From a virus (lineage: Duplodnaviria; Caudoviricetes): DNA of 64,000 nucleotides. The notes beneath the pieces are model-generated. The model was not told where the DNA came from. It was given only the letters and a program-made list of their open reading frames with translations, and did not search any database. Where the stretch lies: the IMG/VR virus record IMGVR_UViG_3300042940_001591, one strand, 5' to 3'. Each line of letters starts with the position of its first letter. Within the stretch, counting starts at the first letter, position 1. Positions 1 to 64,000 of the stretch are shown one piece after another. The position numbers and the translations under genes were made by a program.

Positions 1-387
1 AGATGCTTCTTCGTCTTCTGATTCTGAATCTGTAGGTAATTCATCATCACCCATTTCTGAGTCTAATGAGTCGATACCTTTCATAGGATCTTCGTTATCG
101 AGGTCTGTTGCGTCATTTTCAGCATCATCAGCTTCAGCATCATCTGCTGTTGCTTCATCGTCTGACATATCATCTGCCTCTTCGTCAGGATTAACTTCGT
201 CCTCAGGTTGCTCAGCGGCAATCATAGGGTTTTCAGTTTCTTCCTCTTCTTCCAATGATTCTTTAAGCAAGTCATTCAGTTCTTGTTTCATAGTTGAAGC
301 AAGTATACCCTTTGCATTTTGCTTTACGGCTTCTTCAAGTGTTTGTACTTGAAGTAACGCTTGTTCTAAAATTGATTTTTCAGTCAT
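1..387 (-). CDS. Prohead scaffold/core-like acidic protein (runs off the window edge)
   Basis: Manual translation from ATG at 387: MTEKSILEQALLQVQTLEEAVKQNAKGILASTMKQELNDLLKESLEEEEE..., then a D/E-rich tract; open to position 1; directly downstream of the prohead protease. Confidence 0.7.
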   Translation of the reverse strand, partial: MTEKSILEQALLQVQTLEEAVKQNAKGILASTMKQELNDLLKESLEEEEETENPMIAAEQPEDEVNPDEEADDMSDDEATADDAEADDAENDATDLDNEDPMKGIDSLDSEMGDDELPTDSESEDEEAS

Positions 388-472
388 TGTGAAATTTTGT
401 TTTATTATCTTATAAATAGTACGTTTTTATGAAAAATTCTCTTTTTCGATATAACTACCCCTATAAAATTTA

Positions 473-1156
473 TTATTTAGATAAAAAAGTATCTAAATTT
501 CCCATTAATTTTTTCATTCTATCCTCAACTTGGGGTTTTTTCTCTTCAGACTCTTGATATTGGTCTCTTTCAGATTGGTCCGCAAAAACATACGCACCTG
601 GAGTTGATGGTGATGATACTAAATCAAAACACACTAACTCGAAGTCCTCCTGAACAATATTTTGTCCTTTTACATTTTTAAGTGAACCAACACCACGAGA
701 AGATATACCTAAAGTTGCTCCGTTCATAATTAACATTGCAGCTTGGTCTCCTCTAGTAGATACAATACCCATCTTTCTCCAACCTGGAGAAGTGAATAAT
801 TTAATTTTACCCATTAGGATTTTACCGTCCCACCATGTTTCAAGAATTGAATGGGATACTCTATCTAAGTCGATAAGTGAAGATGAGGGATGGTTTAATT
901 CATTAAGTGCTCCACCCTTTTTGATAAGTGATTGATATTTCTCGTTTTCTCTCTTAAGTAACATCTCAGGATAAATCCTTCCATTCTTATTTGCAGTGTC
1001 GTATTTTTGCAAAACGGCATAAAGGATAAGGTCTTGTGAAAAGTCCATATCCTTCGCCTCTTTAATAATTTGTTTGTTATCCTCTGGTGAAACGTGACCA
1101 GCATCGTACTCTATTAAAATTCCGTGCCCCGTCTCTTTTGGTCCTAATATCTTCAT
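473..1156 (-). CDS. Prohead core protease, T4 gp21-like
   Basis: Motifs ELNHP, LGISSRGVGSL, DFELVCFDLVSSPSTPGAY; located in the head gene cluster. Confidence 0.93.
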   Translation of the reverse strand: MKILGPKETGHGILIEYDAGHVSPEDNKQIIKEAKDMDFSQDLILYAVLQKYDTANKNGRIYPEMLLKRENEKYQSLIKKGGALNELNHPSSSLIDLDRVSHSILETWWDGKILMGKIKLFTSPGWRKMGIVSTRGDQAAMLIMNGATLGISSRGVGSLKNVKGQNIVQEDFELVCFDLVSSPSTPGAYVFADQSERDQYQESEEKKPQVEDRMKKLMGNLDTFLSK

Positions 1157-1194
1157 TTATAGATTTTATTACTATAAATACATCAAGAACCAAG

Positions 1195-1620
1195 TTATTT
1201 CTTGCTTTTGTGAAAATTGAACAGTTTTTTATCAATTAAACCGTCATTAACAACATCTACCAATAAATTTTTAATTGTATTTTTAATTTCTTTTGATTTA
1301 ACATCAAATTGTTTCTCAACATATAAAGTTATTTCGAGGTTCATGAATGACCTTTTTTCTAACTTAATACCTTTTGTTCTTATATCTAAATCAACAATAC
1401 ATTGGTCTTTAAAATTTGAATCTTTAAGATTGTATATTGATTCTTTTATTTTTCTTCTTGTCTTTGAAATGGTTTGATTATAATCTTCAGTATCATTTTC
1501 TGGTTGTACCCATGCATTCAATTTCAAATAAACGGTTTTAAGATTTTTAAAATCTACGGTACCATAACCGATTTTTACATTGTTGTAAGTCCCTAATGGG
1601 ATATACTTACCTGTTTTCAT
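1195..1620 (-). CDS. Hypothetical protein
   Basis: 141-aa ORF in the head cluster; no motif recognised. Confidence 0.7.
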   Translation of the reverse strand: MKTGKYIPLGTYNNVKIGYGTVDFKNLKTVYLKLNAWVQPENDTEDYNQTISKTRRKIKESIYNLKDSNFKDQCIVDLDIRTKGIKLEKRSFMNLEITLYVEKQFDVKSKEIKNTIKNLLVDVVNDGLIDKKLFNFHKSKK

Positions 1621-1701
1621 TAATTTCTCATTATTATATATTATTTTATGGTGTTATCTAAAAAATAAGAAAAAAAACTTACAAAACCAAAAATAATTTT
1701 A

Positions 1702-1709
1702 TATATTTG
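1702..1709 (+). promoter_or_regulatory. Bacteroidetes -7 promoter element (TAnnTTTG) for bS21
   Basis: TATATTTG ending 19 nt before the ATG at 1728. Confidence 0.7.
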
Positions 1710-1727
1710 TAGTATACTTATTATATT

Positions 1728-1919
1728 ATGATTATTATCGATTTAACAAAAGAAAAAAGTATTGAAAGTGCACTTAGAACCTATAAACAAAAGGTTCAAA
1801 AAACTAAGCAAATTCAAAAATTGAGGGAAAGACAACAATTTGAAAAACCTTCAGTTACTAGAAGAAAAGAAGTTTTAAAAGCTGTGTATGTTCAACAAAT
1901 AAAAAATGGTCTTAGTTAA
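1728..1919 (+). CDS. rpsU: 30S ribosomal protein bS21
   Basis: 63-aa basic protein with IESALRTYK, LRERQQFEKPSVTRR and KAVY; matches the Bacteroidetes S21 pattern. Confidence 0.92.
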   Translation: MIIIDLTKEKSIESALRTYKQKVQKTKQIQKLRERQQFEKPSVTRRKEVLKAVYVQQIKNGLS

Positions 1920-2658
1920 GACCATTTTTTAATTCTGTTAATCTGTAGTAGTTGTACTTAGATGTTGTCATTTGACTAACTTCATCTTTTACTTTATTTA
2001 GTTTAGTGGTTAAATCAGAGTCGTTTGATTCACTTAAAAGTGTAGATACCTGATTAATAATTGATTCTTGTAATTCATTACTTTTAGTTACTAAATCATC
2101 ATAAGAAATTGATAAGATATTTTTTAATTCTTCTTTTTGTGATTCTGATAATGTGTTAGAATATAATACGTTAAAATTGTTTGCTAATACCGCTTGTAGT
2201 AATGTTTCGTTAGGAACAATAGTTGAATCTTTAGATTCTTTGATTTCCTTTTTAGTTGTTAAATGTTCTACTAATTTCTTTTTTGCAATAACTTTCTTTT
2301 CAATATTTGATAATGAATCTTTTTCTGATAACATATCTAAAGATTCGTATAATTCTTTGGTTTCGATTTCAATCTCACCCAACTTAGTATTTAAAGATTC
2401 ACAAAACATATTTAAACTACTCCAATTACCTATTGGTTGACCAAAATATGTATTTAATCCTTCAACATATAACTTCGCAGTTTCTTTATCTTCAATGTAT
2501 TTGTTTTCAATTTCTTCATAAAACAAATACATTTCTTTAAAGTCTTTGTTTTCTTTGATTGTGTTTAATAAATCTTTAACTTCTTTCTTATTCTCTTTAG
2601 CGTAAGATTCAGTTAATTTCGTCAACATTTTGGTTTTTATAACCCCGAATTTGTTCAT
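1912..2658 (-). CDS. Hypothetical helical protein
   Basis: 248-aa ORF abutting the portal gene. Confidence 0.75.
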   Translation of the reverse strand: MNKFGVIKTKMLTKLTESYAKENKKEVKDLLNTIKENKDFKEMYLFYEEIENKYIEDKETAKLYVEGLNTYFGQPIGNWSSLNMFCESLNTKLGEIEIETKELYESLDMLSEKDSLSNIEKKVIAKKKLVEHLTTKKEIKESKDSTIVPNETLLQAVLANNFNVLYSNTLSESQKEELKNILSISYDDLVTKSNELQESIINQVSTLLSESNDSDLTTKLNKVKDEVSQMTTSKYNYYRLTELKNGLN

Positions 2659-2660
2659 TT

Positions 2661-4496
2661 TTAATCGTTTATAATATCGTTCAATTTATTTTCTATTTCA
2701 TAAATATTCTGTTGAGCTCTTTCCATATCAAATAAAACATTTTTTCCTTCTTTTTCTTCTCCCAACATACTTAATATCTTTGATTTTTTAGATTTAGTAA
2801 AAGATTCACTCAATGGAGCTTCTCCCTCACCTCCCGATGGAGGGGTTGCGGGTGCTCCACCCATATCCATTGCTCCTGCACCAGCAGTATCACCACCCAT
2901 TGCACCTGCAGCTTCTAATTTTTGTCTTTCTTCTTCAGAAATACCATACTTAGAATCCACGTCGTCAAATACGCCAGAACGTTTAATTATGTTTTGTGTA
3001 TTTGTCAATTCAAATCCCATTGCTCTTTCAAGTCTTTGTTGTTGTAAATCTAAAATAACCTCTGAGTCACTCATACCAAGAATATTCTTTTTAGCCCACG
3101 TGTGAGATACTGGTAAAATACCGACTTGTGATTGGTCAGATGTTGCGTCTTTATAAAGTGTAATCTTTTCTTTCCACTGTTCTATTTTTAATAAATCAGA
3201 TTGTGCTGAAGGATTAGTTAACGATAAAGAAAAATTATCTAACTCATCTTCTAAACCTAAAAGATATAAATGTACTAATGCAATTTTATTTAATTCTTGA
3301 ATAATAGATTTTTGAATTCTATTAATCGTTCTCGCAAAACGAATATCCATTAATGCTAAACTCTTACCTTCACCAACAACTTCTTCAAATCCTAAGAATG
3401 CCTTTGGAATACGTAACGCCGCTAATAACTTCTTTTGAATATATTCGATATCTGCAATTTCACCTAAATTTTGAGCCCCCGGCAATGTTTCAATTGGATT
3501 GCTTTGTGCTGGATCACGAACAGGAATGAAATAATCTTGGTCTACCGCCATTTGATTATATCTCATATCTACATTACCATTACGTGGATCTGAAACTTGG
3601 TCTCTTTTAAATTTATTAGCAACACGTTGTACATAAGGTTCAATATCCTTATCATCCATGTTACCAACGAATACTTTGAATACACGTCTTTCAGGTGCTC
3701 TTGATGTTCTGTAAATTAACATTGCATCTTCCGCAAGAAGTAATTGTTTCCAAATTCTTCTAATCTTGTCTAACATAGAAGTTCCATAAGGAAGTTTTCT
3801 ATCATCACCTAATAATCTAAAGTGTGCAATCTCCCATGCTTGAAATTCTAAATCTTTATTCTTCCAAGTAAATCTTAACTCTCTTGTTGGAACTTTAATA
3901 TCAGTATATGAGTTCGGTGTTTTAGATGCCGCACCCTCAATTCTTTCAATTTCAATATTTGGTAACTGTTGACAACCAACAACTCCCTTCTCAGGGTCTA
4001 TTTTTAAATAAACAAAATCGTCACCATACTTACAAAGACCTCTTGTCCACATTTGTAAGTTAGTGTTAACATCTAATTTGTTATTAAATAAATCATCTAA
4101 TATATTTTTAACTCTATCTGAATCTGAAAATATTGTTAATATTTGTCCTTTCTCAGACATTGTTGTTGATTCTTCAGCATAAATGTCTAACGCCGCAGAT
4201 ATTTCGGGAGTAAACTCCATAGATTCATAATCGTAATATGCTGATAACCTATTTGGTTCGTAATAAACAGATTGATTGTAAAGTGATTGGTCTAATTTAG
4301 TCCACTTATCTGCAATGTATTGACTCTGTTGAGCTTGTAACATTGCCTTTTCATATTCTTCTCTACTATCCGTTTTTAATATTTCATCTTTGTTGAAATT
4401 AAACGAAGGTGGTGCAACATTTTTTTGTTTTGCTTGATTTGGGTAACCAAACACCTTTGTTAATCTCTGAAAGACGGTAAGATTCTGTTCTGCCAT
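2661..4496 (-). CDS. Portal protein, T4 gp20-like
   Basis: PEISAALDIYAEES, YGTSMLDKIRRIWKQLLLAEDAMLIYRTSRAPERRVF, DYFIPVR, IETLPGAQNLGEIADIEY. Confidence 0.95.
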   Translation of the reverse strand: MAEQNLTVFQRLTKVFGYPNQAKQKNVAPPSFNFNKDEILKTDSREEYEKAMLQAQQSQYIADKWTKLDQSLYNQSVYYEPNRLSAYYDYESMEFTPEISAALDIYAEESTTMSEKGQILTIFSDSDRVKNILDDLFNNKLDVNTNLQMWTRGLCKYGDDFVYLKIDPEKGVVGCQQLPNIEIERIEGAASKTPNSYTDIKVPTRELRFTWKNKDLEFQAWEIAHFRLLGDDRKLPYGTSMLDKIRRIWKQLLLAEDAMLIYRTSRAPERRVFKVFVGNMDDKDIEPYVQRVANKFKRDQVSDPRNGNVDMRYNQMAVDQDYFIPVRDPAQSNPIETLPGAQNLGEIADIEYIQKKLLAALRIPKAFLGFEEVVGEGKSLALMDIRFARTINRIQKSIIQELNKIALVHLYLLGLEDELDNFSLSLTNPSAQSDLLKIEQWKEKITLYKDATSDQSQVGILPVSHTWAKKNILGMSDSEVILDLQQQRLERAMGFELTNTQNIIKRSGVFDDVDSKYGISEEERQKLEAAGAMGGDTAGAGAMDMGGAPATPPSGGEGEAPLSESFTKSKKSKILSMLGEEKEGKNVLFDMERAQQNIYEIENKLNDIIND

Positions 4497-4549
4497 GTAT
4501 ATAAATACTTTTCTTTACAATATAAACTAAATTATTGATAAATGGAATC

Positions 4550-6325
4550 TTATTTTGATTTACCAAATAACCACATATGTTCTCTATATGCGTCCTTTGA
4601 TACATTCATATTATTATTTGGGTGATATAAATTTTGATTATCAATCCCCATAGAACCAATTTGGTCAAATGCAGTACCGTAAGAATAAAACGATTTATTG
4701 GGTTCATACGATCTTTCTGACATCGTCCAAGACTCCAACATTGCTTTATTTGCGTTTTCGTTCTTTTGTAATTGATTGAAACACATATCGGCAGCATATA
4801 ACGCCATTGACATACTCATAATTGCATCATCGTGAGCACCTTTCATGTGGTCGGGTCTACCATTTATATAAACAAACGTATTAAGTTCATTTAATAACCT
4901 ACTTGACCTAACTAAAAACCCCTTTCTTAATTGTTCCTCGAAAGCAGCAACTATTTGAGTTCTTTTATTGTTAAAATTTATACCGGGGATTTTATCCATG
5001 GCCTTTTTATTCCACTCCCATATATTTTGAGTGTTTATCCCATCGATGTATAGATTTTTATATTGCATCTCTTGTAACTTCCTAGACGTTGCAACACCCA
5101 TACCCCCTGTAATATCAATAACAATATATGCCTCATACAAAACACCCCATTTATATGCAACTGCAGCCAAATCATCAGGAGGTATTTTTCCAATGTATTC
5201 TGCAACCTGTTCCCTTTCATCAAAGTCGATAATATTAATTGAGGAGAAGTCTTCACTATCACCTCTACTAACATCTACACCCATAATGTAACGATGTCCC
5301 TGAACAGGTTCCTTCCAATGCCAAAATGTACCCTGCATATATTTTTCTTTAGGTACACGTATCATATTCTTAGCAATGTTCTCTTGAATATCACCCGGAA
5401 TAACACCATCACCCGAACCTAAGAAATCGCATTCCAATTCCTGAGCAATCTTACGTCTATCATATTTAAATTTCTTAGACATTGATTCAAACCAAGAAGA
5501 GAACGGTTTATATCCTTGTTCAATATATTCATTATAATTCTCTGGATTAAAATCCTTCATTACAACTTCATCATCATTATATTGTTCTCTATTCAACATG
5601 TAATGACAAATGTCTTGACACTTAACCCAATGTAAATCTTTGGTATAACGAGGGTCTTTAAACCACCTTAAATCTGTTATATGGAAATCATTGATTCCAC
5701 GTAATGCTTGGTCATAAACACCGTAATAGATAGGGTCATAACCATTTGGGGTTGAGATAAGAATAATCTTACCACCCGTTGATAGGGACGCCATAGATGC
5801 CGCCCAAAAATCCTCACCCGCTTCAATATAAGCCGCCTCATCAAATACAAGTATAGTTGGTGTATAACCACGTAAGGCATCTGCAGATGTTGCTACCGCC
5901 TTAACCTCACACCCATTGTTTAATCTAAATCTACTTTCTGAGTTCTTATCGGGTGAGAACCCAACATTAATCCATTCAGGCCATTGCTCAATAAAATTTC
6001 TAACTTTATTGGCCATTTCCACCGCAGTGTCACGTTTGTTTGCAATAAGAAGAACCCTTTCTGGTTCATTTTCCTTTGCGGTTTGTAATTTCTTAGAAAT
6101 CCAAGCGGCAGTTACCGTAGTAACACCAGCCTGTCTATATTTTCTAGTTATGTTTTCATTATAATTTTCATAATCCTGAATTAATTGAATTTGGTCAGGA
6201 AACAACTCTAATGGAACATATTTTTTTTGAGTATTGTCATAGGTTTGCAAATATGTTTTTAACGCATATGGTGCATCCTTTATAATTTTCGCATACTCCT
6301 TTAGTTGTTCTATTTTGGAATTCAT
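4550..6325 (-). CDS. terL: Terminase large subunit, gp17-like
   Basis: RQAGVTT (Walker A-like), LVFDEAAY (Walker B), ISTPNG, QELECDF, GVDVSRG and HDDAIMS nuclease motifs. Confidence 0.95.
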   Translation of the reverse strand: MNSKIEQLKEYAKIIKDAPYALKTYLQTYDNTQKKYVPLELFPDQIQLIQDYENYNENITRKYRQAGVTTVTAAWISKKLQTAKENEPERVLLIANKRDTAVEMANKVRNFIEQWPEWINVGFSPDKNSESRFRLNNGCEVKAVATSADALRGYTPTILVFDEAAYIEAGEDFWAASMASLSTGGKIILISTPNGYDPIYYGVYDQALRGINDFHITDLRWFKDPRYTKDLHWVKCQDICHYMLNREQYNDDEVVMKDFNPENYNEYIEQGYKPFSSWFESMSKKFKYDRRKIAQELECDFLGSGDGVIPGDIQENIAKNMIRVPKEKYMQGTFWHWKEPVQGHRYIMGVDVSRGDSEDFSSINIIDFDEREQVAEYIGKIPPDDLAAVAYKWGVLYEAYIVIDITGGMGVATSRKLQEMQYKNLYIDGINTQNIWEWNKKAMDKIPGINFNNKRTQIVAAFEEQLRKGFLVRSSRLLNELNTFVYINGRPDHMKGAHDDAIMSMSMALYAADMCFNQLQKNENANKAMLESWTMSERSYEPNKSFYSYGTAFDQIGSMGIDNQNLYHPNNNMNVSKDAYREHMWLFGKSK

Positions 6326-6341
6326 ATATATAAATACAAAA

Positions 6342-6363
6342 AAAGGGAGTTAAACTCCCTTTC
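6342..6363. terminator. Bidirectional intrinsic terminator
   Basis: AAAGGGAGTT-AA-ACTCCCTTT inverted repeat between the 6366 ORF and terL. Confidence 0.65.
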
Positions 6364-6365
6364 TA

Positions 6366-7865
6366 TTAATCTTTAGGTCTGTCTAACCCCAATTCTTTAT
6401 AAATGTCAAAATCGTCATCATCGTCATCGTCATCGTCATTTGATAACGAAATACCTGGTATACCTAATATAAAATCTTTTAAATCGTCCGGTTCAGTCTC
6501 GTCTGACATTGTTTCCAATTCGTCGTTAAATTGATTTAAAGATTCTTCATAATCTTGTTGGTTAAACATTTGTTGAATTGACGCCATTAAATCTGTCATT
6601 AAACGTTTTCCGTTTTCACTATTACTAACAACTTCTTTCATTAAAACTAAGAACTGTTTAGCTGGTAGTTGGAAGATGTGCATTAACATGTAATTCTGTA
6701 ATTGCTTACCATTTTCCAAAATTACCTCGTCTGGAAACTGTCCTCTAATTCTATCCCAAATTGCAGGTCCCAAAAGTAATGTCCACATTTCTTTTTCTAA
6801 TGTACTTTCTAACTTTTGAGCTTGTTGATACATTGCCCTATCTTGTGGATTTGTGTATTCTCCCGGTTGTCCGTGACTACCTAATATTTCAAAAACACCT
6901 TTTATTAATTCATGTATTAAAACTGGAAAATTAATTCCTCTCGCAATCACTTTAACTTTTTGTTCTTCTTGTTCTTCACCACCTTCTTCTCCCTCATCAC
7001 CGGTTTCACCTGTCTCATCATCACCAGGAAATTCCATTTTAACTTTACCAGCAACACTATCAGAAGCCCCTTTAATCATTGCAGGACTAAATTGCCAATA
7101 GTTTGCATCGTTAACCGACATCATCACTCCATAGTCATTATATAATTCATCAGAACCTGTAATTTCTCTAAGTTTCTCACCAACAAGTTGGTACATATAA
7201 TGACCTCTTTTTGACGCTCCTTGGATAATACTATTAATTAAAGTTAATTTCGCTCTCTCTAAATCTAATTGTTTTAAATCAATATATAATTCTTCTTCAA
7301 CTTCTTGATTTTCGGGATTAACTTGAGGTTGTTCTTGGTTATTTTCCTCATCGTCTTCCTCATCTTCAACATCAACTTCATCTGGATTTTGTTCAGGACC
7401 TTGTTCTCTATTGAAATCACTCGTATCGATTTGATTCATACCAACGATTTTTGCATCAAACTCAACCTCCTCACCAATACCCATTTCTTCTTTTACAATT
7501 TCAATTGCTAATTGTTCTAAAGCCTCTTTATGTGTATTTTCAAGTCTTATGATGTTGTTATGTGCAGTATACATCATTGTTAATAATGGACCCATTTCAG
7601 TACCGTTTAATGTACCTTGATAGTTTGTATATTGTCTAACATTATTTACAATTTGTCTATATCTTTCGGAAGCCAAAAGTTCTTGGAAATTTTGGTTAGG
7701 TTCGTTTCCTGTTTTAGGAAAAGGTATTTTTTTTAAGGGTGTATCTCCTGAAGCCAATTTAGATTGTAAATCGGGATTTGGTCTATCAGCAGTATCAAAA
7801 TCCATTGCCATCTCACTTAAATTTTCGTTAATTAAAGATAACAAAATTTTCTTAGATAATTTCAT
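6366..7865 (-). CDS. Hypothetical acidic protein, probably virion/head-associated
   Basis: 499-aa ORF with D/E tracts in the late cluster. Confidence 0.7.
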   Translation of the reverse strand: MKLSKKILLSLINENLSEMAMDFDTADRPNPDLQSKLASGDTPLKKIPFPKTGNEPNQNFQELLASERYRQIVNNVRQYTNYQGTLNGTEMGPLLTMMYTAHNNIIRLENTHKEALEQLAIEIVKEEMGIGEEVEFDAKIVGMNQIDTSDFNREQGPEQNPDEVDVEDEEDDEENNQEQPQVNPENQEVEEELYIDLKQLDLERAKLTLINSIIQGASKRGHYMYQLVGEKLREITGSDELYNDYGVMMSVNDANYWQFSPAMIKGASDSVAGKVKMEFPGDDETGETGDEGEEGGEEQEEQKVKVIARGINFPVLIHELIKGVFEILGSHGQPGEYTNPQDRAMYQQAQKLESTLEKEMWTLLLGPAIWDRIRGQFPDEVILENGKQLQNYMLMHIFQLPAKQFLVLMKEVVSNSENGKRLMTDLMASIQQMFNQQDYEESLNQFNDELETMSDETEPDDLKDFILGIPGISLSNDDDDDDDDDFDIYKELGLDRPKD

Positions 7866-7874
7866 ATTTGTAAA

Positions 7875-8822
7875 TTATTTTTTATCTCCCTTAGTTGTTG
7901 CTTTAGGGTTAGGATTAACTTTAGGTCCGGGTTGAAACGGAGTTTTAGGTTTATTTGGTTTAGTACCAGGATTAACCTTTGGTTTACTCGGTGCAATTTT
8001 AGGGTTGTTCTCATCCAACGATTTAGAATTTACTTTTGATTTTGGTTGGAATGGAGTTTTAGGTTTGTCAGGTAAGTAAGGGTTATCACGCTTAGGTTTA
8101 CTTGGAGTGATTTTAGAATCGTCCTCACTTAATGCTTTAGGATTAGGGTTTACCTTTGGTCCAGGTTGAAATGGTGTTTTAGGTTTGTTAGGTTTTGTAC
8201 CTGGATCAACTTTAGGTTTACTCGGTGCAATTTTTGGTCCATTACTCACAATTGCATCATATGTCATAAATTCTGGTAAACCATTGTGTCCAGTTTTAAC
8301 ATTTGGACCGTACTCATGTACTTCTGATTCGTTTAATTTAACATTGATTAATTCCATAATTTCATTTTTTGATGTAAAACTATGAAAACTTTCTTCCGCC
8401 AATGTATTAATCCATTTTTTTATTTCTTTAGATTCATCCATATGTGTATGGTCACATTTACAATCCTTTATAGATTCTCCACAACTATCACATTTCTTAC
8501 CCTCTTTAACTTCTTTTTTCTGACCTCTTAATATTTTAAAATCTTGACCATCAATTTTACCATTGTGGTTCTTATCTAATTTCTTTTGATTACCTTTTAA
8601 TTCTTCAGAAACTTCTCCTTCTTCACCAACAAGTTTAATGTCTTGTTTTTTTGCTAAATTTTGTAATGCGGCACTTTTAGATAATGCATCTGCGGTAGTT
8701 GTGATAGCTTCACCTATCATTCTTTCAGCTAAGTTGTTAAGTTGTTTATCAGTAAATTTTACTAATGTCTTTTCTGACATACCTTCTTTGATTAATTTAT
8801 CAACTAATTCTGACCTTTTCAT
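7875..8822 (-). CDS. Pro/Lys-repeat protein with an EF-hand-like loop
   Basis: LDKNHNGKIDGQDF loop; three ~39-aa Pro/Lys-rich units at the C-terminus. Confidence 0.75.
   Translation of the reverse strand: MKRSELVDKLIKEGMSEKTLVKFTDKQLNNLAERMIGEAITTTADALSKSAALQNLAKKQDIKLVGEEGEVSEELKGNQKKLDKNHNGKIDGQDFKILRGQKKEVKEGKKCDSCGESIKDCKCDHTHMDESKEIKKWINTLAEESFHSFTSKNEIMELINVKLNESEVHEYGPNVKTGHNGLPEFMTYDAIVSNGPKIAPSKPKVDPGTKPNKPKTPFQPGPKVNPNPKALSEDDSKITPSKPKRDNPYLPDKPKTPFQPKSKVNSKSLDENNPKIAPSKPKVNPGTKPNKPKTPFQPGPKVNPNPKATTKGDKK
7899..8237 (-). repeat. In-frame tandem repeat with a 117-nt period
   Basis: 8133-8237 and 7899-8003 both encode PKIAPSKPKV(D/N)PGTKPNKPKTPFQPGPKVNPNPKA; a degenerate copy lies between them. 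Confidence 0.9.
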
Positions 8823-9220
8823 ATTTCTTTGAATTTAATTTCCTCTTTTATAAGAAGATAACTTCTTATTTTTAATTTTTTTGTTACACTATCAATCGAC
8901 TCCCCAAATTTAAAGGTTAACCTTTCACTATCCGAATCCATATCAAATTTTTCCCAAGCCATCGCAACCACCCCATCTACAGCATCAATAACTCCGAAAT
9001 AATCGGAGTCTTGAACTAATTCTAATTGTAAGTCTGTATTTTTTAATAACCCAACTAAATCAACGTATTCCATTTCTGGAGATTTAGGTTGTGAGGATGC
9101 GGATGCTGGTATAATAAACCACTCATCCATGTCAATTTCAGTACTTTTACTAAAGATAAATTCGTACTGTTTTTGTCCTTTATAATCAGAACCTATTTCA
9201 TTAACATAGATAAGATGCAT
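8819..9220 (-). CDS. Hypothetical protein
   Basis: 133-aa ORF overlapping the next gene's start. Confidence 0.7.
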   Translation of the reverse strand: MHLIYVNEIGSDYKGQKQYEFIFSKSTEIDMDEWFIIPASASSQPKSPEMEYVDLVGLLKNTDLQLELVQDSDYFGVIDAVDGVVAMAWEKFDMDSDSERLTFKFGESIDSVTKKLKIRSYLLIKEEIKFKEI

Positions 9221-9221
9221 T

Positions 9222-10229
9222 TTATTTAAAGTATTTACTTAATTTTTCGCTAATTGCCTGATTAATATCGTTTTTAATTTCGTCTAAATCAAGTTCTTGA
9301 ACATCGTCCTCATAAGATTGTCCCTCACTTGCTTCAATGTCAGCAAATTTACTTAAATCTAATTCGTTTGTATCTTCCTCACCAATTGGTGATTCTATAA
9401 AACTATTTAATAAATCCATAGTTTCACCTAAGTCCTCATCACCAGTTACTGGTTCTTCAGCAGGTACCTCATCTTCTGCAGATGGTTCTGTAATTGGTTC
9501 TTCTCCACCCATCTCTTCTTCCTCTCTTTCAAATTTCTTAGCAATGTCCTCAATATCTTCATCGTCTAATTTATCCAAATCAACAGCAGAAATAATCATG
9601 TTTAAAATGTATTTGATGTCATCACTTTCCATTTTATCCTGTAAATCTCTTAGTTCTTGACCTAATTTACCAGCAAACTTCTGAGCTTCCGCCATATAAT
9701 CTGAGCGTTTCCCTTCACCACCCATTTCTTCACCACCTGATGGAGGTAATTCACCCATTGGTTCTTCTGCTGGTACATCCCCCATTGGCTCTTCGGCCGC
9801 AGGTGGAACACCCATACCAGCGTCAGGTGCTACGGGTGCTGCAGGTGCATCCATAGAAGGTTCCGCTAAAGGAGACTCTTCTTGTGGTTTTGTTTGCTTT
9901 AAAACATATTTTGTTGCTTCTTGTAAATCTTCTTGACCCTTTAAAAGGTCTAATCTTTTAAATGCCTCAGCATAAGACGAAAATTTATTTTTATTTTTCA
10001 TAAACATACCACCAATGTAGTCAAGAGAACTTTCGTTTAATCCCCTTTTTACATAGTATCCGTCTTTTTCTTTAACGATACCATAAACACCCCCATTAGT
10101 TGACTCCTTCACTATTTCGGATTTTTTAGTTGATGATTGGTTATTGTTGTAGTAGGTTAACTCGAGAATTCTCTTTAATTTGTCATCTCCGTTAAGTTTT
10201 TCACTACCAAGTGGTTTTAAATCTGCCAT
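9222..10229 (-). CDS. Hypothetical acidic, Pro-rich late protein
   Basis: 335-aa ORF with upstream TATTTATA (10263-10270). Confidence 0.7.
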   Translation of the reverse strand: MADLKPLGSEKLNGDDKLKRILELTYYNNNQSSTKKSEIVKESTNGGVYGIVKEKDGYYVKRGLNESSLDYIGGMFMKNKNKFSSYAEAFKRLDLLKGQEDLQEATKYVLKQTKPQEESPLAEPSMDAPAAPVAPDAGMGVPPAAEEPMGDVPAEEPMGELPPSGGEEMGGEGKRSDYMAEAQKFAGKLGQELRDLQDKMESDDIKYILNMIISAVDLDKLDDEDIEDIAKKFEREEEEMGGEEPITEPSAEDEVPAEEPVTGDEDLGETMDLLNSFIESPIGEEDTNELDLSKFADIEASEGQSYEDDVQELDLDEIKNDINQAISEKLSKYFK

Positions 10230-10299
10230 TTTATTAATTGTTAGATATGCTTATTCTTATCCTATAAATACATTGATATAGGGAAAAAAATAAGGTTCT

Positions 10300-11046
10300 T
10301 TATTGTGTTATAGATAATTTCTTATCTACAAGTGTTGTTTTTAGTTTTAATAATTTTTCAATATACCCATTTCGTCTAAGTAATTTAAAGGTTAAGTTTT
10401 CATAAGAATACTCTCCGCCGGATTCTAAACCACTTTGTCTAAATTCTTTTAACTTCTTCCTTAACCCCTCAATCGATTCAATAGGTCCTTCCTTCTTAAT
10501 GAGTAAATCGATTTTTTTCATGTATTCTTCGGATTTTTGAAGAATCATATTATCATCAATGTTGGATTTAACCTTATCTGGTTCAACAATCCATTTATCA
10601 TTTAAAATGGAATATACTCCTGAAGATACATGTTCTTCATCAATATCCTGAACATATAATTCAACATCATATCCTTTAATTGTGATATTATGCTTTTCAT
10701 TCCACACATTTTTCTTAGCATCAAAAAACTCCTTTAGTAAATCTAAATTGTAATCAGTCTCTTTAAAATCAATTAAAACATGTAAATCCACGTCAGAATA
10801 GTTTGACCAATTGTAGTTAGCTAAAGAACCTGTAAGAACTATGTCATGAATAAAAAACTCAATACCAAGACTTTCAATAAAGTCATTTGATATCTTTAAT
10901 AAATTTTTTCTGATATCATCTCGCATAGAGAACTCACCATCAGAACCTTCAAAAATTTGTTCCGATAGTGAATCCTTTGGTTTAAAGGACTTGATAATTT
11001 TTTTATCTTCGTCTTTATCCTCAATCAGTTCTTCAAATAAACTCAT
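10300..11046 (-). CDS. Nucleotidyltransferase, Pol-beta superfamily
   Basis: LTGSLANY...YSDVDLHV plus a third Asp in YDVELY. Confidence 0.8.
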   Translation of the reverse strand: MSLFEELIEDKDEDKKIIKSFKPKDSLSEQIFEGSDGEFSMRDDIRKNLLKISNDFIESLGIEFFIHDIVLTGSLANYNWSNYSDVDLHVLIDFKETDYNLDLLKEFFDAKKNVWNEKHNITIKGYDVELYVQDIDEEHVSSGVYSILNDKWIVEPDKVKSNIDDNMILQKSEEYMKKIDLLIKKEGPIESIEGLRKKLKEFRQSGLESGGEYSYENLTFKLLRRNGYIEKLLKLKTTLVDKKLSITQ

Positions 11047-11288
11047 CCTTTTTTTGTGTACTTATGACTTCTGGCGATATTCTCGTTGAAGTATTTTCCT
11101 TGTGATTCAGCAAGTCTAAACTTAGTGAACTTTGCCCAAGGAACTTTATTATACTCATAAATAGCACCATTATTAAAAGTGACAGTCAAATCCTCATTTT
11201 CTGTATTAAATGAAGCTGATTTTAAATTAGATGAATTGATAATAACGTCAATCATCTTTCCATTAATTGTTTCTGAAATTATTGCCAT
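11043..11288 (-). CDS. KTSC-domain protein
   Basis: SSNLKSASFN...LTVTFNNGAIYEY..VP...AESQGKYFNENI. Confidence 0.88.
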   Translation of the reverse strand: MAIISETINGKMIDVIINSSNLKSASFNTENEDLTVTFNNGAIYEYNKVPWAKFTKFRLAESQGKYFNENIARSHKYTKKG

Positions 11289-11361
11289 AATATAATTGAT
11301 TTAGTACTATAATATACACAATAAATATCAAAATAAAAACCCCCGATAACGGGGGTTAGAT

Positions 11362-11718
11362 TTAATTAAGTGAAATTAACCTTTCAAGTGATTTTTTCCT
11401 ATCAATAGGTAAAGTAAGTTCAAGAACTCCGTTTTCAACCTTACCGACAATGTCTTTTTCCTTTACATCGTCAGGTATATTATAAGATTTTACAAAACTT
11501 CCAATAAAATGATGTGTTTTATCACTTTCTTCTTTTTCGTAAATGATTTTTAATATACCTTCTTTTGTTGAGATTTTTAAATCGTCTTTGGTTAAACCAG
11601 GTACACTTATCGAAACCGAATACTCAGTTTCACTTTTACTAATGTTAGTTTCAGGAGTAGATAAAAATCTGTTAGTATCAAATCCTGTGAAGAATGGGTC
11701 TTTAAATAATGTTATCAT
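11362..11718 (-). CDS. Small heat-shock protein Hsp20
   Basis: Alpha-crystallin motifs VPGLTKDDLKI, FVKSYNIPDDV, KVENGVLELTLP; start moved to MITLFKDPFF at 11718. Confidence 0.92.
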   Translation of the reverse strand: MITLFKDPFFTGFDTNRFLSTPETNISKSETEYSVSISVPGLTKDDLKISTKEGILKIIYEKEESDKTHHFIGSFVKSYNIPDDVKEKDIVGKVENGVLELTLPIDRKKSLERLISLN

Positions 11719-11760
11719 AGTTTTTATATTTTTAACATATGTTTTACAAATTGTAAACCA

Positions 11761-11818
11761 AATGTCTAAAACTGACATTTAGACATTGGTTAGACATTTT
11801 TTTAGACATTTTGACATT
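11761..11818. promoter_or_regulatory. GACATT repeat array in the divergent hsp20/clpC promoter
   Basis: GACATT at 11774, 11782, 11793, 11805 and 11813; inverted copy at 11761; TATGTTTG -7 box at 11845-11852. Confidence 0.7.
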
Positions 11819-11874
11819 TATTTTTTTTTTAGAATTAAATGTGTTATGTTTGTACCAACAAAACTTAATAACAC

Positions 11875-13893
11875 ATGGCAGTAGATTTCTTTGAGGACGG
11901 ACCAACCTCAACCCCTAAAAAGGGACGCAAAGGTTCAACCACACCAATTTTAGATAACTTCTCAAGAGATTTAATTAAACTCGCAGAAGAAGGTAAAATT
12001 GATCCCGTTGTTGGTAGGGATAAAGAAGTGAAAAGAATAGCTCAAATTCTTTCACGTAAAAAGAAAAATAATGCGGTTATTGTTGGTGATGCCGGTGTTG
12101 GTAAGTCCGCACTTGTTGAAAAACTTGCTTTAATGATTGTTAAAGGAGATTGTCCAACAAATTTATTAGATAAGCGAATTATGTCTTTAGATTTAACTTC
12201 ACTTGTTGCTGGTACAAAATATCGTGGACAATTTGAAGAACGTATTAAAGCAATTTTAAACGAATTACAAGAATCACCAAATGTAATCGTGTTTATTGAT
12301 GAATTACACACAATGGTGGGTGCAGGTAATGCGAGTGGTGCGATGGATGCTGCAAATATTATGAAACCGGCTTTGGCTCGTGGTGAAATTCAATGTATTG
12401 GTGCAACTACTTTTGATGAATTTAAAAAACACATCGAAAAAGATTCCGCATTAGTTAGAAGATTTCAGAAGGTAATTTTGAAAGAACCTACGATGGCAGA
12501 AACAGTTGAGATTCTTAAAAATTTAAAAGAGTCATATGAAACATTTCATAGGGTATCTTATGAGGAAAATGTAATAGAAACAATTGTTAAACTTTCTGGT
12601 AGATACATTACAGATAGACAATTTCCTGATAAGGCGATTGATGTAATAGACGAATTAGGTTCAGAAAAAAGAGTATCGAGTAGAGTACCCGAATCAATTG
12701 AAAAATTAAAAAAATTGATTGATGAGATAAAAGAAAGAAAAATACAAGTTGTTAAATCTCAAAATTATGAACAAGCGGCAAAATTAAGAGATGAAGAAAA
12801 GAAAATTTTTGATAAACTTGAAAACGAAAAGGTAAAATGGTCAGAAAAACAAAAGGGGAATAAAATTCCTGTGTCCGTTGATGATGTTTATACCATAGTT
12901 TCCGAAATGACTGGTGTACCAATTACTAAACTTGATAGTAAGGAAACAGAAAAACTGTTAAAAATGGAAACCTTATTGACTGATAAAGTAATTGGACAAG
13001 AAGAAGCAATTACAACAATATCAAAAGCAATTAGAAGGAATCGTGTTGGAATCAAAGATGCAAATAAACCTATAGGTTCATTTATCTTTTTAGGATCTAC
13101 GGGTGTTGGTAAAACACATTTAGCGAAATCATTAGCCAATCTTTTATTTGGTGACCCTGAAAAAATCATTCGTGTTGATATGAGTGAGTTTATGGATAGA
13201 CACAATGTTTCTAAATTAATCGGTTCTCCTCCGGGTTACGTTGGATACGATGAAGGTGGTCAATTAACTGAAAAGGTTAAAAACAACCCATTCTCTGTTA
13301 TTTTATTTGATGAGATTGAAAAAGCACATAAAGACGTTTTTAATCTATTATTACAAATTTTAGATGAAGGACATTTAACAGATTCATTTGGTCGAAAAAT
13401 AAACTTCACAAATTGTTTGGTTATCATGACATCCAATTTAGGAGCTAAAAGAGTTTCTGAATTTGGTGGAGGTGTTGGTTTTAATACATCATCGAGCGAA
13501 ACTCAAAAGTATGAGGTAAGAAAATCAATGATACAAAAGGCATTAAAACAACAATTCAATCCTGAATTTTTAAATCGTATTGATGACGTAATATTATTCA
13601 ATGCACTTAACGAAGAAACTCTTAAGAAAATAATTCAAATAGAGGTTGGTAAATTAAACAGTAGATTGTTAGATAAAAATTTCTTAGTAACTTTTGATAA
13701 AACCGTTACAAATAGAATTTTTGAATTAAACAGTCAAGAAGAATATGGTGCTCGTCCTTTAAAACGAATCATTCAAAATCTTTGTGAAGATTTTTTAAGT
13801 GAAGAAATACTAAGAGGAAATATAAAGGAAAACGAACCAATAACTCTTAAATATAAAGATGAAAAATTAACAATTTCAAAAAAATTGTTATAA
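11875..13893 (+). CDS. clpC: ClpC-like AAA+ unfoldase lacking the N-domain
   Basis: Two AAA modules (GDAGVGKS/FIDELH; GSTGVGKT/LFDEIEK), UVR-type middle domain (YEQAAKLRDEEK), VGF ClpP-docking loop. Confidence 0.92.
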   Translation: MAVDFFEDGPTSTPKKGRKGSTTPILDNFSRDLIKLAEEGKIDPVVGRDKEVKRIAQILSRKKKNNAVIVGDAGVGKSALVEKLALMIVKGDCPTNLLDKRIMSLDLTSLVAGTKYRGQFEERIKAILNELQESPNVIVFIDELHTMVGAGNASGAMDAANIMKPALARGEIQCIGATTFDEFKKHIEKDSALVRRFQKVILKEPTMAETVEILKNLKESYETFHRVSYEENVIETIVKLSGRYITDRQFPDKAIDVIDELGSEKRVSSRVPESIEKLKKLIDEIKERKIQVVKSQNYEQAAKLRDEEKKIFDKLENEKVKWSEKQKGNKIPVSVDDVYTIVSEMTGVPITKLDSKETEKLLKMETLLTDKVIGQEEAITTISKAIRRNRVGIKDANKPIGSFIFLGSTGVGKTHLAKSLANLLFGDPEKIIRVDMSEFMDRHNVSKLIGSPPGYVGYDEGGQLTEKVKNNPFSVILFDEIEKAHKDVFNLLLQILDEGHLTDSFGRKINFTNCLVIMTSNLGAKRVSEFGGGVGFNTSSSETQKYEVRKSMIQKALKQQFNPEFLNRIDDVILFNALNEETLKKIIQIEVGKLNSRLLDKNFLVTFDKTVTNRIFELNSQEEYGARPLKRIIQNLCEDFLSEEILRGNIKENEPITLKYKDEKLTISKKLL

Positions 13894-13929
13894 ATAGTTG
13901 ACTTTTTATTAAAGTTATATATATTTATA

Positions 13930-14037
13930 TTCTTGGAGGTTCTCTTTGTCGATTACCTTTTCGTTTTATTTTCATAAGTAAGTGGGGTTGAACCCACCCA
14001 AAGACCTTAAACCCCGACATCTCGTTGGGGTTTTTTA
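13930..14037 (+). ncRNA. Putative small structured RNA (element A)
   Basis: TTGACT (13898) and TATTTATA (13922-13929) upstream; 13937-13948 pairs with 13999-14007; inner GTGGG/CCCAC hairpin; terminator 14009-14036; no ORF. Confidence 0.5.
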
Positions 14038-14081
14038 TTAAAATTTGGTTTTATCAACGGATTTTCGTATATTTACATTAT

Positions 14082-14261
14082 ATGAAAAAATATACATTTA
14101 TCTTAGCACTTGGTGTAGCACTTACACTAACTGCATGTGGTTCAGGGTCAACCGCAACTGAAACAACTGACTCAACTGCGGTTCAAGTAGACACTGCCGC
14201 AGTATCTGCGACAGATTCAACAACTGCACAAATTCCTGCAGACGGTTCATCCGTAAAATAA
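14082..14261 (+). CDS. Small Ser/Thr/Ala-rich lipoprotein
   Basis: MKKYTFILALGVALTLTAC lipobox; start moved to 14082. Confidence 0.8.
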   Translation: MKKYTFILALGVALTLTACGSGSTATETTDSTAVQVDTAAVSATDSTTAQIPADGSSVK

Positions 14262-14316
14262 AAATTGGGGTCGGTAACCAATCCGACCTTATTTTTAATT
14301 TTTAAATCTCTCTCCA

Positions 14317-14745
14317 ATGGATACAAATACAGAAAAACAAGGCGATTTAATACTTCTCAGAGGTATTCCTGGTTCGGGTAAAACAACATTTGCCAATGTT
14401 ATATTACAACAACCAAATAACAACCCACAAGAAATATTGTCTGCAGATGATTTTTTTGAGGATGAAAATGGTGAATATAATTTCGACCCAACAAAATTAA
14501 AAGAAGCACACAATTATTGTCAATTTAGATGTTCCGAAAGAATGAGACAACAAAAAGTGAGAATTGTGGTTGCAAATACATTTACACAGGAGTGGGAAAT
14601 GGATGAATATTTTAAAATGGCTGAAAGGTACAATTATAGGGTTCATACAATAATTGTAGAGAATAGGCATGGTAATGAAAATATCCACGGAGTCCCAAAA
14701 GATAAACTTCAACAAATGAAGAATAGGTTTGAAATTAAATTATAG
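14317..14745 (+). CDS. P-loop polynucleotide-kinase-like protein (AAA_33 type)
   Basis: LRGIPGSGKTT, LSADDFF, VVANTF. Confidence 0.85.
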   Translation: MDTNTEKQGDLILLRGIPGSGKTTFANVILQQPNNNPQEILSADDFFEDENGEYNFDPTKLKEAHNYCQFRCSERMRQQKVRIVVANTFTQEWEMDEYFKMAERYNYRVHTIIVENRHGNENIHGVPKDKLQQMKNRFEIKL

Positions 14746-14991
14746 ATGAGTCAATTTATTGAATCTTATTTTAAAATAATCTCACAAAAAAAAACAAAAA
14801 TGAAATTTAGTTCACACTTATTTAAAAATCAATGGGCTGTATACCCATTACCTTTTGCATATATCTATTTTGAAACATGTGAACCAGAATCACATAAAAC
14901 ATTACTTGAAAATAAAATATGTGCGGTGTACTTGTCTTTTAATTGGTTAAAATGGACTTACAATGTTGGATTTTATAAACCTATTAGATAA
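14746..14991 (+). CDS. Hypothetical protein
   Basis: 81-aa ORF tightly packed in the operon. Confidence 0.55.
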   Translation: MSQFIESYFKIISQKKTKMKFSSHLFKNQWAVYPLPFAYIYFETCEPESHKTLLENKICAVYLSFNWLKWTYNVGFYKPIR

Positions 14992-16199
14992 TGTTGGAAA
15001 TTTTACAGAAATACCATACTGATGGTTTGTTACATAAACAAACTCACCCAACTCTTGATTTAACTATTTGGAATTATTCACCAAAAGTTCAGTATGAAAG
15101 ATTATGGGATGAGATTACTTTGCAATGTCGTGGATTGGTAACCAACTCAAAAGGAAAAATTGTTGCAAGACCGTTTAAGAAATTCTTCAACTACGAAGAA
15201 CATAAATCAGAAGACATCCCAAATGAAGATTATGTTGTCTATGAAAAAATGGATGGTTCTTTAGGTATTCTCTTTTATTACGAATACGAATTGAGTGATG
15301 AAAGGAGATACAACATATGGTTTAATAATAATTACGAAACGGGCATGGAAAGGTTTTTTGACCCGAACAACTTACCTGATTATGATAATTCATATTATGA
15401 ACCAACACCAAAGACTAAGGGTGAATGGATAATGGCAACTCGTGGGTCATTCACATCACCACAAGCAATTAAGGGAAAAGAAATTCTTGATAACAAATAT
15501 GATGTAAGTTCTTTAAGTAAAAAAAGAACCTATTTGTTTGAGATTATTTATCCCGAAAATCGTATCGTTGTTAATTATGGTAATGAAGAAAAGTTAGTTC
15601 TTCTTGGTGTTATAGATACCGATAGTGGTGAGGAGTTACCCAATAGTTCAATATTTTTTATGCAAGAACAAGGTTTTGAAGTTGTAACAACGTACAAAAC
15701 TTGGGGCGAAGGATATGACTTATTGAAAGAAGAAATATCTAAAGACAAGGAAGGTTATGTCATTCGTTTCAATAATGGTTTCCGTATGAAAATTAAAGGA
15801 GAAGAATATGTTAGACTTCACAAAATTTTAACCAACGTATCAAATAGAGATATATGGGAATATTTGAAAGATAATAAACCATTTGATGAACTACTTGAAA
15901 AAGTTCCGGACGAATTTAATCAATGGGTTAAAGAAACTGTTCGAGATTTAAGATATGCTTGTTTTCAACTAAGAGAACGTGCAGGTAAATTACATGATGG
16001 TTTTAGATATGGAAAATTTAATGACAGGGGCCCTGAGCCATCTAAAAAAGAATTTGCCGAATTTGTTATGAAACAACAAAAAGTTTTACATGCGATTATG
16101 TTCGCAATGTGGAATGGAAATAATGAAAAAGTCGATGACATAATTTGGAAAATAGTTAAACCAGAATATTCAAAACCATTTAAGAAAGATGAAAACTGA
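14991..16199 (+). CDS. RNA ligase 1, T4 Rnl1-like
   Basis: LQCRGLV, RPFKKFFN, EKMDGSLG adenylation motif, FEIIYPENRIVV, EGYVI, KIKGEEY. Confidence 0.92.
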   Translation: MLEILQKYHTDGLLHKQTHPTLDLTIWNYSPKVQYERLWDEITLQCRGLVTNSKGKIVARPFKKFFNYEEHKSEDIPNEDYVVYEKMDGSLGILFYYEYELSDERRYNIWFNNNYETGMERFFDPNNLPDYDNSYYEPTPKTKGEWIMATRGSFTSPQAIKGKEILDNKYDVSSLSKKRTYLFEIIYPENRIVVNYGNEEKLVLLGVIDTDSGEELPNSSIFFMQEQGFEVVTTYKTWGEGYDLLKEEISKDKEGYVIRFNNGFRMKIKGEEYVRLHKILTNVSNRDIWEYLKDNKPFDELLEKVPDEFNQWVKETVRDLRYACFQLRERAGKLHDGFRYGKFNDRGPEPSKKEFAEFVMKQQKVLHAIMFAMWNGNNEKVDDIIWKIVKPEYSKPFKKDEN

Positions 16200-16674
16200 G
16201 AAAAAAAGATTATACTTAGACGACGTTAGAACACCAATTGGAACTGATTGGGTTATTATAAGAAATTATGAACATTTTGTTTCTACCATTAGATTATATG
16301 GGTTAGAAAATTTTGATGTTATTTCGTTAGACCATGATTTAGGTGATGAGTCTATGATTGAGTACTATACAAATGTAAAAAATAATTATGTTTTAAATTA
16401 TGACAACATAGTTAATGAAAAAACAGGATATGATTGTTGTAAATTTTTAGTGGCTGAAAGTATGTCCAAAAAGATACCCCTTCCCCAAATTTATGTTCAT
16501 TCCGCAAATCCAATCGGTAGTGCTAATATGATGGGATATATTAATAATTATTTAATGAACTGTGGTTTACCCCAAACCTGTATTAGGGTTAAAATTGAAC
16601 ACACAATAGACGAGCCAATGATACTTTCTCCAGAAGCCAGAAAAGCAAAATGGGATAGAAGTAAGGAAAATTAA
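16189..16674 (+). CDS. Cyclic-phosphate-processing receiver-like domain protein
   Basis: LYLDDVRTP, ISLDHDLG, KTGYD, YVHSANPIG; adjacent to the RNA ligase. Confidence 0.78.
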   Translation: MKTEKKRLYLDDVRTPIGTDWVIIRNYEHFVSTIRLYGLENFDVISLDHDLGDESMIEYYTNVKNNYVLNYDNIVNEKTGYDCCKFLVAESMSKKIPLPQIYVHSANPIGSANMMGYINNYLMNCGLPQTCIRVKIEHTIDEPMILSPEARKAKWDRSKEN

Positions 16675-16725
16675 TTTTTATTTTAAAAAAAAATTATTTA
16701 TATTACACTAACCAAATATTAGACA

Positions 16726-17076
16726 ATGGCTTACACAAAAAAAACAAGAACACCATATAAAAAAATGTACATAAAGGGGAAATATGAAGATTTCACTGAT
16801 TTTTATGATATTAATAAAAAATCAATTTATGAAAATATTTTGGAGGTTTTTTATGGTTTCAAAGACAATAAAAAAAGAGTATTAACACTTTATATTCAAG
16901 CGATTATACAAGGTTTGGAATGGGATACCGAGTTTAAATTTAATAGAACTGACACAATTGTTTTAACAAGAGACGTATTACCGTATTTTGAAAGTATTGA
17001 GGATTATGAAAAATGTTCAGAAATAAAAAATTTATATGAAGTATTGACAAATAAAAAAGAATTGTCTATAATTTAA
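16726..17076 (+). CDS. Hypothetical protein
   Basis: 116-aa ORF. Confidence 0.65.
   Translation: MAYTKKTRTPYKKMYIKGKYEDFTDFYDINKKSIYENILEVFYGFKDNKKRVLTLYIQAIIQGLEWDTEFKFNRTDTIVLTRDVLPYFESIEDYEKCSEIKNLYEVLTNKKELSII
17044..17072 (+). promoter_or_regulatory. Perfect sigma70-type promoter
   Basis: TTGACA (17044-49), 17-nt spacer, TATAAT (17067-72). Confidence 0.6.
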
Positions 17077-17113
17077 TTGTATCAGGAGAGAGGTACATTT
17101 TCATTTTTGTCAC

Positions 17114-17148
17114 ATCCCCGTTGGTTTTAATCATCGGGGATTTTTTTT
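17114..17148 (+). terminator. Intrinsic terminator
   Basis: ATCCCCG...CGGGGAT followed by a T-run. Confidence 0.75.
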
Positions 17149-18604
17149 ATAGTACCATTCTTGACCCTATTAAGAAATTACTTAACCAAGGTGAACCTGG
17201 AGATGTGTTTCCACTCAATTTGTAGTTAAAACTAAACCCAAATCGTTTACTCAACTTGTAATCAAACGAACTACCTAATAAGAATCCCATATGTCGATTA
17301 ACGGTGGACGTTCCTGCAACAGTGTTCCAAGATAATGGTGCAAACATTGTAAATATTTGTGGAGACACCGTCAACTTTTTACTATATTGATATGGTTTAG
17401 TCCAAAAAGCGACTACCGATGACGACATGTTATAATCATAGTTATCTTTTTCATTTTTAAGAAATAAATTTATCAATCCTAAATTATAACCAAATACACC
17501 ATGCTTTGGTGTTGGTTTAATATATGTATAACCTAATAAATTCATGTAGTTCCCATTCAAATAAGCAAATGCGGTAGAATATGAGTGTATTGCTTTTAAT
17601 TTACCTTCTGAGAAATCCATCTTAGTGTATCCACCACTAACAATAAATGTTTTTAGGTCACTCATAATAACCGTATTTGCGGAATAACTTTTATCCCCCA
17701 TCAAGGATGATTTAGATACCCCAATAGTGGCCGATTGTAACCATCTACCGTCAGGTGATTCTATTGTTGATAAATCAGAAGATAATAACATAGGATTTGT
17801 TGCGACCGCCTTTTCTTTTTTCTTCTCTTCTTTTTTCTTTTCCTCTTCCTTCTTTTCTTCTTTAGATTCCTCTTTCTTTTCTTCTTTTTTCTCTTCCGAT
17901 TTAGATTCCTCTTTCTTTTCTTCGGATTTACTTTCAGATTTAGATTCTTCTTTTGATTCAGATTTACTTTCGGTTTTTGATTCTGACTTAGTCTCCGATT
18001 TAGTTTCGGTTTTTGTTTCTGTTTTAGTTTCAGAAGATGAGGATGATCCACCACTTGATGACGAACCACTTGATGAAGATGATGAACTTCCACTACTTGG
18101 TGGTGGAGGTGTTGATGAACTACTACTTGTTGGTGGTGGAGTAGTGGGTGGTGGTGTTGACGCGGCGGAACTTGCGGCAGCTGAACTTGCACTTGAACTA
18201 GCAGCAGAACTTGCCGATGATGATGCAGCACTACTTGCCGCACCACTTGCAGCAGAACTAGCGGCTGCAGATGCTGCCGATGCTGCAGCATTACTTGCGG
18301 TTTGTGCAGCCGCATTTGCTACCGTTTGTTGAACAATTGGATTATTAATTACAGGACAAGTTAATGCCTCATATGTTGCTTTAGTTGTAAATAACCAAGT
18401 CTGTACAACTCCCGTTTGTACTTCCATAGGAGAAAATGTTCTTACTTGATTGTAAAAAGACACAGTAGCATTACCATTTATGATGGTTGTTGTTGCTATC
18501 TTTTTTTCACCACTACATTTATCAATAAATGTTTGAGTGTACGTTTGTCCAAAAGATTTACCACAAAAAAACAATATTAGGAGAGAGATAATATATTTTT
18601 TCAT
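17147..18604 (-). CDS. Exported protein with a low-complexity linker and probable C-terminal beta-barrel
   Basis: Signal peptide; successive A/S, P/T, S/G and E/K/S tracts; aromatic-rich beta-strand C-terminus. Confidence 0.75.
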   Translation of the reverse strand: MKKYIISLLILFFCGKSFGQTYTQTFIDKCSGEKKIATTTIINGNATVSFYNQVRTFSPMEVQTGVVQTWLFTTKATYEALTCPVINNPIVQQTVANAAAQTASNAAASAASAAASSAASGAASSAASSSASSAASSSASSAAASSAASTPPPTTPPPTSSSSSTPPPPSSGSSSSSSSGSSSSGGSSSSSETKTETKTETKSETKSESKTESKSESKEESKSESKSEEKKEESKSEEKKEEKKEESKEEKKEEEKKKEEKKKEKAVATNPMLLSSDLSTIESPDGRWLQSATIGVSKSSLMGDKSYSANTVIMSDLKTFIVSGGYTKMDFSEGKLKAIHSYSTAFAYLNGNYMNLLGYTYIKPTPKHGVFGYNLGLINLFLKNEKDNYDYNMSSSVVAFWTKPYQYSKKLTVSPQIFTMFAPLSWNTVAGTSTVNRHMGFLLGSSFDYKLSKRFGFSFNYKLSGNTSPGSPWLSNFLIGSRMVL

Positions 18605-18605
18605 T

Positions 18606-19439
18606 TTAAAAATTGATACCTAAACCAAAGGTACCGTTACGAATTACCGGGTCATAGTCATACTTTATTGTTATATTTTTGAAATCGTGTAATATTCCAA
18701 CTTTAACAGTTGCGAATCTATCTTTATATTTTGGGAAAGTAATATATCCAATATCATCTTTACCTCTCCACTTCACATCTTCCGTCACACTACCAATCAT
18801 AAGGTGAATACCCGTTCTTTTAATCCTCTTACCAACACCAACATAGAAATTTCTTTGTTCTATCAAATCACTTACCATTGGAAAATCGACTTGTGTTATA
18901 TTACCATAAGGAAAGAATGTTGAATTATCTCTTTCAAATGTTGAGTTATATTCAGCAATAAAATATGCTTTAGTCCCTATTGTAAAAAATCCACCAATCT
19001 GATTACCACCTGTTTTCTGAATACCAAAGCTGACGATTGGTCTCTTACCTTTAATGGTGTCCAATTTTCCATTATCATAAACATACACTCTTGCAGGTTG
19101 TCTATAACCCCAATCGTTTAAGTAAAAGCCTGGGTTCCAAAAGTTCCAACCAAATGCAGGTGCTCCCCACATATCCCATCTATTCCATCCCCATCCAAAA
19201 TTATTCATTAACCATGGGTCTCTTACAATTATGTTTGAACCTGGTCTTGTTCTTAGAGGTCTATCATATCCATTTGATGGTGGTTGATTTCTCCAATTAC
19301 TAACATCATTTCTTTGTGGAGTTGGTGGTTGTATTGATGGTGTTGACCTTTGAGGTGTAGGTGGATTACTTCTCCATGATGAGACTTGTCCTAACACGAT
19401 AGTTGGGATAAGTAATAATAATATTAATAACGTTTTCAT
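18606..19439 (-). CDS. Exported, probable outer-membrane beta-barrel protein
   Basis: Signal peptide, Pro/Trp-rich N-terminus, terminal TFGLGINF. Confidence 0.7.
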   Translation of the reverse strand: MKTLLILLLLIPTIVLGQVSSWRSNPPTPQRSTPSIQPPTPQRNDVSNWRNQPPSNGYDRPLRTRPGSNIIVRDPWLMNNFGWGWNRWDMWGAPAFGWNFWNPGFYLNDWGYRQPARVYVYDNGKLDTIKGKRPIVSFGIQKTGGNQIGGFFTIGTKAYFIAEYNSTFERDNSTFFPYGNITQVDFPMVSDLIEQRNFYVGVGKRIKRTGIHLMIGSVTEDVKWRGKDDIGYITFPKYKDRFATVKVGILHDFKNITIKYDYDPVIRNGTFGLGINF

Positions 19440-19516
19440 ATGGTTATTCTTTTATTATAAATATAAAAAAAGGAGGTTATTACACCTCCTTTTAAATAAT
19501 TCTTAATGTAATTAAA

Positions 19517-20239
19517 CTATTTTGTGAATATTCCTTTTTTAATCATTCTATCAAGGATGTTAGCACATGCAATATCTAAAGCCTTTTTAGTTGCTATGGA
19601 AATTGTTGATTGATTAAATTTTATTGGGTCTACAGTTGCATCAGATAAAAGGGTTAACTCTCTTTTTGTGGTTGCCTCACCTAAACCCGATCCACCAAAT
19701 ACAACACCTGTTTCAGCATCTGTAAATCTAACCTGAAGACCTATACGAGTCACCATATTGTCTTGTATACCATTTTTAAGGTTGATGGTTTCATCTTCCG
19801 ACACCGAGTAATCATAACACTCAATAGTGACAAAATACTTTGCCAAATTTATTTTACCACGACCATCTAATTTATTCTCGGAAATACCAGATTGGGATGC
19901 TTGGAATTGCTTTACCATACGATTCTTAATTTCTGTTTTATCCTCAGTAAATTTGAATCTGTTTAAGTTTTCAAGATATTCCATTGAAATATTAGCAACC
20001 CCCAAACCAACACGTTTTTCTTTTAGTTCAGGATACATTTCATACATCTCATCAGAAATTCCTGCCTTTAATATTTGAATTGGAATTTGTGGACCGTCGT
20101 AATCCATATAATCACTAATATCTCTTTTCTTTTCGAAGTCCGCCTTGTAGTCTTCTGTTTTAGTTTTACCTATTGTTTGTCCGTTAACAACAACAACGCT
20201 TAGTAAAAAAACGCTTAATAATGTTAATAATTTTTTCAT
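19517..20239 (-). CDS. CsgG/HfaB-like outer-membrane assembly protein
   Basis: Signal peptide; LENLNRFKFTE; YFVTIECYDY; IGLQVRFTDAETGVVFGGSGLGEA resembles the CsgG fold. Confidence 0.65.
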   Translation of the reverse strand: MKKLLTLLSVFLLSVVVVNGQTIGKTKTEDYKADFEKKRDISDYMDYDGPQIPIQILKAGISDEMYEMYPELKEKRVGLGVANISMEYLENLNRFKFTEDKTEIKNRMVKQFQASQSGISENKLDGRGKINLAKYFVTIECYDYSVSEDETINLKNGIQDNMVTRIGLQVRFTDAETGVVFGGSGLGEATTKRELTLLSDATVDPIKFNQSTISIATKKALDIACANILDRMIKKGIFTK

Positions 20240-20249
20240 ACATTTTATC

Positions 20250-20417
20250 TTAACCCTTCCAATTTTTTGGGTGGGATTTTCTTTTAGGTGTGTTATTTAT
20301 AATTTCTTCTACAACAACAATTTCCGGTTCAGGAATAACTTCCTCAACAACTGAAACAATTTCAGGTTCCGTAATTATTTCTTCAATAACAGTAACAATT
20401 TCATTATTTTCTTCCAT
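20250..20417 (-). CDS. Small Glu/Val/Ile-repeat protein (absent from the ORF track)
   Basis: Manual translation MEENNEIVTVIEEIITEPEIVSVVEEVIPEPEIVVVEEIINNTPKRKSHPKNWKG. Confidence 0.6.
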   Translation of the reverse strand: MEENNEIVTVIEEIITEPEIVSVVEEVIPEPEIVVVEEIINNTPKRKSHPKNWKG

Positions 20418-20477
20418 TTTTAATTAATTTTTTAAATAAATTTTTATTAAAAAGGAGGGTTTTATCCCTCCTTAATA

Positions 20478-20726
20478 TTAACCTTCCATCTCATCTTTCT
20501 TTTTGTGAGAGAACTTATCCAAAGTGTCAGCACCCATTCCAATTCCCGTGATTAACATCACTGCATTCACCAATTCAGGTGACGGGGCAAAATCCGCATG
20601 AGAGAACGAATTTAAAATCATCGTTATACATAGGAATAAAGCACCTATCATTGCTATTACCGGTTTTACCGATATTGAACCTCTTTCATCTTTGAAGAGT
20701 TCGATTACCCATTGTTTAAAATTCAT
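20478..20726 (-). CDS. Two-TM membrane protein, holin-like
   Basis: LFKDERGSIS followed by two hydrophobic segments. Confidence 0.6.
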   Translation of the reverse strand: MNFKQWVIELFKDERGSISVKPVIAMIGALFLCITMILNSFSHADFAPSPELVNAVMLITGIGMGADTLDKFSHKKKDEMEG

Positions 20727-20751
20727 TTTTGTCTTGTTTTAATTTTATTTA

Positions 20752-21381
20752 TTATCCTTCCATATGCATTTCTGCATTTTCATCTTTTATTTTACCACAC
20801 TTTAAACATTCCTCGATTCCGTCACCATCCAAGTCACCCCAAACGTGTTCACATTGTCTATGTGCAAAATACATATCAATTTTACCATCACCATCAAAAT
20901 CTATACCATCCATTGTACCATCACCATCTTCATCAACTTCAACACCAGTTCTTGGTTGAACGGTTGGTACTTGTTCAAACGTATCATTTACCTTTTCTAT
21001 TTTTGAGTTTTCAATAGCGGTTTGAAACTCCTCTGGTATGATTGGAGTGTTGTTTGGTGGAGTTGGTGGTAAATCGGCGGTATTGCTTAATGATGTGCCA
21101 TCTTCTTCATCCATTTTCTGAACTAACATCTTATCCTTATCGGTATCACTAAACCAATAGTCAATTATTTTACCATAAGAACCGATGAAAGCTCCTAACA
21201 ATAATAGAAGAAGTTCTTTCCATTCTCCTTCTATTGCTGATTTATTTAATATAGCAAAGAACATTCCTCCTATAATAAACATGAATCCACCCAATACCAA
21301 TGCGGTGATGTACCATCTTCTGGCCATCATATTACTTAATAAATCTTTAAAACCACTTGGTGGTTGTTTGTTTTCTGCCAT
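20752..21381 (-). CDS. Two-TM membrane protein with DxDGDG calcium-binding-like repeats
   Basis: Two TM helices, FIGSYGKIIDYWF, DEDGDG/DFDGDG/DLDGDG, C-terminal Cys/His cluster. Confidence 0.7.
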   Translation of the reverse strand: MAENKQPPSGFKDLLSNMMARRWYITALVLGGFMFIIGGMFFAILNKSAIEGEWKELLLLLLGAFIGSYGKIIDYWFSDTDKDKMLVQKMDEEDGTSLSNTADLPPTPPNNTPIIPEEFQTAIENSKIEKVNDTFEQVPTVQPRTGVEVDEDGDGTMDGIDFDGDGKIDMYFAHRQCEHVWGDLDGDGIEECLKCGKIKDENAEMHMEG

Positions 21382-21383
21382 TT

Positions 21384-21662
21384 TTATTTATTTTTTTTTA
21401 AAAGAGATTTTATATCACAATAACAGGAATTAGCACCGTGAGCTATTGCCATTAGTATCCACATTAAAGTCATTTCACCCAAACCCAAAATGGTTTTAGG
21501 AGTATCACTACTTAATGTGTTTGGTGAACAATGTGTTATTGATTGTATTGGTTCGTAAAAATAGATCGCTAATCCTAAAAAAATTATAGAAACCCAATAT
21601 CTTAGTATGTAGTATTTTATATTATTCATATTATTATTATTTTTTATCTTTTCCAAGACCAT
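21384..21662 (-). CDS. Small membrane protein
   Basis: Two hydrophobic segments; true start probably the internal MNNIKY. Confidence 0.55.
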   Translation of the reverse strand: MVLEKIKNNNNMNNIKYYILRYWVSIIFLGLAIYFYEPIQSITHCSPNTLSSDTPKTILGLGEMTLMWILMAIAHGANSCYCDIKSLLKKNK

Positions 21663-21799
21663 CCCTTTTTTCTACCTCTTATTAATAAATAACTACAACC
21701 CCCAATAAAAAATGTTAAAAACATCGATTGGGAATTAAATACAAACATAGCTATCATACATAATACGATTACCGCTATAAAACTTAATCCCTGTTCCAT
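21644..21799 (-). CDS. Small membrane protein (absent from the ORF track)
   Basis: Manual translation MEQGLSFIAVIVLCMIAMFVFNSQSMFLTFFIGGCSYLLIRGRKKGWSWKR. Confidence 0.5.
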   Translation of the reverse strand: MEQGLSFIAVIVLCMIAMFVFNSQSMFLTFFIGGCSYLLIRGRKKGWSWKR

Positions 21800-21808
21800 T
21801 TTAAATTT

Positions 21809-22120
21809 TTACCATTTAGGAGCCTCTTCTTTAAACTCATCACCTTCTTTCTTTTTTACAGGAGCTGGTTTTTCTTTAACTGTTTCTTTTTCTTTAATAA
21901 TTACAGTCTTACCACCACCCGCCGATTGTTGTTGAGTTTGTGAATTTGTAATGTTTATTACTGGTGCCGCTTGTTGTGGTGCCGGTTCTGCTTTATCACC
22001 ACCACCTAAAAGTGTTGATAACCATACTCCCGCCGCGGTCACTAATGTTCCTGCAACCCCAATTATTGTCTTTTTTAAACCCGACCAAGTTCCTTCTGAT
22101 TGTTCTACTTCTTCTGACAT
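21809..22120 (-). CDS. Single-TM protein
   Basis: KKTIIGVAGTLVTAAGVWL TM segment followed by a polar tail. Confidence 0.65.
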   Translation of the reverse strand: MSEEVEQSEGTWSGLKKTIIGVAGTLVTAAGVWLSTLLGGGDKAEPAPQQAAPVINITNSQTQQQSAGGGKTVIIKEKETVKEKPAPVKKKEGDEFKEEAPKW

Positions 22121-22158
22121 TGTATTTGTTTTTAGTTTTTTAGTTTATTTTATTAATA

Positions 22159-22878
22159 TTACGCACCCAATGCTTTACTGAATCCATTAGGACAAGTTCT
22201 AGTACATATCAAATCTGCTATAATAGGTGCTACTGCAGTTCCGATTGCAATACCAACTCCAGCAGGGGTAGCCCATAATGCCGCCGAATCTAAACTATGA
22301 TAGATACAATTTGAACATACGTTTCTTAATAATTCTGAATCAATATTTTCACCAACACCAGGTATTGATAAAAATCCATCTGCCACTATTACACCCATTG
22401 CCGTTGATACCGCCATTTTAGCTGCCGTATCTGCAATGTAAAGAACAGGCGTAGCCATCAACGATAATGTAGTTGAAGTTGCCGCTCCAGCAGGTTGCGC
22501 TGGTGTAAATGCCGCAACAACACCGGCAGAGATTAGTGCGGTTATTGCTATATTACAAGCGTTTTCGTCCGCCCAGTTATATGCCATCACAGCACCATCT
22601 TTTACCACTTCATATCCCTCTTTAACACCAGATTCTATTTGATTTCCAACATTAATAAGTACCGGCATAACTTCTTCTTCCCATTCTCTACCTACCACAT
22701 CTTCAACTCTATGATTTATTTCAGGATGGTCGTGAATGTATCTTATTGCTTTATTGGTTAATCCCCACGTATCACACGCCGAACAAGGTCCATCTCCTCC
22801 GAATCCATACCATCTTACATAGTTATCACCACAATCCGAGCGATGATAAACAACTCCGTCTCCGTTTCTGTCTGCCAT
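22159..22878 (-). CDS. Cys-rich, Ala/Gly-rich hydrophobic hypothetical protein
   Basis: 239-aa ORF with several Cys pairs and long hydrophobic C-terminal helices. Confidence 0.7.
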   Translation of the reverse strand: MADRNGDGVVYHRSDCGDNYVRWYGFGGDGPCSACDTWGLTNKAIRYIHDHPEINHRVEDVVGREWEEEVMPVLINVGNQIESGVKEGYEVVKDGAVMAYNWADENACNIAITALISAGVVAAFTPAQPAGAATSTTLSLMATPVLYIADTAAKMAVSTAMGVIVADGFLSIPGVGENIDSELLRNVCSNCIYHSLDSAALWATPAGVGIAIGTAVAPIIADLICTRTCPNGFSKALGA

Positions 22879-22895
22879 AATTTTTGTTTTTTAAT

Positions 22896-23276
22896 TTATT
22901 GTATTTTATTGAAATCTGTTATTCCTAATTGTTTATTGTTAGAATCGAATAACCCTATTCTATATGCTGATGATGGTAACGCGTTAGTGTATACCTTTAA
23001 AAGATTATCACCGGCAACTACATTCATCGTTTCTTTAGATACTACTCTGTTTGAAATGTCGAATATTTTAACCGTCACTGAACCCGCAGTTTCGGTTTTA
23101 ACATTCATTGCCACCTCAGAGGTTACAAAAACAGTTTGTAATTTAATACCGACTGAATTTGTCATTTTAAGATCTTCCGATATCGATTGAGGGGCTGGTA
23201 AAATGTCATCTTTGTAACATCCTGTTAAAATTGTGGATAATAACACCATTGAGAGAATTTTTTTCATTTTTGTCAT
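22896..23276 (-). CDS. Lipoprotein consisting of a T9SS C-terminal-domain-like fold
   Basis: ILTGC lipobox; VKIFDISNRVV...NALPSSAYRIGL resembles the Por secretion tail. Confidence 0.6.
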   Translation of the reverse strand: MTKMKKILSMVLLSTILTGCYKDDILPAPQSISEDLKMTNSVGIKLQTVFVTSEVAMNVKTETAGSVTVKIFDISNRVVSKETMNVVAGDNLLKVYTNALPSSAYRIGLFDSNNKQLGITDFNKIQ

Positions 23277-23278
23277 TT

Positions 23279-23623
23279 TTAATTTACTATTATTTTTGTT
23301 TTTTTCAATTCATTTCCATCCACACCTTTAAGTACTAAATATAAATATCCTTTAGGTAGGGAATTGGTATAAATCTTCTTCACATTTTCACCATTTTGTC
23401 CAATAAATTTTTCTCGACTAATAACTTGATTTGTTGTCACATCTATTAAGGTCAATGTATACGTACCTGCGGAGGGTAAATCAAAATAGATAGATTGTCC
23501 GTTTGTTACCTTACTTTCTGTTACATTAAAGATATTATCTTTCGCAACCACCTCGGGCATCGGTAATTCGGGTTTAACACATCCCGTTAATAAAATAAAT
23601 GATATTAATATTAATTTTTTCAT
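23279..23623 (-). CDS. Lipoprotein consisting of a T9SS C-terminal-domain-like fold (paralog)
   Basis: LLTGC lipobox; YTLTLIDV...NSLPKGYLYLVL...KKTKIIVN. Confidence 0.6.
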   Translation of the reverse strand: MKKLILISFILLTGCVKPELPMPEVVAKDNIFNVTESKVTNGQSIYFDLPSAGTYTLTLIDVTTNQVISREKFIGQNGENVKKIYTNSLPKGYLYLVLKGVDGNELKKTKIIVN

Positions 23624-24516
23624 TAAAATTGAAAGTTTGTTCCTATCATAAACATTATTGGATTACTTTTTTTATAACCAACTGATTCTGATAATTTATC
23701 CCAAGTTGTGTTATATCTGATATTAGTATTTAACACAAATCTTTTAGTTATTTTCCAATCAATAGATGTTCCATAATATAAGTCCAAATTGAAATCATCT
23801 ATATATGTCAAATCCGATTCAGTACCATCTTTAAATACTTTATATACATCACTCATAGCAAATATTTGTGGTGAAATGTTTACCCTCTTCGTTTTCAATG
23901 TATACGTGTACATCACCATACCTCTATAAGTAAGTTCGGATGATGATGGCATTTGTGGATATATTAAATCTTTAAAATCACCATTTTCATCTACCGTATA
24001 TTTTCCTTCCCATTCACCCTGATAAGTTCCCCAAAATGATTTTGACGCAGTTAAACTATAACCAAATGTTCCAAACTTTTTAGTTCTGAATACATCTATA
24101 AATGATAATGTAATATCTTTTTGGAAATCAAAATCGGTTGAAAAAAATGTTTGTATTGTTGTAGTTCTCTTTTCGGTATTTTTACTAAGTCCATAACCCA
24201 CACCATAATAATTCCATATAGGGTTTATTGATGTTGCGAATGTATGTCCCCATTGTCCATTCATAGATGATTTATGATACCCCAAATTAAGAGTAGTAGA
24301 TACCTGTCTTCCAATTATACCAACTGATAAGTTTGAAGATGAAAGTACATCTTTTGAAAAATTAACATATGATTGCAATATACCCACATCGTTCCAATCA
24401 TCACTTTCTCCAAATAATTCTTTTGGTGATAGTTGTAATGTATCGGGTGCAGGTATTTGTGCGTTTGACACAAATCCAATTAAAACTAACGATATGATTA
24501 ATAATAGTTTTTTCAT
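23623..24516 (-). CDS. Outer-membrane beta-barrel protein
   Basis: Signal peptide, alternating beta-strand pattern, terminal FMIGTNFQF. Confidence 0.75.
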   Translation of the reverse strand: MKKLLLIISLVLIGFVSNAQIPAPDTLQLSPKELFGESDDWNDVGILQSYVNFSKDVLSSSNLSVGIIGRQVSTTLNLGYHKSSMNGQWGHTFATSINPIWNYYGVGYGLSKNTEKRTTTIQTFFSTDFDFQKDITLSFIDVFRTKKFGTFGYSLTASKSFWGTYQGEWEGKYTVDENGDFKDLIYPQMPSSSELTYRGMVMYTYTLKTKRVNISPQIFAMSDVYKVFKDGTESDLTYIDDFNLDLYYGTSIDWKITKRFVLNTNIRYNTTWDKLSESVGYKKSNPIMFMIGTNFQF

Positions 24517-26813
24517 TAGTTCATTTTTACTTTTAATTGTGTTCCATTTTTATTAACTGCATCGGTTGTTGATATTGAAGTTAAACCCAAAGTACCACTC
24601 AGTCCTATTAATGGTAAAAATGTTATTTTATATTCTGTTGTTTTATCCAATAATGTTGAACCATCGGTAATCAATGAACCTAATGTTATTGATGAACCTC
24701 TATTAGTTCCAAAATTGGTAGGAGTTCCCTTTGTGGTGAATTCTACTTTTTCAAATTTCAATGATGTGTTATCATAGTTCAAGTTAAATTGAGTACCAAC
24801 TACCTCTTGTTGTAATGGGTCTACCGAAATCGTTACTACTAATTTACCACCAATGTTTTCACCCATCAAATATGCATTTATTTCGTTTGGTACTGAATTG
24901 GTATTTAAACTCATAGTTCTAATTGAATTACTTGTAACACCACTTACACTTTGTTGTGCCGAATGTGATAGATTTACATCACCTACCCAAGTTGCGTTCA
25001 CATTGTAAGTATTATTAAGTGTACTCGTATTCAAACTAAAAGGGAATAAACTTCTGGTAGAGTTAAATTGTGTACTCCAATTAGATTTTGTTACCGCATC
25101 ATATTCTGACTTACTATATAACTTAATCAAATAGGTTAATACCGAGTATTGTGTTAGTGGTGCGGCTCCTGTCAAATGTTGTAATAATTTGTATGTATCT
25201 GCTTCATTAAATATACCATTACCATCCACATCTGCGTTCATATATTGAATCCCCGATGTAAATTCCAACCCACTCTCATTTCCAAATATACCACCATTTG
25301 ATAATTCTTTAAATGCGATAAACACATCCGATACCGTTACAATACTATTATATAGAGTGTTTAAATCAGTTTGGTTGGTATATGATAAATCGATTCCGTG
25401 TTGTTTATAACTTTGAATTGGTGAGAATGTAAATTCTGCCTTTGTTCCGTACCACCCATCTTGTAATCGTAATTGAGATTGAAATGTGGATGAAGTTATT
25501 TTGGTTGTCAAATTACCTGGCATTATATACGTTTTCCAAAATCCACTTACATTATTAATGGTAACCGGTCCATCATATATGTCAAATAATTTAACCGATG
25601 TTACATTGTTTGGGGATACTCCCGTTCCATCAAATTCTCTTTCATCTATTAACAATTGGTGTCCACCTAAATTTGCATCATATGGATTTATTATTGCCCA
25701 TTCAACTTGTCCGGCGGTTGTAGTTGCTTTAACCCCAACACCACTTACCTTTGCGGTATCTAAATCATTTGTAATATCAACTTTACCTAATCCACTTATT
25801 GCTCTTGATGTGTTGGTTGTTGTACTCCATACATTATTTACATATCTGTTTGCCTTTGCTGAGAATTTGGTCTCATCCACGTTACTACCAAAATCAAAAT
25901 TAAATCTAGCAGTTAGAACTTCACCATTTGAGTGAGTTACTGAATTGGTATAAAACTCTGTGAACGTTGCATCATCAGGATTAGTCCAAGTTCCAAATTC
26001 AACCACATAAGGATTTGCAAAATGGTTTGGTAAATCATTCCATTGAGAACCATTCCATTTGGTTACTGCATAATCTTCGTTACCACTATCGTTTGGTTCA
26101 CCAGGTGCCCAGTTATTATATTGACCGGGAATATTTCCGTTTAGTTGTCCGTTATTTATTTTAATTAAAGTTCCAGCTTCAGGACCTGCATCAATTGTCC
26201 ATCTAGCTTCACTTGCAGCATCGGATAATGCGAACCATATATTTGTTTGAGGTACATTGTTAAAAATAAAAGCATCTTCATCCGCTGAAGTAATTGTTAC
26301 TAAATATCCTTGTTGTCCTTTGAATGTTTGTTGTGATGATAGTGTTTTAGCATTTGTATAAGTTGCTCCGGTTGATATTGGTCTATAAAAGTGTCCATTT
26401 GTTCCGTTATAAAAATATCCTGTTGGATTGACTGTTGCAGCCACGGATAATGCAACATTACCTCTTACCGAACCTGTATTTACTTTTAGAGATGCTAAAG
26501 CAGTATTGATATTCGCCATTGTTCCCGTTACCACCAAACGAGTTTTATTACCGCTTAAAGTAAATCCACTTGCTGCGGTTAAACCTGTTGTTGTAGTTAG
26601 GTTAAATGTTGTACCCGTTGGTGGATTAACTAAACTAATTGATGCTAATAAAGTTGCGGTTGAACCGAACCCACTCAATACAAATCCACTTGCATCTTGT
26701 CCAGATGTAGATGGTAAAAATGATTTAGAGTCCGGAGCAGATACACTCTGTCCGAACCCTAAAAATGAAATTAGTAAAAAACATATTACTAATAGTTTCT
26801 TCATATTACTCAA
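24516..26813 (-). CDS. Exported adhesin: C-type lectin + dockerin-like + cohesin-like domains
   Basis: NGHFY...GYLVTITSADE...YNNWAPGEPND...WNDLP (CTL with EPN); ADVDGNGIFNEADTYKLL (dockerin-like); VVGTQFNLNYDNTSLKF (cohesin-like). Confidence 0.8.
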   Translation of the reverse strand: MSNMKKLLVICFLLISFLGFGQSVSAPDSKSFLPSTSGQDASGFVLSGFGSTATLLASISLVNPPTGTTFNLTTTTGLTAASGFTLSGNKTRLVVTGTMANINTALASLKVNTGSVRGNVALSVAATVNPTGYFYNGTNGHFYRPISTGATYTNAKTLSSQQTFKGQQGYLVTITSADEDAFIFNNVPQTNIWFALSDAASEARWTIDAGPEAGTLIKINNGQLNGNIPGQYNNWAPGEPNDSGNEDYAVTKWNGSQWNDLPNHFANPYVVEFGTWTNPDDATFTEFYTNSVTHSNGEVLTARFNFDFGSNVDETKFSAKANRYVNNVWSTTTNTSRAISGLGKVDITNDLDTAKVSGVGVKATTTAGQVEWAIINPYDANLGGHQLLIDEREFDGTGVSPNNVTSVKLFDIYDGPVTINNVSGFWKTYIMPGNLTTKITSSTFQSQLRLQDGWYGTKAEFTFSPIQSYKQHGIDLSYTNQTDLNTLYNSIVTVSDVFIAFKELSNGGIFGNESGLEFTSGIQYMNADVDGNGIFNEADTYKLLQHLTGAAPLTQYSVLTYLIKLYSKSEYDAVTKSNWSTQFNSTRSLFPFSLNTSTLNNTYNVNATWVGDVNLSHSAQQSVSGVTSNSIRTMSLNTNSVPNEINAYLMGENIGGKLVVTISVDPLQQEVVGTQFNLNYDNTSLKFEKVEFTTKGTPTNFGTNRGSSITLGSLITDGSTLLDKTTEYKITFLPLIGLSGTLGLTSISTTDAVNKNGTQLKVKMN

Positions 26814-28458
26814 TGGTTAAATCAACTTTATTTCCTTTCGCGTCAACAGCATCCGATAAAACAAAGTAGAATAAACCCGCAGTATTTGTTAAAGTAGTTT
26901 TTGGTGTGAATATTAATTTATATGGAGTACCTACTTTAATTCTCGCACTTTTCAATTGGTCAATAGAACCAAACGTTAATCTACCATCTTTATGTGTAGA
27001 AAAGTTTGTGATAGTTGAACCTGAATCAAATATGATATTATCCAAAGTTAATTTAGACTCATCATAATTCATTATTACTTGTAAACCTGCTAATTCTGTC
27101 TTTGTTAATGTAGTGGTTAATACAACCTTACCACCCTCTAATGTTGATGTAATACCTAATGTTGCCTTTTCCACTGCTAAAGTTTGATAAGCCATCGGGG
27201 CAGTACTCATAGATTTTATAGAACTAGTTGCTTTATCATTTACAGAATTTGTAAATTGACCTGCAGTTATTTTAGTTGCAATTACCGCTGGGTCGGATGA
27301 ATGTGACCAGTTTAAGTCTCCACCCCACGCAAATACAGCATAAACCTCTTTTGTAGGTGAATCAATTAATACTCTATTCTTAACCACACCATCTAACCAA
27401 CTTTGATTCAATAAACCACTATACCATCTTACTGATGTTGATGTGTTTGTTGGAATCATTGCGTTTGAGTCAGTATTTTGTCCCATTACATGTGCAAATA
27501 ATGCGTATGAATCTCCTTCACCAAACGCGTTTTGGTTATTGGTTACCTTACCAACTTTCTTTTCCAATGCTGGTAGAGTAAAGAAGTTCGCGGTACCACT
27601 AATATCAGTTTGTGAGTGTCCTAAGAATGCTTTATAGGCATCTGATACGGTTACAATGTTGTTCATCCAAGTTTTTTGAAACGCGGGTCCAACGAATACC
27701 CCAACTGAATCACCCACTTTAACTTGTGTTGTGAATAACGCTTCACCACTTGCATCCAATGGTAATTGTGCAATAGGTTGTTGTGACCAATCAATTTCAC
27801 CACTACCATTTGATTTCAATTTCATCAATTGAACATTATGGTCGGTAATAGTATATCCTTGTGGATATAATACTTTTACTTTGAATTGTGACGTGTTACC
27901 AACAACATTACTTACAGATGACCAACCACCACCAAAGATAGTCCCAACATTTGCACCGGCAGTGTCGGTACCCGTTGCCAAATCTATTTTGAAAATATTG
28001 TTATATGTATTTTGGTCTTTTAAAACATATTTTTGAGTCGCAATTAAACCACTAATAGATGCATCAGCTCTTTGAACGGTTAATTGTCCAACATTCCAAT
28101 CAGCATTTACCGCATAACCCCAAGGAGTTAAACCATATTGAAGATCTAAATTATTATCACTCGTAGTGCTGTTTGGTGTAAACTTATAGTTACTCCATCC
28201 AGTGTAAAATGTTTGGGCAGACGTGCCTTGGTTAAATGCGGTTGACACATATGATAATGCCTTATTATTAAATTGATATCTAAACCAAAGATAACGAGGG
28301 TTTTTAATTACAGTACCTTTTGTTAAGTTATATTTAACCGTTAGTGTGTCTCCTACTTTTAATCCAGTAGTTGGTGTTATTGATTGACTAATTGTTAATT
28401 GACCGAATGATGTAAAGGCGATCAATAAAAAAAAGCTAAGAGAGAGTAGTTTTTTCAT
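26806..28458 (-). CDS. Exported Ig/cohesin-like protein, paralogous to 24516-26813
   Basis: Signal peptide; shared VTVSD and GD(L/V)N(W/L)SHS motifs; LAGLQVIMNYDESKL cohesin-like C-terminus. Confidence 0.75.
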   Translation of the reverse strand: MKKLLSLSFFLLIAFTSFGQLTISQSITPTTGLKVGDTLTVKYNLTKGTVIKNPRYLWFRYQFNNKALSYVSTAFNQGTSAQTFYTGWSNYKFTPNSTTSDNNLDLQYGLTPWGYAVNADWNVGQLTVQRADASISGLIATQKYVLKDQNTYNNIFKIDLATGTDTAGANVGTIFGGGWSSVSNVVGNTSQFKVKVLYPQGYTITDHNVQLMKLKSNGSGEIDWSQQPIAQLPLDASGEALFTTQVKVGDSVGVFVGPAFQKTWMNNIVTVSDAYKAFLGHSQTDISGTANFFTLPALEKKVGKVTNNQNAFGEGDSYALFAHVMGQNTDSNAMIPTNTSTSVRWYSGLLNQSWLDGVVKNRVLIDSPTKEVYAVFAWGGDLNWSHSSDPAVIATKITAGQFTNSVNDKATSSIKSMSTAPMAYQTLAVEKATLGITSTLEGGKVVLTTTLTKTELAGLQVIMNYDESKLTLDNIIFDSGSTITNFSTHKDGRLTFGSIDQLKSARIKVGTPYKLIFTPKTTLTNTAGLFYFVLSDAVDAKGNKVDLTIE

Positions 28459-28473
28459 TTTATTATTTTTTTT

Positions 28474-29124
28474 TTATTTTTTATCCATTAATTTATTTAT
28501 TAATTTTTCACTAGCCTTTTTAAGTGCATTACTTAAAGATGTTTGGTTAAACGACCCCCCTTCATCGACAATAAGCGTCGACATAGAAACTTCAGATGAT
28601 GATTCCTCAACAACAAATTCTTTTTCTTTTTTACCGTCTTTTGTTAATGTTCCCTTCAATCTAATAACCACTTCCTCCTGATTAGAATGGAAAACAGATA
28701 TGTTCTTCTTTGTTGTAAGAACATCTAAATAAACAATTTGTACTTTTAATTTGTAAGGAGATGATGCCGATAAATCGTAGCCTTTTTCTTGTAAAAACTC
28801 TTCTAATATGTTTTTAACCCCGAATGCTAAATTTCTGTTACCAGCCAATTTACCAATTTTAACCTCATTGGTTACACTCTCAACCCAAATATGGTCTTCA
28901 GCATTATACCAAATGTTTTCTGGAGAGTTTTTGAATGTTCCATCAATTCTCCACGAAATCCAATTAACGATATTTCGTTGCAACTCATGTTTGCCGGAAA
29001 ACTCTAAATAAACAAAGAATAATTGAAAACAAAGGGCAAAGACTATCCAAAATACTACTAATCTTAAAAATACCCAAAATAATATATTGCCTAAATTAAG
29101 TGATAATGTTCTAATTCTTTCCAT
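28474..29124 (-). CDS. N-terminally membrane-anchored periplasmic protein
   Basis: Long hydrophobic N-terminus; alpha/beta domain; first gene of the module. Confidence 0.65.
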   Translation of the reverse strand: MERIRTLSLNLGNILFWVFLRLVVFWIVFALCFQLFFVYLEFSGKHELQRNIVNWISWRIDGTFKNSPENIWYNAEDHIWVESVTNEVKIGKLAGNRNLAFGVKNILEEFLQEKGYDLSASSPYKLKVQIVYLDVLTTKKNISVFHSNQEEVVIRLKGTLTKDGKKEKEFVVEESSSEVSMSTLIVDEGGSFNQTSLSNALKKASEKLINKLMDKK

Positions 29125-29273
29125 ATGAAATTTTTTAAAGTACTCCTGGCAATTTTCATATGAAAAGAGTCAGGAGAGAGATAATTTTTATTTGTCCCTT
29201 ATAAATATCAACACTTTATACATCTGACAAAAAAAAGTTTTTAACTTTTCTTGATTATATACGTATTTATTAA

Positions 29274-29281
29274 TATCTTTG
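29274..29281 (+). promoter_or_regulatory. Bacteroidetes -7 promoter for the tRNA array
   Basis: TATCTTTG; further copies at 29989, 30667, 32305, 32610, 33598 and 35430. Confidence 0.7.
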
Positions 29282-29310
29282 TAAAAGAAAAAAAGATAAA
29301 ACTAAATTCA

Positions 29311-29406
29311 ATGAGACAATTAACAAACATAACGTCGACATCAAACCAACTAAATTGGAATGAGCAACCTATGCGCATATGTCTCGATGATACTGATGTT
29401 GGTTAA
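29311..29406 (+). CDS. Putative 31-aa leader peptide
   Basis: MRQLTNITSTSNQLNWNEQPMRICLDDTDVG* between the promoter and a terminator. Confidence 0.4.
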   Translation: MRQLTNITSTSNQLNWNEQPMRICLDDTDVG

Positions 29407-29430
29407 TTTAGTTTAACTTAAAATATTAGA

Positions 29431-29468
29431 AAACCTCGGGACTTAAAAATCTCGAGGTTTTTTGTTTT
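29431..29468 (+). terminator. Intrinsic terminator upstream of the tRNA array
   Basis: AAACCTCGGGA / TCTCGAGGTTT stem followed by a T-run. Confidence 0.75.
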
Positions 29469-29476
29469 ATACAAAT

Positions 29477-29551
29477 AGGGTAATGGACTAATGGCTAAGT
29501 CACTTGCTTTGGGAGCAAGGCATCATGGAGGTTCGAGTCCTCTTTACCCTA
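29477..29551 (+). tRNA. tRNA-Pro(TGG)
   Basis: AGGGTAA/TTACCCT acceptor, CTTGC-TTTGGGA-GCAAG, TTCGAGT T-loop. Confidence 0.88.
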
Positions 29552-29556
29552 CAAAC

Positions 29557-29628
29557 GCTGATTTAGCTCAGAGGTAGAGCACGAAGCTGTTAACTTCGGG
29601 GTCCAGATATCGTAATTCTGAATCAGCG
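29557..29628 (+). tRNA. tRNA-Asn(GTT) with an atypical T-loop
   Basis: GCTGATT/AATCAGC, CGAAG-CTGTTAA-CTTCG, G73; T-loop reads ATCGTAA. Confidence 0.8.
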
Positions 29629-29634
29629 CAAAAT

Positions 29635-29706
29635 GCGTGTGTAGTTCAATTGGTAGAATTTCGGTCTCCAAAACCGAAGATGAAGGTTCGAGTCCTTACA
29701 TGCGTG
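29635..29706 (+). tRNA. tRNA-Trp(CCA)
   Basis: TCGGT-CTCCAAA-ACCGA, TTCGAGT, G73; G-U-rich acceptor stem. Confidence 0.85.
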
Positions 29707-29713
29707 CAACAAT

Positions 29714-29793
29714 ACCCGAGTGGTGGAATGGTATACACAGCGGTCTTAGAAACCGTGTCGAAAGGCGTGTCGGTTCGAGTCCGACCTTGGGTA
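29714..29793 (+). tRNA. tRNA-Leu(TAG)
   Basis: ACCCGAG/CTTGGGT, GCGGT-CTTAGAA-ACCGT, long variable arm. Confidence 0.92.
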
Positions 29794-29798
29794 CATAT

Positions 29799-29869
29799 TG
29801 TCCTTTAGTATAGTGGTAGTACAGATGGTTTTGGTCCATCTAGCTGTGGTTCGAGCCCACGAGGGACAA
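29799..29869 (+). tRNA. tRNA-Gln(TTG)
   Basis: TGTCCTT/AGGGACA, GATGG-TTTTGGT-CCATC. Confidence 0.9.
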
Positions 29870-29874
29870 CATAT

Positions 29875-29947
29875 TGCGGGGAGGAGGGTACCCGACCAGT
29901 CTCATAAGCTGTGTCTTTTCCGGTTTCGACTACCGGCCCCGCAACCA
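29875..29947 (+). tRNA. tRNA-Met(CAT) with a reduced D-arm and encoded CCA
   Basis: TGCGGGG/CCCCGCA-ACCA, CAGT-CTCATAA-GCTG, CCGGT-TTCGACT-ACCGG. Confidence 0.75.
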
Positions 29948-30097
29948 AAAAGATTTTAAAATAATTTGGAATATCTGAAATTATTTATTATCTTTGTTAA
30001 ACAATGGTTGATTGGGATTTAACGGGGCTAGCGAATAGCGAGAAACGCCAATCATAAAAACAGATGTCCACACCCCCATCTTCTGTTTTCCATAGTA

Positions 30098-30171
30098 GCC
30101 CGAATAGCTCAGCTGGCCAGAGCAACTGATTTGTAATCAGTAGGTCCTCAGTTCGAATCTGAGTTTGGGCT
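30098..30171 (+). tRNA. tRNA-Thr(TGT)
   Basis: GCCCGAA/TTTGGGC, ACTGA-TTTGTAA-TCAGT. Confidence 0.92.
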
Positions 30172-30173
30172 CA

Positions 30174-30349
30174 ACAGGTGACGACGGTGGTGTAACCCCA
30201 CTGTCTATGAATCCCAAAAGATCCGTCTGACTCGCGAGGTAGGGCGGTGAGGGTAGAGTTACTATAAGTCGGGAATAATTACCCCAATACGAAAATGTAA
30301 CCGCAGACTATGTCTGTTATGATGTACATAGATGGTACGAAAAACCTGT
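30174..30349 (+). ncRNA. Unclassified multi-stem RNA between tRNA-Thr and tRNA-Ser
   Basis: ACAGGT/ACCTGT closing stem; GACGGTGG/CCACTGTC; CAGAC/GTCTG; GC-rich relative to its surroundings; no ORF. Confidence 0.5.
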
Positions 30350-30437
30350 AACTTTTTGAAACTAACTCAACGAGGACTTTGTCAACCAGAGCAGTGACTC
30401 GGATGGTGCAACTTAAGGTGAGTTAGAATCAATTTTT

Positions 30438-30522
30438 AGAGAGTTGGCCGAGTGGTTGATGGCACCAGTCTTGAAAACTGGCATACTGAAAGGTATCTGG
30501 GGTTCGAATCCCTAACTCTCTG
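30438..30522 (+). tRNA. tRNA-Ser(TGA)
   Basis: AGAGAGT/ACTCTCT, CCAGT-CTTGAAA-ACTGG, long variable arm, G73. Confidence 0.92.
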
Positions 30523-30698
30523 CAAGAATTAACTAAGATACTGTAAAACCAGTAGGTGGTGATTCCAGATTTATCTGTGAGCCATTTAAACCCTGATAGC
30601 AATGTTAATTTTTAATATATAATATTTTTTTTATATTAAGATATTGATTTCCAACATTTTATTCTGTATATTTGTCATATTATTAATATTTATAATAT

Positions 30699-31001
30699 AT
30701 GATAGATAAAATCACATTATCGTTAATGTTATTTTTTAACACATTAACATCATCTATCGACCCAAGTCTTTCTGATGAAAGAAAGTCAGTCAATCAAATA
30801 AAAAAAGAGATTAAATCCCTTGAAAGAAAGATTGAATGGGTTGAAGTAACAGATGAGAATTACGCTAGCAGGGCCGTCAAAACCAAAGAAATCACGGACG
30901 AGATTACCAAATTGAATGGTAAAATTGTAAAGATTGAGAAGGTTGCAAAATTAAAAGAGAAATGGGCAACGGAAGATTCCTTGTCCAAATCAAAAAAATG
31001 A
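30699..31001 (+). CDS. Hypothetical coiled-coil protein with a hydrophobic N-terminus
   Basis: 100-aa ORF behind TATATTTG (30667). Confidence 0.6.
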   Translation: MIDKITLSLMLFFNTLTSSIDPSLSDERKSVNQIKKEIKSLERKIEWVEVTDENYASRAVKTKEITDEITKLNGKIVKIEKVAKLKEKWATEDSLSKSKK

Positions 31002-31447
31002 AAAAAATTTTTTTAGTGCTAACGTTACTTTTGGGAGTGGAAGTCGTAGCAAATGGACAAGAGTGGTTTATAACCGCCACTCGAAAAGGCGGTCCATCAG
31101 ACGGTTATATAACAGGTGGTTTTATGAAAAAAGGTTGGGGGTTTTATGCGGGACTTCCATACGGTGAAATAAAAACCCCAAATGGCGGAATTTCAATTCC
31201 CCCTGGTGTTAACACCAATACAGGAAATGTGTCCGATAACATGAAGTTTGGTGTTCTTAGACAATTAAAAGAAGACAAGGCGATTGTTGGATTTGGATTA
31301 CAGCCAACACTTGATGGTAATAAACCAAATTTTCTTATAATGTACAATCCACTTAGGCCAAGTACTGTTATAAATTTATGGACAATTGGTAATTTAGTCG
31401 GTAGTGATTTTACATTAGGACTTGGATTATCGTATAAAGTAAAATAA
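30998..31447 (+). CDS. Small exported, probable outer-membrane beta-barrel protein
   Basis: MKKIFLVLTLLLG signal; terminal LGLGLSYKVK; start moved to 30998. Confidence 0.7.
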   Translation: MKKIFLVLTLLLGVEVVANGQEWFITATRKGGPSDGYITGGFMKKGWGFYAGLPYGEIKTPNGGISIPPGVNTNTGNVSDNMKFGVLRQLKEDKAIVGFGLQPTLDGNKPNFLIMYNPLRPSTVINLWTIGNLVGSDFTLGLGLSYKVK

Positions 31448-31568
31448 AATAAAATTTTAGTTAAGTTAATTCCCTGAACAAACTAAAAAAATTGTTCGGG
31501 GTTTTTTTATATCACATTTTTTGTTTATGTTTGAGTTATAGTTCTTTGATGTATTGGAAAAACAAAAT

Positions 31569-31653
31569 GCCTGAGTGATGAAATGGTATACATGACAGAC
31601 TTAAAATCTGTTGAGCAGAAACGCTCGTGCGGGTTCAAGTCCCGCCTCAGGTA
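31569..31653 (+). tRNA. tRNA-Leu(TAA)
   Basis: GCCTGAG/CTCAGGT, ACAGA-CTTAAAA-TCTGT, long variable arm. Confidence 0.92.
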
Positions 31654-31657
31654 CAAA

Positions 31658-31763
31658 TGTAATGACTCAGAAATGAGTGACGGAACGGACGCTACGTATG
31701 AAATGGAAACTTTTGATGCACGTACAAAGGTGCTGATTAGAAACAAACCGTACAGACATTACA
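31658..31763 (+). ncRNA. Unclassified structured RNA between tRNA-Leu and tRNA-Arg
   Basis: TGTAATG/CATTACA closing stem; ACTC/GAGT, ACGG/CCGT and TACGT/ACGTA inner stems. Confidence 0.5.
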
Positions 31764-31770
31764 TTAACTT

Positions 31771-31844
31771 GGTTCCGTAGCTCAGTTGGATAGAGCAACA
31801 TCCTTCTAAGATGTGGGTCTTTGGTTCGAATCCAAACGGGATCA
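31771..31844 (+). tRNA. tRNA-Arg(TCT)
   Basis: GGTTCCG/CGGGATC, ACATC-CTTCTAA-GATGT. Confidence 0.92.
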
Positions 31845-31854
31845 CGTAAATTTT

Positions 31855-31928
31855 GGACTTGTAGCTCACTCGGTTAGAGCGGCACACTCATAATGTGAAG
31901 GTAGTAGGTTCGATTCCTACCTGGTCCA
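31855..31928 (+). tRNA. tRNA-CAT (Ile2 or elongator Met)
   Basis: GGACTTG/CTGGTCC, GCACA-CTCATAA-TGTGA; identity cannot be resolved by eye. Confidence 0.85.
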
Positions 31929-32120
31929 CTTTTAAGTTATGGGTCTCCGATGGAAGTCCGCAAGAAAAATAGATGTTTTTCATCCATCAAAAAATTACCA
32001 TAGAGACCGCTAAATCGAGTTAGTGAAAATCTACATTCTCATTGGTAATCATTCATGACACCTACCGGTGGTTCCACACTAAGGTTATGTGAGGCTTCGG
32101 CTGATAAAAGGGTGTTATAT

Positions 32121-32271
32121 TGTAGTGTGACGAAATTGGCAAACGTACCCTCCTGTCTCGGGGGTGTGGACAAAGAAATAGATTGATAATATTAGGGGGT
32201 AGACCACCAGCTTGCAAGCGTCATGTTATCAGTTGAATCTCCACTTGGTGGTTCGAACCCATCCACTACAG
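32121..32271 (+). tRNA. tRNA-Asp(GTC)-like with an 82-nt variable-arm insertion
   Basis: TGTAGTG/CACTACA-G73, CCCTC-CTGTCTC-GGGGG, GGTGG-TTCGAAC-CCATC; insert at 32165-32246. Confidence 0.8.
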
Positions 32272-32335
32272 CAAATTAAATTTTGTTTTTTGAAATTTAT
32301 TATGTATATTTGTAAAACAATTAAAGATTAAAATT

Positions 32336-32557
32336 ATGAAATGTATTAAGTTAATTAAAGCAAGTAAAGGTCATGAAATTGGTCAAGTTTTAAGAGTAGA
32401 AGATAACGAAGCGGATTTAAGAGTTAAAGGTGGTTATTGGTCATTTGCACCAAAAACCGAATATAAACTTTACAAAAATCCAGACTATAAAACTAAGAAA
32501 ACTGATGATAAAGTTTCTTCTAAAAAACAATTAAAGAAGAAAAAAACTTCTGAATAA
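32336..32557 (+). CDS. Small basic hypothetical protein
   Basis: 73-aa ORF behind TATATTTG (32305). Confidence 0.65.
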   Translation: MKCIKLIKASKGHEIGQVLRVEDNEADLRVKGGYWSFAPKTEYKLYKNPDYKTKKTDDKVSSKKQLKKKKTSE

Positions 32558-32669
32558 AAAAAAATAAAAAATATTTGATGATTTATTTTGTTTTTTAAAA
32601 TATTCATTGTATATTTGTAAAAGAAATCACAAAGGTGGTTTCGTAGTAAGAAAAAGTTCTTTGATTTAA

Positions 32670-33540
32670 AAATATTGGCCGCCTATGGTCGATTAAAATA
32701 AACCATGAAAGTGGGATAAAGTGACAAACCCTTGGTTGGGGTAAGTTGCGGTTTCAGTAATGGAACTTGAGTAGGCAAGTGGAGTATCGTTGAACCTTAA
32801 GTACTGAGGGTAACACTTTAGGGAAAGTGGTTTGATGACTAAGCAATCCGAGTTGTTTGGTTGAGGTGGGGACACCAATAAGAATAATCCATAGAGTTAT
32901 TGTGAGAAGTATCGTTATCCGACTTTACAATTGCGTGATTCAATATAATGGGAATCTTAAAACCGAAAGGTATGGTGAAGTACGAGTGGTGTCGTTATCA
33001 TCCTTTATTAAACTCTACCAAGGGTTTAGTTCTGAAGGGGTCCAAAAATATGGTAGCAGGGATGTTACAGAGAGTAGTTTAGTATCGAGTCGCTCAAAAG
33101 GTGGCTTGGCTAGGTGACGAACCACTACTTTCCAAATTCGGATAACTAAATTTTGTTAATTTTGGTTTAACAACTTAAAATCATACAAGAAGAAGTGTTC
33201 GTCAGTCGTTGTAGACAGGTGGCTACATAGTCGTGAGGGGTTCACGGCCACAAAGGGTCTCAAGCCCAATGTGATTTTTAAAAAAGTTCTCTAAACCCGC
33301 AAGGTTGAATCAGGGAGGCATCTTTGATGAGTAATGAGTATTAAAAGAGTATATAACGACTCAAGGATTGGTTAATCTAATTGACCGCCGCTGATTGGTA
33401 CTACTCAAAAGGTAGTGGAAAAGGGAAGAAACAAATAATGTCCCTAAGTCAATTATTAAGACATGTATTCTCAGTGTTTTATTTTCTTTGTTTAGTAAAA
33501 CAAAGTGGTGGAATTGGAACGTTTTAAAACCGTTCGGCCC
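32670..33540 (+). ncRNA. Giant structured ncRNA, GOLLD-like
   Basis: About 0.85 kb without a credible ORF; GC-enriched; own promoter (32610) and terminator (33551); many hairpins; long-range pairing 32803-32812/33466-33475; lies next to tRNA genes in a phage. Confidence 0.65.
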
Positions 33541-33550
33541 AAAAAAGATT

Positions 33551-33577
33551 AGTCAGATTTATTCTGACTTTTTTTTT
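33551..33577 (+). terminator. Intrinsic terminator
   Basis: AGTCAGA-TTTAT-TCTGACT followed by a T-run. Confidence 0.75.
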
Positions 33578-33610
33578 GCTTTTAAATAAATTTTACTTAT
33601 ATTTGATATT

Positions 33611-34360
33611 ATGAGAATAGTTTGTATATCCGACACACATGCCTTACATAGAGGTATGACCCACGAATTACCACAAGGTGATGTGTTAATACATGCGGGT
33701 GATTTATCAAATAGAGGTGGAGAAAGAGATGTGACAGAATTTATTCATTGGTTTCAAAACATAGAAGGGTTTGACTCTAAAATTTTTATTTCGGGTAATC
33801 ACGATTTCTGTTTTGAGCGGGTTAATCAACCGCACCATAAAGGCGACTACGATTGGTTAAACAATCTAATGACTCCTGAAAATCTATCTCAATCCAATGT
33901 GACTTATTTGGAAGATAATTTTATGACTATTGAGTCACCTGAATTTTCAAGACCAATTAAAATCTACGGAAGTCCTTGGCAACCAAATTTTTATGATTGG
34001 GCTTTTAACTTACCAAGATTTGGGGTTGAGTTACAAGAAAAGTGGAATATGATTTCAGAAGATACTGATGTATTAATAACACATGGACCACCAAATGGAT
34101 ACGGAGATTTAGTTAATAATTGGCGACAACCAAATACAAACGTAGGTTGTGAGTTGTTACGAAATAGAATAGAAGAAATAAATCCATTAGTAAGTGTATT
34201 TGGTCATATTCACGAAGGTTATGGTGTTGAGCTCGGTAATAAAACATTATTCGTAAATGCATCAACTTGTAACTCAAAATACGAACCAATAAATAAACCA
34301 ATAATCATAGACTTACAAGAAGTTTATGGTGAAATAATTGCAACTCATGTCGAAATATAA
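33611..34360 (+). CDS. Calcineurin-like metallophosphoesterase
   Basis: CISDTH, HAGD, GNHD, LITHGPP, FGHIHE. Confidence 0.92.
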   Translation: MRIVCISDTHALHRGMTHELPQGDVLIHAGDLSNRGGERDVTEFIHWFQNIEGFDSKIFISGNHDFCFERVNQPHHKGDYDWLNNLMTPENLSQSNVTYLEDNFMTIESPEFSRPIKIYGSPWQPNFYDWAFNLPRFGVELQEKWNMISEDTDVLITHGPPNGYGDLVNNWRQPNTNVGCELLRNRIEEINPLVSVFGHIHEGYGVELGNKTLFVNASTCNSKYEPINKPIIIDLQEVYGEIIATHVEI

Positions 34361-35030
34361 TGGACCAATTAGTGTTGTCATTTCAACACGAAAAATAGAT
34401 GATACGTATTTAAAACACGTTGAGAAAATGTTTTCACACCCTAAAACTCAAATATTAATTTATGAGAATGATGGTGTGGATTCATTACCCAAAATTTATA
34501 ATTTAGGATTACAAGATTCCGAAAATGATATTGTGGTGTTTATGCATGACGATCTTATTTTGGAAACCCCTAATATCACACCAAAAGTTATTAGATTATT
34601 TGAGGAGAATCCTGAATATGGCATAATAGGATTGGCCGGTACTAATAATTTAATGAGTGGAATGTGGTGGCAGGATAAAGAATCTATGTATGGTGTTGTT
34701 GGTCATGAACATCAAGGTAAAAGACATGTAAATCACTACTCAAAACAATCATTTGGTGACAAACCAAAAGAAGTGGTTATTGTTGATGGGTTATTTATTA
34801 TGGTTCATAAAGATAGAATTAAACATAAGTTTAATGAAGAATTTACAGGGTTCCATTTCTATGATTTACCGTTTTGTGTTGACAACCATTTAGATGGGAT
34901 TAAAGTTGGGGTTACCACTAAAATAATGGTAACACATAAATCCATTGGTATGGTAAATAAACAATGGGAAAAAAATAAGTTGTTTTTTGAGGCATTATAC
35001 GAAAAACACTTCCCTTTAAGGGTTAATTGA
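34338..35030 (+). CDS. GT2-like glycosyltransferase
   Basis: IYNLGL...VFMHDDL...VIVDGLFI...FHFYDL. Confidence 0.8.
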   Translation: MQLMSKYNGPISVVISTRKIDDTYLKHVEKMFSHPKTQILIYENDGVDSLPKIYNLGLQDSENDIVVFMHDDLILETPNITPKVIRLFEENPEYGIIGLAGTNNLMSGMWWQDKESMYGVVGHEHQGKRHVNHYSKQSFGDKPKEVVIVDGLFIMVHKDRIKHKFNEEFTGFHFYDLPFCVDNHLDGIKVGVTTKIMVTHKSIGMVNKQWEKNKLFFEALYEKHFPLRVN

Positions 35031-35072
35031 TTTTAGCACAATAACGGATATTTATATATAAAACAAACAATT

Positions 35073-35372
35073 ATGATGACAGTACTTTTAATTTTATTGG
35101 CTTTGGTTGTGGCTGGAGCGGTAGTATTTTTCCTAATGAAATCAGGTAAAATCGAAGACAAAGATGGTAATAACATTCCAGATGCGGTTGAAGAAAAATT
35201 GGCGGAAGTTAAAGAAGTTGCTAAAGTGGTTAAGGAAAGAGTAAAAAGAGTAGTTGAAGAAACTAAGGATGTTGCTGAAGCCGCTAAAAAAGTTGTTAAG
35301 CAATCTAAAGATGTTGTAAACGCAACTAAAGGTGGTTCTCGCAAAGGAAGAAAACCAGCCGCTAAGAAGTAA
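35073..35372 (+). CDS. Small N-anchored membrane protein with a helical, basic tail
   Basis: N-terminal TM, EDKDGNNIPD, Lys/Val/Glu heptads; TATTTATA at 35049. Confidence 0.7.
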   Translation: MMTVLLILLALVVAGAVVFFLMKSGKIEDKDGNNIPDAVEEKLAEVKEVAKVVKERVKRVVEETKDVAEAAKKVVKQSKDVVNATKGGSRKGRKPAAKK

Positions 35373-35452
35373 ATTATCACACATAATTAAATTTAAGGGT
35401 TAAAATTTGTTTTTTAACCCTTTCTCATCTACATTTGTATTCTATTTATTAC

Positions 35453-35849
35453 GGGGGTGCTTGGCATTGATTTCAGGTATCAGGGGTAAGTGGCACGTAG
35501 TCAGACTTCATCTATGACTTAAATCTATGGTGGAAAATTCTAGACGGCAACGTTTATAACAACATGGAAATTGCAGGTTTACTTGCAACTTCTAACGTAG
35601 CAGTAGCCTAAGGCGAAACTACAATCGGGTCGACTGGCATGTAACCTAGGAACAGAAGCCTTCAAGGTGTAACACCACCCGAAGAGTGTTGGAGCAAATC
35701 TGACGGCTCTTGAAAATCCGGTTAGGAACAGTATTGATGGTTTCCTGTAATTAACCTTCTATTTGTCTGTTATGAACTAATAGAATAAACGTGTAGTCAT
35801 TTATTGTTGAACAGGAAAGACACGGGTTCGAGTCCCGTCACCTCCACCA
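35453..35849 (+). ncRNA. ssrA: tmRNA
   Basis: GGGGGTG/CACCTCC-ACCA acceptor with G3-U70; GGTTCGAGTCCC T-arm; internal tag ORF 35546-35611; TACATTTG promoter at 35430. Confidence 0.93.
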
Positions 35850-35850
35850 T

Positions 35851-35879
35851 AAACCCATCTTCGGATGGGTTTTTTGTTT
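35851..35879 (+). terminator. tmRNA terminator, possibly bidirectional
   Basis: AAACCCATC-TTCG-GATGGGTTT followed by a T-run. Confidence 0.8.
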
Positions 35880-35990
35880 GGTGTCTCTATTAACGAGCAA
35901 AAGGTCCGAAGACCCTTTGTCGAGATTTGAAACACCTCCTTTTCGTTTATAAGTATTATCGTTTAATGGCGACCAAACCAATTAAACTCT
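35880..35990 (-). ncRNA. Putative small structured RNA (element B)
   Basis: Minus-strand TATTTATA at 36001-35994; 5' hairpin; GGUGUUUC/GAGACACC stem enclosing a cUUCGg hairpin; no ORF. Confidence 0.55.
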
Positions 35991-36006
35991 ACATATAAAT
36001 ATCTTA

Positions 36007-36651
36007 TTATTCATTAATGTTTGAAATAATTGATGATTTTGTTTTATATGCAACATTACAAACAGCATTTGCTAACATTTCACCAAATTGACTTGATTTT
36101 ATGTATTCAAATACCGTATTTCTTAAGAAATTCGCAGCCATTGAATCTTCTTCAGTACTTGATGAAATAATATATACCACTAATGATTCTGATAACGCAT
36201 CAGCAACAGTACTACCATGATATGAACAACTTTGTTTATCTCTAAAGACAGCAATTAAATCACTTAATGTCATTTCACTCATTGCAGTTGCCATTGCACT
36301 CACTAACGGACCTTTAAACCCTATTAGGTTTAATAATGTTGTTATTGCATATTCTTTAAATTGTGAAATGGCCCCACCACCTACTTTATCTAAAATACCA
36401 CTTCTTGTAGATGCATCTTGTGGATTTTGTTTGTTTGGTGTGAATAGTTTTTTTAACCAATCAAATTGTTCATTTACCACACCTTCTATTTGTTCATTGT
36501 CATATCCCTCATCTATCAATTTACCCAAATATTGTATGGTTAAACCAAATTTATCCTCATCATTTTCATTTAGAAAAATCCTCTCAAAGGATTCGTTTAT
36601 AGAATGCTTCTTTGAGAGGGTTTCACTTACTATTTTTTTAATATCTTTCAT
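36007..36651 (-). CDS. Hypothetical late protein
   Basis: 214-aa ORF. Confidence 0.7.
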   Translation of the reverse strand: MKDIKKIVSETLSKKHSINESFERIFLNENDEDKFGLTIQYLGKLIDEGYDNEQIEGVVNEQFDWLKKLFTPNKQNPQDASTRSGILDKVGGGAISQFKEYAITTLLNLIGFKGPLVSAMATAMSEMTLSDLIAVFRDKQSCSYHGSTVADALSESLVVYIISSSTEEDSMAANFLRNTVFEYIKSSQFGEMLANAVCNVAYKTKSSIISNINE

Positions 36652-36652
36652 A

Positions 36653-38494
36653 TTATTCTTCTCCTTGTAATTTCCACTTATATTTCATTGTTACATCTTC
36701 ATCGTCTCTATCTCCAGTTTCTCTTTGTTTCTTTTGAATATAACCTTGGTCTTTCAAATATTTATCTAAGATGTAATAGTCGTTACCTTCTAATTCAGGA
36801 CCTTTCCATTTAACAATAACACCATTACGTTTTTTAACTAAATTTTTACTAGCCAATAATTCTTGTAATCTGTTTCTATCGTATACAGGTTCGGCAGGTA
36901 CTGCTGGAGGTGTTATAGGTGCTGTTGTTGTGTTACCAGTTGTAGAACCTGTAGTTGTACCCGTTACTGAAGCGGTAGAACCTGTTGTAGAACCCGTGGT
37001 TGTACCCGTTGTAGATCCTGTTACTGGATTACAAGCTGAAATAATCTTATCATATGTTTCTTTTGTAATACCACCAGATAAATTATATTGTAAATCTTCT
37101 AAACCTTTTTTAGTCTTAGGTCCAAAATAACCTTTTTGTGGTGTGATACCTAAACATTTTTGTATTTCTGCAATTTTTGGTGAAATACATCCAAATTCAA
37201 ACGGAAAATCTTTTGTTGAACAATCTTGATAGTTTGGATTTGAACTTCCAGAACCTCCACTTCCAGAACCTCCGCCACCATCAACAGGTGCGGTTTCACC
37301 ATCCCAAGTAATATTAATGTTACCAATACCTGTATTTGGATTACCATCTCCTTGTTCTGCAATTACTGTTTGTGTACCTTTACAAGACCATCTACCTCTT
37401 TTTGATTGATCCTTCATGAATACTCTACCGTTATTGTAAAACCATAAACCACCCTTTCCATCATATTCAGAATTACCTGTTTTTGTAACTTGTACTACTG
37501 GATCTCCGCCCGTTGTATTTCTAATTGTTGTTCCGGTATCATCAATAACATCATCTAGACATTTACCAAATAATTGATCTCCAGGTTTTGTTGTTCCACC
37601 TTTAAAAAATTTCCAAAGATACCAACCACCTACACCAGCTAAACCTAACATAATCCAATATTTTGGACTTAATCTACCGGCAATTGCTTTAAACTTTTGC
37701 CATTTAGAAGGTTTCATTGTTTCAACAATGGCTTTGGATTCTTGAGCAACAACTTTAGCTTCTGGCGCAATTTCTTTAATTGCTTGTACTTCAGCATGTG
37801 TTACTGCGGCTCCTGCTTGTGTTCCTGCCGAACCTCCCTGAGTCATGGTAATGTTAACCTCATTTTTAATTGCGGCTTCTGCTTGTTGAGGTGTTTTAAC
37901 AGTTTCTAATTGTTTAATCTTCGCTTCTAAATCTGCAATTTTCTTTGTTTGATTAGCCGCTTTTTTTCCTTCTTTACTAACAACACCCGTTTCTAATTTT
38001 CTAGCCATCTCTTTAGATTCGGTTTGTGCTCTTAAGACTATATCATCAATTTCTTTAGTTGTTATATTTTTTCCTGATGCTTTTAATTCATTACTTTTTA
38101 ATGACATTTCTTTCATTGCCTTTAATTTAGAGGCTTCCTTTGCTGCAGGTCCCAATGTATTTGTTGTTGATATTCTTACTCCATTTTTCAAATCCAACTT
38201 TATTGCATCTTCAAGTTCTTTAGTTAATTGAGTAAGGTCTTTTGTTAATGCTGTTGCGATAACATTATCAGACAATTTAAATTCTTTACCCATTGCGGAA
38301 ATTATAGCAGTTTCCTTGGCTCCCGTAGCGGCATTTTTAAATCTATTTGCAATTTGTTGTCTTTGTTCTTCAACCTCAGTTGACTCATCTTCACTTACCA
38401 ACTTTAAAGCATTTAAATTTTCATTTAATGTTTTTTCATTATTATATGACATCATTAATTTAATTCTGTCAATTGTGTTTGTATTATTTTTCAT
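36653..38494 (-). CDS. Large TM protein with a peptidoglycan-binding-like motif
   Basis: Coiled N-terminus, TM (YWIMLGLAGVGGWYLW), EIQKCLG...GYFGPKT, G/T-rich linkers. Confidence 0.65.
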   Translation of the reverse strand: MKNNTNTIDRIKLMMSYNNEKTLNENLNALKLVSEDESTEVEEQRQQIANRFKNAATGAKETAIISAMGKEFKLSDNVIATALTKDLTQLTKELEDAIKLDLKNGVRISTTNTLGPAAKEASKLKAMKEMSLKSNELKASGKNITTKEIDDIVLRAQTESKEMARKLETGVVSKEGKKAANQTKKIADLEAKIKQLETVKTPQQAEAAIKNEVNITMTQGGSAGTQAGAAVTHAEVQAIKEIAPEAKVVAQESKAIVETMKPSKWQKFKAIAGRLSPKYWIMLGLAGVGGWYLWKFFKGGTTKPGDQLFGKCLDDVIDDTGTTIRNTTGGDPVVQVTKTGNSEYDGKGGLWFYNNGRVFMKDQSKRGRWSCKGTQTVIAEQGDGNPNTGIGNINITWDGETAPVDGGGGSGSGGSGSSNPNYQDCSTKDFPFEFGCISPKIAEIQKCLGITPQKGYFGPKTKKGLEDLQYNLSGGITKETYDKIISACNPVTGSTTGTTTGSTTGSTASVTGTTTGSTTGNTTTAPITPPAVPAEPVYDRNRLQELLASKNLVKKRNGVIVKWKGPELEGNDYYILDKYLKDQGYIQKKQRETGDRDDEDVTMKYKWKLQGEE

Positions 38495-38512
38495 ATATTA
38501 TAAATATTAAAT

Positions 38513-39700
38513 TTAATCAAATGGATCTTTACCATTATATTTAGTTCTAACTAATTCAGCATATTGGTCCGCTATCTTAGGGTCCATAGCAACACTCGCA
38601 CCTTTAGTTTCATGTCCGCCAATTACTTTCTCAAAACCATAAAGTACACCAGTGGTCTTCACACCGGCAGATGCTCCTGTACCTGCAGTTTGTCCCAATA
38701 ATCTTTGTAAACTTTCAGTAAATCTTGTTGATATGGATTTTAATCCACCTAAAATACCGTTAATAAAACTGGCACCTTTAGGAAATTTAGTTGCAAGTGT
38801 TTTCATTACTGATTGTAAAAGGGCTGGAACTTGTTTAATTCCGTCAACCATTGAGGTTATCATTCCTTTAACTTTTGGGTTTTTTTCAAAATATTGTGCA
38901 ATTCTTGCTGGACTATTTGCAATTGATTTAAGTGGCATTATCCCCGCTTTGGCTGCTTTAGCTGCGGCTGCCGCACTTACAAATCCTAATATATCAAAAC
39001 CAAAAAATAAACATTTTAACCAAAATGGGTTATTCTTTTCTTCCTCTGGCCAATCGTCACTTATTAATTGGTAAGCATCTAATGCAACAACCATTCCCCA
39101 AGCAATTTTTGCGGCACCGGCACCAACACCCGTTGCAATTAAAATTGCATCCACAATCATACCCAAATTACTATATAGAGCGTCTTTTAATTTTCTTAAA
39201 ACATACTTTACACCCTGACCTAATAATTTTAAAATACCCATCCATTCTCCCTGAGAAACTGCAAGTCCAAATTTCTTTACACCTTCATATGATGTTTTAA
39301 GAAAATCTGCAGTACTATCTCCGGCCTTTTTAAATTGTCTACCTAACCAAGTGTCTTGTAAAAATTCAAATTCAAGTAATATGTCTCTTAAACCATAAAG
39401 GTTTTGTTGTGATTCTAATATTGGTAAAGAGAGAATGTTTTCTCTTATTTGTGAATAACCTTCATCTTCTAATTTTATACTTTCAAAAATTGTTTTAAAC
39501 ACATCTAATGAACCCCAAAGGTTTCCTATTGTTCTTTGTTCTTGTATGTCAAATACTTCGTCTTGTATAACAAAATATCTTCCATCAACCGTAACACACG
39601 CTTCAAATATATAATCACGTTTTTTTGGTACAAATCCATGTATTGAGCTGATTCTATTCCTTTCAGATTCCGTTACTATATTTCTTGTTTGATAAACCAT
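38513..39700 (-). CDS. Hypothetical protein with hydrophobic helices
   Basis: 395 aa; Ala/Gly-rich membrane-like segments. Confidence 0.7.
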   Translation of the reverse strand: MVYQTRNIVTESERNRISSIHGFVPKKRDYIFEACVTVDGRYFVIQDEVFDIQEQRTIGNLWGSLDVFKTIFESIKLEDEGYSQIRENILSLPILESQQNLYGLRDILLEFEFLQDTWLGRQFKKAGDSTADFLKTSYEGVKKFGLAVSQGEWMGILKLLGQGVKYVLRKLKDALYSNLGMIVDAILIATGVGAGAAKIAWGMVVALDAYQLISDDWPEEEKNNPFWLKCLFFGFDILGFVSAAAAAKAAKAGIMPLKSIANSPARIAQYFEKNPKVKGMITSMVDGIKQVPALLQSVMKTLATKFPKGASFINGILGGLKSISTRFTESLQRLLGQTAGTGASAGVKTTGVLYGFEKVIGGHETKGASVAMDPKIADQYAELVRTKYNGKDPFD

Positions 39701-39738
39701 TATTTTTTTTTTATTTCTATATAAATATCCGTAATTTC

Positions 39739-39996
39739 TTATTTTAATGGATTAGCCTTACCTCTTTTTAAATTAGCACCAACAATATCAGCCCACTTTG
39801 TAACCCCAATTTGATTGGCGGGACCTCTTTCTATACCAGTTTCCCATTTACCAACCTCAGGGTATCCTTGACCACCAGCTTGGGTGCCTGACGTACCTGG
39901 CGACGGTTCACTAGCAACATCCCCCTGTTCTTCAAGTTCTTGATTTTCAGTTGACACTATCAATTTTAATTGTTTTTCGTTAATTACCATTCTCAT
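39739..39996 (-). CDS. Small late protein
   Basis: MRMVINEKQLK leader; TATTTATA at 40001-40008. Confidence 0.7.
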   Translation of the reverse strand: MRMVINEKQLKLIVSTENQELEEQGDVASEPSPGTSGTQAGGQGYPEVGKWETGIERGPANQIGVTKWADIVGANLKRGKANPLK

Positions 39997-40077
39997 AATA
40001 TATAAATACCTAAAAAAATCTTTGAAATTGATTATGATATACCAAAAAATACCTATTTTTGCTTAAAATATAAAGAC

Positions 40078-40641
40078 ATGAGGAAATTAATATCAATTTT
40101 AGTTGTTTTTACCCTATTTGGGTGTGAGAAGTATGAATTAGAATCTCCGCCCAGATTAACGGGAGGTAAATGGATATTCACCGACTATGAGGTCACGGTT
40201 ATAAGTGCAATTAGTAACGTTAAGGTCATTAAAACGGATACGGTGTGTATTACTTTTTTTAATATACAACAATTAACCGATAGTAATCTGATATTAAAAC
40301 AAGACTATTCAAAAACCGCAGTAGATAGACGTTTTATAAAAGGTAAAACCACATGGGAGTTTGATAGTAATAATAAACAACTGTATTGCGATTATCAACA
40401 AATGGTAGGTAATGTTAAACCTGAACCATTTTGGGTAAATCTTTCGTTATATGATAATAATTTAGAGGTAATGAATACCGCCAACGGTGCGGTGACAAAT
40501 TATACATATAGAGCAAATGATGTAGGGTATCCAAGAACTTTAACATTACTTAGTCCTCCGATTGTTACGGATTTATATATGTCTAATGGTGCAAGAGACA
40601 AAGCCGCAACTGTAAGAGTTACTTTATATTTTTCAAGATAA
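40078..40641 (+). CDS. Lipoprotein
   Basis: FTLFGC lipobox; beta-rich body. Confidence 0.75.
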   Translation: MRKLISILVVFTLFGCEKYELESPPRLTGGKWIFTDYEVTVISAISNVKVIKTDTVCITFFNIQQLTDSNLILKQDYSKTAVDRRFIKGKTTWEFDSNNKQLYCDYQQMVGNVKPEPFWVNLSLYDNNLEVMNTANGAVTNYTYRANDVGYPRTLTLLSPPIVTDLYMSNGARDKAATVRVTLYFSR

Positions 40642-40642
40642 T

Positions 40643-41479
40643 ATGAGAAGATTATTAATCTTATTAGTTGTAATATCTTCTTGTCAAAAAGAAGATATAA
40701 ACACAAGAAATGTTGTTTCTGTAGAAAAAACAAAAGATAGTGTTATTGGTTATTCATGTTCGGATACCATCAATTATGATGTTTTCAACGGTATTAGATT
40801 TGTTAATAATAACACATATGGTAATAAATCATATGGTTCGCTTATTGTTAATAAAATAAATGGTTATCCTGTCTGTGATGGTAATGAATCATCCAGATTT
40901 GAATTAAAACCGGGTGATTGTGGTGGAGGTGTTGGATATGATGATTGTTCAACAGGTAGAAGTAGAAGTGAAATTAGGGAGGATTGGGTTAATCCATCTA
41001 CCGTCCTTGGGAAAACCATTATATACACAGAGAATGTTTTTATACCCACCCAAAACAACTTTAAACCAACAAAAGACGGTTTATTGGTATTGAGTCAAGT
41101 CCATTGGGACGGTGGTGACGGGACTGTTGGTTCTTTAGCTTATTTGGTGATGGAAAAAAATAATAATTTGCTGATTAGAACACATAAAGAATTTACTTGG
41201 ATTGGTTTACATGATTATGTAATAACAAATAACCCATATGATAAATGGATTAACATAAAATACGAAGTTAAAGTCTCGGATAAATCTGATGGATACATTA
41301 AAGTTTATGTAAATGATAAGTTACTTTTTATTGAGGGTCGACCTACAGTTAGTAACCCAACAAAGTGTTCAATTCAAATGAAATTGGGGATTTATAATAC
41401 ATTTATAAACAACAATTTACCAACTCAATATTATAATCAAATCTTATATATTGATGGTGTTAGTAAAACCATTAATTAA
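40643..41479 (+). CDS. Lipoprotein with a polysaccharide-lyase-like jelly-roll
   Basis: VISSC lipobox; SRFEL...RSEI, LSQVH, KW...DGYIKVYVND, MKLGIYN. Confidence 0.7.
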   Translation: MRRLLILLVVISSCQKEDINTRNVVSVEKTKDSVIGYSCSDTINYDVFNGIRFVNNNTYGNKSYGSLIVNKINGYPVCDGNESSRFELKPGDCGGGVGYDDCSTGRSRSEIREDWVNPSTVLGKTIIYTENVFIPTQNNFKPTKDGLLVLSQVHWDGGDGTVGSLAYLVMEKNNNLLIRTHKEFTWIGLHDYVITNNPYDKWINIKYEVKVSDKSDGYIKVYVNDKLLFIEGRPTVSNPTKCSIQMKLGIYNTFINNNLPTQYYNQILYIDGVSKTIN

Positions 41480-41844
41480 TCTTCGTAAATGGTTGGGTCT
41501 TCTTTTGAATACAATTTAATGTATTGACCGGCTTTGGCGTTCGCTTCATCTTCAATTTCACCACCAATATCGGGAGGTCTTTGTTCTAAACGACCATCTT
41601 CGAACTGTTTGTGGTGAACCATTTCGTGAGCCACACTTCTCATAATATCAACCAATGCACGATTTTTACCATATACCTTGATAATTTTATTTTCTTTGGT
41701 ATAGTCATAATTTGCGGTCGTTTTTAATCCATCCCTATTACCTTTAATGGAAATAGTGGGAACTGTCTTAAGTTCCAATTGGTTTTTTACGAACTTTACG
41801 AACGCAGTTAACTTCTCCTTATTATCGTCGGTTAAAAATCCCAT
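41476..41844 (-). CDS. HExxH zincin-like protein
   Basis: SVAHEMVHHKQ...EDEANAKAG. Confidence 0.7.
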   Translation of the reverse strand: MGFLTDDNKEKLTAFVKFVKNQLELKTVPTISIKGNRDGLKTTANYDYTKENKIIKVYGKNRALVDIMRSVAHEMVHHKQFEDGRLEQRPPDIGGEIEDEANAKAGQYIKLYSKEDPTIYED

Positions 41845-41856
41845 ATTTAATAAATA

Positions 41857-42105
41857 TCACAAAGTTTTTTCTTCTGGTAAATCATTTTCTTTACCGTATT
41901 GAGTAATTAATTCTTTTACAAAATCTTCATCGATATCTTCCATATCCTCCTCAACAATTATTTCGGGAGAATAGTATTCAACATCCTCAAATCCAAGATT
42001 TAGAACTCGATAGAAATTATCACTATCATCATCTGTTGAAAACTCAATGTACAACCTCCTGTTGTCATCATTGTAATAGAATTCGTGTATAATCATTGTA
42101 AACAA
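41857..42105 (-). CDS. Small acidic protein
   Basis: 82-aa ORF. Confidence 0.6.
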   Translation of the reverse strand: MFTMIIHEFYYNDDNRRLYIEFSTDDDSDNFYRVLNLGFEDVEYYSPEIIVEEDMEDIDEDFVKELITQYGKENDLPEEKTL

Positions 42106-42182
42106 TCATAATTATATTGATTTTATTGAAAAAACAAAAAATACAATATACAAAGTACTATAAATGCATTATAATTAATAAT

Positions 42183-42509
42183 ATGATAGATTGGTATAGT
42201 GTTGAATATTTGTATCCTTCCTCATTTAAGAAATTTACAAATGTAATGTTTCCTAATGTGGGAGTTTTAAGTTTATCAACTTTGGAATTTTATGACACAA
42301 AAAAACTTTATTATTTTTTTGATAAAGAAGGTGTATATTTGACTATTGAAATGTATAACCCTCACCAATGGGTATTTTCAATATCGTTGGCTAATGGGGT
42401 GGTATTTGGCCCAACTCAGGATTCTAAGACGACCAGAAGTGAGGTGGAATATGATGGATTTTTAGAGTGTTTTAGAATCTTAGATAAATTAATAAGAGAT
42501 AAACAATAG
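42183..42509 (+). CDS. Hypothetical protein
   Basis: Start moved to MIDWY at 42183. Confidence 0.6.
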   Translation: MIDWYSVEYLYPSSFKKFTNVMFPNVGVLSLSTLEFYDTKKLYYFFDKEGVYLTIEMYNPHQWVFSISLANGVVFGPTQDSKTTRSEVEYDGFLECFRILDKLIRDKQ

Positions 42510-42523
42510 AATGTATTTATAAT

Positions 42524-42814
42524 ATGAATTTTAATTTTTTATTACAGGCAACAAGAGTTTTAAATGTTGGAAATTATGATGAGGAGGAGTTAATCATGAT
42601 TTATGATTTTATCACTTCTCTTGACAATGACATATTAAATGATTATAATAATACATGTACCATCTTATCATATGATAATGATTTAGAATTATACATAGAA
42701 ATAATAGATTCGTTAATATTAGTTTTTGAGGAAAGAGAAGAATATGAAAAATGTGAAAAACTTAAAAATAAAAAAGACGATTCAATTGAAATAATAAACG
42801 CTAATACAATTTAA
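42524..42814 (+). CDS. Hypothetical protein with a UVR-like tail
   Basis: EEREEYEKCEKLK; TATTTATA at 42514. Confidence 0.6.
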   Translation: MNFNFLLQATRVLNVGNYDEEELIMIYDFITSLDNDILNDYNNTCTILSYDNDLELYIEIIDSLILVFEEREEYEKCEKLKNKKDDSIEIINANTI

Positions 42815-42815
42815 T

Positions 42816-42959
42816 ATGGGAGTATTTGGAATGTCTGAAGAAGAGAAAAAGAAAATCTCTAATCAACACAAAATCGCAATGAAAAAAGACGGTGAGAAAA
42901 AAGGTGAGCTAAAAAAAGGTTTACAAAAACCAGAAGAAAAAAAGAAAACCCCAAAATAG
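42816..42959 (+). CDS. Small basic protein (absent from the ORF track)
   Basis: MGVFGMSEEEKKKISNQHKIAMKKDGEKKGELKKGLQKPEEKKKTPK*. Confidence 0.5.
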   Translation: MGVFGMSEEEKKKISNQHKIAMKKDGEKKGELKKGLQKPEEKKKTPK

Positions 42960-42973
42960 GGGTTTTTTTATTA

Positions 42974-45313
42974 TTAGTTTTCTCTTCTCTCATTACTTGA
43001 ATAATGTTCAAACCTATCGTGTTCTGTGGGGGATGCTAATAATAGTCCCGGCTTTATGTTGTTTTTTAATGTCTCTTGAAATATATGGGACATCCATGTT
43101 TGTTCAAACGGGCTATCCCATTTAATTGCCAAAAACATTTTCCTATTCCCCTCTTTGGATACAACTTGAGGCCAATTGCAATAATAAATCTCACCGGTTA
43201 TATATGGAACAGATCTATGGATTTTAATATTTTTAAAATTTGTGTAAGGTGCGTAATTGTGGTCATTATTCGTTTTGACAGGTTTTTCAGGAAACAATTT
43301 AGATCTAGTGTCAATAGATACGTTATGCCAAGACCATTGTCTACTATTACTACCAAAAAATTCAGTAAAATTCCATTTTAGAAAATCAAAGTTTTCGGTC
43401 CAAGCAATATCCATCATGACATTGTAAAAATCTTTTATTTTTCTTTTAAAACCGTTTTTACAAAATTCATCAGGACCTAAATAAAAAAACATATCATCTT
43501 CAAAAAACATATGATAATCAAATCCATTCTCTTCCGAATGTTCCGAAATAAATTGTCTTCCACCACAAATACCCAAATTATCTTTCTTTATTTCTTCAAA
43601 ACCATACTTCGTACACAATGTTGAATATTCAACATCCGTTTCTCTATTTAATGAATTATTTAATAAAAACTTCTTTGGTCTGTCTAAAAAATTTCTATCA
43701 TACAATTCAAAAGACATACATAATTTTTCAAATTGTTTTGGTGAGTTATATGTCATTACATATAGTGCAACATTTTCTTTACTATGTGGGTTAATTTGAA
43801 CCACACTTGATTTTTCTTGTTTTGCTAATAACGTGTCATTTTTTAAATTCTCAAAAAACACACCCAATAATCCATCTTGACCAATTTCATAATATTGTAC
43901 TAATTCAGGATACTTGTATGTAATAATAGTAAAAAGACTTTCCTCAGTTCCCATCAATCCATTGGATAATGTGTCGTTCATCAATGAGTAATATATTTCA
44001 TTGATTTTACTAATCATATGTTTAGGACCACCAAATATTCCGCCTCTTGCAACTTTATTTACTTCGTCTTCAGAATATCTACACATCTCATCATATTTGA
44101 AACCGTGTATTTCAACTTTACCATCATATGAAAAACAAACAAATGTAAACTTGTTGAAATTCTTACTTATATTATTGGTAATTTTATCTTTCCAAAAATA
44201 ACCCTCGTGTACCGTATTTGTAATTGCACCATCCACCCAAACTAAATGAGATGAGTTGAATGGGTCCATTATTGATGCATCATTTAAAAGAAACACTTTT
44301 GACATGACAATTGGGTTATACATTTCCAATTTTGCTTGAGTACTTTCAGGTAACCATCCAGATGTATTAAACCAATCTGGATTATTTCTTATTTTTTGAA
44401 TCTTATCAAAGAATTCACTTTTCTTAAACCATTCTAGTTCCCTAACAATTATTAATGTATTCTCTCTAGCTCTACGTTCCTCAACAAATGACCTATACTT
44501 CTCCTCAATATAAATTATCATGTTATCATCTGTCTTCATCAAATTAGACAAATGATTTAAGTAATGGTCAAATTTTCTACTCCAACCTTCAGTAAGTTCT
44601 TCTCTTTTAATATCCCAAATACCAGTGACAATTGTTGTCCCACCATATTTAACTTCACCATTGGGTCTTTTAGGTATTTTATTTTCAATTATACCATTTT
44701 TTCTATACACCCCTAATTGTTCACAAACTTCTTCTACAGTATAATCAACTCCCTTTTCTTTAAAAACATCTTCTATTGCAGCACGAACGCCTGGTAAATC
44801 ATTTCTTTGGTAATCATGAAAACAAATATAACCTCCATCAGTAACTCTATCAAAAACTTTACTTAAACTATCATATATTGAATCGTAAAAATCACCATCT
44901 AAAAAAGCAAAAGATATTTTTTCAGGTATTTTATCTTCAGGAACGTTCTTAAACCAATCCTTATGTATTATAGGTAATGGTAGATTATTCTGTTCGAAGT
45001 TTGAGATTAATACTTCTTCACTACTTTTTAGTGTTCCGGCTCTCCACCCGCTATTTTCTTCCCATTTAGATAATGGAGGTAGACCTTCAAAAGAATCGTA
45101 AACAAAAAGTTTTTTATTTGAATTTGATTCTAACAATGTCTTCATTAGGTATTTGCTAGACTCCCCAACATAACACCCAAACTCAACAACGTCACCCTCG
45201 ACATTATTATCGATAGAATCTAACAAATAGAAAACCAAATTTTTTATTTGTTCGTCATTAATAATTGACGAATCTATTTTTTTATTTGTAAAAGATAATA
45301 TATTCTCTATCAT
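42974..45313 (-). CDS. TylF-like O-methyltransferase fused to HtrL-like and GT-A-like domains
   Basis: GDVVEFGCYVGES, YDSFEGLP, AFLDGDFYDS; TIVTGIWDI...WVDG; FFEDDMF. Confidence 0.8.
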   Translation of the reverse strand: MIENILSFTNKKIDSSIINDEQIKNLVFYLLDSIDNNVEGDVVEFGCYVGESSKYLMKTLLESNSNKKLFVYDSFEGLPPLSKWEENSGWRAGTLKSSEEVLISNFEQNNLPLPIIHKDWFKNVPEDKIPEKISFAFLDGDFYDSIYDSLSKVFDRVTDGGYICFHDYQRNDLPGVRAAIEDVFKEKGVDYTVEEVCEQLGVYRKNGIIENKIPKRPNGEVKYGGTTIVTGIWDIKREELTEGWSRKFDHYLNHLSNLMKTDDNMIIYIEEKYRSFVEERRARENTLIIVRELEWFKKSEFFDKIQKIRNNPDWFNTSGWLPESTQAKLEMYNPIVMSKVFLLNDASIMDPFNSSHLVWVDGAITNTVHEGYFWKDKITNNISKNFNKFTFVCFSYDGKVEIHGFKYDEMCRYSEDEVNKVARGGIFGGPKHMISKINEIYYSLMNDTLSNGLMGTEESLFTIITYKYPELVQYYEIGQDGLLGVFFENLKNDTLLAKQEKSSVVQINPHSKENVALYVMTYNSPKQFEKLCMSFELYDRNFLDRPKKFLLNNSLNRETDVEYSTLCTKYGFEEIKKDNLGICGGRQFISEHSEENGFDYHMFFEDDMFFYLGPDEFCKNGFKRKIKDFYNVMMDIAWTENFDFLKWNFTEFFGSNSRQWSWHNVSIDTRSKLFPEKPVKTNNDHNYAPYTNFKNIKIHRSVPYITGEIYYCNWPQVVSKEGNRKMFLAIKWDSPFEQTWMSHIFQETLKNNIKPGLLLASPTEHDRFEHYSSNERREN

Positions 45314-45930
45314 TATTTAATATCATTTAATGAACATGGAATTAAAAATTCATGTGGTCCGGTTATGTAAGATTTTCTTTGTCTGTTTTCATCCAAATAT
45401 GTTCTGGTTAAATCATCTGATGGATGATAATGATAATATTTTAAATCTTTACTTGGGTTATATACATTTTTATTAAAATTATGCATTAACCATGCTGCCA
45501 TCCTATTATCACCTCCAGGCACACCAAAAGGTATTTCTTCATATTCGTCTAAATTAATAGAACCATAAAATATAAAGACATCTTGCGAATCCTTTGCATT
45601 AAAAAACCAAATATGGTTTTCATTAACATAATTCCATCTTGTTAATCCTAAACATAGTTTTTCTTTTTCTTTGTAATTCGTATATAGATTACGTAACTCA
45701 GTTAAAAATGTCTCATCAAAAAAATTATCGGGATTAGCAATTATGTTTATATCGTTTGGATATTTTTCTATTTCTTTTAAAAAATTATTAAAAGTTGGTC
45801 TCTTTGATGTATCAATAATGTAATTATCAAAACTTAAATTTTTATTTATTTGATAACAATAATCAAATTCAGATTCTCTTATTTCATTTTTGGGTTCGTA
45901 AAACCACCCCGTAAATAAATTAACTTTCAT
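45313..45930 (-). CDS. Glycosyltransferase-like protein
   Basis: IIANPDNFFD, LTRW, SQDVFIF, PGGDNR. Confidence 0.55.
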   Translation of the reverse strand: MKVNLFTGWFYEPKNEIRESEFDYCYQINKNLSFDNYIIDTSKRPTFNNFLKEIEKYPNDINIIANPDNFFDETFLTELRNLYTNYKEKEKLCLGLTRWNYVNENHIWFFNAKDSQDVFIFYGSINLDEYEEIPFGVPGGDNRMAAWLMHNFNKNVYNPSKDLKYYHYHPSDDLTRTYLDENRQRKSYITGPHEFLIPCSLNDIK

Positions 45931-45933
45931 ATA

Positions 45934-47451
45934 TTATAAAGGGTTATTTTTTATGTATTCTTCTCCATTATATTCGGGACCTGATTTCGATGCTCCTTGA
46001 TAACGTCTAGATGCGTCTGTATGACCAACATATGGACCCTCTCCAATGTCACCATACAAATATGTCCCCCAATCATCTTTAATATCTTCCCATTTATTTT
46101 CACTAATTATCTTTCTATATGTAGGTATCATCGTTTCCTCAACATTATGTTGACCTTGATGTACCGTACCTACATGTTCATTATTAATGTATTTGTCGAA
46201 CCATTCTTTGAATTTACTAAGTCTAAACATTGCCGGATTATTAGACCACCTACATACTGTAATCAAATCGATTTCATCAATTCTAGACTCCCTATCAAAA
46301 GGCGTGACATTATCTTCAACATCTCTAGCAATATCGAATCCTCTCATTGTATTATCGTCTTTTGAGAACCATACCGAATTTACAAAATCATATTTTTTAA
46401 ATGACTGAGTTAATTTTAAAAAATCAATATTATCTTTCTTTAGAAAAACCCAATCATGTTCTAAAAATATAAAATACGGAGTTTTAATTCTACTAATAAC
46501 ATTCTTAAATGTTGAAATTAGACCACCAAATCCTGTGGTCATGGTAACATTTAATTCACTTTTAGCGTCTCTAAAATATGCGTTTAACTTGAATTTTTCT
46601 AAATTAATATCGTTACTACCCGACTCGTCATAATGAACTAAAAATTTGCACTTTAGTAACTCACTAGGTAAACTATGTAATAGATAATTTAAATAATACA
46701 AATAATTTTCAACAAAATGTCCAGCAATTACAATTGTAACGTCCTTTTCTATCTTTTCCTCAGTAAAATCTATATTATAATTGCTATAAATGAATCTATC
46801 GTAATTACCTTGTATCCAAGCGTTATAGTTAACAGGACCTCTTGGTTGTAGTGTAGAAACAAATCCCACCGCGTGATTTATAATCATCGGTACCGTGGTT
46901 AAAGTTACAAATCCTTCATCATTTAATCTAGGTAAAAAATCATCTATTGCCAATAAATCTTTTCTATAATTTAAATTATTAACAACATACTCATACGCCC
47001 TTTTCTTAATCAAATATGCCCATGCACCTGTACTTCTATCAATCTTTGATAAGGTATTTGTGACGGGTATTAGATTTGATTTTGGATTACAACCAAATAA
47101 TAAAACATCCCACTCTACATTTTGTAAGTCATTATAAATTTGAGGTATTAAATCATTAAATGTTGGTTTAGTTTGACTATTTGGTAAATAACAAACATCA
47201 TTTATATCCATATCATCTTCGCAAACAAAAATAACTTCATAATCATTATTAAGTGCATCTTGAAATACCCCTAAATGACTTTTAGTACATGAATATTGTA
47301 TCATTTCATCAGTTAATGCTGAAAATCTATTTAGATTTTGAATGTCATATTTAATCTTTAATTCTTCTATATGATTTTTTCTATCGGTTGAAGAATCCAA
47401 GTTAATATAATATCCATTATTTGCAAAGTTAAAATTTTGTATTGTAAACAT
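45934..47451 (-). CDS. GT25-like + GT2-like double glycosyltransferase
   Basis: YYINLDSSTDRK, CTKSHL, VCEDD, GAWAYLI; second domain FLEHDW. Confidence 0.82.
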   Translation of the reverse strand: MFTIQNFNFANNGYYINLDSSTDRKNHIEELKIKYDIQNLNRFSALTDEMIQYSCTKSHLGVFQDALNNDYEVIFVCEDDMDINDVCYLPNSQTKPTFNDLIPQIYNDLQNVEWDVLLFGCNPKSNLIPVTNTLSKIDRSTGAWAYLIKKRAYEYVVNNLNYRKDLLAIDDFLPRLNDEGFVTLTTVPMIINHAVGFVSTLQPRGPVNYNAWIQGNYDRFIYSNYNIDFTEEKIEKDVTIVIAGHFVENYLYYLNYLLHSLPSELLKCKFLVHYDESGSNDINLEKFKLNAYFRDAKSELNVTMTTGFGGLISTFKNVISRIKTPYFIFLEHDWVFLKKDNIDFLKLTQSFKKYDFVNSVWFSKDDNTMRGFDIARDVEDNVTPFDRESRIDEIDLITVCRWSNNPAMFRLSKFKEWFDKYINNEHVGTVHQGQHNVEETMIPTYRKIISENKWEDIKDDWGTYLYGDIGEGPYVGHTDASRRYQGASKSGPEYNGEEYIKNNPL

Positions 47452-47462
47452 CTTTATATTTT

Positions 47463-48257
47463 TTAATATCTATCCTCATAAACGTGATTTGTAACAAACA
47501 TAGTGTCAGTGTGTATTAATTTAAAATTAGACATTGGTATTACAAAAGATAGATTTGATAGATACCCTGTTTTATAGCCATACGATTTTTCATAACCGTA
47601 GTCCACAATATAGTCCCAATTATTAAAAAACTTATCGAAACTTTCCCTACTCTCCCCAAAAAATAATTGATTTGTTCCGTCTAATGTATCGTATTCATCT
47701 TCACTAAAATTAAGATTTAAATCATCGATATATTTTTGATGATAATAAAATAATTCTTGTGTTGGGTATCTGTGTTTGTAGACGAATCTTGCAGAAGATG
47801 TTTTAATGGTATTTGGTTCGTATAAATTTAATAAATGATTCATAACATCTTCTTTTGTTACTCCATCTTTTATTTTAGTATCACATTCTAAAAAATATAA
47901 ACCTAAATAACCATCTTCGGCAGCCTTTTTTAAAATAAACCTTCTTAAATTCCACGGATATCTAGCAGGATATAAACCAGAAGGGTCTTCAGGTAATGGT
48001 TCGTTTATTTTTGATTTTTCATTATCCTTTCTTAAATCTTCAATATCAAAAACTTTTATTAGTGGATGATTTTCATACTCACTAAATTCTTCTTTTAGAT
48101 TTGTTGAAATATAAAATGGTATATCTAACCCTAATTCTAAAAATCTTTTAATATTGTAATCCTTTACTCTCTTGACGTAATTAGGATAATTAGCTTCTGT
48201 TAAAAAACAAATTTTCATGATATGATTTATAAATCTCCGATTATTCTTTCTAACCAA
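47463..48257 (-). CDS. Glycosyltransferase-like protein
   Basis: PWNLRRF, YFLECDT; position in the cluster. Confidence 0.5.
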   Translation of the reverse strand: MVRKNNRRFINHIMKICFLTEANYPNYVKRVKDYNIKRFLELGLDIPFYISTNLKEEFSEYENHPLIKVFDIEDLRKDNEKSKINEPLPEDPSGLYPARYPWNLRRFILKKAAEDGYLGLYFLECDTKIKDGVTKEDVMNHLLNLYEPNTIKTSSARFVYKHRYPTQELFYYHQKYIDDLNLNFSEDEYDTLDGTNQLFFGESRESFDKFFNNWDYIVDYGYEKSYGYKTGYLSNLSFVIPMSNFKLIHTDTMFVTNHVYEDRY

Positions 48258-49477
48258 CCCTTAGATTCGCTATGTGGCCAAACAACCCAATATTTTGGCT
48301 TTGTTTCAACTGTAAATTCTCTCCAAATTTTACAGTATCCATCAGGGTCACTTTTTAATCTTCGTATTTCATCTTTATCTGCGTCCTTTCTAAAAAGAGT
48401 TTCATCTTTTTCATTATGAAAAGCAACAACCCAAAAATCATAATCATTTTCAGGTACTCTATCAAAAGTAACATCAATACAATGTTTAAAAATTGATAAA
48501 AATGAATCATTAAATTCATCACCATATAAAGGTGGATTGGGTGCTAAATTATTATCTACCGTATATTTTTGCACCGCTCTCTTTTTAAATGAAATTCCCG
48601 CATATCTTTCATAATCCTCTAAAGTTCTTTCTTTACCAAAATCATAAATCCCAAAATCAATGTCTTTTACCTCACCATCCATCTCAAATAATTTTCTATT
48701 TCTTTTATGACAACTTACGTTTTTGGTTACCCATTGTTTATCGTCATCCCATTGTTTTTTTCTACCCTTACGAGTATATTCGTGCCACACAACGGTTTTA
48801 TGTGGATGAAATAAATCATAACCCCACGTGTATGCTCTTACCGCAATTGAAATTTCTTCTCCGTGGAAATAATATTCGGGGTCATGTGGAACTTCTTTAA
48901 CAAAAGAACCTAATGTAAAGCAAAAATGTGCTGAATAAAATCTAGCGGGTATAGGTTCTGTTCTTTTTTGATAATCGTCAATTGTTGCAGGTAAGAAAAA
49001 CACCGCACCTTCAGGAATGAATCTATCAAAATTCATTTTCCATGGGGCTTGGATTCTGCCAGCTGGATCATTATCGGGATCAAACGATGATACATATCCC
49101 GTTAGTAAAGGTTTCTTATGTCCTTTTTTCTGTAATTGTTTAATCATTTTTATGCAGTCTTCGTCCCAATTTTCCGCGAATCTATGATGAGAATCTAATT
49201 GAATTGTATATTCTTCTCCGTCATATTGTTGTTGTAATTTATTTCTAGCCCAACATGCTCCTTTAGAATCTTCGTAATTAATGTCAATTATTTTGAATCT
49301 CTTGTCATTTGAAAATTCATCTAAATTGTCCCATTCATCTTCTTTTGACCTTTGCCAAGCAATTGAAAAAACTAAATTTTCCGGTTTTTTTGCGTTTTTT
49401 ATACAGTCTTTTATTGTTGGTACTAATTGCGGATCTCGATAAGATGCAATTTGAATGAAAATTTTGTTGTTACCCAT
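48227..49477 (-). CDS. Gnt1/GT60-like protein GlcNAc-transferase
   Basis: IFIQIASYRDPQL, GACWARN, IQLDSHHRF...WD, YFHGEEISIAVRAYTWGYDLF. Confidence 0.82.
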   Translation of the reverse strand: MGNNKIFIQIASYRDPQLVPTIKDCIKNAKKPENLVFSIAWQRSKEDEWDNLDEFSNDKRFKIIDINYEDSKGACWARNKLQQQYDGEEYTIQLDSHHRFAENWDEDCIKMIKQLQKKGHKKPLLTGYVSSFDPDNDPAGRIQAPWKMNFDRFIPEGAVFFLPATIDDYQKRTEPIPARFYSAHFCFTLGSFVKEVPHDPEYYFHGEEISIAVRAYTWGYDLFHPHKTVVWHEYTRKGRKKQWDDDKQWVTKNVSCHKRNRKLFEMDGEVKDIDFGIYDFGKERTLEDYERYAGISFKKRAVQKYTVDNNLAPNPPLYGDEFNDSFLSIFKHCIDVTFDRVPENDYDFWVVAFHNEKDETLFRKDADKDEIRRLKSDPDGYCKIWREFTVETKPKYWVVWPHSESKGWLERIIGDL

Positions 49478-49586
49478 TATATTTTAATTATACGATAATA
49501 TATAAAAAAATGTGGATACTTTCAACCAAATAATTTTTTTTATTGGTGTTTTTTACATATATTTTAATAAAAATCAAACATATATC

Positions 49587-49943
49587 ATGTCAAAAATATA
49601 CCAACCTATTGTTATTGAAAGAACAAAAGAAATCATTGAAACTTTGGTGGAAACTAATTTCTTTTTCGATTATGAAATTGAAGTTACGGATTTTGCTAAA
49701 AATCACATATCCGACATGTTAACTGAAAAGTTCATAAATGGTGATACTGACCTTACTGAAGATGAAATTTTTAGTGAAGATGAGTTTGAAACTCTTTTAC
49801 GTGAAATTGTGGCGGGTACAATACTAAATGAACTAAAAACAAAAGGTTTAGTAAATTCATACGAAGACGATAACACCGAAGAGATGTTTTTCTTAACTGA
49901 AAAAGGTAAAAAAGTGTTAAAAAATGATGAAAAACTAAAATAA
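49587..49943 (+). CDS. Acidic hypothetical protein
   Basis: Start moved to MSKIY at 49587. Confidence 0.6.
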   Translation: MSKIYQPIVIERTKEIIETLVETNFFFDYEIEVTDFAKNHISDMLTEKFINGDTDLTEDEIFSEDEFETLLREIVAGTILNELKTKGLVNSYEDDNTEEMFFLTEKGKKVLKNDEKLK

Positions 49944-49946
49944 CTC

Positions 49947-50276
49947 TTATTTTTTCTTCTCGTCCAAAGATTGGGAGTATATAGACTTTTTATACTGTCT
50001 AACTTTGTCTTTAAGTTGGGTTAACAATTTTTGAGCATTAGATAAACTAACAGTTATTCCCGAAATTCTCGCGTTTGACGTGCTTTTTAAGCCAGAAGGT
50101 ATGGAATCCTCCAACTTTCTCAATTCTTTTACTGTTTCACCTAAAGAATTTTGTAATTCTTCTATTTTAAACTGCACTCTACTAAAATCCTGTCTAGATA
50201 CTTTCGACATTTGCTCAAATAAGACCTTATCAACCGCCTCTTTGACTAAATTTTCTGATATGATGTTTTTTTCCAT
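49947..50276 (-). CDS. Coiled-coil hypothetical protein
   Basis: 109-aa ORF. Confidence 0.65.
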   Translation of the reverse strand: MEKNIISENLVKEAVDKVLFEQMSKVSRQDFSRVQFKIEELQNSLGETVKELRKLEDSIPSGLKSTSNARISGITVSLSNAQKLLTQLKDKVRQYKKSIYSQSLDEKKK

Positions 50277-50279
50277 ATA

Positions 50280-50528
50280 TTATTCTAAACCAAAGTCTTT
50301 TTCTTCTCTATCCGTTAATTCACCATCTCTTTTCATACCTTCTTTAATGTAATTTCTAATTAATTTAGATACAGTTACTTCTTGGTTATTTGCAACTTTC
50401 TCAATCTCCTTATAATAAGCAGGAACAACTCTAAATGTTAACATTTTTATCAATTGCTTATGTTTTGGTTGACTTGAGCTTGGTTTGTCGTTCGATGATT
50501 GCATTTCTTTATATGCGTCTGATGCCAT
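50280..50528 (-). CDS. Ribbon-helix-helix DNA-binding protein
   Basis: KMLTFRV...EIEKVA...TVSKLIRNYI. Confidence 0.65.
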   Translation of the reverse strand: MASDAYKEMQSSNDKPSSSQPKHKQLIKMLTFRVVPAYYKEIEKVANNQEVTVSKLIRNYIKEGMKRDGELTDREEKDFGLE

Positions 50529-50599
50529 GATATGTGTTTTTTATATAAATATTTTGTATTACAAATAAAATTCATTATATTAATAAAAAACACAAAAAT

Positions 50600-50959
50600 A
50601 TGTCAGAAGATACCACTCCACAACTTTCCCCAATCAAATTATGTGAGGAAAAGTACCCAGAAACAACTGCAGAATTTAAAAAGATTCTAAAAGAACAGTA
50701 CGAAACCTTTTGCAGGAAACAACTTAACTATGGACCCGATAATATATCCGTAGGGACTCGTTTAGAGACCCCTGACGAGATTAAATTATCTCAAACAGGA
50801 CTTTGGTTCAGAATGAATGATAAGATTCAGAGATTGAAACAATTGGTGTTATTAGGTAAGCCAGATACTGTTGGTGAGGCTATTGAGGATACATATCAAG
50901 ATTTATCAGTATATAACATAATTGCTCAAATTGTTGTTAGAGGTAAATGGGCCAAATAA
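50600..50959 (+). CDS. DUF1599 / nucleotide-modification-associated domain protein
   Basis: KQLNYG, RMNDKIQRL, EDTYQDLSVY. Confidence 0.75.
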   Translation: MSEDTTPQLSPIKLCEEKYPETTAEFKKILKEQYETFCRKQLNYGPDNISVGTRLETPDEIKLSQTGLWFRMNDKIQRLKQLVLLGKPDTVGEAIEDTYQDLSVYNIIAQIVVRGKWAK

Positions 50960-51063
50960 TTTAATTTTTTACCATTCAAAAAAAGGGGGTAAAACTAAAA
51001 TTTTATCCCTTTTTTTATTTATTATAATAAACCATCTACTATTTATTTAAAAACGAAATAATA

Positions 51064-51423
51064 ATGAAAGTAAACGTAAATCATCCATCTTTTATCCAAT
51101 TCTTGGAAACTGTGAGTAACAATATTTTATCTAACGTTACTATTGAGAATTACTTCTCATTACCCCAAGAAAAAAAAATGTCAGTACTTTATATGGTTTT
51201 TAAATTAATGAAAAATTCCGTAAAATCCAGAGCACAATTAACTGACATGGAATTAAAAAGTTTTCTTACTGTTTTGTGGAAAAAACATGAAGACAATGAA
51301 AATTACGAATTTGCTGCAGTTTTAAAAGACATTTCTAACAATTTTGACGCAATTAACGATTTTGTTAAACCACCTAAAAGGACAAAAAGAACGATAAAAA
51401 CCGATAACCAAAATAATGGCTAG
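51064..51423 (+). CDS. Hypothetical protein
   Basis: 119-aa ORF. Confidence 0.65.
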   Translation: MKVNVNHPSFIQFLETVSNNILSNVTIENYFSLPQEKKMSVLYMVFKLMKNSVKSRAQLTDMELKSFLTVLWKKHEDNENYEFAAVLKDISNNFDAINDFVKPPKRTKRTIKTDNQNNG

Positions 51424-51808
51424 AACTATTGACATAGAATCCAAAAAACGTTACGCCACACTAGCTTTAAAGTGGTGTGAATCGTATTTTGGCATATGTG
51501 ATAGAAAAAAACGTAAATTATTGTTTAGATTTAGTGAAAGAAAACGTAAAATGGATAATTTTGACATTTTTGGTAATTATTGTTTTTATCGAAATGAAAT
51601 TATAATCTATCTACCAAATAATAATACAATATACGATTTAGTTGCGACCGTAATCCATGAGTACACGCATTATTTGCAAGTTCGTAGAAAATATAGGGAA
51701 TATGAGTTATCAAGATATTATTCCCATAATCCGATGGAAAGACAAGCGAAAAGAAATGAAGATAGATATACTAAATTATGTTTAAAAGAAATTAAGAAAC
51801 TATTTTAG
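51416..51808 (+). CDS. HExxH zincin-like protein
   Basis: TVIHEYTHYLQ...NPMERQA. Confidence 0.7.
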   Translation: MARTIDIESKKRYATLALKWCESYFGICDRKKRKLLFRFSERKRKMDNFDIFGNYCFYRNEIIIYLPNNNTIYDLVATVIHEYTHYLQVRRKYREYELSRYYSHNPMERQAKRNEDRYTKLCLKEIKKLF

Positions 51809-51992
51809 CCTCTTCAATCCCCCTTAAAAACAATAAAATATCGTCTTGTTGATTTCTATTTCTTACTACCATATCACAATACCAAAATTCCTTTAAATCA
51901 TTAACTGAACCTTCCTTTACTTGTGAATGTTTAATTCTTCTATAAACCCAATATAGTTTATCTTGATAGTTTACTAATTCTTTGTTTAACAT
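51792..51992 (-). CDS. Small hypothetical protein
   Basis: 66-aa ORF. Confidence 0.55.
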   Translation of the reverse strand: MLNKELVNYQDKLYWVYRRIKHSQVKEGSVNDLKEFWYCDMVVRNRNQQDDILLFLRGIEEAKIVS

Positions 51993-51995
51993 AAT

Positions 51996-52598
51996 TTACT
52001 TGTGATCACTAGGTGGGCATATCATCTCAAGTTCATCCCATTTAAATTTAGGTTTTTCATTTAAAAAAACATAGCATTTCCACTTCTTTTGTTTTTCAAA
52101 ATAAATGTGTTTTTGCATATATGACGGAATTGCTGAATTTGTAGGTAATCTTCTCACTGGTTTGTCAAAAAATATTTTGATGATGATTGTCAAATTCTCA
52201 TTGTCATCCCATTTTCTTTCCTGCTCCTCAAGTAATCTCCATTCACCTCTATTCATGTGTTGATCCTGTAACATACAGTTCAAATATGAAAATGTTTGTT
52301 TAAGATTTTCCATATTATCAGAGAATGATGCTGCCGGCGCCAAATGTCCCTTATCGTATATGTTTTTAGCATAATCTTCGGCGTTAGACGTGTGTATATT
52401 CTTTTCAGTATAAAAGTCCATTGACCCTCTATTTACGTTTGTAGGTCTATTAGTTGAACGGTACTTTAACCATAAAGGTGATTCTAATTTTTGAGAGTAA
52501 AGTACCTCAAATACTTGATTTTTAACTCTTATAGTGTCTTGTGCAAATAATACTGTACTGAATAAAATAAAGACGATTAATAGTAAACCTTTTTTCAT
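51996..52598 (-). CDS. Exported DNA/RNA non-specific endonuclease (NucA/EndoG family)
   Basis: Signal peptide; YDKGHLAPAA, TFSYLN...Q...NRGEWRLLE. Confidence 0.9.
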   Translation of the reverse strand: MKKGLLLIVFILFSTVLFAQDTIRVKNQVFEVLYSQKLESPLWLKYRSTNRPTNVNRGSMDFYTEKNIHTSNAEDYAKNIYDKGHLAPAASFSDNMENLKQTFSYLNCMLQDQHMNRGEWRLLEEQERKWDDNENLTIIIKIFFDKPVRRLPTNSAIPSYMQKHIYFEKQKKWKCYVFLNEKPKFKWDELEMICPPSDHK

Positions 52599-53146
52599 AA
52601 ATTGTTTTCTATTAAATATTTGTAAATCTCCAAAGGAGTGTCATTATGAACACTAAATTCACTATAAGGTATATTATTAATATCCAATGTGAGTTTAATA
52701 TCCCTATCAATTTCTTCAGCCTCTTGTAAATCTTGTATCCTACCGTTAGGGTCATATGTCTCATTATTTCTCTTTAATATTATGTTTATATTTTCATATT
52801 GTTTAAATAACTTCCATATGAAGTCACCTAAACCTGTCATCCCATAAAAGGATGCAGGATAATCATCACCATACCTTTGTTCATAAAAACACCCAAGAAT
52901 AATCGGTGAGTCCACAATTATATAATCAACCTTACCATAAAGACGACTAATGTTTCTATGTTGATTTGCGGTAATAAAAAATTGATCTTTTAATTGAGAT
53001 ATGTTACCTTCCCACGCAACTTCTTTAGGGAACTCATACGTATATTCGACGCTCATGTGACGTTTTTTCATCTCGGTAAATAAACCTGATGCTTGTGTTG
53101 ATTTACCTATACCAGGACCACCAAAAAAGTTAATTATCTTGCTCAT
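52595..53146 (-). CDS. NadR-like P-loop nucleotide kinase
   Basis: INFFGGPGIGKST, VDSPI, GRIQDLQEA. Confidence 0.75.
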   Translation of the reverse strand: MSKIINFFGGPGIGKSTQASGLFTEMKKRHMSVEYTYEFPKEVAWEGNISQLKDQFFITANQHRNISRLYGKVDYIIVDSPIILGCFYEQRYGDDYPASFYGMTGLGDFIWKLFKQYENINIILKRNNETYDPNGRIQDLQEAEEIDRDIKLTLDINNIPYSEFSVHNDTPLEIYKYLIENNL

Positions 53147-53377
53147 ATGTTACATAATATACATAAAAAAAGGGAGTTTGTGAAATCTCCCGTATATTAA
53201 ATTTAAATAAGTTTATTTTGTCCCCCGACAACAAAAATAAATAAACTATTATATGAAAAAAGACCATAAAATACAATGACTATTTGTCAGTTTAAAATTA
53301 ATTTCGGTTTATTATGAGGTAAACGTAATAAAATTTAAAACTTTATTTTTAATATAACTATTTATAGAATTATTACT

Positions 53378-54004
53378 ATGGAACAACACACAATAGAATT
53401 AATTGGTATGGTCTTAGTGGCCGTTATTACAGCATTAGTTGGTCCGGCAGGACTTGAATATGTAAAAGCTAAACTATCCAAACCAGTATCGAAAGACATT
53501 GTCAAAGATGACATCGAAAGAAATTTGGTTATTTTTGACGAAATATCGGAAATTAGAGATATGTTAGATGCGGATAGAATTTGGATAAGTCAATTTCACA
53601 ATGGCGGTCATTTTCTTCACACTAACAAATCAATTCAAAAGTTTTCAATAACATATGAGGACGTTAAACCAGGTATTAGTAGTATTATTCATTTATTTAC
53701 AGACATTCCACTATCGTTATATTCAAGATCGATGAATTACATTATGGAAAATAAACATTTGTGGATTTCCGATTTTAAAGATGCAACCATTGCAACTTAT
53801 GGATTAAAGTCCGCAGCGGATGCAACGGGTACTAGTGCATCATATGTAATTGGGTTATTTGATATTGTAACGGATAAATGTATTGGGACAATGGGGGTGG
53901 ACTATAGAGATAAAAAGAAACTAACACAAACACAGAAAGATTTTTTAATAGAGAGAGGTAGTCGTTTGGCTGGATATTTATCAGTATACCTTAAATCAAA
54001 GTAA
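53378..54004 (+). CDS. Single-TM + GAF-like domain protein (holin candidate)
   Basis: N-terminal TM; DRIWISQFHNGG...KFSITYE...IGTMGVDY; TATTTATA at 53359. Confidence 0.6.
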   Translation: MEQHTIELIGMVLVAVITALVGPAGLEYVKAKLSKPVSKDIVKDDIERNLVIFDEISEIRDMLDADRIWISQFHNGGHFLHTNKSIQKFSITYEDVKPGISSIIHLFTDIPLSLYSRSMNYIMENKHLWISDFKDATIATYGLKSAADATGTSASYVIGLFDIVTDKCIGTMGVDYRDKKKLTQTQKDFLIERGSRLAGYLSVYLKSK

Positions 54005-54010
54005 CACATT

Positions 54011-54376
54011 ATGAAAAAATATATATTCACAGAAGGACAATTAAAAAAAATAATAGACTCTCAAATAAGTGAGCAAATGAGTCCGGATGCCAATTTTAAT
54101 GCGGTATACGGTAATCCCCCAATTTCACAACAAATGAAAAAATACCCAAAAGGTAGATTTGCATTTTCATCTGGAATGATTAAAATGTTAGACCAAGACA
54201 AAACTAACAAATTATATGTTGTTAAAGACGGTGACACAATAAGTGGATTAGTTCAAAAATTAGGTGCAAATTCAGATTACAATATATTACACGATAATGA
54301 TTTATTAAAAGGTAATCCTAAAGGGTTACAACCGGGTATGATTATTGCTTATAGTCTAAGACCCTCTGGTAACTAA
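54011..54376 (+). CDS. LysM-domain protein
   Basis: YVVKDGDTISGLV...N.L...LQPGMII. Confidence 0.8.
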   Translation: MKKYIFTEGQLKKIIDSQISEQMSPDANFNAVYGNPPISQQMKKYPKGRFAFSSGMIKMLDQDKTNKLYVVKDGDTISGLVQKLGANSDYNILHDNDLLKGNPKGLQPGMIIAYSLRPSGN

Positions 54377-54925
54377 TTCATCGAAAATTTTAATAATTTC
54401 GTCTAATCCGTCGTAGTTAAAACATTCAGAATAACCCGAAAAAGATTCTAAAATTGGTCTGTATTTTTTTACAGACCTTTTTTTATTAAGTTTTTCTTTA
54501 ATATCACTTTCTAATTTTTCCGCATTTGGTGTTTCAATCCTTCTTAATATCGACTCAACAATATATCCCTCATACCCATACGCTTTACTAAAACGTCTCA
54601 TTATGAATCTTTTAGATGTTATACCAACCTTAACAAATGTTTTACCTGTAGATTCTTCTTTTATTAATACGAGATATAATGATTTTGGTAATTTTGCTAG
54701 TTTTTTCTTTTTGTCCTGACCCCTTTTTACCAATTTAAGACCTATATATTCTTTAGCCTTCTCAAGAGAAGTAAACTCCTTAGTGTCTCTATACGGATTT
54801 ACGATGTGTTTTTTAAACCTTTCAATGTATATGGTCTTACCACTATCAACTTTATATTTTACCCCTCTAGTGGTCTTTATTTGATAAATTGAATAGTAAC
54901 CTATTTTTAGTATTGGGTCTCCCAT
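54356..54925 (-). CDS. GIY-YIG/T5orf172-like endonuclease
   Basis: LYLVLI...FVKVGITS...RRF...AEKLE...GYSECF. Confidence 0.6.
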   Translation of the reverse strand: MGDPILKIGYYSIYQIKTTRGVKYKVDSGKTIYIERFKKHIVNPYRDTKEFTSLEKAKEYIGLKLVKRGQDKKKKLAKLPKSLYLVLIKEESTGKTFVKVGITSKRFIMRRFSKAYGYEGYIVESILRRIETPNAEKLESDIKEKLNKKRSVKKYRPILESFSGYSECFNYDGLDEIIKIFDELVTRGS

Positions 54926-55021
54926 ATAACGTAATTTTAGTTATACACAAATATTTTTTAGAATATTTGGTAATCTTTTTTAATATACATACTTTTGCAT
55001 CATAAATAAACCAATAAAAAG

Positions 55022-55363
55022 ATGGACGAAAAGAAATGTTCGGGTTGTAAGACAACCAAAACAATTGACAATTTTTACAAAAACAAGTTAGTTTTAGATG
55101 GTCACAGTAACTACTGTATTGATTGTACACGTGAAAATTCTAAGAAGTATTTCCAAAGAAAAAAGGAAAGAACATTAAAATCGGAGAATGACAATCTCAT
55201 GAAAATGGTTCTTTTAAATAACTACAATTCTGAGTTTGACAAGTCTAACGCGGATAATTTCATGAAAATATTAATGATTGAAAAGATGTGTAAATCTATT
55301 TTAGATGAATTGGATAATTTAAAACAAACATATATTAAATCGGAATCTCAATTAACCCAATAA
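55022..55363 (+). CDS. Zn-finger protein
   Basis: CSGC...NFYKN...YCIDC. Confidence 0.6.
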   Translation: MDEKKCSGCKTTKTIDNFYKNKLVLDGHSNYCIDCTRENSKKYFQRKKERTLKSENDNLMKMVLLNNYNSEFDKSNADNFMKILMIEKMCKSILDELDNLKQTYIKSESQLTQ

Positions 55364-55414
55364 ATGTCTTGATTTTAACACTAAAAAAAGATATTTATAG
55401 GATATTTATATACT

Positions 55415-57190
55415 ATGAAGATTAATGATTTAATATTTGATATGGTTTTTGAGGAGATAAAAGCAAATCAAAAAACCTTTTTCAACGAACTAATGACTAA
55501 ATGGAGAACTGAGGTTCCCGAGTTAACAGACGAGCAAGGAGAAAAAGTCTTTAATAGACACAGCAACATTAAAAATCAAATTTCTATTGATAATTCTGGT
55601 GTCCTAAGATTTTTAAAAAGACATGACGGTAGATTTCCAGATAAACAGAAATATTCATTAAACGATTTAAAACAAATACAAGTTTTTAAATTTAAAGACT
55701 TAGTTTCTTTTTTGGTTGAGTTTGGTAAATTTGAATTGGGTGGTGAAGAAAAGGAAAACGATGTTGAGGATGAAAAGGCTAAACTTGATGCAATATTTGC
55801 ATCCGATGGTAATCAACCAAACGTAGCAAAAATTGAGGCATCGAAACCAATGTGGTTTAGTGATGAGAATTGTATTATAAATAAAGGTGGTGTAAGGGTT
55901 TATAAAATATTAAGTGAAACCCAAGCAAAAAGAATGGGTTATTATTATCAATCTTTACATAGGGATCAATGGATTAAATTTAGAGTTCAAAAGAGAGAGG
56001 GTAGGGTAAATTCACCATGGTGTGTTACTTGGAGAGGAACTTTGTCAATTAATGACGATGAGGGTAATTATCTATACGGTAATGGTACGAATCAATATGG
56101 GTACTATAGAAATCGTGATAAAAAAACTTTCTATTTTTTAATTGATGAAAATAGAAATTATCTAAGTGATAGTATTGAAGAGGCGAGATTTCACATGGCC
56201 GCCATTCAAATAAACAATTACGGATCTTACACAGTAAGTTCAATGATTAATGATGGTGATGACACACGAAGTTGGGATTGGATTGTTAATACTTGGCCAC
56301 AATTAGATGGTGAAAGAGAAAAGATTGAGTGGAGAGCGTTATCTCCTGATGAATTAGAATCGGCAAAAGTTACAGATTTAATTAATGAGACACCAGGTGA
56401 CCCTAATGAATTTTCGGCACAAACACCCCAAAGAATGTCCGAATACATTGGTATCGGAGGTAAAATTAAAGAAGTTGATTCTTGGAATGCGATGACTCCT
56501 GAATTAAAAACAACTTACATTACGATGATGCAATTACACGATGCAACATCAAGAATTTCAAATAGTAAGTTATTAACTGCAATATTAAAAACAAGTCCTC
56601 CCGATTTTCCATATCGTGAAAAATTAGATAGAAAATTAAAACAAATCGGAAAACCTGGTATTGAATACCTCGTTAATGATTTTATGCAAAAAGATTATAT
56701 TCTTGTTAGAAAAGGACAAAAAGACGACAATTATAGAATTTATCAAAGCAAGTCTTCTCATTTATTTGGTATCTATCATATCAGTTCATTTGAATGGGTA
56801 ATGGATGGTACAACTAAAATAGAATATAATGACAGATTCTCTGAAGAAAAAATGATGAGAACTGAAGATGAGCAAGGTAAAAGATATGCCGTTAAATCTT
56901 ATTCTGCAGATAATGGAGATGCTTTCTACGTAATAATCGATAACCCAACATTATCTGACGGTGGTGAAGCGTTAGGTTATTTAGTTAGTAAACAAATGTG
57001 GGAAGAAGATTTATCTCATAGGTTAACTGTAATCGAAGGAAAAAGAGTACCTACTATGGTTGGTTACGAAGGTGGGAAATATGGTGATATTCAACACGGG
57101 TTGCCTCCTAAGAAGAAAAAAGAAAAAGTACAACAACCAAATCCTCAGGTACCACAAGAACCTGAACAGGATGGTCAAGAAGAGATATAA
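55415..57190 (+). CDS. Large hypothetical late protein
   Basis: 591 aa; SPWCVTW motif; TATTTATA at 55392. Confidence 0.7.
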   Translation: MKINDLIFDMVFEEIKANQKTFFNELMTKWRTEVPELTDEQGEKVFNRHSNIKNQISIDNSGVLRFLKRHDGRFPDKQKYSLNDLKQIQVFKFKDLVSFLVEFGKFELGGEEKENDVEDEKAKLDAIFASDGNQPNVAKIEASKPMWFSDENCIINKGGVRVYKILSETQAKRMGYYYQSLHRDQWIKFRVQKREGRVNSPWCVTWRGTLSINDDEGNYLYGNGTNQYGYYRNRDKKTFYFLIDENRNYLSDSIEEARFHMAAIQINNYGSYTVSSMINDGDDTRSWDWIVNTWPQLDGEREKIEWRALSPDELESAKVTDLINETPGDPNEFSAQTPQRMSEYIGIGGKIKEVDSWNAMTPELKTTYITMMQLHDATSRISNSKLLTAILKTSPPDFPYREKLDRKLKQIGKPGIEYLVNDFMQKDYILVRKGQKDDNYRIYQSKSSHLFGIYHISSFEWVMDGTTKIEYNDRFSEEKMMRTEDEQGKRYAVKSYSADNGDAFYVIIDNPTLSDGGEALGYLVSKQMWEEDLSHRLTVIEGKRVPTMVGYEGGKYGDIQHGLPPKKKKEKVQQPNPQVPQEPEQDGQEEI

Positions 57191-57218
57191 AAAAAGGGAC
57201 TTTAAGTCCCTTTTTTAT

Positions 57219-58061
57219 TTATGATAATAATGAATAATATTCTTTAAAGTGTTTAATTCTATCCGCTAATCCAATCGTACCTCCATTTACTCTTTTTGTA
57301 ATTGAAGTAACAACAGCATCAGTTGCTCCACCGTCAGCCATTTTATGTAGACCGTTCTTTGAGAAGAACCAAGCTGCTGATAATAATGCATAATCTGATG
57401 CAACCTTGTCAGGATTTGATAGGATATCTTCATTAATTGATTTACCAAACGCAGTGTAGTTTTCCTTACCAGTTAATTGGATATATCCACGTCCACAGAA
57501 TTTTGCACCTTCTCCAGATGATTCAGGACCATTACCCATTCTATTTCCGTAAACTTTATTTGCAATTTTAGTAGGTTGTCTTTCGTATGGTTTTGCTGCT
57601 GCTTCATTTGGGAAATACTTTTTAAACGTACCCACTAATCCCTTAGCTGAATAATTTAAATTTTCTTTTGTAGCTCTAAACCCTCCTGATTCATGACCAC
57701 ATTGTGCCAAGAAGTGTGCTAATCTTAACGGTGTATTAATTTGAAATTTAGCAGCCGTGTCGGGAATTTGACGAATAACCGCATCAGGAATATGACCCTT
57801 TAGTTTTTCTAATTTTAACCCACCAACTGAAGCAACAGGTGCTGGTTCAGTTATAATTGTTGGAGCACTTACAACACCTTCAGAGAATAACTTACCCCAA
57901 GTGCCATCACCAACAATACCATCTGCAGTTAAACCATTAGCAGATTGCCACGTTTTAACCGCCGCTTCTGTTTTTGGTCCAAATTTACCTATTGGGTCAA
58001 CACCCAATTTAACTTGGAGTTTTTTTACATCTTCTCCTTCAGATCCTAGTTTTAGTAACAT
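57219..58061 (-). CDS. Endolysin: PG-binding domain + GH19
   Basis: VKKLQ...FGPKTEAAVKTWQ...LTADGIVG; RLAHFLAQCGHESGGF, ENLNYS, GRGYIQLTG, VNGGTIGLADR. Confidence 0.92.
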   Translation of the reverse strand: MLLKLGSEGEDVKKLQVKLGVDPIGKFGPKTEAAVKTWQSANGLTADGIVGDGTWGKLFSEGVVSAPTIITEPAPVASVGGLKLEKLKGHIPDAVIRQIPDTAAKFQINTPLRLAHFLAQCGHESGGFRATKENLNYSAKGLVGTFKKYFPNEAAAKPYERQPTKIANKVYGNRMGNGPESSGEGAKFCGRGYIQLTGKENYTAFGKSINEDILSNPDKVASDYALLSAAWFFSKNGLHKMADGGATDAVVTSITKRVNGGTIGLADRIKHFKEYYSLLS

Positions 58062-58169
58062 AATATGTTTTGTGTTTAAAGTCTTTATTTAATTATAAAT
58101 ATCTAGACAATGGACATAAAAAATTTAGTAGAATCAGAAATATTCTATATTTTTGTGTAAATTTGATTT

Positions 58170-58736
58170 ATGACGAAATTTTTAATCCTATTGTTTCTAC
58201 CAATTGTATTCGGGTTTTCAAATCCTGAATATAATGAAAAGTCTATTATATTTCATTTTGAGGAGATTATTAATGAATATCGAATAAGTAATGGTCTACA
58301 CAGAATTTCATTAGATGAGTCAATTAAATATTTTTCCGATGAACGTTGTAACGATATAACCAAAGATTATAGTCACAGGGGGTTTGTAGATAAAGTGTTT
58401 AATAGGGGATTAAAATATAGTGAGGCTTATGAAAATATTGTTCTATTTAAAATCCCAACTCTAACAAACAAACCGAACTATCAACATTTTAAAGAAATAA
58501 TAAATGAAAAGGGAGATACAATTGTAATAGAACTTAAAGAATTAAATTATGTAAAAAATGAAATGTCAATGGGGGTTGTATCGAATTATAATATTGCCAA
58601 ATATTGTTTTTTAAAATGGAAATATTCAAAAAATCATAACGAATTACTTCTTAACCCCAATATAAAAAGGTTTTACTTATCACATTGTTATGATGAAAGT
58701 AAAACCCTGTATTTTTGTTTTATTGCTTTAAATTAA
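58170..58736 (+). CDS. Exported CAP/SCP-like domain protein
   Basis: INEYR..NGL, AYENI, WKYSKNHNELLL. Confidence 0.65.
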   Translation: MTKFLILLFLPIVFGFSNPEYNEKSIIFHFEEIINEYRISNGLHRISLDESIKYFSDERCNDITKDYSHRGFVDKVFNRGLKYSEAYENIVLFKIPTLTNKPNYQHFKEIINEKGDTIVIELKELNYVKNEMSMGVVSNYNIAKYCFLKWKYSKNHNELLLNPNIKRFYLSHCYDESKTLYFCFIALN

Positions 58737-59962
58737 AATTTAGGACATGGCATACTTGTTCCTCTTCCAAAGAAACCTCCAAACGATATTCTTGGTAATG
58801 TAATCCTAAGGCTAATGTTAGGTCTTAACTTAAGTATGTTTCTACCGGTGGCAGTAAATCTAATTATAAAATCGGTAACTTCTACGGGAGCAAATTGTGG
58901 TGGAATCGGGTCAATTGTAACCTTTCCTGTTTTTGGAGGATTAGTTCCTCTAACCGCAAATGCAAATGACATATCAACTCTTTGATTTTTAACCAATTCT
59001 TGTTTATCCTGACCAACATATGCATCCCCACTTGTACCTGTCCCATCAACCTCAATCATTTTATTTCCATTTTTAATTTTAATCATTTTACCTGCATTCG
59101 TACCATTACTATTAATTACAATACCCTCTTGGTTGAATTTTGCATTTCTTTTGGTTAACCCATCTACCAAATAATCGTACACAACTTTTGCTCTTGCATC
59201 TGATAATTCTTTAAATGTTGGAACTTTTCCAGGAAAAGTTTGTTTACTTTGTCCGTTTGGTATTGTTGAGCTAGATGAGGTAATTTGTAATTTGTTTATG
59301 TAAACGTCCACCGCTTTTCTACCATCTTTTTCTAATTGAGCGGTCATATTACTAATGGCCTGATCAATACCACCAAAAATAGTTTCATTAATGTATTGAA
59401 TAAATTGAGGGGTCATTATCGCCTCATTAAATTGAAATTGCATTGGTTGTTCAACCGACGGGGGAGTAACCATTTCATATCCCTGTTCTACGTTTGGAAT
59501 ATCAATTTCCTTACCGTCTTGTCCCGGACTAACCATCTCTTGTTTTATTGTTGTTTGATTATCAACAACAATTTTTTTATTTTTAGTTTGAGTTCCAAAC
59601 TGACCATTAATAAAAAGAAATACACAATAATAATAAAAGTTTGGATTTTTAGTTAACATGCTATCAAAAACCTGTACGGATGTTCCATCCATCATAGATT
59701 TCATATTTGCCACATTTTTGGCAAATTCCCTATCCATTTCTTCATCGGGTACGATACTTTTTGTATTTGTATTCCACATTAAACCTGCTCTCTTCACCAT
59801 ATAACCCAAATCTTTGGTTGCAAAAAATTTGGAGTGTTTAGGGTCTTTTGTTGACACAATAGTATTAACATTATCTTGTCTTTCAAATCCAACTTGTTCA
59901 TTTATAATGTTACTTAAAACCATTTTCATTTGGTTTTCTGTAAAAATAATTCTTTTCATCAA
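58733..59962 (-). CDS. Late protein with an OmpA-C-like segment
   Basis: IFTENQ leader; ELSDARAKVVYDYLV...NQRVD. Confidence 0.6.
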   Translation of the reverse strand: MMKRIIFTENQMKMVLSNIINEQVGFERQDNVNTIVSTKDPKHSKFFATKDLGYMVKRAGLMWNTNTKSIVPDEEMDREFAKNVANMKSMMDGTSVQVFDSMLTKNPNFYYYCVFLFINGQFGTQTKNKKIVVDNQTTIKQEMVSPGQDGKEIDIPNVEQGYEMVTPPSVEQPMQFQFNEAIMTPQFIQYINETIFGGIDQAISNMTAQLEKDGRKAVDVYINKLQITSSSSTIPNGQSKQTFPGKVPTFKELSDARAKVVYDYLVDGLTKRNAKFNQEGIVINSNGTNAGKMIKIKNGNKMIEVDGTGTSGDAYVGQDKQELVKNQRVDMSFAFAVRGTNPPKTGKVTIDPIPPQFAPVEVTDFIIRFTATGRNILKLRPNISLRITLPRISFGGFFGRGTSMPCPKF

Positions 59963-59993
59963 TTCTATTTTTTAAATAAATATCTAATTATCG

Positions 59994-60341
59994 TTAATTA
60001 TGTTTTCCACACCAAGGACAAATGGGTAGTGATTTTTTCTTTTTGTGTGTTGTTTGGGTATATAATTTTCTACACGCCTTACATTTTAAGAATTTTGCGT
60101 CCTTATTTAAATCGTCAATACTTTTAATTTGTTTATCGGTCAATGAACTATAAACATCCTTTCTTTCTCCGTCATCCTCATTCAATTTTTCATTGTCATG
60201 TCCACACTTATGACAAGTATATGGGTCTTTACCACCCTCAGATTTCTTCCATTCCCATCCACAACCATCACAATGTACGACTCCGTTTTTTTCTGATTCA
60301 ATAATGTACTTTAATTGTGATTCGGTTAATACTATTTTCAT
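59994..60341 (-). CDS. Zn-ribbon protein
   Basis: CDGC, CHKC, CKAC, CPWC. Confidence 0.7.
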   Translation of the reverse strand: MKIVLTESQLKYIIESEKNGVVHCDGCGWEWKKSEGGKDPYTCHKCGHDNEKLNEDDGERKDVYSSLTDKQIKSIDDLNKDAKFLKCKACRKLYTQTTHKKKKSLPICPWCGKHN

Positions 60342-60342
60342 G

Positions 60343-60951
60343 TTATAATTTTACGATGGCCCAGTTATAAAGAGATTCACTTATTTTTTCATCATCTGTC
60401 TCACCACTTTCTTTTATCCTGTTTCTAAGAGTGTTAAGATAGTTAACAAACATCATATCACTATAGTTGTCATATCCCCCCATTTTAGGTATGTATTCTT
60501 TGGTTAATAAACCTAATTTAACAAATTCCCTACACTTTCTCAACCCAAACTGATCCGCAACATTTTCTGTATATTTTAAAAATCTAACCGCCTCATCCAT
60601 GTCAACCTCCCCAACATAAAATCTGTGCATCATACTTGAACCATATTTCTTATATTGGTATTGATGAGCCACTTCGTGGAAAATAACAAATAGGGTATTT
60701 TCTAATGTATATTGTAATACCTTTTTATTAATAACGACTTTATTGTGTAACGATATACCCGCAGCTGGTAATTTAAAGGTACCAAATTCAATATCTTGAC
60801 AATTTGATTCTTCTATGAATTTCTTAACTAAATCAATGTGAGACTCCAATCTTGGGTAAGCAGTCAATAACTCATCAATAAACGAGTCGATACCATTCGT
60901 CTCTTCAAGAATAATAGATTTGTATTGATTTTCGGTTAATACTATTTTCAT
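60343..60951 (-). CDS. HExxH zincin-like protein
   Basis: VIFHEVAHQYQ...TENVAD. Confidence 0.7.
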   Translation of the reverse strand: MKIVLTENQYKSIILEETNGIDSFIDELLTAYPRLESHIDLVKKFIEESNCQDIEFGTFKLPAAGISLHNKVVINKKVLQYTLENTLFVIFHEVAHQYQYKKYGSSMMHRFYVGEVDMDEAVRFLKYTENVADQFGLRKCREFVKLGLLTKEYIPKMGGYDNYSDMMFVNYLNTLRNRIKESGETDDEKISESLYNWAIVKL

Positions 60952-61054
60952 ATAGTATAAATACTATACATGATAACATTTCTCTATATTCTCCTTAAAG
61001 AACACGTAAAAGTCATCAGTCAAAAAAAAACCCTCATAATTGAGGGTTTTAAAC

Positions 61055-61309
61055 TTATTTAATAAATCTATCGAATTCTTTTTTAATAGATTCGTTTAGA
61101 CTGTATTGAAATCTTAAATCGTCATCTTTTGGGTATTCTGTCTTATCAGTTAATTCCCCTAAAATTAAATTAACAACTTCGGGTGAAAAAGAATCATCGG
61201 TTTTTAATGTGTGAATAACAAATTCCCTTTCCTTAACGGTCGGGTTATTCAACATATAAGTTAGTAACTTACTAATCCCACCAAATTGCTTCATTAAACT
61301 ATCCGCCAT
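61055..61309 (-). CDS. Hypothetical protein
   Basis: 84-aa ORF. Confidence 0.6.
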   Translation of the reverse strand: MADSLMKQFGGISKLLTYMLNNPTVKEREFVIHTLKTDDSFSPEVVNLILGELTDKTEYPKDDDLRFQYSLNESIKKEFDRFIK

Positions 61310-61674
61310 TATAAAAATCTATTAAATTCTGATTTTATTTTGATTACCGACTCGTTCATATTAATTTCTGAAGGTGGGTTTGGCATCATGTTTTCATCAT
61401 CACTACCCATAGTGTAATCTACTGGTTCATTATTACTACATAACTTATTTTTTAATATGTCACAAGCATTTAATAGAGCCTCTTCACTATCGAATTCTGA
61501 ACCCGCAACCAAATCCTTATATTGACTAACAAAACTATCAATCATTCTTTCTGTTTCGCTAGCAACATCCATACCATTTTCAACACCAACTGCACCAGCA
61601 GATTGTTCGTTTACTTGTTTAGACGCAATTATTTTCTTTAATTGTTCTTCTGTGATTTTGATTTTTTTTCCCAT
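61309..61674 (-). CDS. Hypothetical late protein
   Basis: KIKITEEQLKKII leader. Confidence 0.7.
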   Translation of the reverse strand: MGKKIKITEEQLKKIIASKQVNEQSAGAVGVENGMDVASETERMIDSFVSQYKDLVAGSEFDSEEALLNACDILKNKLCSNNEPVDYTMGSDDENMMPNPPSEINMNESVIKIKSEFNRFL

Positions 61675-61813
61675 TTTGATTTTATATCTCTATAAATATA
61701 CGGATTTGTTAAAATAATTTAAATAAAAAAGGGACAAGAGTAGCGAATTCTTGTCCCAACGGGATTAGTAACTAGTCCCGGCCCTAAGTCCGGTCTTCAA
61801 ACCGGAGGTATCT

Positions 61814-62125
61814 TTATTTATGTTTGATTATAAGTTCACCAAGTACCTCTAAACGACCAACCTCTATTTGAAATTCAGTTTGGTTCATATCTAAAGATAT
61901 ACTTTTTAATGTTTTAATAAACTCTTTCTTTGACTCTTCTATATCAAATTTACCTTCAGATGCTTTCTTATAGTAAGGAAGTTTCACCTTAAAATGGTGA
62001 TAGGTTAACATTGCTGGACCACCTTTCTCTTTAGCATTATCGGCAATCTTAGATGCACCACCCATTCTTTTTTCTGCAAACTCATCAAATGACTTTGATT
62101 CTGTTAGTATGTCTGTTAATTTCAT
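61814..62125 (-). CDS. Hypothetical late protein
   Basis: MKLTDILTES. Confidence 0.7.
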   Translation of the reverse strand: MKLTDILTESKSFDEFAEKRMGGASKIADNAKEKGGPAMLTYHHFKVKLPYYKKASEGKFDIEESKKEFIKTLKSISLDMNQTEFQIEVGRLEVLGELIIKHK

Positions 62126-62129
62126 AATA

Positions 62130-62768
62130 TTAAATATCTAAACATTTTAGATTACCGTCCTTATCATACCCATAGTTACCGACGTGAACATCTGCAGTTG
62201 GTTTCAATTCGTATACAGAATGAATAAGATTATAGAACCCAACAAAGATTTCGTAAATGAATTCATTACCCGTTTCTTTTATTTTTTCACCAATAGATAG
62301 GAATTCTTCCTCCATTTCCTCATCCATTCCCAAACTTGTAAGATATGTTTGTAATGATTTACCTGACATTGTTGAAACAACGTTAGCTAATGAATTCCAA
62401 TATTGTTTTGCTTTCTCTGTGTTCAATCTTTCAACTGCAACATACTTTACTTTAATAGTATCACCGGGGTTATATGTGATTGGTTTAAATTCGCCAGTTC
62501 TCCAAGAGAAGTTCGTTACTTGTTTTTTCAATTTGATATTAACATAACCCGTACCATATACCTTTGGGAATATGTCAGGACGACTTTTAAATAAATCAAC
62601 CCAACCATTAACGTCTTCATCAAATCCAATTTTATAAACCATGTTTGGGTTCTTATTGGATGGATATACATTATGAAATGCACCTTTACCAACGAGTTCT
62701 TTTTCTTTCGTTGCAATCTCATCAACATCATGTTGAATCATTTCAATAATGATATGTTCAAATTTCAT
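62130..62768 (-). CDS. Protein-kinase-like fold protein
   Basis: GKGAFHNVY glycine loop, VYK lysine, DVHVGN catalytic loop, CLDI. Confidence 0.65.
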   Translation of the reverse strand: MKFEHIIIEMIQHDVDEIATKEKELVGKGAFHNVYPSNKNPNMVYKIGFDEDVNGWVDLFKSRPDIFPKVYGTGYVNIKLKKQVTNFSWRTGEFKPITYNPGDTIKVKYVAVERLNTEKAKQYWNSLANVVSTMSGKSLQTYLTSLGMDEEMEEEFLSIGEKIKETGNEFIYEIFVGFYNLIHSVYELKPTADVHVGNYGYDKDGNLKCLDI

Positions 62769-62890
62769 TACTCTTTAACTAATTTCAAATACTTCTTAAG
62801 AATTTCTTGATTCTTTTTATAGATTTCCATTTTCTTTCTTCCTGAACGTACACTTCTCATTGCACGTGGTTTTTTTGCTGCTGTTCCCAT
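62768..62890 (-). CDS. Small basic protein (absent from the ORF track)
   Basis: MGTAAKKPRAMRSVRSGRKKMEIYKKNQEILKKYLKLVKE*. Confidence 0.5.
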   Translation of the reverse strand: MGTAAKKPRAMRSVRSGRKKMEIYKKNQEILKKYLKLVKE

Positions 62891-62913
62891 ATTATAGTTG
62901 TTTTAATATATTA

Positions 62914-64000
62914 TTAACGGTTCCAACCCTTTTTAGGGTAATTATCAGATAACCATAACATTTTATCACTCTGTAATGCCTTATCAATTTGTCCTTTGAT
63001 GTCTTTCATGTCGGTATAAGCAATTCTTACCAATTTAATCCCTTTCCTCATACAATAGTCGTTTTTGTATTTATCATCCATTACACGTAATTCAAAATGT
63101 TCCTCGGTCTGATTAAAGGTTCTTATAAAATGAAATCCACCATCAAATTCAAATATGGTGTTTAAATCAGGACAATACGCATCAAATTTATATCTGTAAC
63201 ATGTAATTCCTTTCCAAGCGTTTGTACAGTCATCAAATCTTTTATCTTTTATTGTGTCATAACCTAAAGAATAAAGATATTGTGCCACCGCATCCTCACC
63301 TTTGGACGTTGCACATTTGGAACAACCTGATTTACTATATAAATGGGCACCCGATTTAATAGAAAAATCACCATGTCCTTTTTTTGGACAGGTTAGAATC
63401 ACATCATCAATGGATTGTATATAGGGTGATTTTATCAAATCAATTTTCTCGTAGGTATATTTTGGTGTTCCATCTTTCAATTTATGTATACTACGAGAAA
63501 ATTCAATCCATTCATCTTTTTTATATGATACTCTTTCTGTTTTCTTAAGTTTTCCACATTTGGGGCAACCTACAGGTCTCTCTTGAGCAATTAAACTTTG
63601 TGCCAATTTCACATTAAACAAACCGTGTTCCACACCATTTTCATCTTTTTTATGGCAGATGATATTTCTCACAGGTTCTTTACCTTTACCTTGTTTATAA
63701 ATCATTTGACTATAATCGTATGTACCCTTACCATTTACTTCTTCAGCCCTTTTTATAAACTCCTCACGTGTACGTGATTTTTGAGTAAATACATTTGCAC
63801 GATATTCATTGGAGCATTGTTTACAATACATGGGGTTATTCTTTGCCAAGAACCACTGAGCTCTATTAATAGTAAATGGCCCATGTTCCACTCCATTTTC
63901 ATCTTTCCTGTGACAGATAATATCTACAGGTTCTTCACTTCCTCTGTATTCTAAGTTAGAATAGTCCCATCTACCCTCCCCCCATCTTTCTTCCGCCTTT
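62914..64000 (-). CDS. Homing-endonuclease-like protein: repeated Zn/DYS modules + PD-(D/E)xK (Vsr-like) nuclease; 5' end lies outside the window
   Basis: Frame is open upstream of 63891 to the window edge (KAEERWGEGRWDYSNLEY...); YKFDAY...FEFDGGFHF...KNDYC...KLVRIAY. Confidence 0.7.
   Translation of the reverse strand, partial: KAEERWGEGRWDYSNLEYRGSEEPVDIICHRKDENGVEHGPFTINRAQWFLAKNNPMYCKQCSNEYRANVFTQKSRTREEFIKRAEEVNGKGTYDYSQMIYKQGKGKEPVRNIICHKKDENGVEHGLFNVKLAQSLIAQERPVGCPKCGKLKKTERVSYKKDEWIEFSRSIHKLKDGTPKYTYEKIDLIKSPYIQSIDDVILTCPKKGHGDFSIKSGAHLYSKSGCSKCATSKGEDAVAQYLYSLGYDTIKDKRFDDCTNAWKGITCYRYKFDAYCPDLNTIFEFDGGFHFIRTFNQTEEHFELRVMDDKYKNDYCMRKGIKLVRIAYTDMKDIKGQIDKALQSDKMLWLSDNYPKKGWNR

Follow-up and report, generated by a model that had tools for sequence, protein, structure and literature searches.

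Organization of the two loci

The window analysed here, a stretch of 64,000 nucleotides from a Caudoviricetes record (IMGVR_UViG_3300042940_001591), carries two short loci, A and B, which are best explained, as far as sequence can tell, as two separate small-RNA genes of a ~300-kb lake-water phage of Bacteroidota that encodes its own bS21. The features of locus A are as follows.

13899..13929, plus strand: promoter-like region of A, TTGACT followed by TATATATATTTATA, which contains TATTTATA
13922-13929, plus strand: TATTTATA motif upstream of A
13931..14036, plus strand: small RNA gene A, ~100-106 nt, 5' end inferred
13942..13952, plus strand: A seed, helix I site CTCTTTGTCGA; partner B 35913-35923, 11 bp
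13956..13970, plus strand: A seed, helix II site CCTTTTCGTTT and U-run; partner B 35938-35948 and the A-run of B
13982..13997, plus strand: A hairpin, GTGGG / CCCAC, with invariant loop GTTGAA
14009..14036, plus strand: A intrinsic terminator, followed by a U-tract

Locus B lies on the minus strand.

35994..36001, minus strand: TATTTATA motif preceding B, immediately behind the stop codon of an ORF at 36007-36651 (minus strand)
35890..35990, minus strand: small RNA gene B, ~100 nt, both ends inferred
35961..35987, minus strand: B 5' hairpin with conserved loop UUUGGUC
35938..35948, minus strand: B site for helix II, AAACGAAAAGG, overlapping AAAGG of the Shine-Dalgarno (SD)-like tract
35931..35942, minus strand: SD-like tract AAAGGAGGUGUU, Watson-Crick complementary over 12 nt to the 16S 3' tail of Bacteroidota
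35913..35923, minus strand: B site for helix I, UCGACAAAGGG, sharing bases with the foot of the B terminator stem
35898..35919, minus strand: B terminator hairpin with UUCG loop, followed by UUUUG

The TATTTATA motif occurs 27 times in the window against an expectation of 14, and 19 copies precede a same-strand ORF start by 2-33 nt; its assignment as the promoter of A and B rests on the motif only. The promoter-like region of A is invariant in relatives, the conserved sequence of A begins with AGG at 13937, and the motif upstream of B is likewise conserved among relatives of B. Minus-strand sequence beyond B is antisense to the tmRNA gene.

Relatives yielded 68 distinct sequences of A, while B was found in 66 IMG/VR contigs (45 distinct sequences), and covariance models place each in a single copy per genome (R2 for A, R1 for B). 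Compensatory change is extensive in the stems of both RNAs. All five pairs of the A hairpin and five of the ten pairs of its terminator show such change across the 68 sequences, on both sides of the pair in the case of the hairpin; 98.9% of A stem cells pair, and the observed values were reached by none of 500 shuffles. A 5' stretch of ~30 nt is near-invariant in the same sequences, whereas the A stems covary. For B (45 sequences), all ten pairs of the 5' hairpin have changes on both sides, six of nine terminator pairs covary and 95.8% of stem cells pair; its centre is conserved and unpaired, and its stems vary by compensation. In layout, with a motif, ~100 nt in which no ORF is conserved, and a terminator that covaries and has a U-tract, A and B satisfy what is expected of trans-encoded small RNA genes, and the combination of a conserved unpaired seed with compensating stems fulfils the further expectation for those that act by base pairing.

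The initial annotation had proposed that A follows a plus-strand motif and ends in a terminator, that B follows a minus-strand motif and has a cUUCGg loop on the minus strand only, and that the two are transcribed in opposite senses. All of this is upheld by the positions of the motifs (TATTTATA at 13922-13929 and 36001-35994), of the A terminator (14009-14036) and of GGTC-CGAA-GACC at 35903-35914, which reads cUUCGg on the minus strand only. For each gene independently, the terminators, tetraloops and G-U pairs function in a single sense, which supports opposite orientation. G-U pairs of the A hairpin are valid solely on the plus strand, as is one A terminator pair for which 55 sequences have G-U and ten have A-U; the many G-U pairs of the B 5' hairpin are valid only on the minus strand, the B terminator contains G-U in 29 sequences, and its loops in relatives (UUCG, or the GNRA forms GUGA and GUAA) are of minus sense. 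The loci lie on opposite strands in 17 of 17 pairs for which strands are listed. There are no transcript data, and transcription itself is inferred. The annotation recognized no described family in either element, and a search of Rfam (release 15) agreed, remaining below the gathering threshold at both sites, with best scores of 24 bits for A (threshold 47) and 20 bits for B (threshold 95), both driven by the terminator.

Coding alternatives were tried at both loci. An 11-codon peptide with a TTG start in A is ruled out, as the two loci are in different frames, and a conserved peptide in A is excluded by U-run indels of 1-2 nt in relatives. B as the leader of an ORF is also rejected: the only candidate, a 44-codon GTG frame that runs antisense into the tmRNA gene, is not conserved, the tract has no start codon at SD spacing, and any frame is shifted by indels in relatives. 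A closing stem CUUUG/CAAAG in A was found to be unsupported, the CUUUG side being invariant and the 3' side varying (AAUG, AACG, CUUG).

Public RNA reads were surveyed by words. In 24 metatranscriptome runs, 12-19% of the words of 32900-36700 were present, and in two RNA runs 4-6 of ten sampled words of A were present; the reads were not mapped and do not constitute evidence of transcription.

Shared blocks and complementarity

Three sequence blocks are common to the two loci, on the plus strand and in the same order at both, separated by 3 and 7 nt at A and by 14 and 0 nt at B.

13944-13952 (locus A) and 35915-35923 (locus B), plus strand: CTTTGTCGA block
13956-13966 (locus A) and 35938-35948 (locus B), plus strand: CCTTTTCGTTT block
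13974..13980 (locus A) and 35949-35955 (locus B), plus strand: third block, ATAAGTA, variable among relatives

A colinear 9-mer and 11-mer (39.8 bits) is expected 0.55 times per dinucleotide-shuffled window, so that two blocks alone are not significant; inclusion of the third 7-mer (12 bits, at most 10 nt away) lowers the expectation to ~0.003, an author's estimate made without simulation, and ATAAGTA is weakly conserved in relatives and hence adds little. The case is decided instead by comparison, since both loci are conserved, the blocks fall in their invariant unpaired parts, and the loci co-vary.

When A (plus) and B (minus) are paired, the invariant single-stranded 5' part of A engages the centre of B in two helices of 11 bp each, helix I joining A CUCUUUGUCGA with B UCGACAAAGGG and helix II joining A CCUUUUCGUUU with B AAACGAAAAGG. 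The weaker third block follows helix II, and the helices leave in B a bulge able to fold into a small hairpin. Across 19 distinct same-contig pairs, 207 of 209 cells of helix I and 150 of 152 cells of the 8-bp core of helix II are paired (357/361 together). Helix I contains compensatory double changes at three positions in these pairs: C-G to U-A (L133/L249), U-A to C-G (L139/L176 and L152/L203) and A-U to U-A (L145/L224). In each of the 29 wobble cells A contributes the U and B the G, the sole arrangement compatible with the independently inferred strands. Cognate partners also pair better than swapped ones (permutation p = 0.015). Both RNAs are highly conserved and the independent events are consequently few, and phylogeny was not controlled. 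In one distant fragment (G008) B is present and A was not found; that record is only 31% complete and nothing follows from it. Complementarity maintained in evolution, one of the criteria for an sRNA/anti-sRNA pair, is satisfied on this comparison.

Apart from the antisense of A itself, B is the best target of the A seed in the window (-33.8 kcal/mol, the mean being -12.8 with sd 4.3), while for the B core A ranks only fourth among duplex partners in the window, and whole-length RNAduplex against shuffled B discriminates weakly, with nine of 300 shuffles as good. Cofolding of A and B gains 9.2 kcal/mol over the two monomers. In the dimer ensemble helix II has an intermolecular pairing probability of 0.98, and the SD positions AAAGG of B are 0.95-0.99 paired with A; AAAGG is the accessible toehold of the SD-like tract in B alone, and it is this toehold that A is predicted to mask. 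The B site for helix II has a mean unpaired probability of 0.83 in B alone. The corresponding value for the helix I site is 0.09, indicating that A must displace the lower stem of the B terminator. Pairing in the cell is inferred from these data.

The initial annotation had placed the three blocks at both loci and suggested that A(+) and B(-) would form a bulged duplex that opens the hairpin of B and covers half of its SD-like tract. The coordinates, order and strand of the blocks proved correct. Complementarity is retained across 19 distinct genome pairs, three positions having changed in compensation, and the check that it advised on homologous loci found the blocks kept in relatives, ATAAGTA being variable. 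Cofolding likewise predicts the bulged duplex, identifies the covered half of the tract as AAAGG, and has the base of the B terminator stem displaced.

Three readings would dispense with pairing between RNAs. Chance similarity of two unrelated conserved elements draws on the expectation of 0.55 for the 9 + 11 nt colinear match in a shuffled window, and is scarcely credible when that match persists in 19 distinct genome pairs, compensatory changes included, when cognate partners beat swapped ones, and when no other unpaired part of either RNA is as well conserved as the blocks. The annotation's own alternative makes A and B copies of a single RNA family that have diverged; taken with same-sense transcription, it would account for colinear similarity on the same strand. 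It was rejected and is highly improbable, as the RNAs are mutually antisense and not homologous, with terminators, tetraloops and G-U pairs putting them on opposite strands, their hairpins and loops are unrelated, and the covariance models give no cross-hit (11 bits for A under R1, E = 6; B missed by R2). Alternatively, a phage regulator could bind the blocks as double-stranded DNA downstream of both promoters, and the two RNAs would never meet. The two sets match exactly in the same DNA orientation, they lie just downstream of the same promoter-type motif, and parallel changes in both copies would fit a shared protein specificity. Yet the spacing between blocks (3 nt versus 14 nt) and their distance from the motif (~15 nt versus ~45 nt) differ, differences between copies are always the wobble-compatible T in A and C in B and never the reverse, and the blocks lie mostly outside the covarying hairpins of both RNAs, the sole overlap being the end of the B helix I site in the foot of the terminator stem. 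We consider a DNA site decidedly unlikely.

The 16S tail and bS21

The SD-like tract of B is the longest match to the 16S tail in the window, and a complement of 12-16 nt to the tail is present in 40 of 45 distinct B relatives (12 nt in the window; at least 10 nt is expected of an rpsU-type extended SD initiation region). Two natural variants of the tail are relevant, GGAACACCUCCUUUCU (95 loci, Flavobacteriales and others) and GGAAUACCUCCUUUCU (25 loci, mainly Sphingobacteriales), and 17 distinct B sequences fit the former over 12-13 nt, while 23 fit the latter over 12-16 nt. B sequences were collected with a pattern restricted to G or A at the variant position; the covariance-model matches to B likewise have G or A there in 12 of 12 cases. 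The agreement is a correlation with natural tail variants and not with known hosts. Host rpsU leaders contain the same tracts as B, each fitting its own tail variant, in agreement with published work (PMC9976891), and a flanking ACGA is common to B and several of these leaders. The likeness extends beyond the core, the sequence upstream of rpsU in one Sphingobacterium, for example, being ACGAAAGGAGGUAU where B variants have AACGAAAGGAGGUAUUC. No bS21 start codon lies a few nt downstream of the B tract, and no ORF follows B. The phage's own bS21 gene is located elsewhere.

1728..1919, plus strand: phage bS21 gene, 63 aa, Tyr at position 54

This gene is 34 kb from B and has a host-type TAnnTTTG promoter without an SD; in relatives, PF01165 matches are 12-14 kb from A. 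Tyr54 in phage bS21 has been reported previously (PMC9723584). Autoregulation of rpsU is the only known SD-dependent circuit of Bacteroidia (PMC9976891).

GenBank phage records searched with the B region gave no match, and with the A region matched only at a ClpB-like gene.

The resemblance of B to host leaders raises the possibility that host rpsU mRNA is the real target of A, which would block the extended SD region of the leader so that phage bS21 replaces that of the host, with B, a copy of the leader made by the phage, serving to sponge or buffer A and A-B pairing real but secondary. In favour of such a scheme, B resembles these leaders beyond the core (ACGAAAGGAGGUAU versus AACGAAAGGAGGUAUUC), the helix II site of A pairs with exactly the leader-like part of B, and mimicry of target sites has a precedent among phage anti-sRNAs (AgvB, PMC12197685). 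On the other hand, nothing corresponding to the helix I site of A was seen in five host leaders, pairing between A and these leaders would be limited to at most 8 bp and would include a bulge or wobble, Aquirufa, a candidate freshwater host, lacks any SD at rpsU, and the compensatory changes seen lie between A and B. We judge it unlikely. The invariant stretch of A (~30 nt) is longer than pairing with B needs, so A may have other partners.

A possible ribosome-tail decoy and its antidote

Returning to pairing between A and B, we hold with moderate confidence that the two are an sRNA and its anti-sRNA, pairing in trans to control a decoy for the ribosome tail. Interference of the pair with host ribosomes is probable, although no transcript has been observed yet and the ribosomal role is inferred. 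B would display a 12-16 nt complement of the host 16S tail, in effect a copy of the extended SD of the rpsU leader without a gene, and would act as a decoy gripping free 16S tails, which in these hosts are accessible solely on ribosomes without bS21. By covering the accessible AAAGG half of the tract, A may serve as the anti-RNA of B and set the level of free B; the roles are possibly reversed, with B sponging A. The shared promoter-type motif implies that A and B may be made simultaneously, which would suit a fixed complex better than the switch envisaged by the initial annotation.

A more elaborate version is offered only as a tentative possibility, in which B is a decoy version of the host rpsU leader, captures the tails of ribosomes that no longer have host bS21 and blocks autoregulatory rescue of bS21 by the host, allowing phage bS21 to take over the ribosome pool, and A is the antidote RNA that would time or limit tail capture by B. 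If true, this would constitute a three-part RNA circuit (phage RNA, phage anti-RNA and host rRNA tail) aimed at the one SD-dependent step in Bacteroidia, and the G/A variant of B would report the host order of each phage.

Phages encoding bS21 are abundant in lakes, and how they take over ribosomes that ignore SD sequences is unexplained. The published study of bS21 phages profiled protein-coding genes only and does not mention small RNAs (PMC9723584). A conserved pair of complementary RNAs in which one partner mirrors the whole 16S tail in host-matched versions would link the phage to rpsU autoregulation and provide concrete molecules that can be tested in Flavobacterium johnsoniae. It would also represent an sRNA and its anti-sRNA that both derive from one lytic-type jumbo phage, and the B variant could mark the host order of uncultured phages.

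Comparison with known systems

The closest parallels in function are the anti-sRNAs, or RNA sponges, of Shiga-toxin prophages, AgvB against GcvB and AsxR against FnrS (Tree et al. 2014, summarised in PMC12197685). As in those systems, a short phage RNA would pair in trans with a small RNA by means of a seed resembling or masking a ribosome-binding-like site, thereby setting the level of the active partner. Unlike them, A and B are both phage genes kept together across a phage clade, their hosts belong to Bacteroidota, and one partner would be directed against the 16S rRNA tail instead of mRNAs. Bacteroidota are not known to have Hfq.

The c4 RNA of phages P1 and P7 is a ~77 nt antisense RNA acting on icd-ant mRNA (PMC8198154, PMC12197685). 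With c4 the A/B pair would share the use of a phage antisense RNA with two short, separated pairing blocks, which co-vary between related phages, and the occlusion of a ribosome-binding site. Citron and Schuster reportedly described, in 1990, pairing of c4 through two blocks, a' and b'. However, c4 is cut from the transcript of its own target, which is an mRNA with genes behind it, whereas A and B occupy opposite strands at a distance of 6-35 kb, a separate promoter motif and terminator being present at each, and B, which lacks an ORF, does not qualify as an mRNA target.

The extended SD of rpsU, found in Flavobacteriales and other Bacteroidia, mediates autoregulation by bS21 (PMC7797042, PMC9976891). 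B has the same 12-16 nt complement to 16S rRNA, in two versions that fit the two tail variants, but its tract is without a start codon or ORF, and B ends in a terminator and is borne by a phage together with a dedicated complementary partner RNA.

Conservation and structure of the two RNA genes

Element A (about 13931-14036, plus strand) and element B (about 35890-35990, minus strand) share three short colinear blocks, the third being ATAAGTA, which the initial annotation had placed at exactly the right positions and which lie on the plus strand in identical order at both loci. Judged inside the window only, this similarity is not clearly beyond chance: a colinear match of 9 + 11 nt with equal information content arises 0.55 times per shuffled window, and with the third block added the chance expectation is about 0.003 by our own estimate. 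The argument consequently depends on related genomes, which were gathered by searching with the flanking proteins and by scanning IMG/VR for sequence patterns.

From these relatives, A and B are conserved, structured RNA genes, the transcription of which is inferred, and they are single-copy, with one of each per contig (two complete genomes included). A model-based alignment of A comprises 68 distinct sequences, in which a short variable stretch is followed by a nearly invariant first 30 nt or so; A is conserved far more than the flanking coding sequence and is retained in relatives where the upstream gene differs. Its hairpin (GTGGG/CCCAC, loop GTTGAA) changes by compensation, as does its terminator; 10 of 21 pairs have changed on both sides, 98.9% of cells are paired and none of 500 shuffles matched these structure statistics. 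At one position of the terminator stem, 55 sequences have a G-U pair and 10 an A-U pair, which is compatible with the plus strand only. Among 45 distinct B sequences, all ten pairs of the 5' hairpin (conserved loop UUUGGUC) and six of the nine terminator pairs covary, with UUCG, GUGA or GUAA loops and frequent G-U pairs in the window's minus sense only. No Rfam family matched at A or B, and no conserved ORF was found in either among the relatives.

Genomic context

Features of the window around A, B and the bS21 gene
1728-1919, plus strand, bS21 gene
11875-13893, plus strand, ClpB-like AAA+ gene upstream of A
14085-14261, plus strand, small lipoprotein gene on the other side of A
33070-33477, plus strand, full-length GOLLD RNA (Rfam RF02032, 303.7 bits)
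35453-35849, plus strand, one-piece tmRNA gene (tag peptide ATSNVAVA)
36007-36651, minus strand, ORF with its stop codon facing B

The top DNA matches of the window are uncultured huge phages, and its source is a large phage, in line with the freshwater bS21 phages of Bacteroidetes reported previously (PMC9723584). Its bS21 protein has Tyr at position 54, as do most phage bS21 proteins (PMC9723584); in Flavobacterium johnsoniae this residue stacks on the 16S tail (PMC9976891). The bS21 gene region (1660-1919, plus strand) carries a promoter element of the host type (TAnnTTTG) and lacks an SD.

A occupies the 190-nt gap between the ClpB-like and lipoprotein genes, with a P-loop kinase and a T4-type RNA ligase downstream that look like an RNA repair pair. 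The surrounding cluster (11875-16199, plus strand) holds the ClpB-like AAA+, small lipoprotein, AAA_33 P-loop kinase, 81-aa ORF and T4 RNA ligase 1-like genes, and is an RNA- and protein-maintenance cluster. B is flanked by the tmRNA-gene terminator and the stop codon of the minus-strand ORF; it is convergent with the tmRNA gene, about 10 nt separating the two terminators. The window contains ten tRNAs, one tmRNA and one GOLLD RNA. The tRNAs form an array (29477-31929, plus strand) on one side of the GOLLD RNA, and a metallophosphoesterase gene lies on the other.

The motif TATTTATA precedes both A and B, each in its own sense. It occurs 27 times in the window versus 14 expected, in 19 cases with an ORF start 2-33 nt downstream, and is probably a phage promoter. 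The 27 sites frequently end just 2-4 nt ahead of an ATG, so that many messages behind the motif may be leaderless or nearly so. That A and B stand under one promoter-type motif suggests co-expression; an on/off switch would fit this less well than titration or a fixed complex.

Complementarity and co-evolution of A and B

Since A is plus-sense and B minus-sense, same-strand DNA identity corresponds to antisense RNAs, and two intermolecular helices are predicted:

A 13942-13952 with B 35923-35913, helix I, 11 bp
A 13956-13966 with B 35948-35938, helix II core, lengthened by pairing of the U-run of A with the A-run of B

The predicted RNAs are complementary and co-evolving, on variation that is sparse because both seeds (the unpaired pairing regions) are highly conserved, and on covariation and pairing counts made without control for relatedness. 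In 29 contigs holding both genes, representing 19 distinct combinations, 207 of 209 helix I cells and 150 of 152 cells of the 8-bp helix II core are paired. At three helix I positions both sides have changed with pairing preserved: C-G became U-A (L133/L249, the A and B loci of one contig), U-A became C-G via U-G intermediates (L139/L176, L152/L203), and the most distant complete genome has U-A in place of A-U (L145/L224). In every wobble cell (29/29) the U belongs to A and the G to B; if the strands were reversed these cells would be A-C mismatches, so that the pairing between the RNAs points to the same strands as the internal structure of each gene. That A and B are instead same-sense paralogues is thus very improbable, and mere chance similarity is scarcely credible. 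A DNA site for a regulator is a somewhat less remote but still improbable reading of the blocks, as their spacing differs between A and B loci and the wobbles are one-directional.

Duplex energies are lower for cognate than for swapped partners (p = 0.015), an effect driven by divergent lineages. Apart from the antisense of A itself, no site in the window is a better target for A's seed than B; among the partners of B's core A ranks fourth by energy, and cofolding gains 9.2 kcal/mol. The genes lie on opposite strands in all 17 cases with listed strands, separated by 6-35 kb. Among relatives the distance varies between about 6 kb and over 30 kb (L139/L176 in G023, L125/L162 in G024, and the window) and the opposite-strand convergent arrangement is constant.

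The B tract and the 16S tail

The bulge of B between the two helices, together with the 3' part of the helix II site, reads AAAGGAGGUGUU. In a bacterial genome scan (L281-L400), Bacteroidota 16S genes end in either GGAACACCUCCUUUCU (variant 1; 95 loci, Flavobacteriales, Cytophagales and others) or GGAAUACCUCCUUUCU (variant 2; 25 loci, mostly Pedobacter, Sphingobacterium and Mucilaginibacter, with some Bacteroidales); location of the tail at the 16S gene 3' end was confirmed in one locus. The base after GGAA is C in the 95 loci and U in the 25, the latter mainly Sphingobacteriales. Watson-Crick complementarity extends over 12-13 nt to variant 1 in 17 distinct B sequences and over 12-16 nt to variant 2 in 23, and five more match 14-16 nt with one wobble; the pattern used to collect B required G or A at the variant position, which limits the matching of B variants to tail variants. 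No other tail complement in the window is as long as that of B, and GGAGG is hardly used there ahead of other genes. The second longest lies in a terminator-like hairpin (19463-19495, minus strand), its 5' arm AAAGGAGGUGU having 11 nt complementary to the tail and its 3' arm ACCUCCUUUUUUU being tail-like.

Four of five rpsU leaders inspected, one per genome (L401-L405), carry a tract matching their own genome's tail variant, and no such tract was found in the fifth; an ACGA flank, as in B, is frequent among these leaders. These tracts agree with the published rpsU extended SD of up to 13 bp, which is used by ribosomes lacking bS21 (PMC9976891, PMC7797042). Together, the tail-matched tracts of host leaders and the tail complement of B identify B as a putative copy of the host rpsU ribosome-binding region without its ORF, although the hosts of these phages are not known. 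It is conceivable, if unlikely, that A chiefly targets host rpsU mRNA and that B buffers A.

When B is folded by itself, AAAG in the tract has an unpaired probability of 0.89-0.99, and the GAGGU core pairs for the most part with a conserved AUCUC in a small internal hairpin. When A and B are folded together, AAAGG pairs with A at a probability of 0.95-0.99, so that A would occupy the stretch that would serve the extreme 3' end of 16S as its toehold. Without A, the helix I site has an unpaired probability of only 0.09, since it lies within the foot of B's terminator stem; A must open this foot, in keeping with the earlier proposal that A opens the hairpin of B.

Proposed mechanism and comparison with known systems

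On balance, A and B seem likely to constitute a trans-pairing sRNA/anti-sRNA pair. A ribosomal role for the pair is a more doubtful suggestion, in which B would act as a decoy, drawing in exposed 16S tails, and would be limited by A. A literature search found no paper describing the two RNAs. The rpsU extended SD is among the nearest kinds to the pair. So is the c4 antisense RNA of P1/P7, which is a two-block antisense RNA, as are the prophage anti-sRNAs AgvB and AsxR (PMC12197685). The A-B pair would work like c4 and like AgvB and AsxR, yet it is a member of neither group; unlike in those systems, both partners are encoded by the phage, each with a probable promoter and a terminator of its own, and no gene follows B.

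Follow-up and report, generated by a model that had tools for sequence, protein, structure and literature searches.

The DNA examined here, a 64,000-nt stretch of a Caudoviricetes phage (hereafter, the window), carries an element that has every arm of a tRNA-Asp and, at the place of the variable loop, a folded domain of 82 nt. This raises the question of whether the encoded RNA is a tRNA at all and, if it is not, what it does and where it comes from. An earlier note, made from the letters of this DNA, had favored a tRNA-scaffolded functional RNA over an ordinary tRNA-Asp, had offered a phage-made decoy and an unusual intron as explanations, and had named a decayed pseudogene or an assembly artefact as what would refute it.

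Anatomy of the element and its surroundings

The layout of the element in the window (Table 1) matched the minimum-free-energy fold as well as a direct reading of the letters. Intact acceptor, D, anticodon (GUC), and T arms and G73 were present where the earlier note had placed them and also in the minimum-free-energy fold, and U37 and the class II-like D arm were likewise borne out by the letters, with a D loop (GAAAUUGGCAGAC) of the Leu type that carries A14 and G18G19 and a D stem of 3 bp. In the variable arm, the 12-bp helix and the two distal hairpins stood as described, whereas comparison refined the proposed GTGGA/TCCAC base to a 4-bp GTGG/CCAC helix followed by a bulge and a 3-bp helix. 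The fold energy of the element alone was not better than that of shuffled sequences (z = -0.53), and the proof of structure is thus comparative rather than thermodynamic.

Table 1. Coordinates of the tRNA-like element, its parts, and neighboring features in the window.
Feature	Position	Strand	Remarks
tRNA-like element	32121-32272	+	full cloverleaf with 82-nt branched variable arm
Acceptor stem, 5' strand UGUAGUG	32121..32127	+	7 bp with 32264-32270
U8, G9, then class II (Leu-type) D arm	32128..32147	+	stem 32130-32132/32144-32146
Anticodon-like arm	32148..32164	+	stem CCCUC/GGGGG, 32148-32152 with 32160-32164
Anticodon-like loop CUGUCUC	32153-32159	+	G34 U35 C36 at 32155-32157, then U37, C38
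Variable-arm domain, 82 nt	32165..32246	+	every helix with compensatory changes
P1a, GTGG/CCAC, 4 bp	32166-32169/32241-32244	+	base of the variable arm
4-nt bulge	32170-32173	+	between P1a and P1b
P1b, AGA/TCT, 3 bp	32174-32176/32238-32240	+	covarying
A-rich internal loop	32177-32180 and 32235-32237	+	between P1b and P2
P2, 12-bp helix GATTGATAATAT/ATGTTATCAGTT	32181-32192/32223-32234	+	closed by conserved U.G and A-U
Distal hairpin	32195..32208	+	near-invariant GGGUWGACCAC
Perfect 10-nt palindrome GCUUGCAAGC	32210..32219	+	phage-specific hairpin or putative pairing site
T arm: GGUGG, loop UUCGAAC, CCAUC	32247..32263	+	T loop invariant, stem covaries
Acceptor 3' strand CACUACA, G73 (32271), C74 (32272)	32264..32272	+	C74 invariant
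tRNA array, 10 tRNAs	29477-31929		Pro, Asn, Trp, Leu, Gln, Thr, Ser, Leu, Arg, Met; no Asp or Glu
GOLLD RNA (RF02032)	33070-33477		Rfam match, 304 bits; RNA cover 32636-33487
Terminator-like site	33551-33569		hairpin and T-run, after GOLLD
Calcineurin-like metallophosphoesterase (249 aa) and family 2 glycosyltransferase (230 aa)	33611-35030		between GOLLD and tmRNA
tmRNA (RF00023)	35453-35849		78 bits; ARAGORN tag peptide ATSNVAVA*

Phage copies of the element were located in tRNA islands. In a related phage contig (L003, 3712-6941), the corresponding array comprised 12 tRNAs in the same order, including a canonical tRNA-Asp and tRNA-Glu, and the phage of the window seems, from this comparison of gene order, to have lost both. 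The terminator-like site downstream of GOLLD raises the possibility that the tRNA island, the element, and GOLLD form one transcription unit. The 190-nt spacer upstream of the element (31930-32120) hardly differed among five related phage contigs and was covered by a 151-nt RNA-library contig; its fold was not better than that of shuffled sequences (z = -0.26), and Rfam gave no match. In 24 phage loci, a homologue of the phosphoesterase gene lay no more than about 2 kb from the element, on its downstream side in 22.

A host RNA family and its phage copies

A search with an exact word from the 3' part of the element matched six IMG/VR contigs, in two of which the base helix, the 12-bp helix, and the distal hairpin were all altered on both strands. 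Two looser patterns, one fixing only the anticodon arm and the T loop and the other only GGGUWGACCAC and the T loop, together recovered more than 160 phage loci in IMG/VR, and the second of them, applied to genome contigs, identified the element in at least 120 bacterial genomes. Judged by the organism names in their titles, the bacterial matches listed comprised 40 Chitinophagales, 35 Cytophagales, 25 Saprospirales, 15 unclassified Bacteroidota, and single strays. A covariance model (R1), built on 61 phage copies, matched bacterial chromosomes outside its training set over its full length, at 64-142 bits, and a scan of 151 evenly sampled Bacteroidota genomes with R1 revealed the RNA in 15; a sixteenth copy, in the genome G048, was cut by the end of a contig.

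The copy in the window, which is sequence-identical to the IMG/VR locus L004 and forms the first row of the R1 alignment, has the 7-bp acceptor stem of the family, opening with U1-A72 and G2-C71 and followed by G73 and C74, and shows all parts of the long-form arm (32166-32244), including the GGGUWGACCAC hairpin, as well as the family loop form NN-GUC-Y-C. One to five copies were present per genome, often in tandem, and in many genomes the long form stood beside a short form of 110-120 nt; in bacteria, these short paralogues lacked the GGGUWGACCAC hairpin. In Flammeovirga pacifica, five tandem copies were spaced at about 197 nt (G004:C1:4115687-4116630; loci L288, L290, and L240).

Common annotation tools did not report the element. 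ARAGORN, which called the ten tRNAs and the tmRNA in the window, did not call it; Rfam 15, searched at the gathering threshold and at E values up to 10, returned no match to it, RF00005 included; and nothing was called by Rfam at the gathering threshold on seven bacterial loci. A BLAST search of 31900-32400 against GenBank phages found no match, the nearest virus record (G001) was without the element region, and a literature search returned no description of the family. The element is a phage-encoded copy of an uncatalogued host RNA family that resides in the chromosomes of Chitinophagales, Cytophagales, and Saprospirales, and we consider it highly probable that it is both a real member of that family and a non-decoding tRNA-like RNA. 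The phage-made decoy of the earlier note does not agree with this origin, and a host gene family of Bacteroidota makes a purely anti-defence role as a decoy less likely. It would be a widespread RNA gene that is absent from Rfam 15 and from the papers searched, with copies in environmentally dominant bacteria of three orders and in their large phages. Since standard tRNA and RNA-family annotation misses this gene, the annotation of phage tRNA islands and of Bacteroidota genomes is incomplete.

Compensatory changes supported the structure on both sides of this relationship. Covariation of the insert across phages, which the earlier note had proposed as a check, was found at 24 of the 40 predicted pairs in the 61 phage copies. 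In 114 distinct bacterial copies, 31 of 40 pairs were compensatory and 93.3% of cells were paired, compared with 47-58% when the partners were slid by 1-3 columns, and none of 500 shuffles reached the observed pairing values. The 7-bp acceptor stem was found in all copies, with covariation at pairs 4-7 and without any variation at U1-A72 and G2-C71 in phage and bacterial copies alike; U3 was likewise invariant. The D stem covaried (ACG/CGT, UUG/CAA, AUG/CAU) around invariant U8, A14, and G18G19, and in some relatives the D loop contained an additional hairpin. No variation was seen in the T loop, G73, and C74 either; all copies ended in ACAGC, the following base was variable, and CCA was not encoded. 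Within the arm, the invariant positions were four adenines of the internal loop (A58, A60, A116, and A117 in element numbering), the U.G and A-U closure of P2, and, in long forms, GGGUWGACCAC, the closing pair of which covaried (G-C in 44 copies and U-A in 13). Judged by these compensatory changes, the element is a structured RNA gene, and an arm conserved in this manner agrees with the tRNA-scaffolded functional RNA proposed in place of an ordinary tRNA-Asp. Its class II body of the Leu type comprises every element that makes up the L-shape of a tRNA and bears, in addition, a conserved arm of 80-110 nt.

Loop composition, aminoacylation marks, and the asparagine question

The decoding loop of a tRNA carries U33 and a purine at position 37. 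Among 249 unique loops of the family, the GUC triplet was found in 244, position 33 was U in 79%, C in 16%, and A or G in 5%, position 37 was a pyrimidine in 248, and C38 was present in all but three; CUGUCUC, the loop of the window, was the commonest (126 of 249). Triplets other than GUC occurred solely in short forms, some of which had AUC or UUC instead. Positions 33 and 37 exhibited only a weak tendency to pair. For a pairing of GUC with the GAC of GGGUWGACCAC, no covariation was available because both are near-invariant, and no covariation was found between position 37 and the W of that motif; GUC persisted in short forms without the hairpin, and the confinement of other triplets to short forms is the sole hint of such a pairing.

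In bacterial tRNA-Asp, G1-C72 is strictly conserved, and throughout the family it was replaced by the invariant U1-A72. The strong determinants of aspartate identity are G73, G34, U35, C36, and C38, with G2-C71 as a minor one, and G1-C72 helps to position the 3' end in E. coli AspRS (PMC9976931). U1-A72 makes Asp-tRNA-Asn a substrate for amidation by GatCAB, whereas G1-C72 and U20a block this reaction (PMC9976931). The copy in the window has all five strong AspRS determinants as well as G2-C71. Long forms, this copy among them, keep the strong AspRS marks and the GatCAB pair U1-A72 while dropping the features that serve the ribosome, which points to an RNA that would be charged but non-decoding. 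Charging by AspRS itself appears to us about evenly balanced. Replacement of the pair that helps to place the 3' end in the E. coli enzyme counts against a charged carrier, and so do the AUC and UUC of short paralogues. Charging without decoding would make the RNA one of the rare tRNA-derived molecules in bacteria that are specialized for work off the ribosome.

The mechanism that we favor builds on these marks. The RNA would be matured like a tRNA, with RNase P cutting its 5' end and CCA being added at its 3' end, and the host AspRS would then load aspartate by reading GUC, C38, and G73, while the loop and the arm would keep the product off the ribosome. Taken up to this point, namely a charged, non-decoding carrier, the chain of steps is plausible, at slightly less than an even chance. 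As an off-ribosome aminoacyl carrier, the RNA would most likely be a substrate of GatCAB, which would amidate Asp to Asn by reading U1-A72; the variable arm could serve as a docking platform, and an AsnC-type regulator might control the route in the host. With a discriminating AspRS, such an off-ribosome route would let the cell use tRNA-dependent asparagine synthesis without the risk of mistranslation.

Comparison with known tRNAs and tRNA-like RNAs placed the family between several of them. The body resembles class II tRNAs, especially tRNA-Leu (RF00005), with the same 7-bp acceptor stem, 5-bp T stem, 3-bp D stem, and Leu-type D loop and a variable arm that likewise exits the core at positions 45-47, and R1 also matched RNAs of 83-87 nt, putative class II tRNAs, at 30-50 bits. 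Class II arms, however, have at most about 20 nt, whereas the arm of the family has 40-110 nt, is branched, and contains conserved motifs; in contrast to tRNA-Leu, the family carries G73 and GUC instead of Leu identity, a pyrimidine at 37, and a variable position 33. No counterpart of the variable arm was found in Rfam 15 or in a literature search. With canonical bacterial and phage tRNA-Asp (GUC), the element shares G73, G2-C71, G34 U35 C36, and C38, but it differs from them in having U1-A72 rather than G1-C72 and U37 rather than A37, as well as in its class II body and its arm of 82 nt. The tRNA-Asn of the indirect pathway, which relies on a nondiscriminating AspRS and GatCAB (the transamidosome of Thermus and Deinococcus), has in common with the family U1-A72 with G73 and an anticodon loop readable by AspRS, and, like Deinococcus and Thermus, RNA-bearing genomes have GatCAB beside AsnRS and GlnRS; the family differs from that cofactor in having GUC rather than GUU, the giant arm, a non-decoding loop, and AsnB-type genes in most of its genomes. 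Other tRNA-like modules with jobs beyond ordinary decoding include the tRNA-like domain of tmRNA and the bacterial Y RNA YrlA (PMC4201824); unlike the element, neither combines a complete cloverleaf and free acceptor end with an anticodon arm, and neither of these Rfam families matched the element. Allo-tRNAs and irregular cloverleaf tRNAs are also unusual, class II-type, and known from metagenomes and phages (PMC5389517), but the acceptor/T branches of allo-tRNAs are of the 8/4 or 9/3 type and their loops decode normally, in contrast to the 7/5 branch and the non-decoding loop of the element.

The neighborhood of the bacterial copies bears on the asparagine step. A gene for a 156-aa AsnC-like regulator was found divergently oriented about 170 nt upstream of the RNA in 71 of 119 bacterial loci, with a distribution that depended on the order (Cytophagales, 31 of 35; Chitinophagales, 30 of 39; Saprospirales, 0 of 25); in the Saprospirales loci, no conserved neighbor gene was found. 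The genes past the regulator differ between orders (SufB vs. an OppC-like permease), as do those downstream (an AMP-binding enzyme vs. TrmB), and the regulator and the RNA therefore constitute the conserved unit. The top NCBIfam model for the regulator was AsnC, whose score of 162 bits falls short of the equivalog cut-off (227), and the next Lrp-family model scored 75 bits. In E. coli, asnC is divergent from asnA; in these loci, the RNA occupies the place of asnA. The last four bases upstream of bacterial copies read A-Y-A-Y, and TTTG and TAnnTTT-like boxes lay just 5' of many Cytophagales copies, an arrangement that fits a promoter of its own with a very short leader.

Genes of amidation and asparagine synthesis were then compared between genomes. 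All 15 RNA-bearing genomes carried gatB and AsnRS, and 13 of them also carried GlnRS; with AsnRS and GlnRS both present, those 13 genomes have no canonical need for GatCAB. Among 23 clade-mates scored as RNA-less in the first scan, gatB was found in only two, one of which, G048, has the RNA after all, and gatB was absent from all eight RNA-less clade-mates with GlnRS and AsnRS that were tested. There were exceptions, as G009 and G014 possess gatB, GlnRS, and AsnRS without the RNA, and gatB was also common among RNA-less Bacteroidota. The overall pattern fits conversion of Asp to Asn on the RNA, but the co-occurrence of RNA and gatB may also reflect only a few lineages. AsnB-type synthetase genes above the family cut-off were detected in 12 of the 15 RNA-bearing genomes. 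AsnA was absent from all RNA-bearing genomes tested, which is uninformative as it is absent almost everywhere. Two roles were rejected on these counts: the presence of AsnRS in every RNA-bearing genome excludes the RNA as a stand-in for that enzyme, and the AsnB-type genes rule out the strong form of a role as the sole asparagine route.

Of the readings compatible with the data, an off-ribosome carrier on which Asp is converted to Asn is the most specific, and we put it forward tentatively, as less likely than not. The AsnB-type genes, the gatB-positive genomes G009 and G014 without the RNA, and the lack of an AsnC-like neighbor in Saprospirales all count against it. If true, it would represent a new way of separating tRNA-dependent amino acid synthesis from translation and would explain the retention of GatCAB despite the presence of AsnRS and GlnRS.

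The phage version and competing explanations

Phage copies differed from bacterial ones in one respect. A perfect palindrome of at least 6 nt directly followed the conserved hairpin in 115 of 122 phage copies, and one of at least 10 nt in 78, examples besides that of the window being GCCGGCCGGC and GCGCGC; at the same place in bacterial copies, a palindrome was found in 27 of 113, which is the shuffle level. Because a hairpin needs no self-complementary loop, the palindrome would point to pairing between two molecules, and these sequences suggest that phage copies pair up as in kissing-loop dimers. Large phages may supply their own dimerizing carrier and so keep the route running during infection. 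Neither gatB nor asnB was encoded by two complete 320-kb phages with the RNA, which leaves the benefit to the phage a presumed one, and no generally linked phage protein was found among the phage loci.

The foremost alternative to a charged carrier is a tRNA mimic that acts by binding, as a regulator, sponge, or decoy directed at proteins that handle tRNAs, e.g., AspRS, modification enzymes, or nucleases. In that case, the arm would offer another site for binding, and during infection the phage copy would compete or serve as a decoy. Such a role is in line with the conserved tRNA core and its non-decoding loop, the invariant unpaired bases of the arm resemble a contact surface for protein or RNA, C74 is invariant even though CCA is not encoded, and the phage-specific palindrome suggests an altered, dimerizing version. 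This explanation nevertheless leaves the five strong AspRS determinants and U1-A72 unexplained as exact invariants, along with the AsnC-like neighbor, and in its purely anti-defence form it fits poorly with a housekeeping-like chromosomal gene in three orders. We therefore regard binding without charging as possible but on the unlikely side.

A working elongator tRNA-Asp for GAY codons, in which the giant variable arm is merely tolerated, has in its favor the GUC triplet, G73, the full cloverleaf, and the position of the element in an island whose ten tRNAs include no tRNA-Asp. The element itself departs from an elongator in its U37, in a variable region of 82 nt instead of 4-5 nt, and in the absence of a tRNA-finder call, and the near-universal pyrimidine at position 37, the non-U33 in 21% of loops, and the other triplets of short paralogues extend this departure to the family. 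In L003, moreover, a canonical tRNA-Asp (A37, G1-C72) lies in the same array, beside the copy of the element, so the element is not simply the tRNA-Asp of the phage. Elongation is accordingly very unlikely as its function.

Equally improbable is a role as a partner or cargo of the neighboring GOLLD RNA nanocage, or of another phage RNA assembly, docked via the palindromic loop. According to one proposal, GOLLD cages hold tRNAs (bioRxiv 10.1101/2024.12.08.627333). In the window, about 360 nt separate the element from the GOLLD RNA on its downstream side, which lake RNA libraries contain in great abundance, with metatranscriptome contigs over 32636-33487 reaching summed depths of thousands to tens of thousands, and the palindrome is specific to phages. 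The element lies outside both the GOLLD match and the GOLLD RNA cover, however, and the family is chromosomal in bacteria, where no GOLLD was found in the seven loci scanned with Rfam.

The transcription data bear on the idea of an intron or mobile insert, which would be removed from the variable loop of a tRNA-Asp before the ends are ligated. Contigs of four lake RNA libraries covered 32117-32273, and one of 229 nt, which comes from a relative as judged by 15 differences, spanned the whole element without a gap; the ORF region beside it (32281-32493) had no cover by RNA-library contigs, although missing cover does not equal silence. The element is thus probably expressed, and the contigs provide weak evidence against splicing, since contigs can miss rare forms. 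The insert does sit exactly at the site of the 4-5-nt variable loop, and its removal would leave a plausible loop. Yet hundreds of copies, the chromosomal ones included, preserve the arm through compensatory changes, no intron or ribozyme family matched at E values up to 10, and U37 would persist after removal, so that the intron suggested in the earlier note is extremely unlikely. A decayed pseudogene or an assembly artefact would account for the silence of tRNA finders, but it is practically negligible in view of the compensatory changes in hundreds of copies, the RNA-library cover, and the presence of the same DNA in at least 14 lake metagenome runs, which by itself rules out faulty assembly. 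The reading that we retain is that of a structured, non-decoding member of a bacterial RNA family, which most likely draws on the charging machinery and not on the ribosome.

Two protein-coding genes were observed near phage copies. A lysine-rich ORF of 73 aa without a Pfam match (32336-32557) is situated between the element and GOLLD in the window, and was conserved downstream of the element in 20 phage loci. A 153-aa gene of the PF04308 family (RNase H-like, YkuK/DUF458; e.g., L015, 4946-5407), which is not beside the element in the window, occurred near it in 34 of 161 phage loci, at a median distance of 186 nt and downstream in 28 of the 34.

Follow-up and report, generated by a model that had tools for sequence, protein, structure and literature searches.

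In Flavobacterium johnsoniae, the 3' tail of 16S rRNA is buried by bS21, bS18 and bS6, and only rpsU has a strong extended Shine-Dalgarno (SD) sequence. Ribosomes lacking bS21 translate rpsU faster, and 30S subunits lacking it preferentially bind the rpsU SD; the 13-bp helix between the SD and the anti-SD (ASD) excludes bound bS21, single mismatches abolish initiation, and SD-less (phage) messages are translated worse by bS21-less ribosomes (PMC9976891, PMC13000457, PMC13000453). It has been speculated that bS21-encoding phages carry products aiding bS21 exchange, with rpsU autoregulation serving as a counter-defence (McNutt 2023, PMC9976891). The phage group considered here and its bS21, which retains the aromatic residue reported to hold that tail, were described by Chen 2022 (PMC9723584), a text with no mention of tmRNA, sRNA, non-coding RNA or GOLLD.

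Here we describe a small RNA gene from a phage of this group, carried in a 64-kb stretch of DNA (64,000 nucleotides, analysed as a whole and called the window below). We searched the literature for such an RNA and found no description, and the family is, as far as we found, unpublished. Like the bS21 encoded by phages (Mizuno 2019, PMC6375957; Chen 2022, PMC9723584), it belongs to a lineage of giant freshwater myoviruses of Bacteroidota and bears on one region of the ribosome shared with that protein, namely the platform and the 16S tail; unlike the subject of that work, which deals with the protein only, the RNA is a separate gene lying 35-40 kb away. In common with the rpsU extended SD of Flavobacteriales and other Bacteroidia (Jha 2021, PMC7797042; PMC9976891; PMC13000457, PMC13000453), it has the same sequence AAAGGAGGUGU, 12-15 nt of complementarity to the 16S tail, predicted energies in the same range, the same variant-tail alleles and a codon at similar spacing. 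Unlike the rpsU SD, the tract stands before neither rpsU nor any other ORF, AUC replaces AUG, a terminator follows 12 nt past the AUC, and the RNA is encoded by phages with its own promoter and 5' stem-loop and is absent, by pattern, from bacterial and archaeal genomes. 6S RNA imitates an open promoter, occupying RNA polymerase; as with this and other decoy RNAs, the small RNA would imitate the nucleic-acid ligand of a core machine, here the mRNA docking site, for the 30S subunit. It differs from 6S RNA in that its proposed target is an rRNA tail reached by base pairing, and it shows no likeness to 6S RNA in sequence or fold and no Rfam match. In Haloferax volcanii, a tRNA-derived fragment made by the host binds the small subunit and competes with mRNA, globally and under stress. 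The phage RNA is likewise a short RNA that may bind the small subunit and compete with mRNA; in contrast to the fragment, it has a dedicated phage gene and would be aimed at a normally hidden tail that one host gene uses. The stable RNAs C and D of phage T4 are encoded beside tRNA genes, and neither is known to carry an SD-like tract; the small RNA resembles them as a small stable-RNA-type gene of a T4-like phage situated near the tRNA genes.

The first-pass annotation of the window had pointed to AACACCTCCTTT on the plus strand at 35931-35942 (RNA-sense, minus-strand form AAAGGAGGUGUU), with no start codon behind it, in a phage that carries a bS21 gene. Both observations hold, as the window contains a bS21 gene and none of the 94 distinct homologous elements described below has ATG, GTG or TTG 4-16 nt after GGRGG. 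The tract sits in a 157-nt gap between a tmRNA gene on one side and the stop of a 214-aa ORF on the other; the window also carries ten tRNA genes and a GOLLD RNA. The genes to which we refer are as follows.

1728-1919, plus strand: phage bS21 gene, 34 kb from the small RNA, with no SD
35453-35849, plus strand: phage tmRNA gene (ARAGORN and Rfam, 78 bits), followed by a terminator at 35851-35872 and convergent on the small RNA
36007-36651, minus strand: 214-aa ORF, for which no family match was found

The sole other match to the tract in the window with at most one mismatch is TACACCTCCTTT at 19481-19492. It forms the 5' arm of a plain terminator hairpin, AAAAGGAGGUGUAAUAACCUCCUUUU with a U run, behind the minus-strand gene at 19517-20239, so that the annotators were right to place a second copy near 19482-19492 inside an ordinary terminator stem. 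They had cautioned on this ground that the tract might be a chance occurrence. The 12-mer count by itself is nonsignificant (0.52 matches expected, and two reached in 10 of 100 shuffles) and could be chance; the tract is nevertheless not a chance match, because it is conserved in 94 distinct homologous elements. The terminator hairpins at 19456-19495 and 20436-20475 have arms reading AAGGAGG and CCTCCTT, which indicates that SD-like and anti-SD-like strings also arise as plain GC-rich stems in this AT-rich genome. A blastn search of GenBank phages with 35400-36700 returned no match, and the region is absent from the nearest virus record examined (G001).

The tract is the core of a self-contained non-coding RNA gene on the minus strand, running from about 36003 to 35895. 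The RNA itself is probably about 92-96 nt long, from about 35988 to about 35895, as judged from its sequence signals. Its parts, in the direction of transcription, are listed below.

35995-36003, minus strand: promoter box GATATTTAT, beginning 3 nt past the stop of the 214-aa ORF and nearly invariant in the family
between the promoter box and the 5' stem-loop, minus strand: spacer of 5-7 nt, then AGAG
about 35987-35990, minus strand: putative transcription start (AGAG)
35961-35987, minus strand: 5' stem-loop with arms 35978-35987 and 35961-35969 and a one-base bulge
35970-35977, minus strand: 8-nt loop UUUGGUCG of the 5' stem-loop, with an invariant UGGU core (few members differ in A4)
35956-35960, minus strand: GAUAA on the 3' side of the stem-loop, of which AUAA is invariant in A4
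35949-35955, minus strand: variable spacer (the 5-12 nt after AUAA vary freely)
35929-35948, minus strand: conserved single-stranded block AAACGAAAAGGAGGUGUUUC, including the tract at 35931-35942
35917-35926, minus strand: AUCUCGACAA box, conserved in every member and invariant in A2 and A4
35898-35919, minus strand: covarying terminator hairpin CAAAGGGUC-UUCG-GACCUUUUG, then CUCGUU, with a U-rich tail
about 35893-35900, minus strand: putative 3' end of the RNA

The AUC of the AUCUCGACAA box lies 8 nt past GGAGG in the window, that is, at the position of a start codon, and an AUC is found 6-10 nt (mode 8) past GGRGG in all 94 elements. One member, L008, has a 1-nt insertion in this box and reads AUCUACGACAA. 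A weak 5-bp hairpin between AUCUC and GAGGU is predicted, with no covariation.

The family is a real structured RNA. When 31 distinct viral copies were aligned by model fitting, pairing held in 98.7% of the helix cells and double changes were seen at 14 of the 19 pairs, values reached by none of 500 shuffles, and slid controls were 40-63% paired; such an alignment leans towards structure, and an independent MAFFT/RNAalifold run yielded the same two helices. The 5' stem-loop has two-sided changes at nine of its ten pairs, with 98% of cells paired, and the terminator hairpin at five of nine, with 99.6% of cells paired. In L012, L055 and L122 the stems are quite different, and the terminator loops across the family read, in the RNA sense, UUCG, CUAAA, GUAA or GUGA. 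The folding z-score of the window RNA is -2.5. Searched with 35877-36004, Rfam 15 gave no match at gathering thresholds; relaxing the cut-off to E = 10 added nothing but terminator-like pieces of small RNAs from unrelated families, none above 20 bits. The RNA must be read from the minus strand, because only there do the G-U pairs, the U-rich tail and loops of the UUCG and GNRA types make sense; about one-sixth of the helix cells are G-U pairs, and their plus-strand equivalents are A-C mismatches. On the same features we reject an alternative offered in the first-pass annotation, by which the opposite strand would mimic the anti-SD.

Several further structural and coding readings of the element were considered. 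For a possible pseudoknot between GUCG of the loop and a downstream CGAC, both sides are nearly invariant and the changes in L035 and L012 are uncompensated. Anti-terminator pairing of the tract with the 3' arm of the terminator was rejected, as it is lost in variants with other hairpins, judged by eye. A conserved peptide was rejected on the ground that indels shift the frames. The complementarity of the loop UUUGGUCG and the AUCUCGACAA box to 16S rRNA was no better than that of shuffled motifs.

The window contains 12 copies of the box GATATTTAT where 2.8 would be expected, a fourfold enrichment that none of 100 shuffles reached. Eleven of the copies stand 5-76 nt ahead of a co-oriented ATG ORF, one of them encoding an endolysin (57219-58061), and the twelfth belongs to the small-RNA element and has no ORF behind it. 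Examples are as follows.

39721-39729, minus strand: GATATTTAT site
55390-55409, plus strand: GATATTTAT site
58095-58103, minus strand: GATATTTAT site
59976-59984, minus strand: GATATTTAT site

Given this enrichment and the co-oriented ORFs, the box has the behaviour of a promoter of the phage, which may be of the late class. A plus-strand late promoter of the T4 type, TATAAATA, was rejected, since at 11 of the 12 sites the box is oriented like the ORF downstream of it on the same strand. Spacings as short as 5 nt between box and ORF suggest that some messages are leaderless or nearly so. At 35033-35380, two ORFs overlap on opposite strands, one of 115 aa (minus, GTG start) and one of 99 aa (plus, ATG at 35073); the latter is favoured as the real gene, having a GATATTTAT box 17 nt upstream.

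The element thus has the marks of an independent sRNA gene, with its own promoter box, a covarying terminator and flanks that differ between loci, and its transcription is inferred from these. We compared 34300-37300 with four lake or river metatranscriptome contig sets, whose contigs carry neither strand nor ends and whose standard libraries lose RNAs of about 95 nt. Over the small-RNA stretch, two runs gave no cover, as read from strandless contigs of libraries that lose RNAs of this size; the other two gave only a contig of 5.4 kb at a mean depth of 93 and a single record of 151 nt at depth 2, both equally strandless. In the same four sets, the tmRNA had depths of hundreds to thousands, and the neighbouring genes of 2-8.

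In pattern searches, dozens of viral contigs, many being 200-335 kb long, proved to contain the element, and the total came to 94 distinct versions (156 instances) from viral and metagenome contigs of lake, river, estuary and some marine data. It is present in one copy per locus and per complete phage genome (model R1). A pattern search of 185,579 bacterial and archaeal species, each represented by a single genome, did not find it. In IMG/VR, the gap stays conserved beside relatives of the 214-aa gene that share as little as 50% protein identity, and also in loci without the tmRNA. The element is nonetheless not tied to that gene: it stands behind unrelated sequence in L016, L017, L019, L025, L055, L122 and others, and it is intact, promoter box included, where the upstream gene differs.

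Conservation across related phages, one of the checks that the first-pass annotation had proposed, turned out to be complete for the tract. AAAGGRGGU is present in all 94 distinct elements, and the spacer just upstream varies freely. Circularity was avoided by searching with patterns that omit the tract. In the viral data, the first such pattern gave 132 hits, of which 88 were chance hits that the downstream box filtered out; tract-free searching there added six members, all with ACC[T/C]CCTTT. In the metagenome data, a tract-free search gave 110 hits in 42 distinct versions, 41 with AAAGGRGGU and the 42nd a chance hit; the 109 metagenome members recovered by tract-free patterns all have it. 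The tract is therefore invariant in all true members, including those found without it.

The tract matches the end of the host 16S rRNA. The Bacteroidetes 16S tail given in the first-pass annotation is correct: of 121 tallied genome matches to GYTGGAACACCTCCTTT, in 120 stretches, 119 follow 16S helix-45 sequence, nearly all in Bacteroidota records. Flavobacterium tails read GGAACACCUCCUUUCU, and the proposed alignment to the host 16S 3' end shows the tract to be complementary over 13-15 pairs. The duplex between the tract and GGAACACCUCCUUUCU has a predicted energy of -23.0 kcal/mol with 14 consecutive pairs, the best of 128,000 positions on both strands of the window, and the next-best site in the window reaches -18.9 kcal/mol. 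Across 31 variants of the element, the predicted values range from -14.2 to -23.2 kcal/mol. By the same method, two host rpsU leaders, that of a Flavobacterium genome (GAAAGGAGGUGU) and that of a Lacihabitans genome (GAAGGAGGUGU), gave -21.5 and -18.5 kcal/mol, respectively. An extended SD of rpsU should have 9-13 or more consecutive pairs with the tail at less than -13 kcal/mol, and the window tract pairs as well as this; it should also stand 7-10 nt upstream of the start of rpsU or another ORF, and the tract has no such position, as none of the 94 elements has ATG, GTG or TTG 4-16 nt after GGRGG. The 65 larger ORFs of the phage have no SD (best -8.3, median -2.0 kcal/mol) and A-rich leaders, as in Bacteroidia.

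The tract varies at its ends in a manner that resembles host variation. Its main alleles are GGAGGUGUU and GGRGGUAUU, with GGAGGUG in 60 distinct elements and GGRGGUA in 34. Among 401 sampled Bacteroidota genomes, 26 (about 6%) have the tail GGAAUACCUCC instead of GGAACACCUCC. In five of five genomes with the GGAAUACCUCC tail, rpsU reads GGAGGUAU (host genomes L464-L473 and L474-L493 compared with L262-L266), which indicates that the host rpsU site follows its own 16S tail. This covariation between the rpsU SD and the 16S tail is a further natural case, outside the core CCUCC. The 16S genes with the variant tail are only about 82-83% identical to the sampled ACACC-type genes, so these genomes represent another deep branch. 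On its 5' side, the tract reads AAAAGG or GAAAGG, matching host tails that end in CCUUUU or CCUUUC, and both tail types exist. The close relatives L040 and L019 differ in allele, and switches therefore occur within the family. Matching alleles of this kind would result if pairing with the host tail were under selection; the match is suggestive only, because transitions are common, G-to-A being the commonest substitution.

The phage bS21 is 76% identical by tblastn to PF01165-positive ORFs of related giant phages. Its gene has a host-type promoter, TATATTTG, which fits TAnnTTTG, about 20 nt ahead of the ATG (region 1690-1730, plus strand), and its initiation region forms a predicted duplex of only -0.9 kcal/mol with the 16S tail. 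In contrast to host rpsU, it should be read by ordinary ribosomes replete with bS21. All small-RNA-positive records of at least 70% completeness have the bS21 gene, and all bS21-positive records of at least 90% completeness have one small RNA, the negatives being fragments. The two genes lie 35-40 kb apart in fixed order, and their co-occurrence may for this reason reflect merely shared ancestry, as parts of the core genome of one phage lineage.

The small RNA is placed in an island of translation-related RNA genes, directly adjoining the tmRNA gene tail to tail in most loci and lying a few kb from the tRNA array. In L021/L007 (IMGVR_UViG_3300017917_003277), it stands behind the 214-aa gene with no tmRNA within the 12.7 kb examined. 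The tag encoded by the phage tmRNA ends in ATSNVAVA. Pairing of the tract with the tmRNA acceptor end seemed possible, as the two are complementary in the window and in L008, and fails across 13 phages: the acceptor strand varies (CACCUCC, CAUCUCC, CGUCUCC, AUACUCC), and the tract shows no matching changes. Because the tract is constant while the acceptor is variable, its partner would be a constant host sequence and not the tmRNA.

Taken together, we favour the reading, at a probability of about 0.5, that the small RNA imitates the extended SD of rpsU with no ORF behind it and base-pairs with the tail of 16S rRNA. Between its 5' stem-loop and its terminator, the RNA would display single-stranded AAAAGGAGGUGUU(U/C), which equals the rpsU extended SD, and in the infected cell this stretch would pair over 13-15 bases with the host 16S 3' tail. 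From the work on F. johnsoniae, the tail would be free only on 30S subunits lacking bS21, and the long helix would be incompatible with bound bS21. Because only AUC stands at start-codon spacing, the complex of RNA and 30S subunit could not start translation and would thus compete with rpsU mRNA for bS21-free subunits, so that the self-correcting supply of host bS21 would be shut off. The RNA may also help host bS21 to leave ribosomes, while phage bS21 would meanwhile be made from its SD-less message. Of the interpretation in the first-pass annotation, the minus-strand SD decoy is in keeping with the invariant tract, its 13-15 16S pairs and its co-occurrence with bS21, and the anti-SD mimic on the opposite strand falls. 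More tentatively, it is possible that the RNA remodels ribosomes, evicting host bS21 from mature ribosomes through its 13-15-bp helix with the 16S tail and blocking the rpsU feedback so that phage bS21 takes over late, with a sequence that tracks the host tail variant.

Some observations speak against a decoy. Phage bS21 keeps the tail-holding aromatic residue, so the long helix should exclude phage bS21 too; since SD-less messages are also translated more poorly without bS21, a decoy would need dosing or timing. The GAGGU part of the tract may be held in the weak hairpin with AUCUC. In addition, the conserved loop UUUGGUCG and the AUCUCGACAA box have no role in the decoy model.

These two invariant blocks bear on one of the alternatives, in which the RNA binds or sponges a protein, for example free bS21 or bS1, through UUUGGUCG, AUCUCGACAA and GGAGG, its SD likeness being secondary. 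Invariant single-stranded blocks are typical of protein sites, and these two are unexplained by 16S pairing; we nevertheless regard this as unlikely, since it leaves unexplained both the exact 13-15-nt complement of the 16S tail and the alleles shared with host tails and rpsU, and no candidate protein can be linked because the neighbouring genes differ between loci. A less improbable, if still doubtful, alternative is an ordinary base-pairing sRNA whose purine-rich seed AAAGGAGGU would pair with CU-rich sites in host or phage mRNAs and alter their translation or stability. The layout of promoter, 5' hairpin, conserved single-stranded stretch and terminator is typical of trans-acting sRNAs. No mRNA target stands out in the 64-kb window, however, where the best sites are the antisense of the element itself and two terminator hairpins, and the seed complements the 16S tail perfectly over 13-15 nt, is identical to the SD of host rpsU and has alleles that follow the 16S-tail variants.

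The position of the element invites two other explanations, both tied to its neighbours. It could be a cis element, either the 3' UTR and terminator of the 214-aa gene or a barrier to read-through towards the convergent tmRNA gene, considering that in the window it lies directly 3' of the 214-aa ORF, facing the tmRNA terminator, and that it adjoins the tmRNA in most loci. This is very unlikely, given that elsewhere the upstream gene differs while the element and its promoter box are intact, that L021 has no tmRNA, and that a terminator needs far less than a covarying 5' hairpin and about 70 nt of single-stranded sequence kept invariant. It is harder still to believe in a tiny non-stop message, in which ribosomes drawn in by the strong SD would start at AUC, reach the end of the RNA with no stop codon on the way and become substrates of the phage tmRNA. 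Such a message would suit the AUC that all 94 elements have at the distance of a start codon, and the tmRNA as the usual neighbour. Yet AUC is a very poor start codon, differences in hairpin length shift the frame, the changes compensate RNA structure and not a peptide, and the element persists where no tmRNA is near.

For the exchange of host bS21 for the phage protein, the mimic of the rpsU extended SD proposed here provides a concrete and synthesisable candidate for the helper predicted earlier (PMC9976891). Should binding of the kind proposed occur, the RNA would, to the extent of our searches, be the first from a phage to target the anti-Shine-Dalgarno tail. If the reading is true, it would also be, again as far as we found, the first natural ORF-less copy of a ribosome-binding site with a decoy function, and a second user would join the one gene to which this ribosomal feature has been assigned. 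The bS21, tmRNA, tRNA and GOLLD genes of these widespread lake phages would then be linked in one programme of translation takeover.
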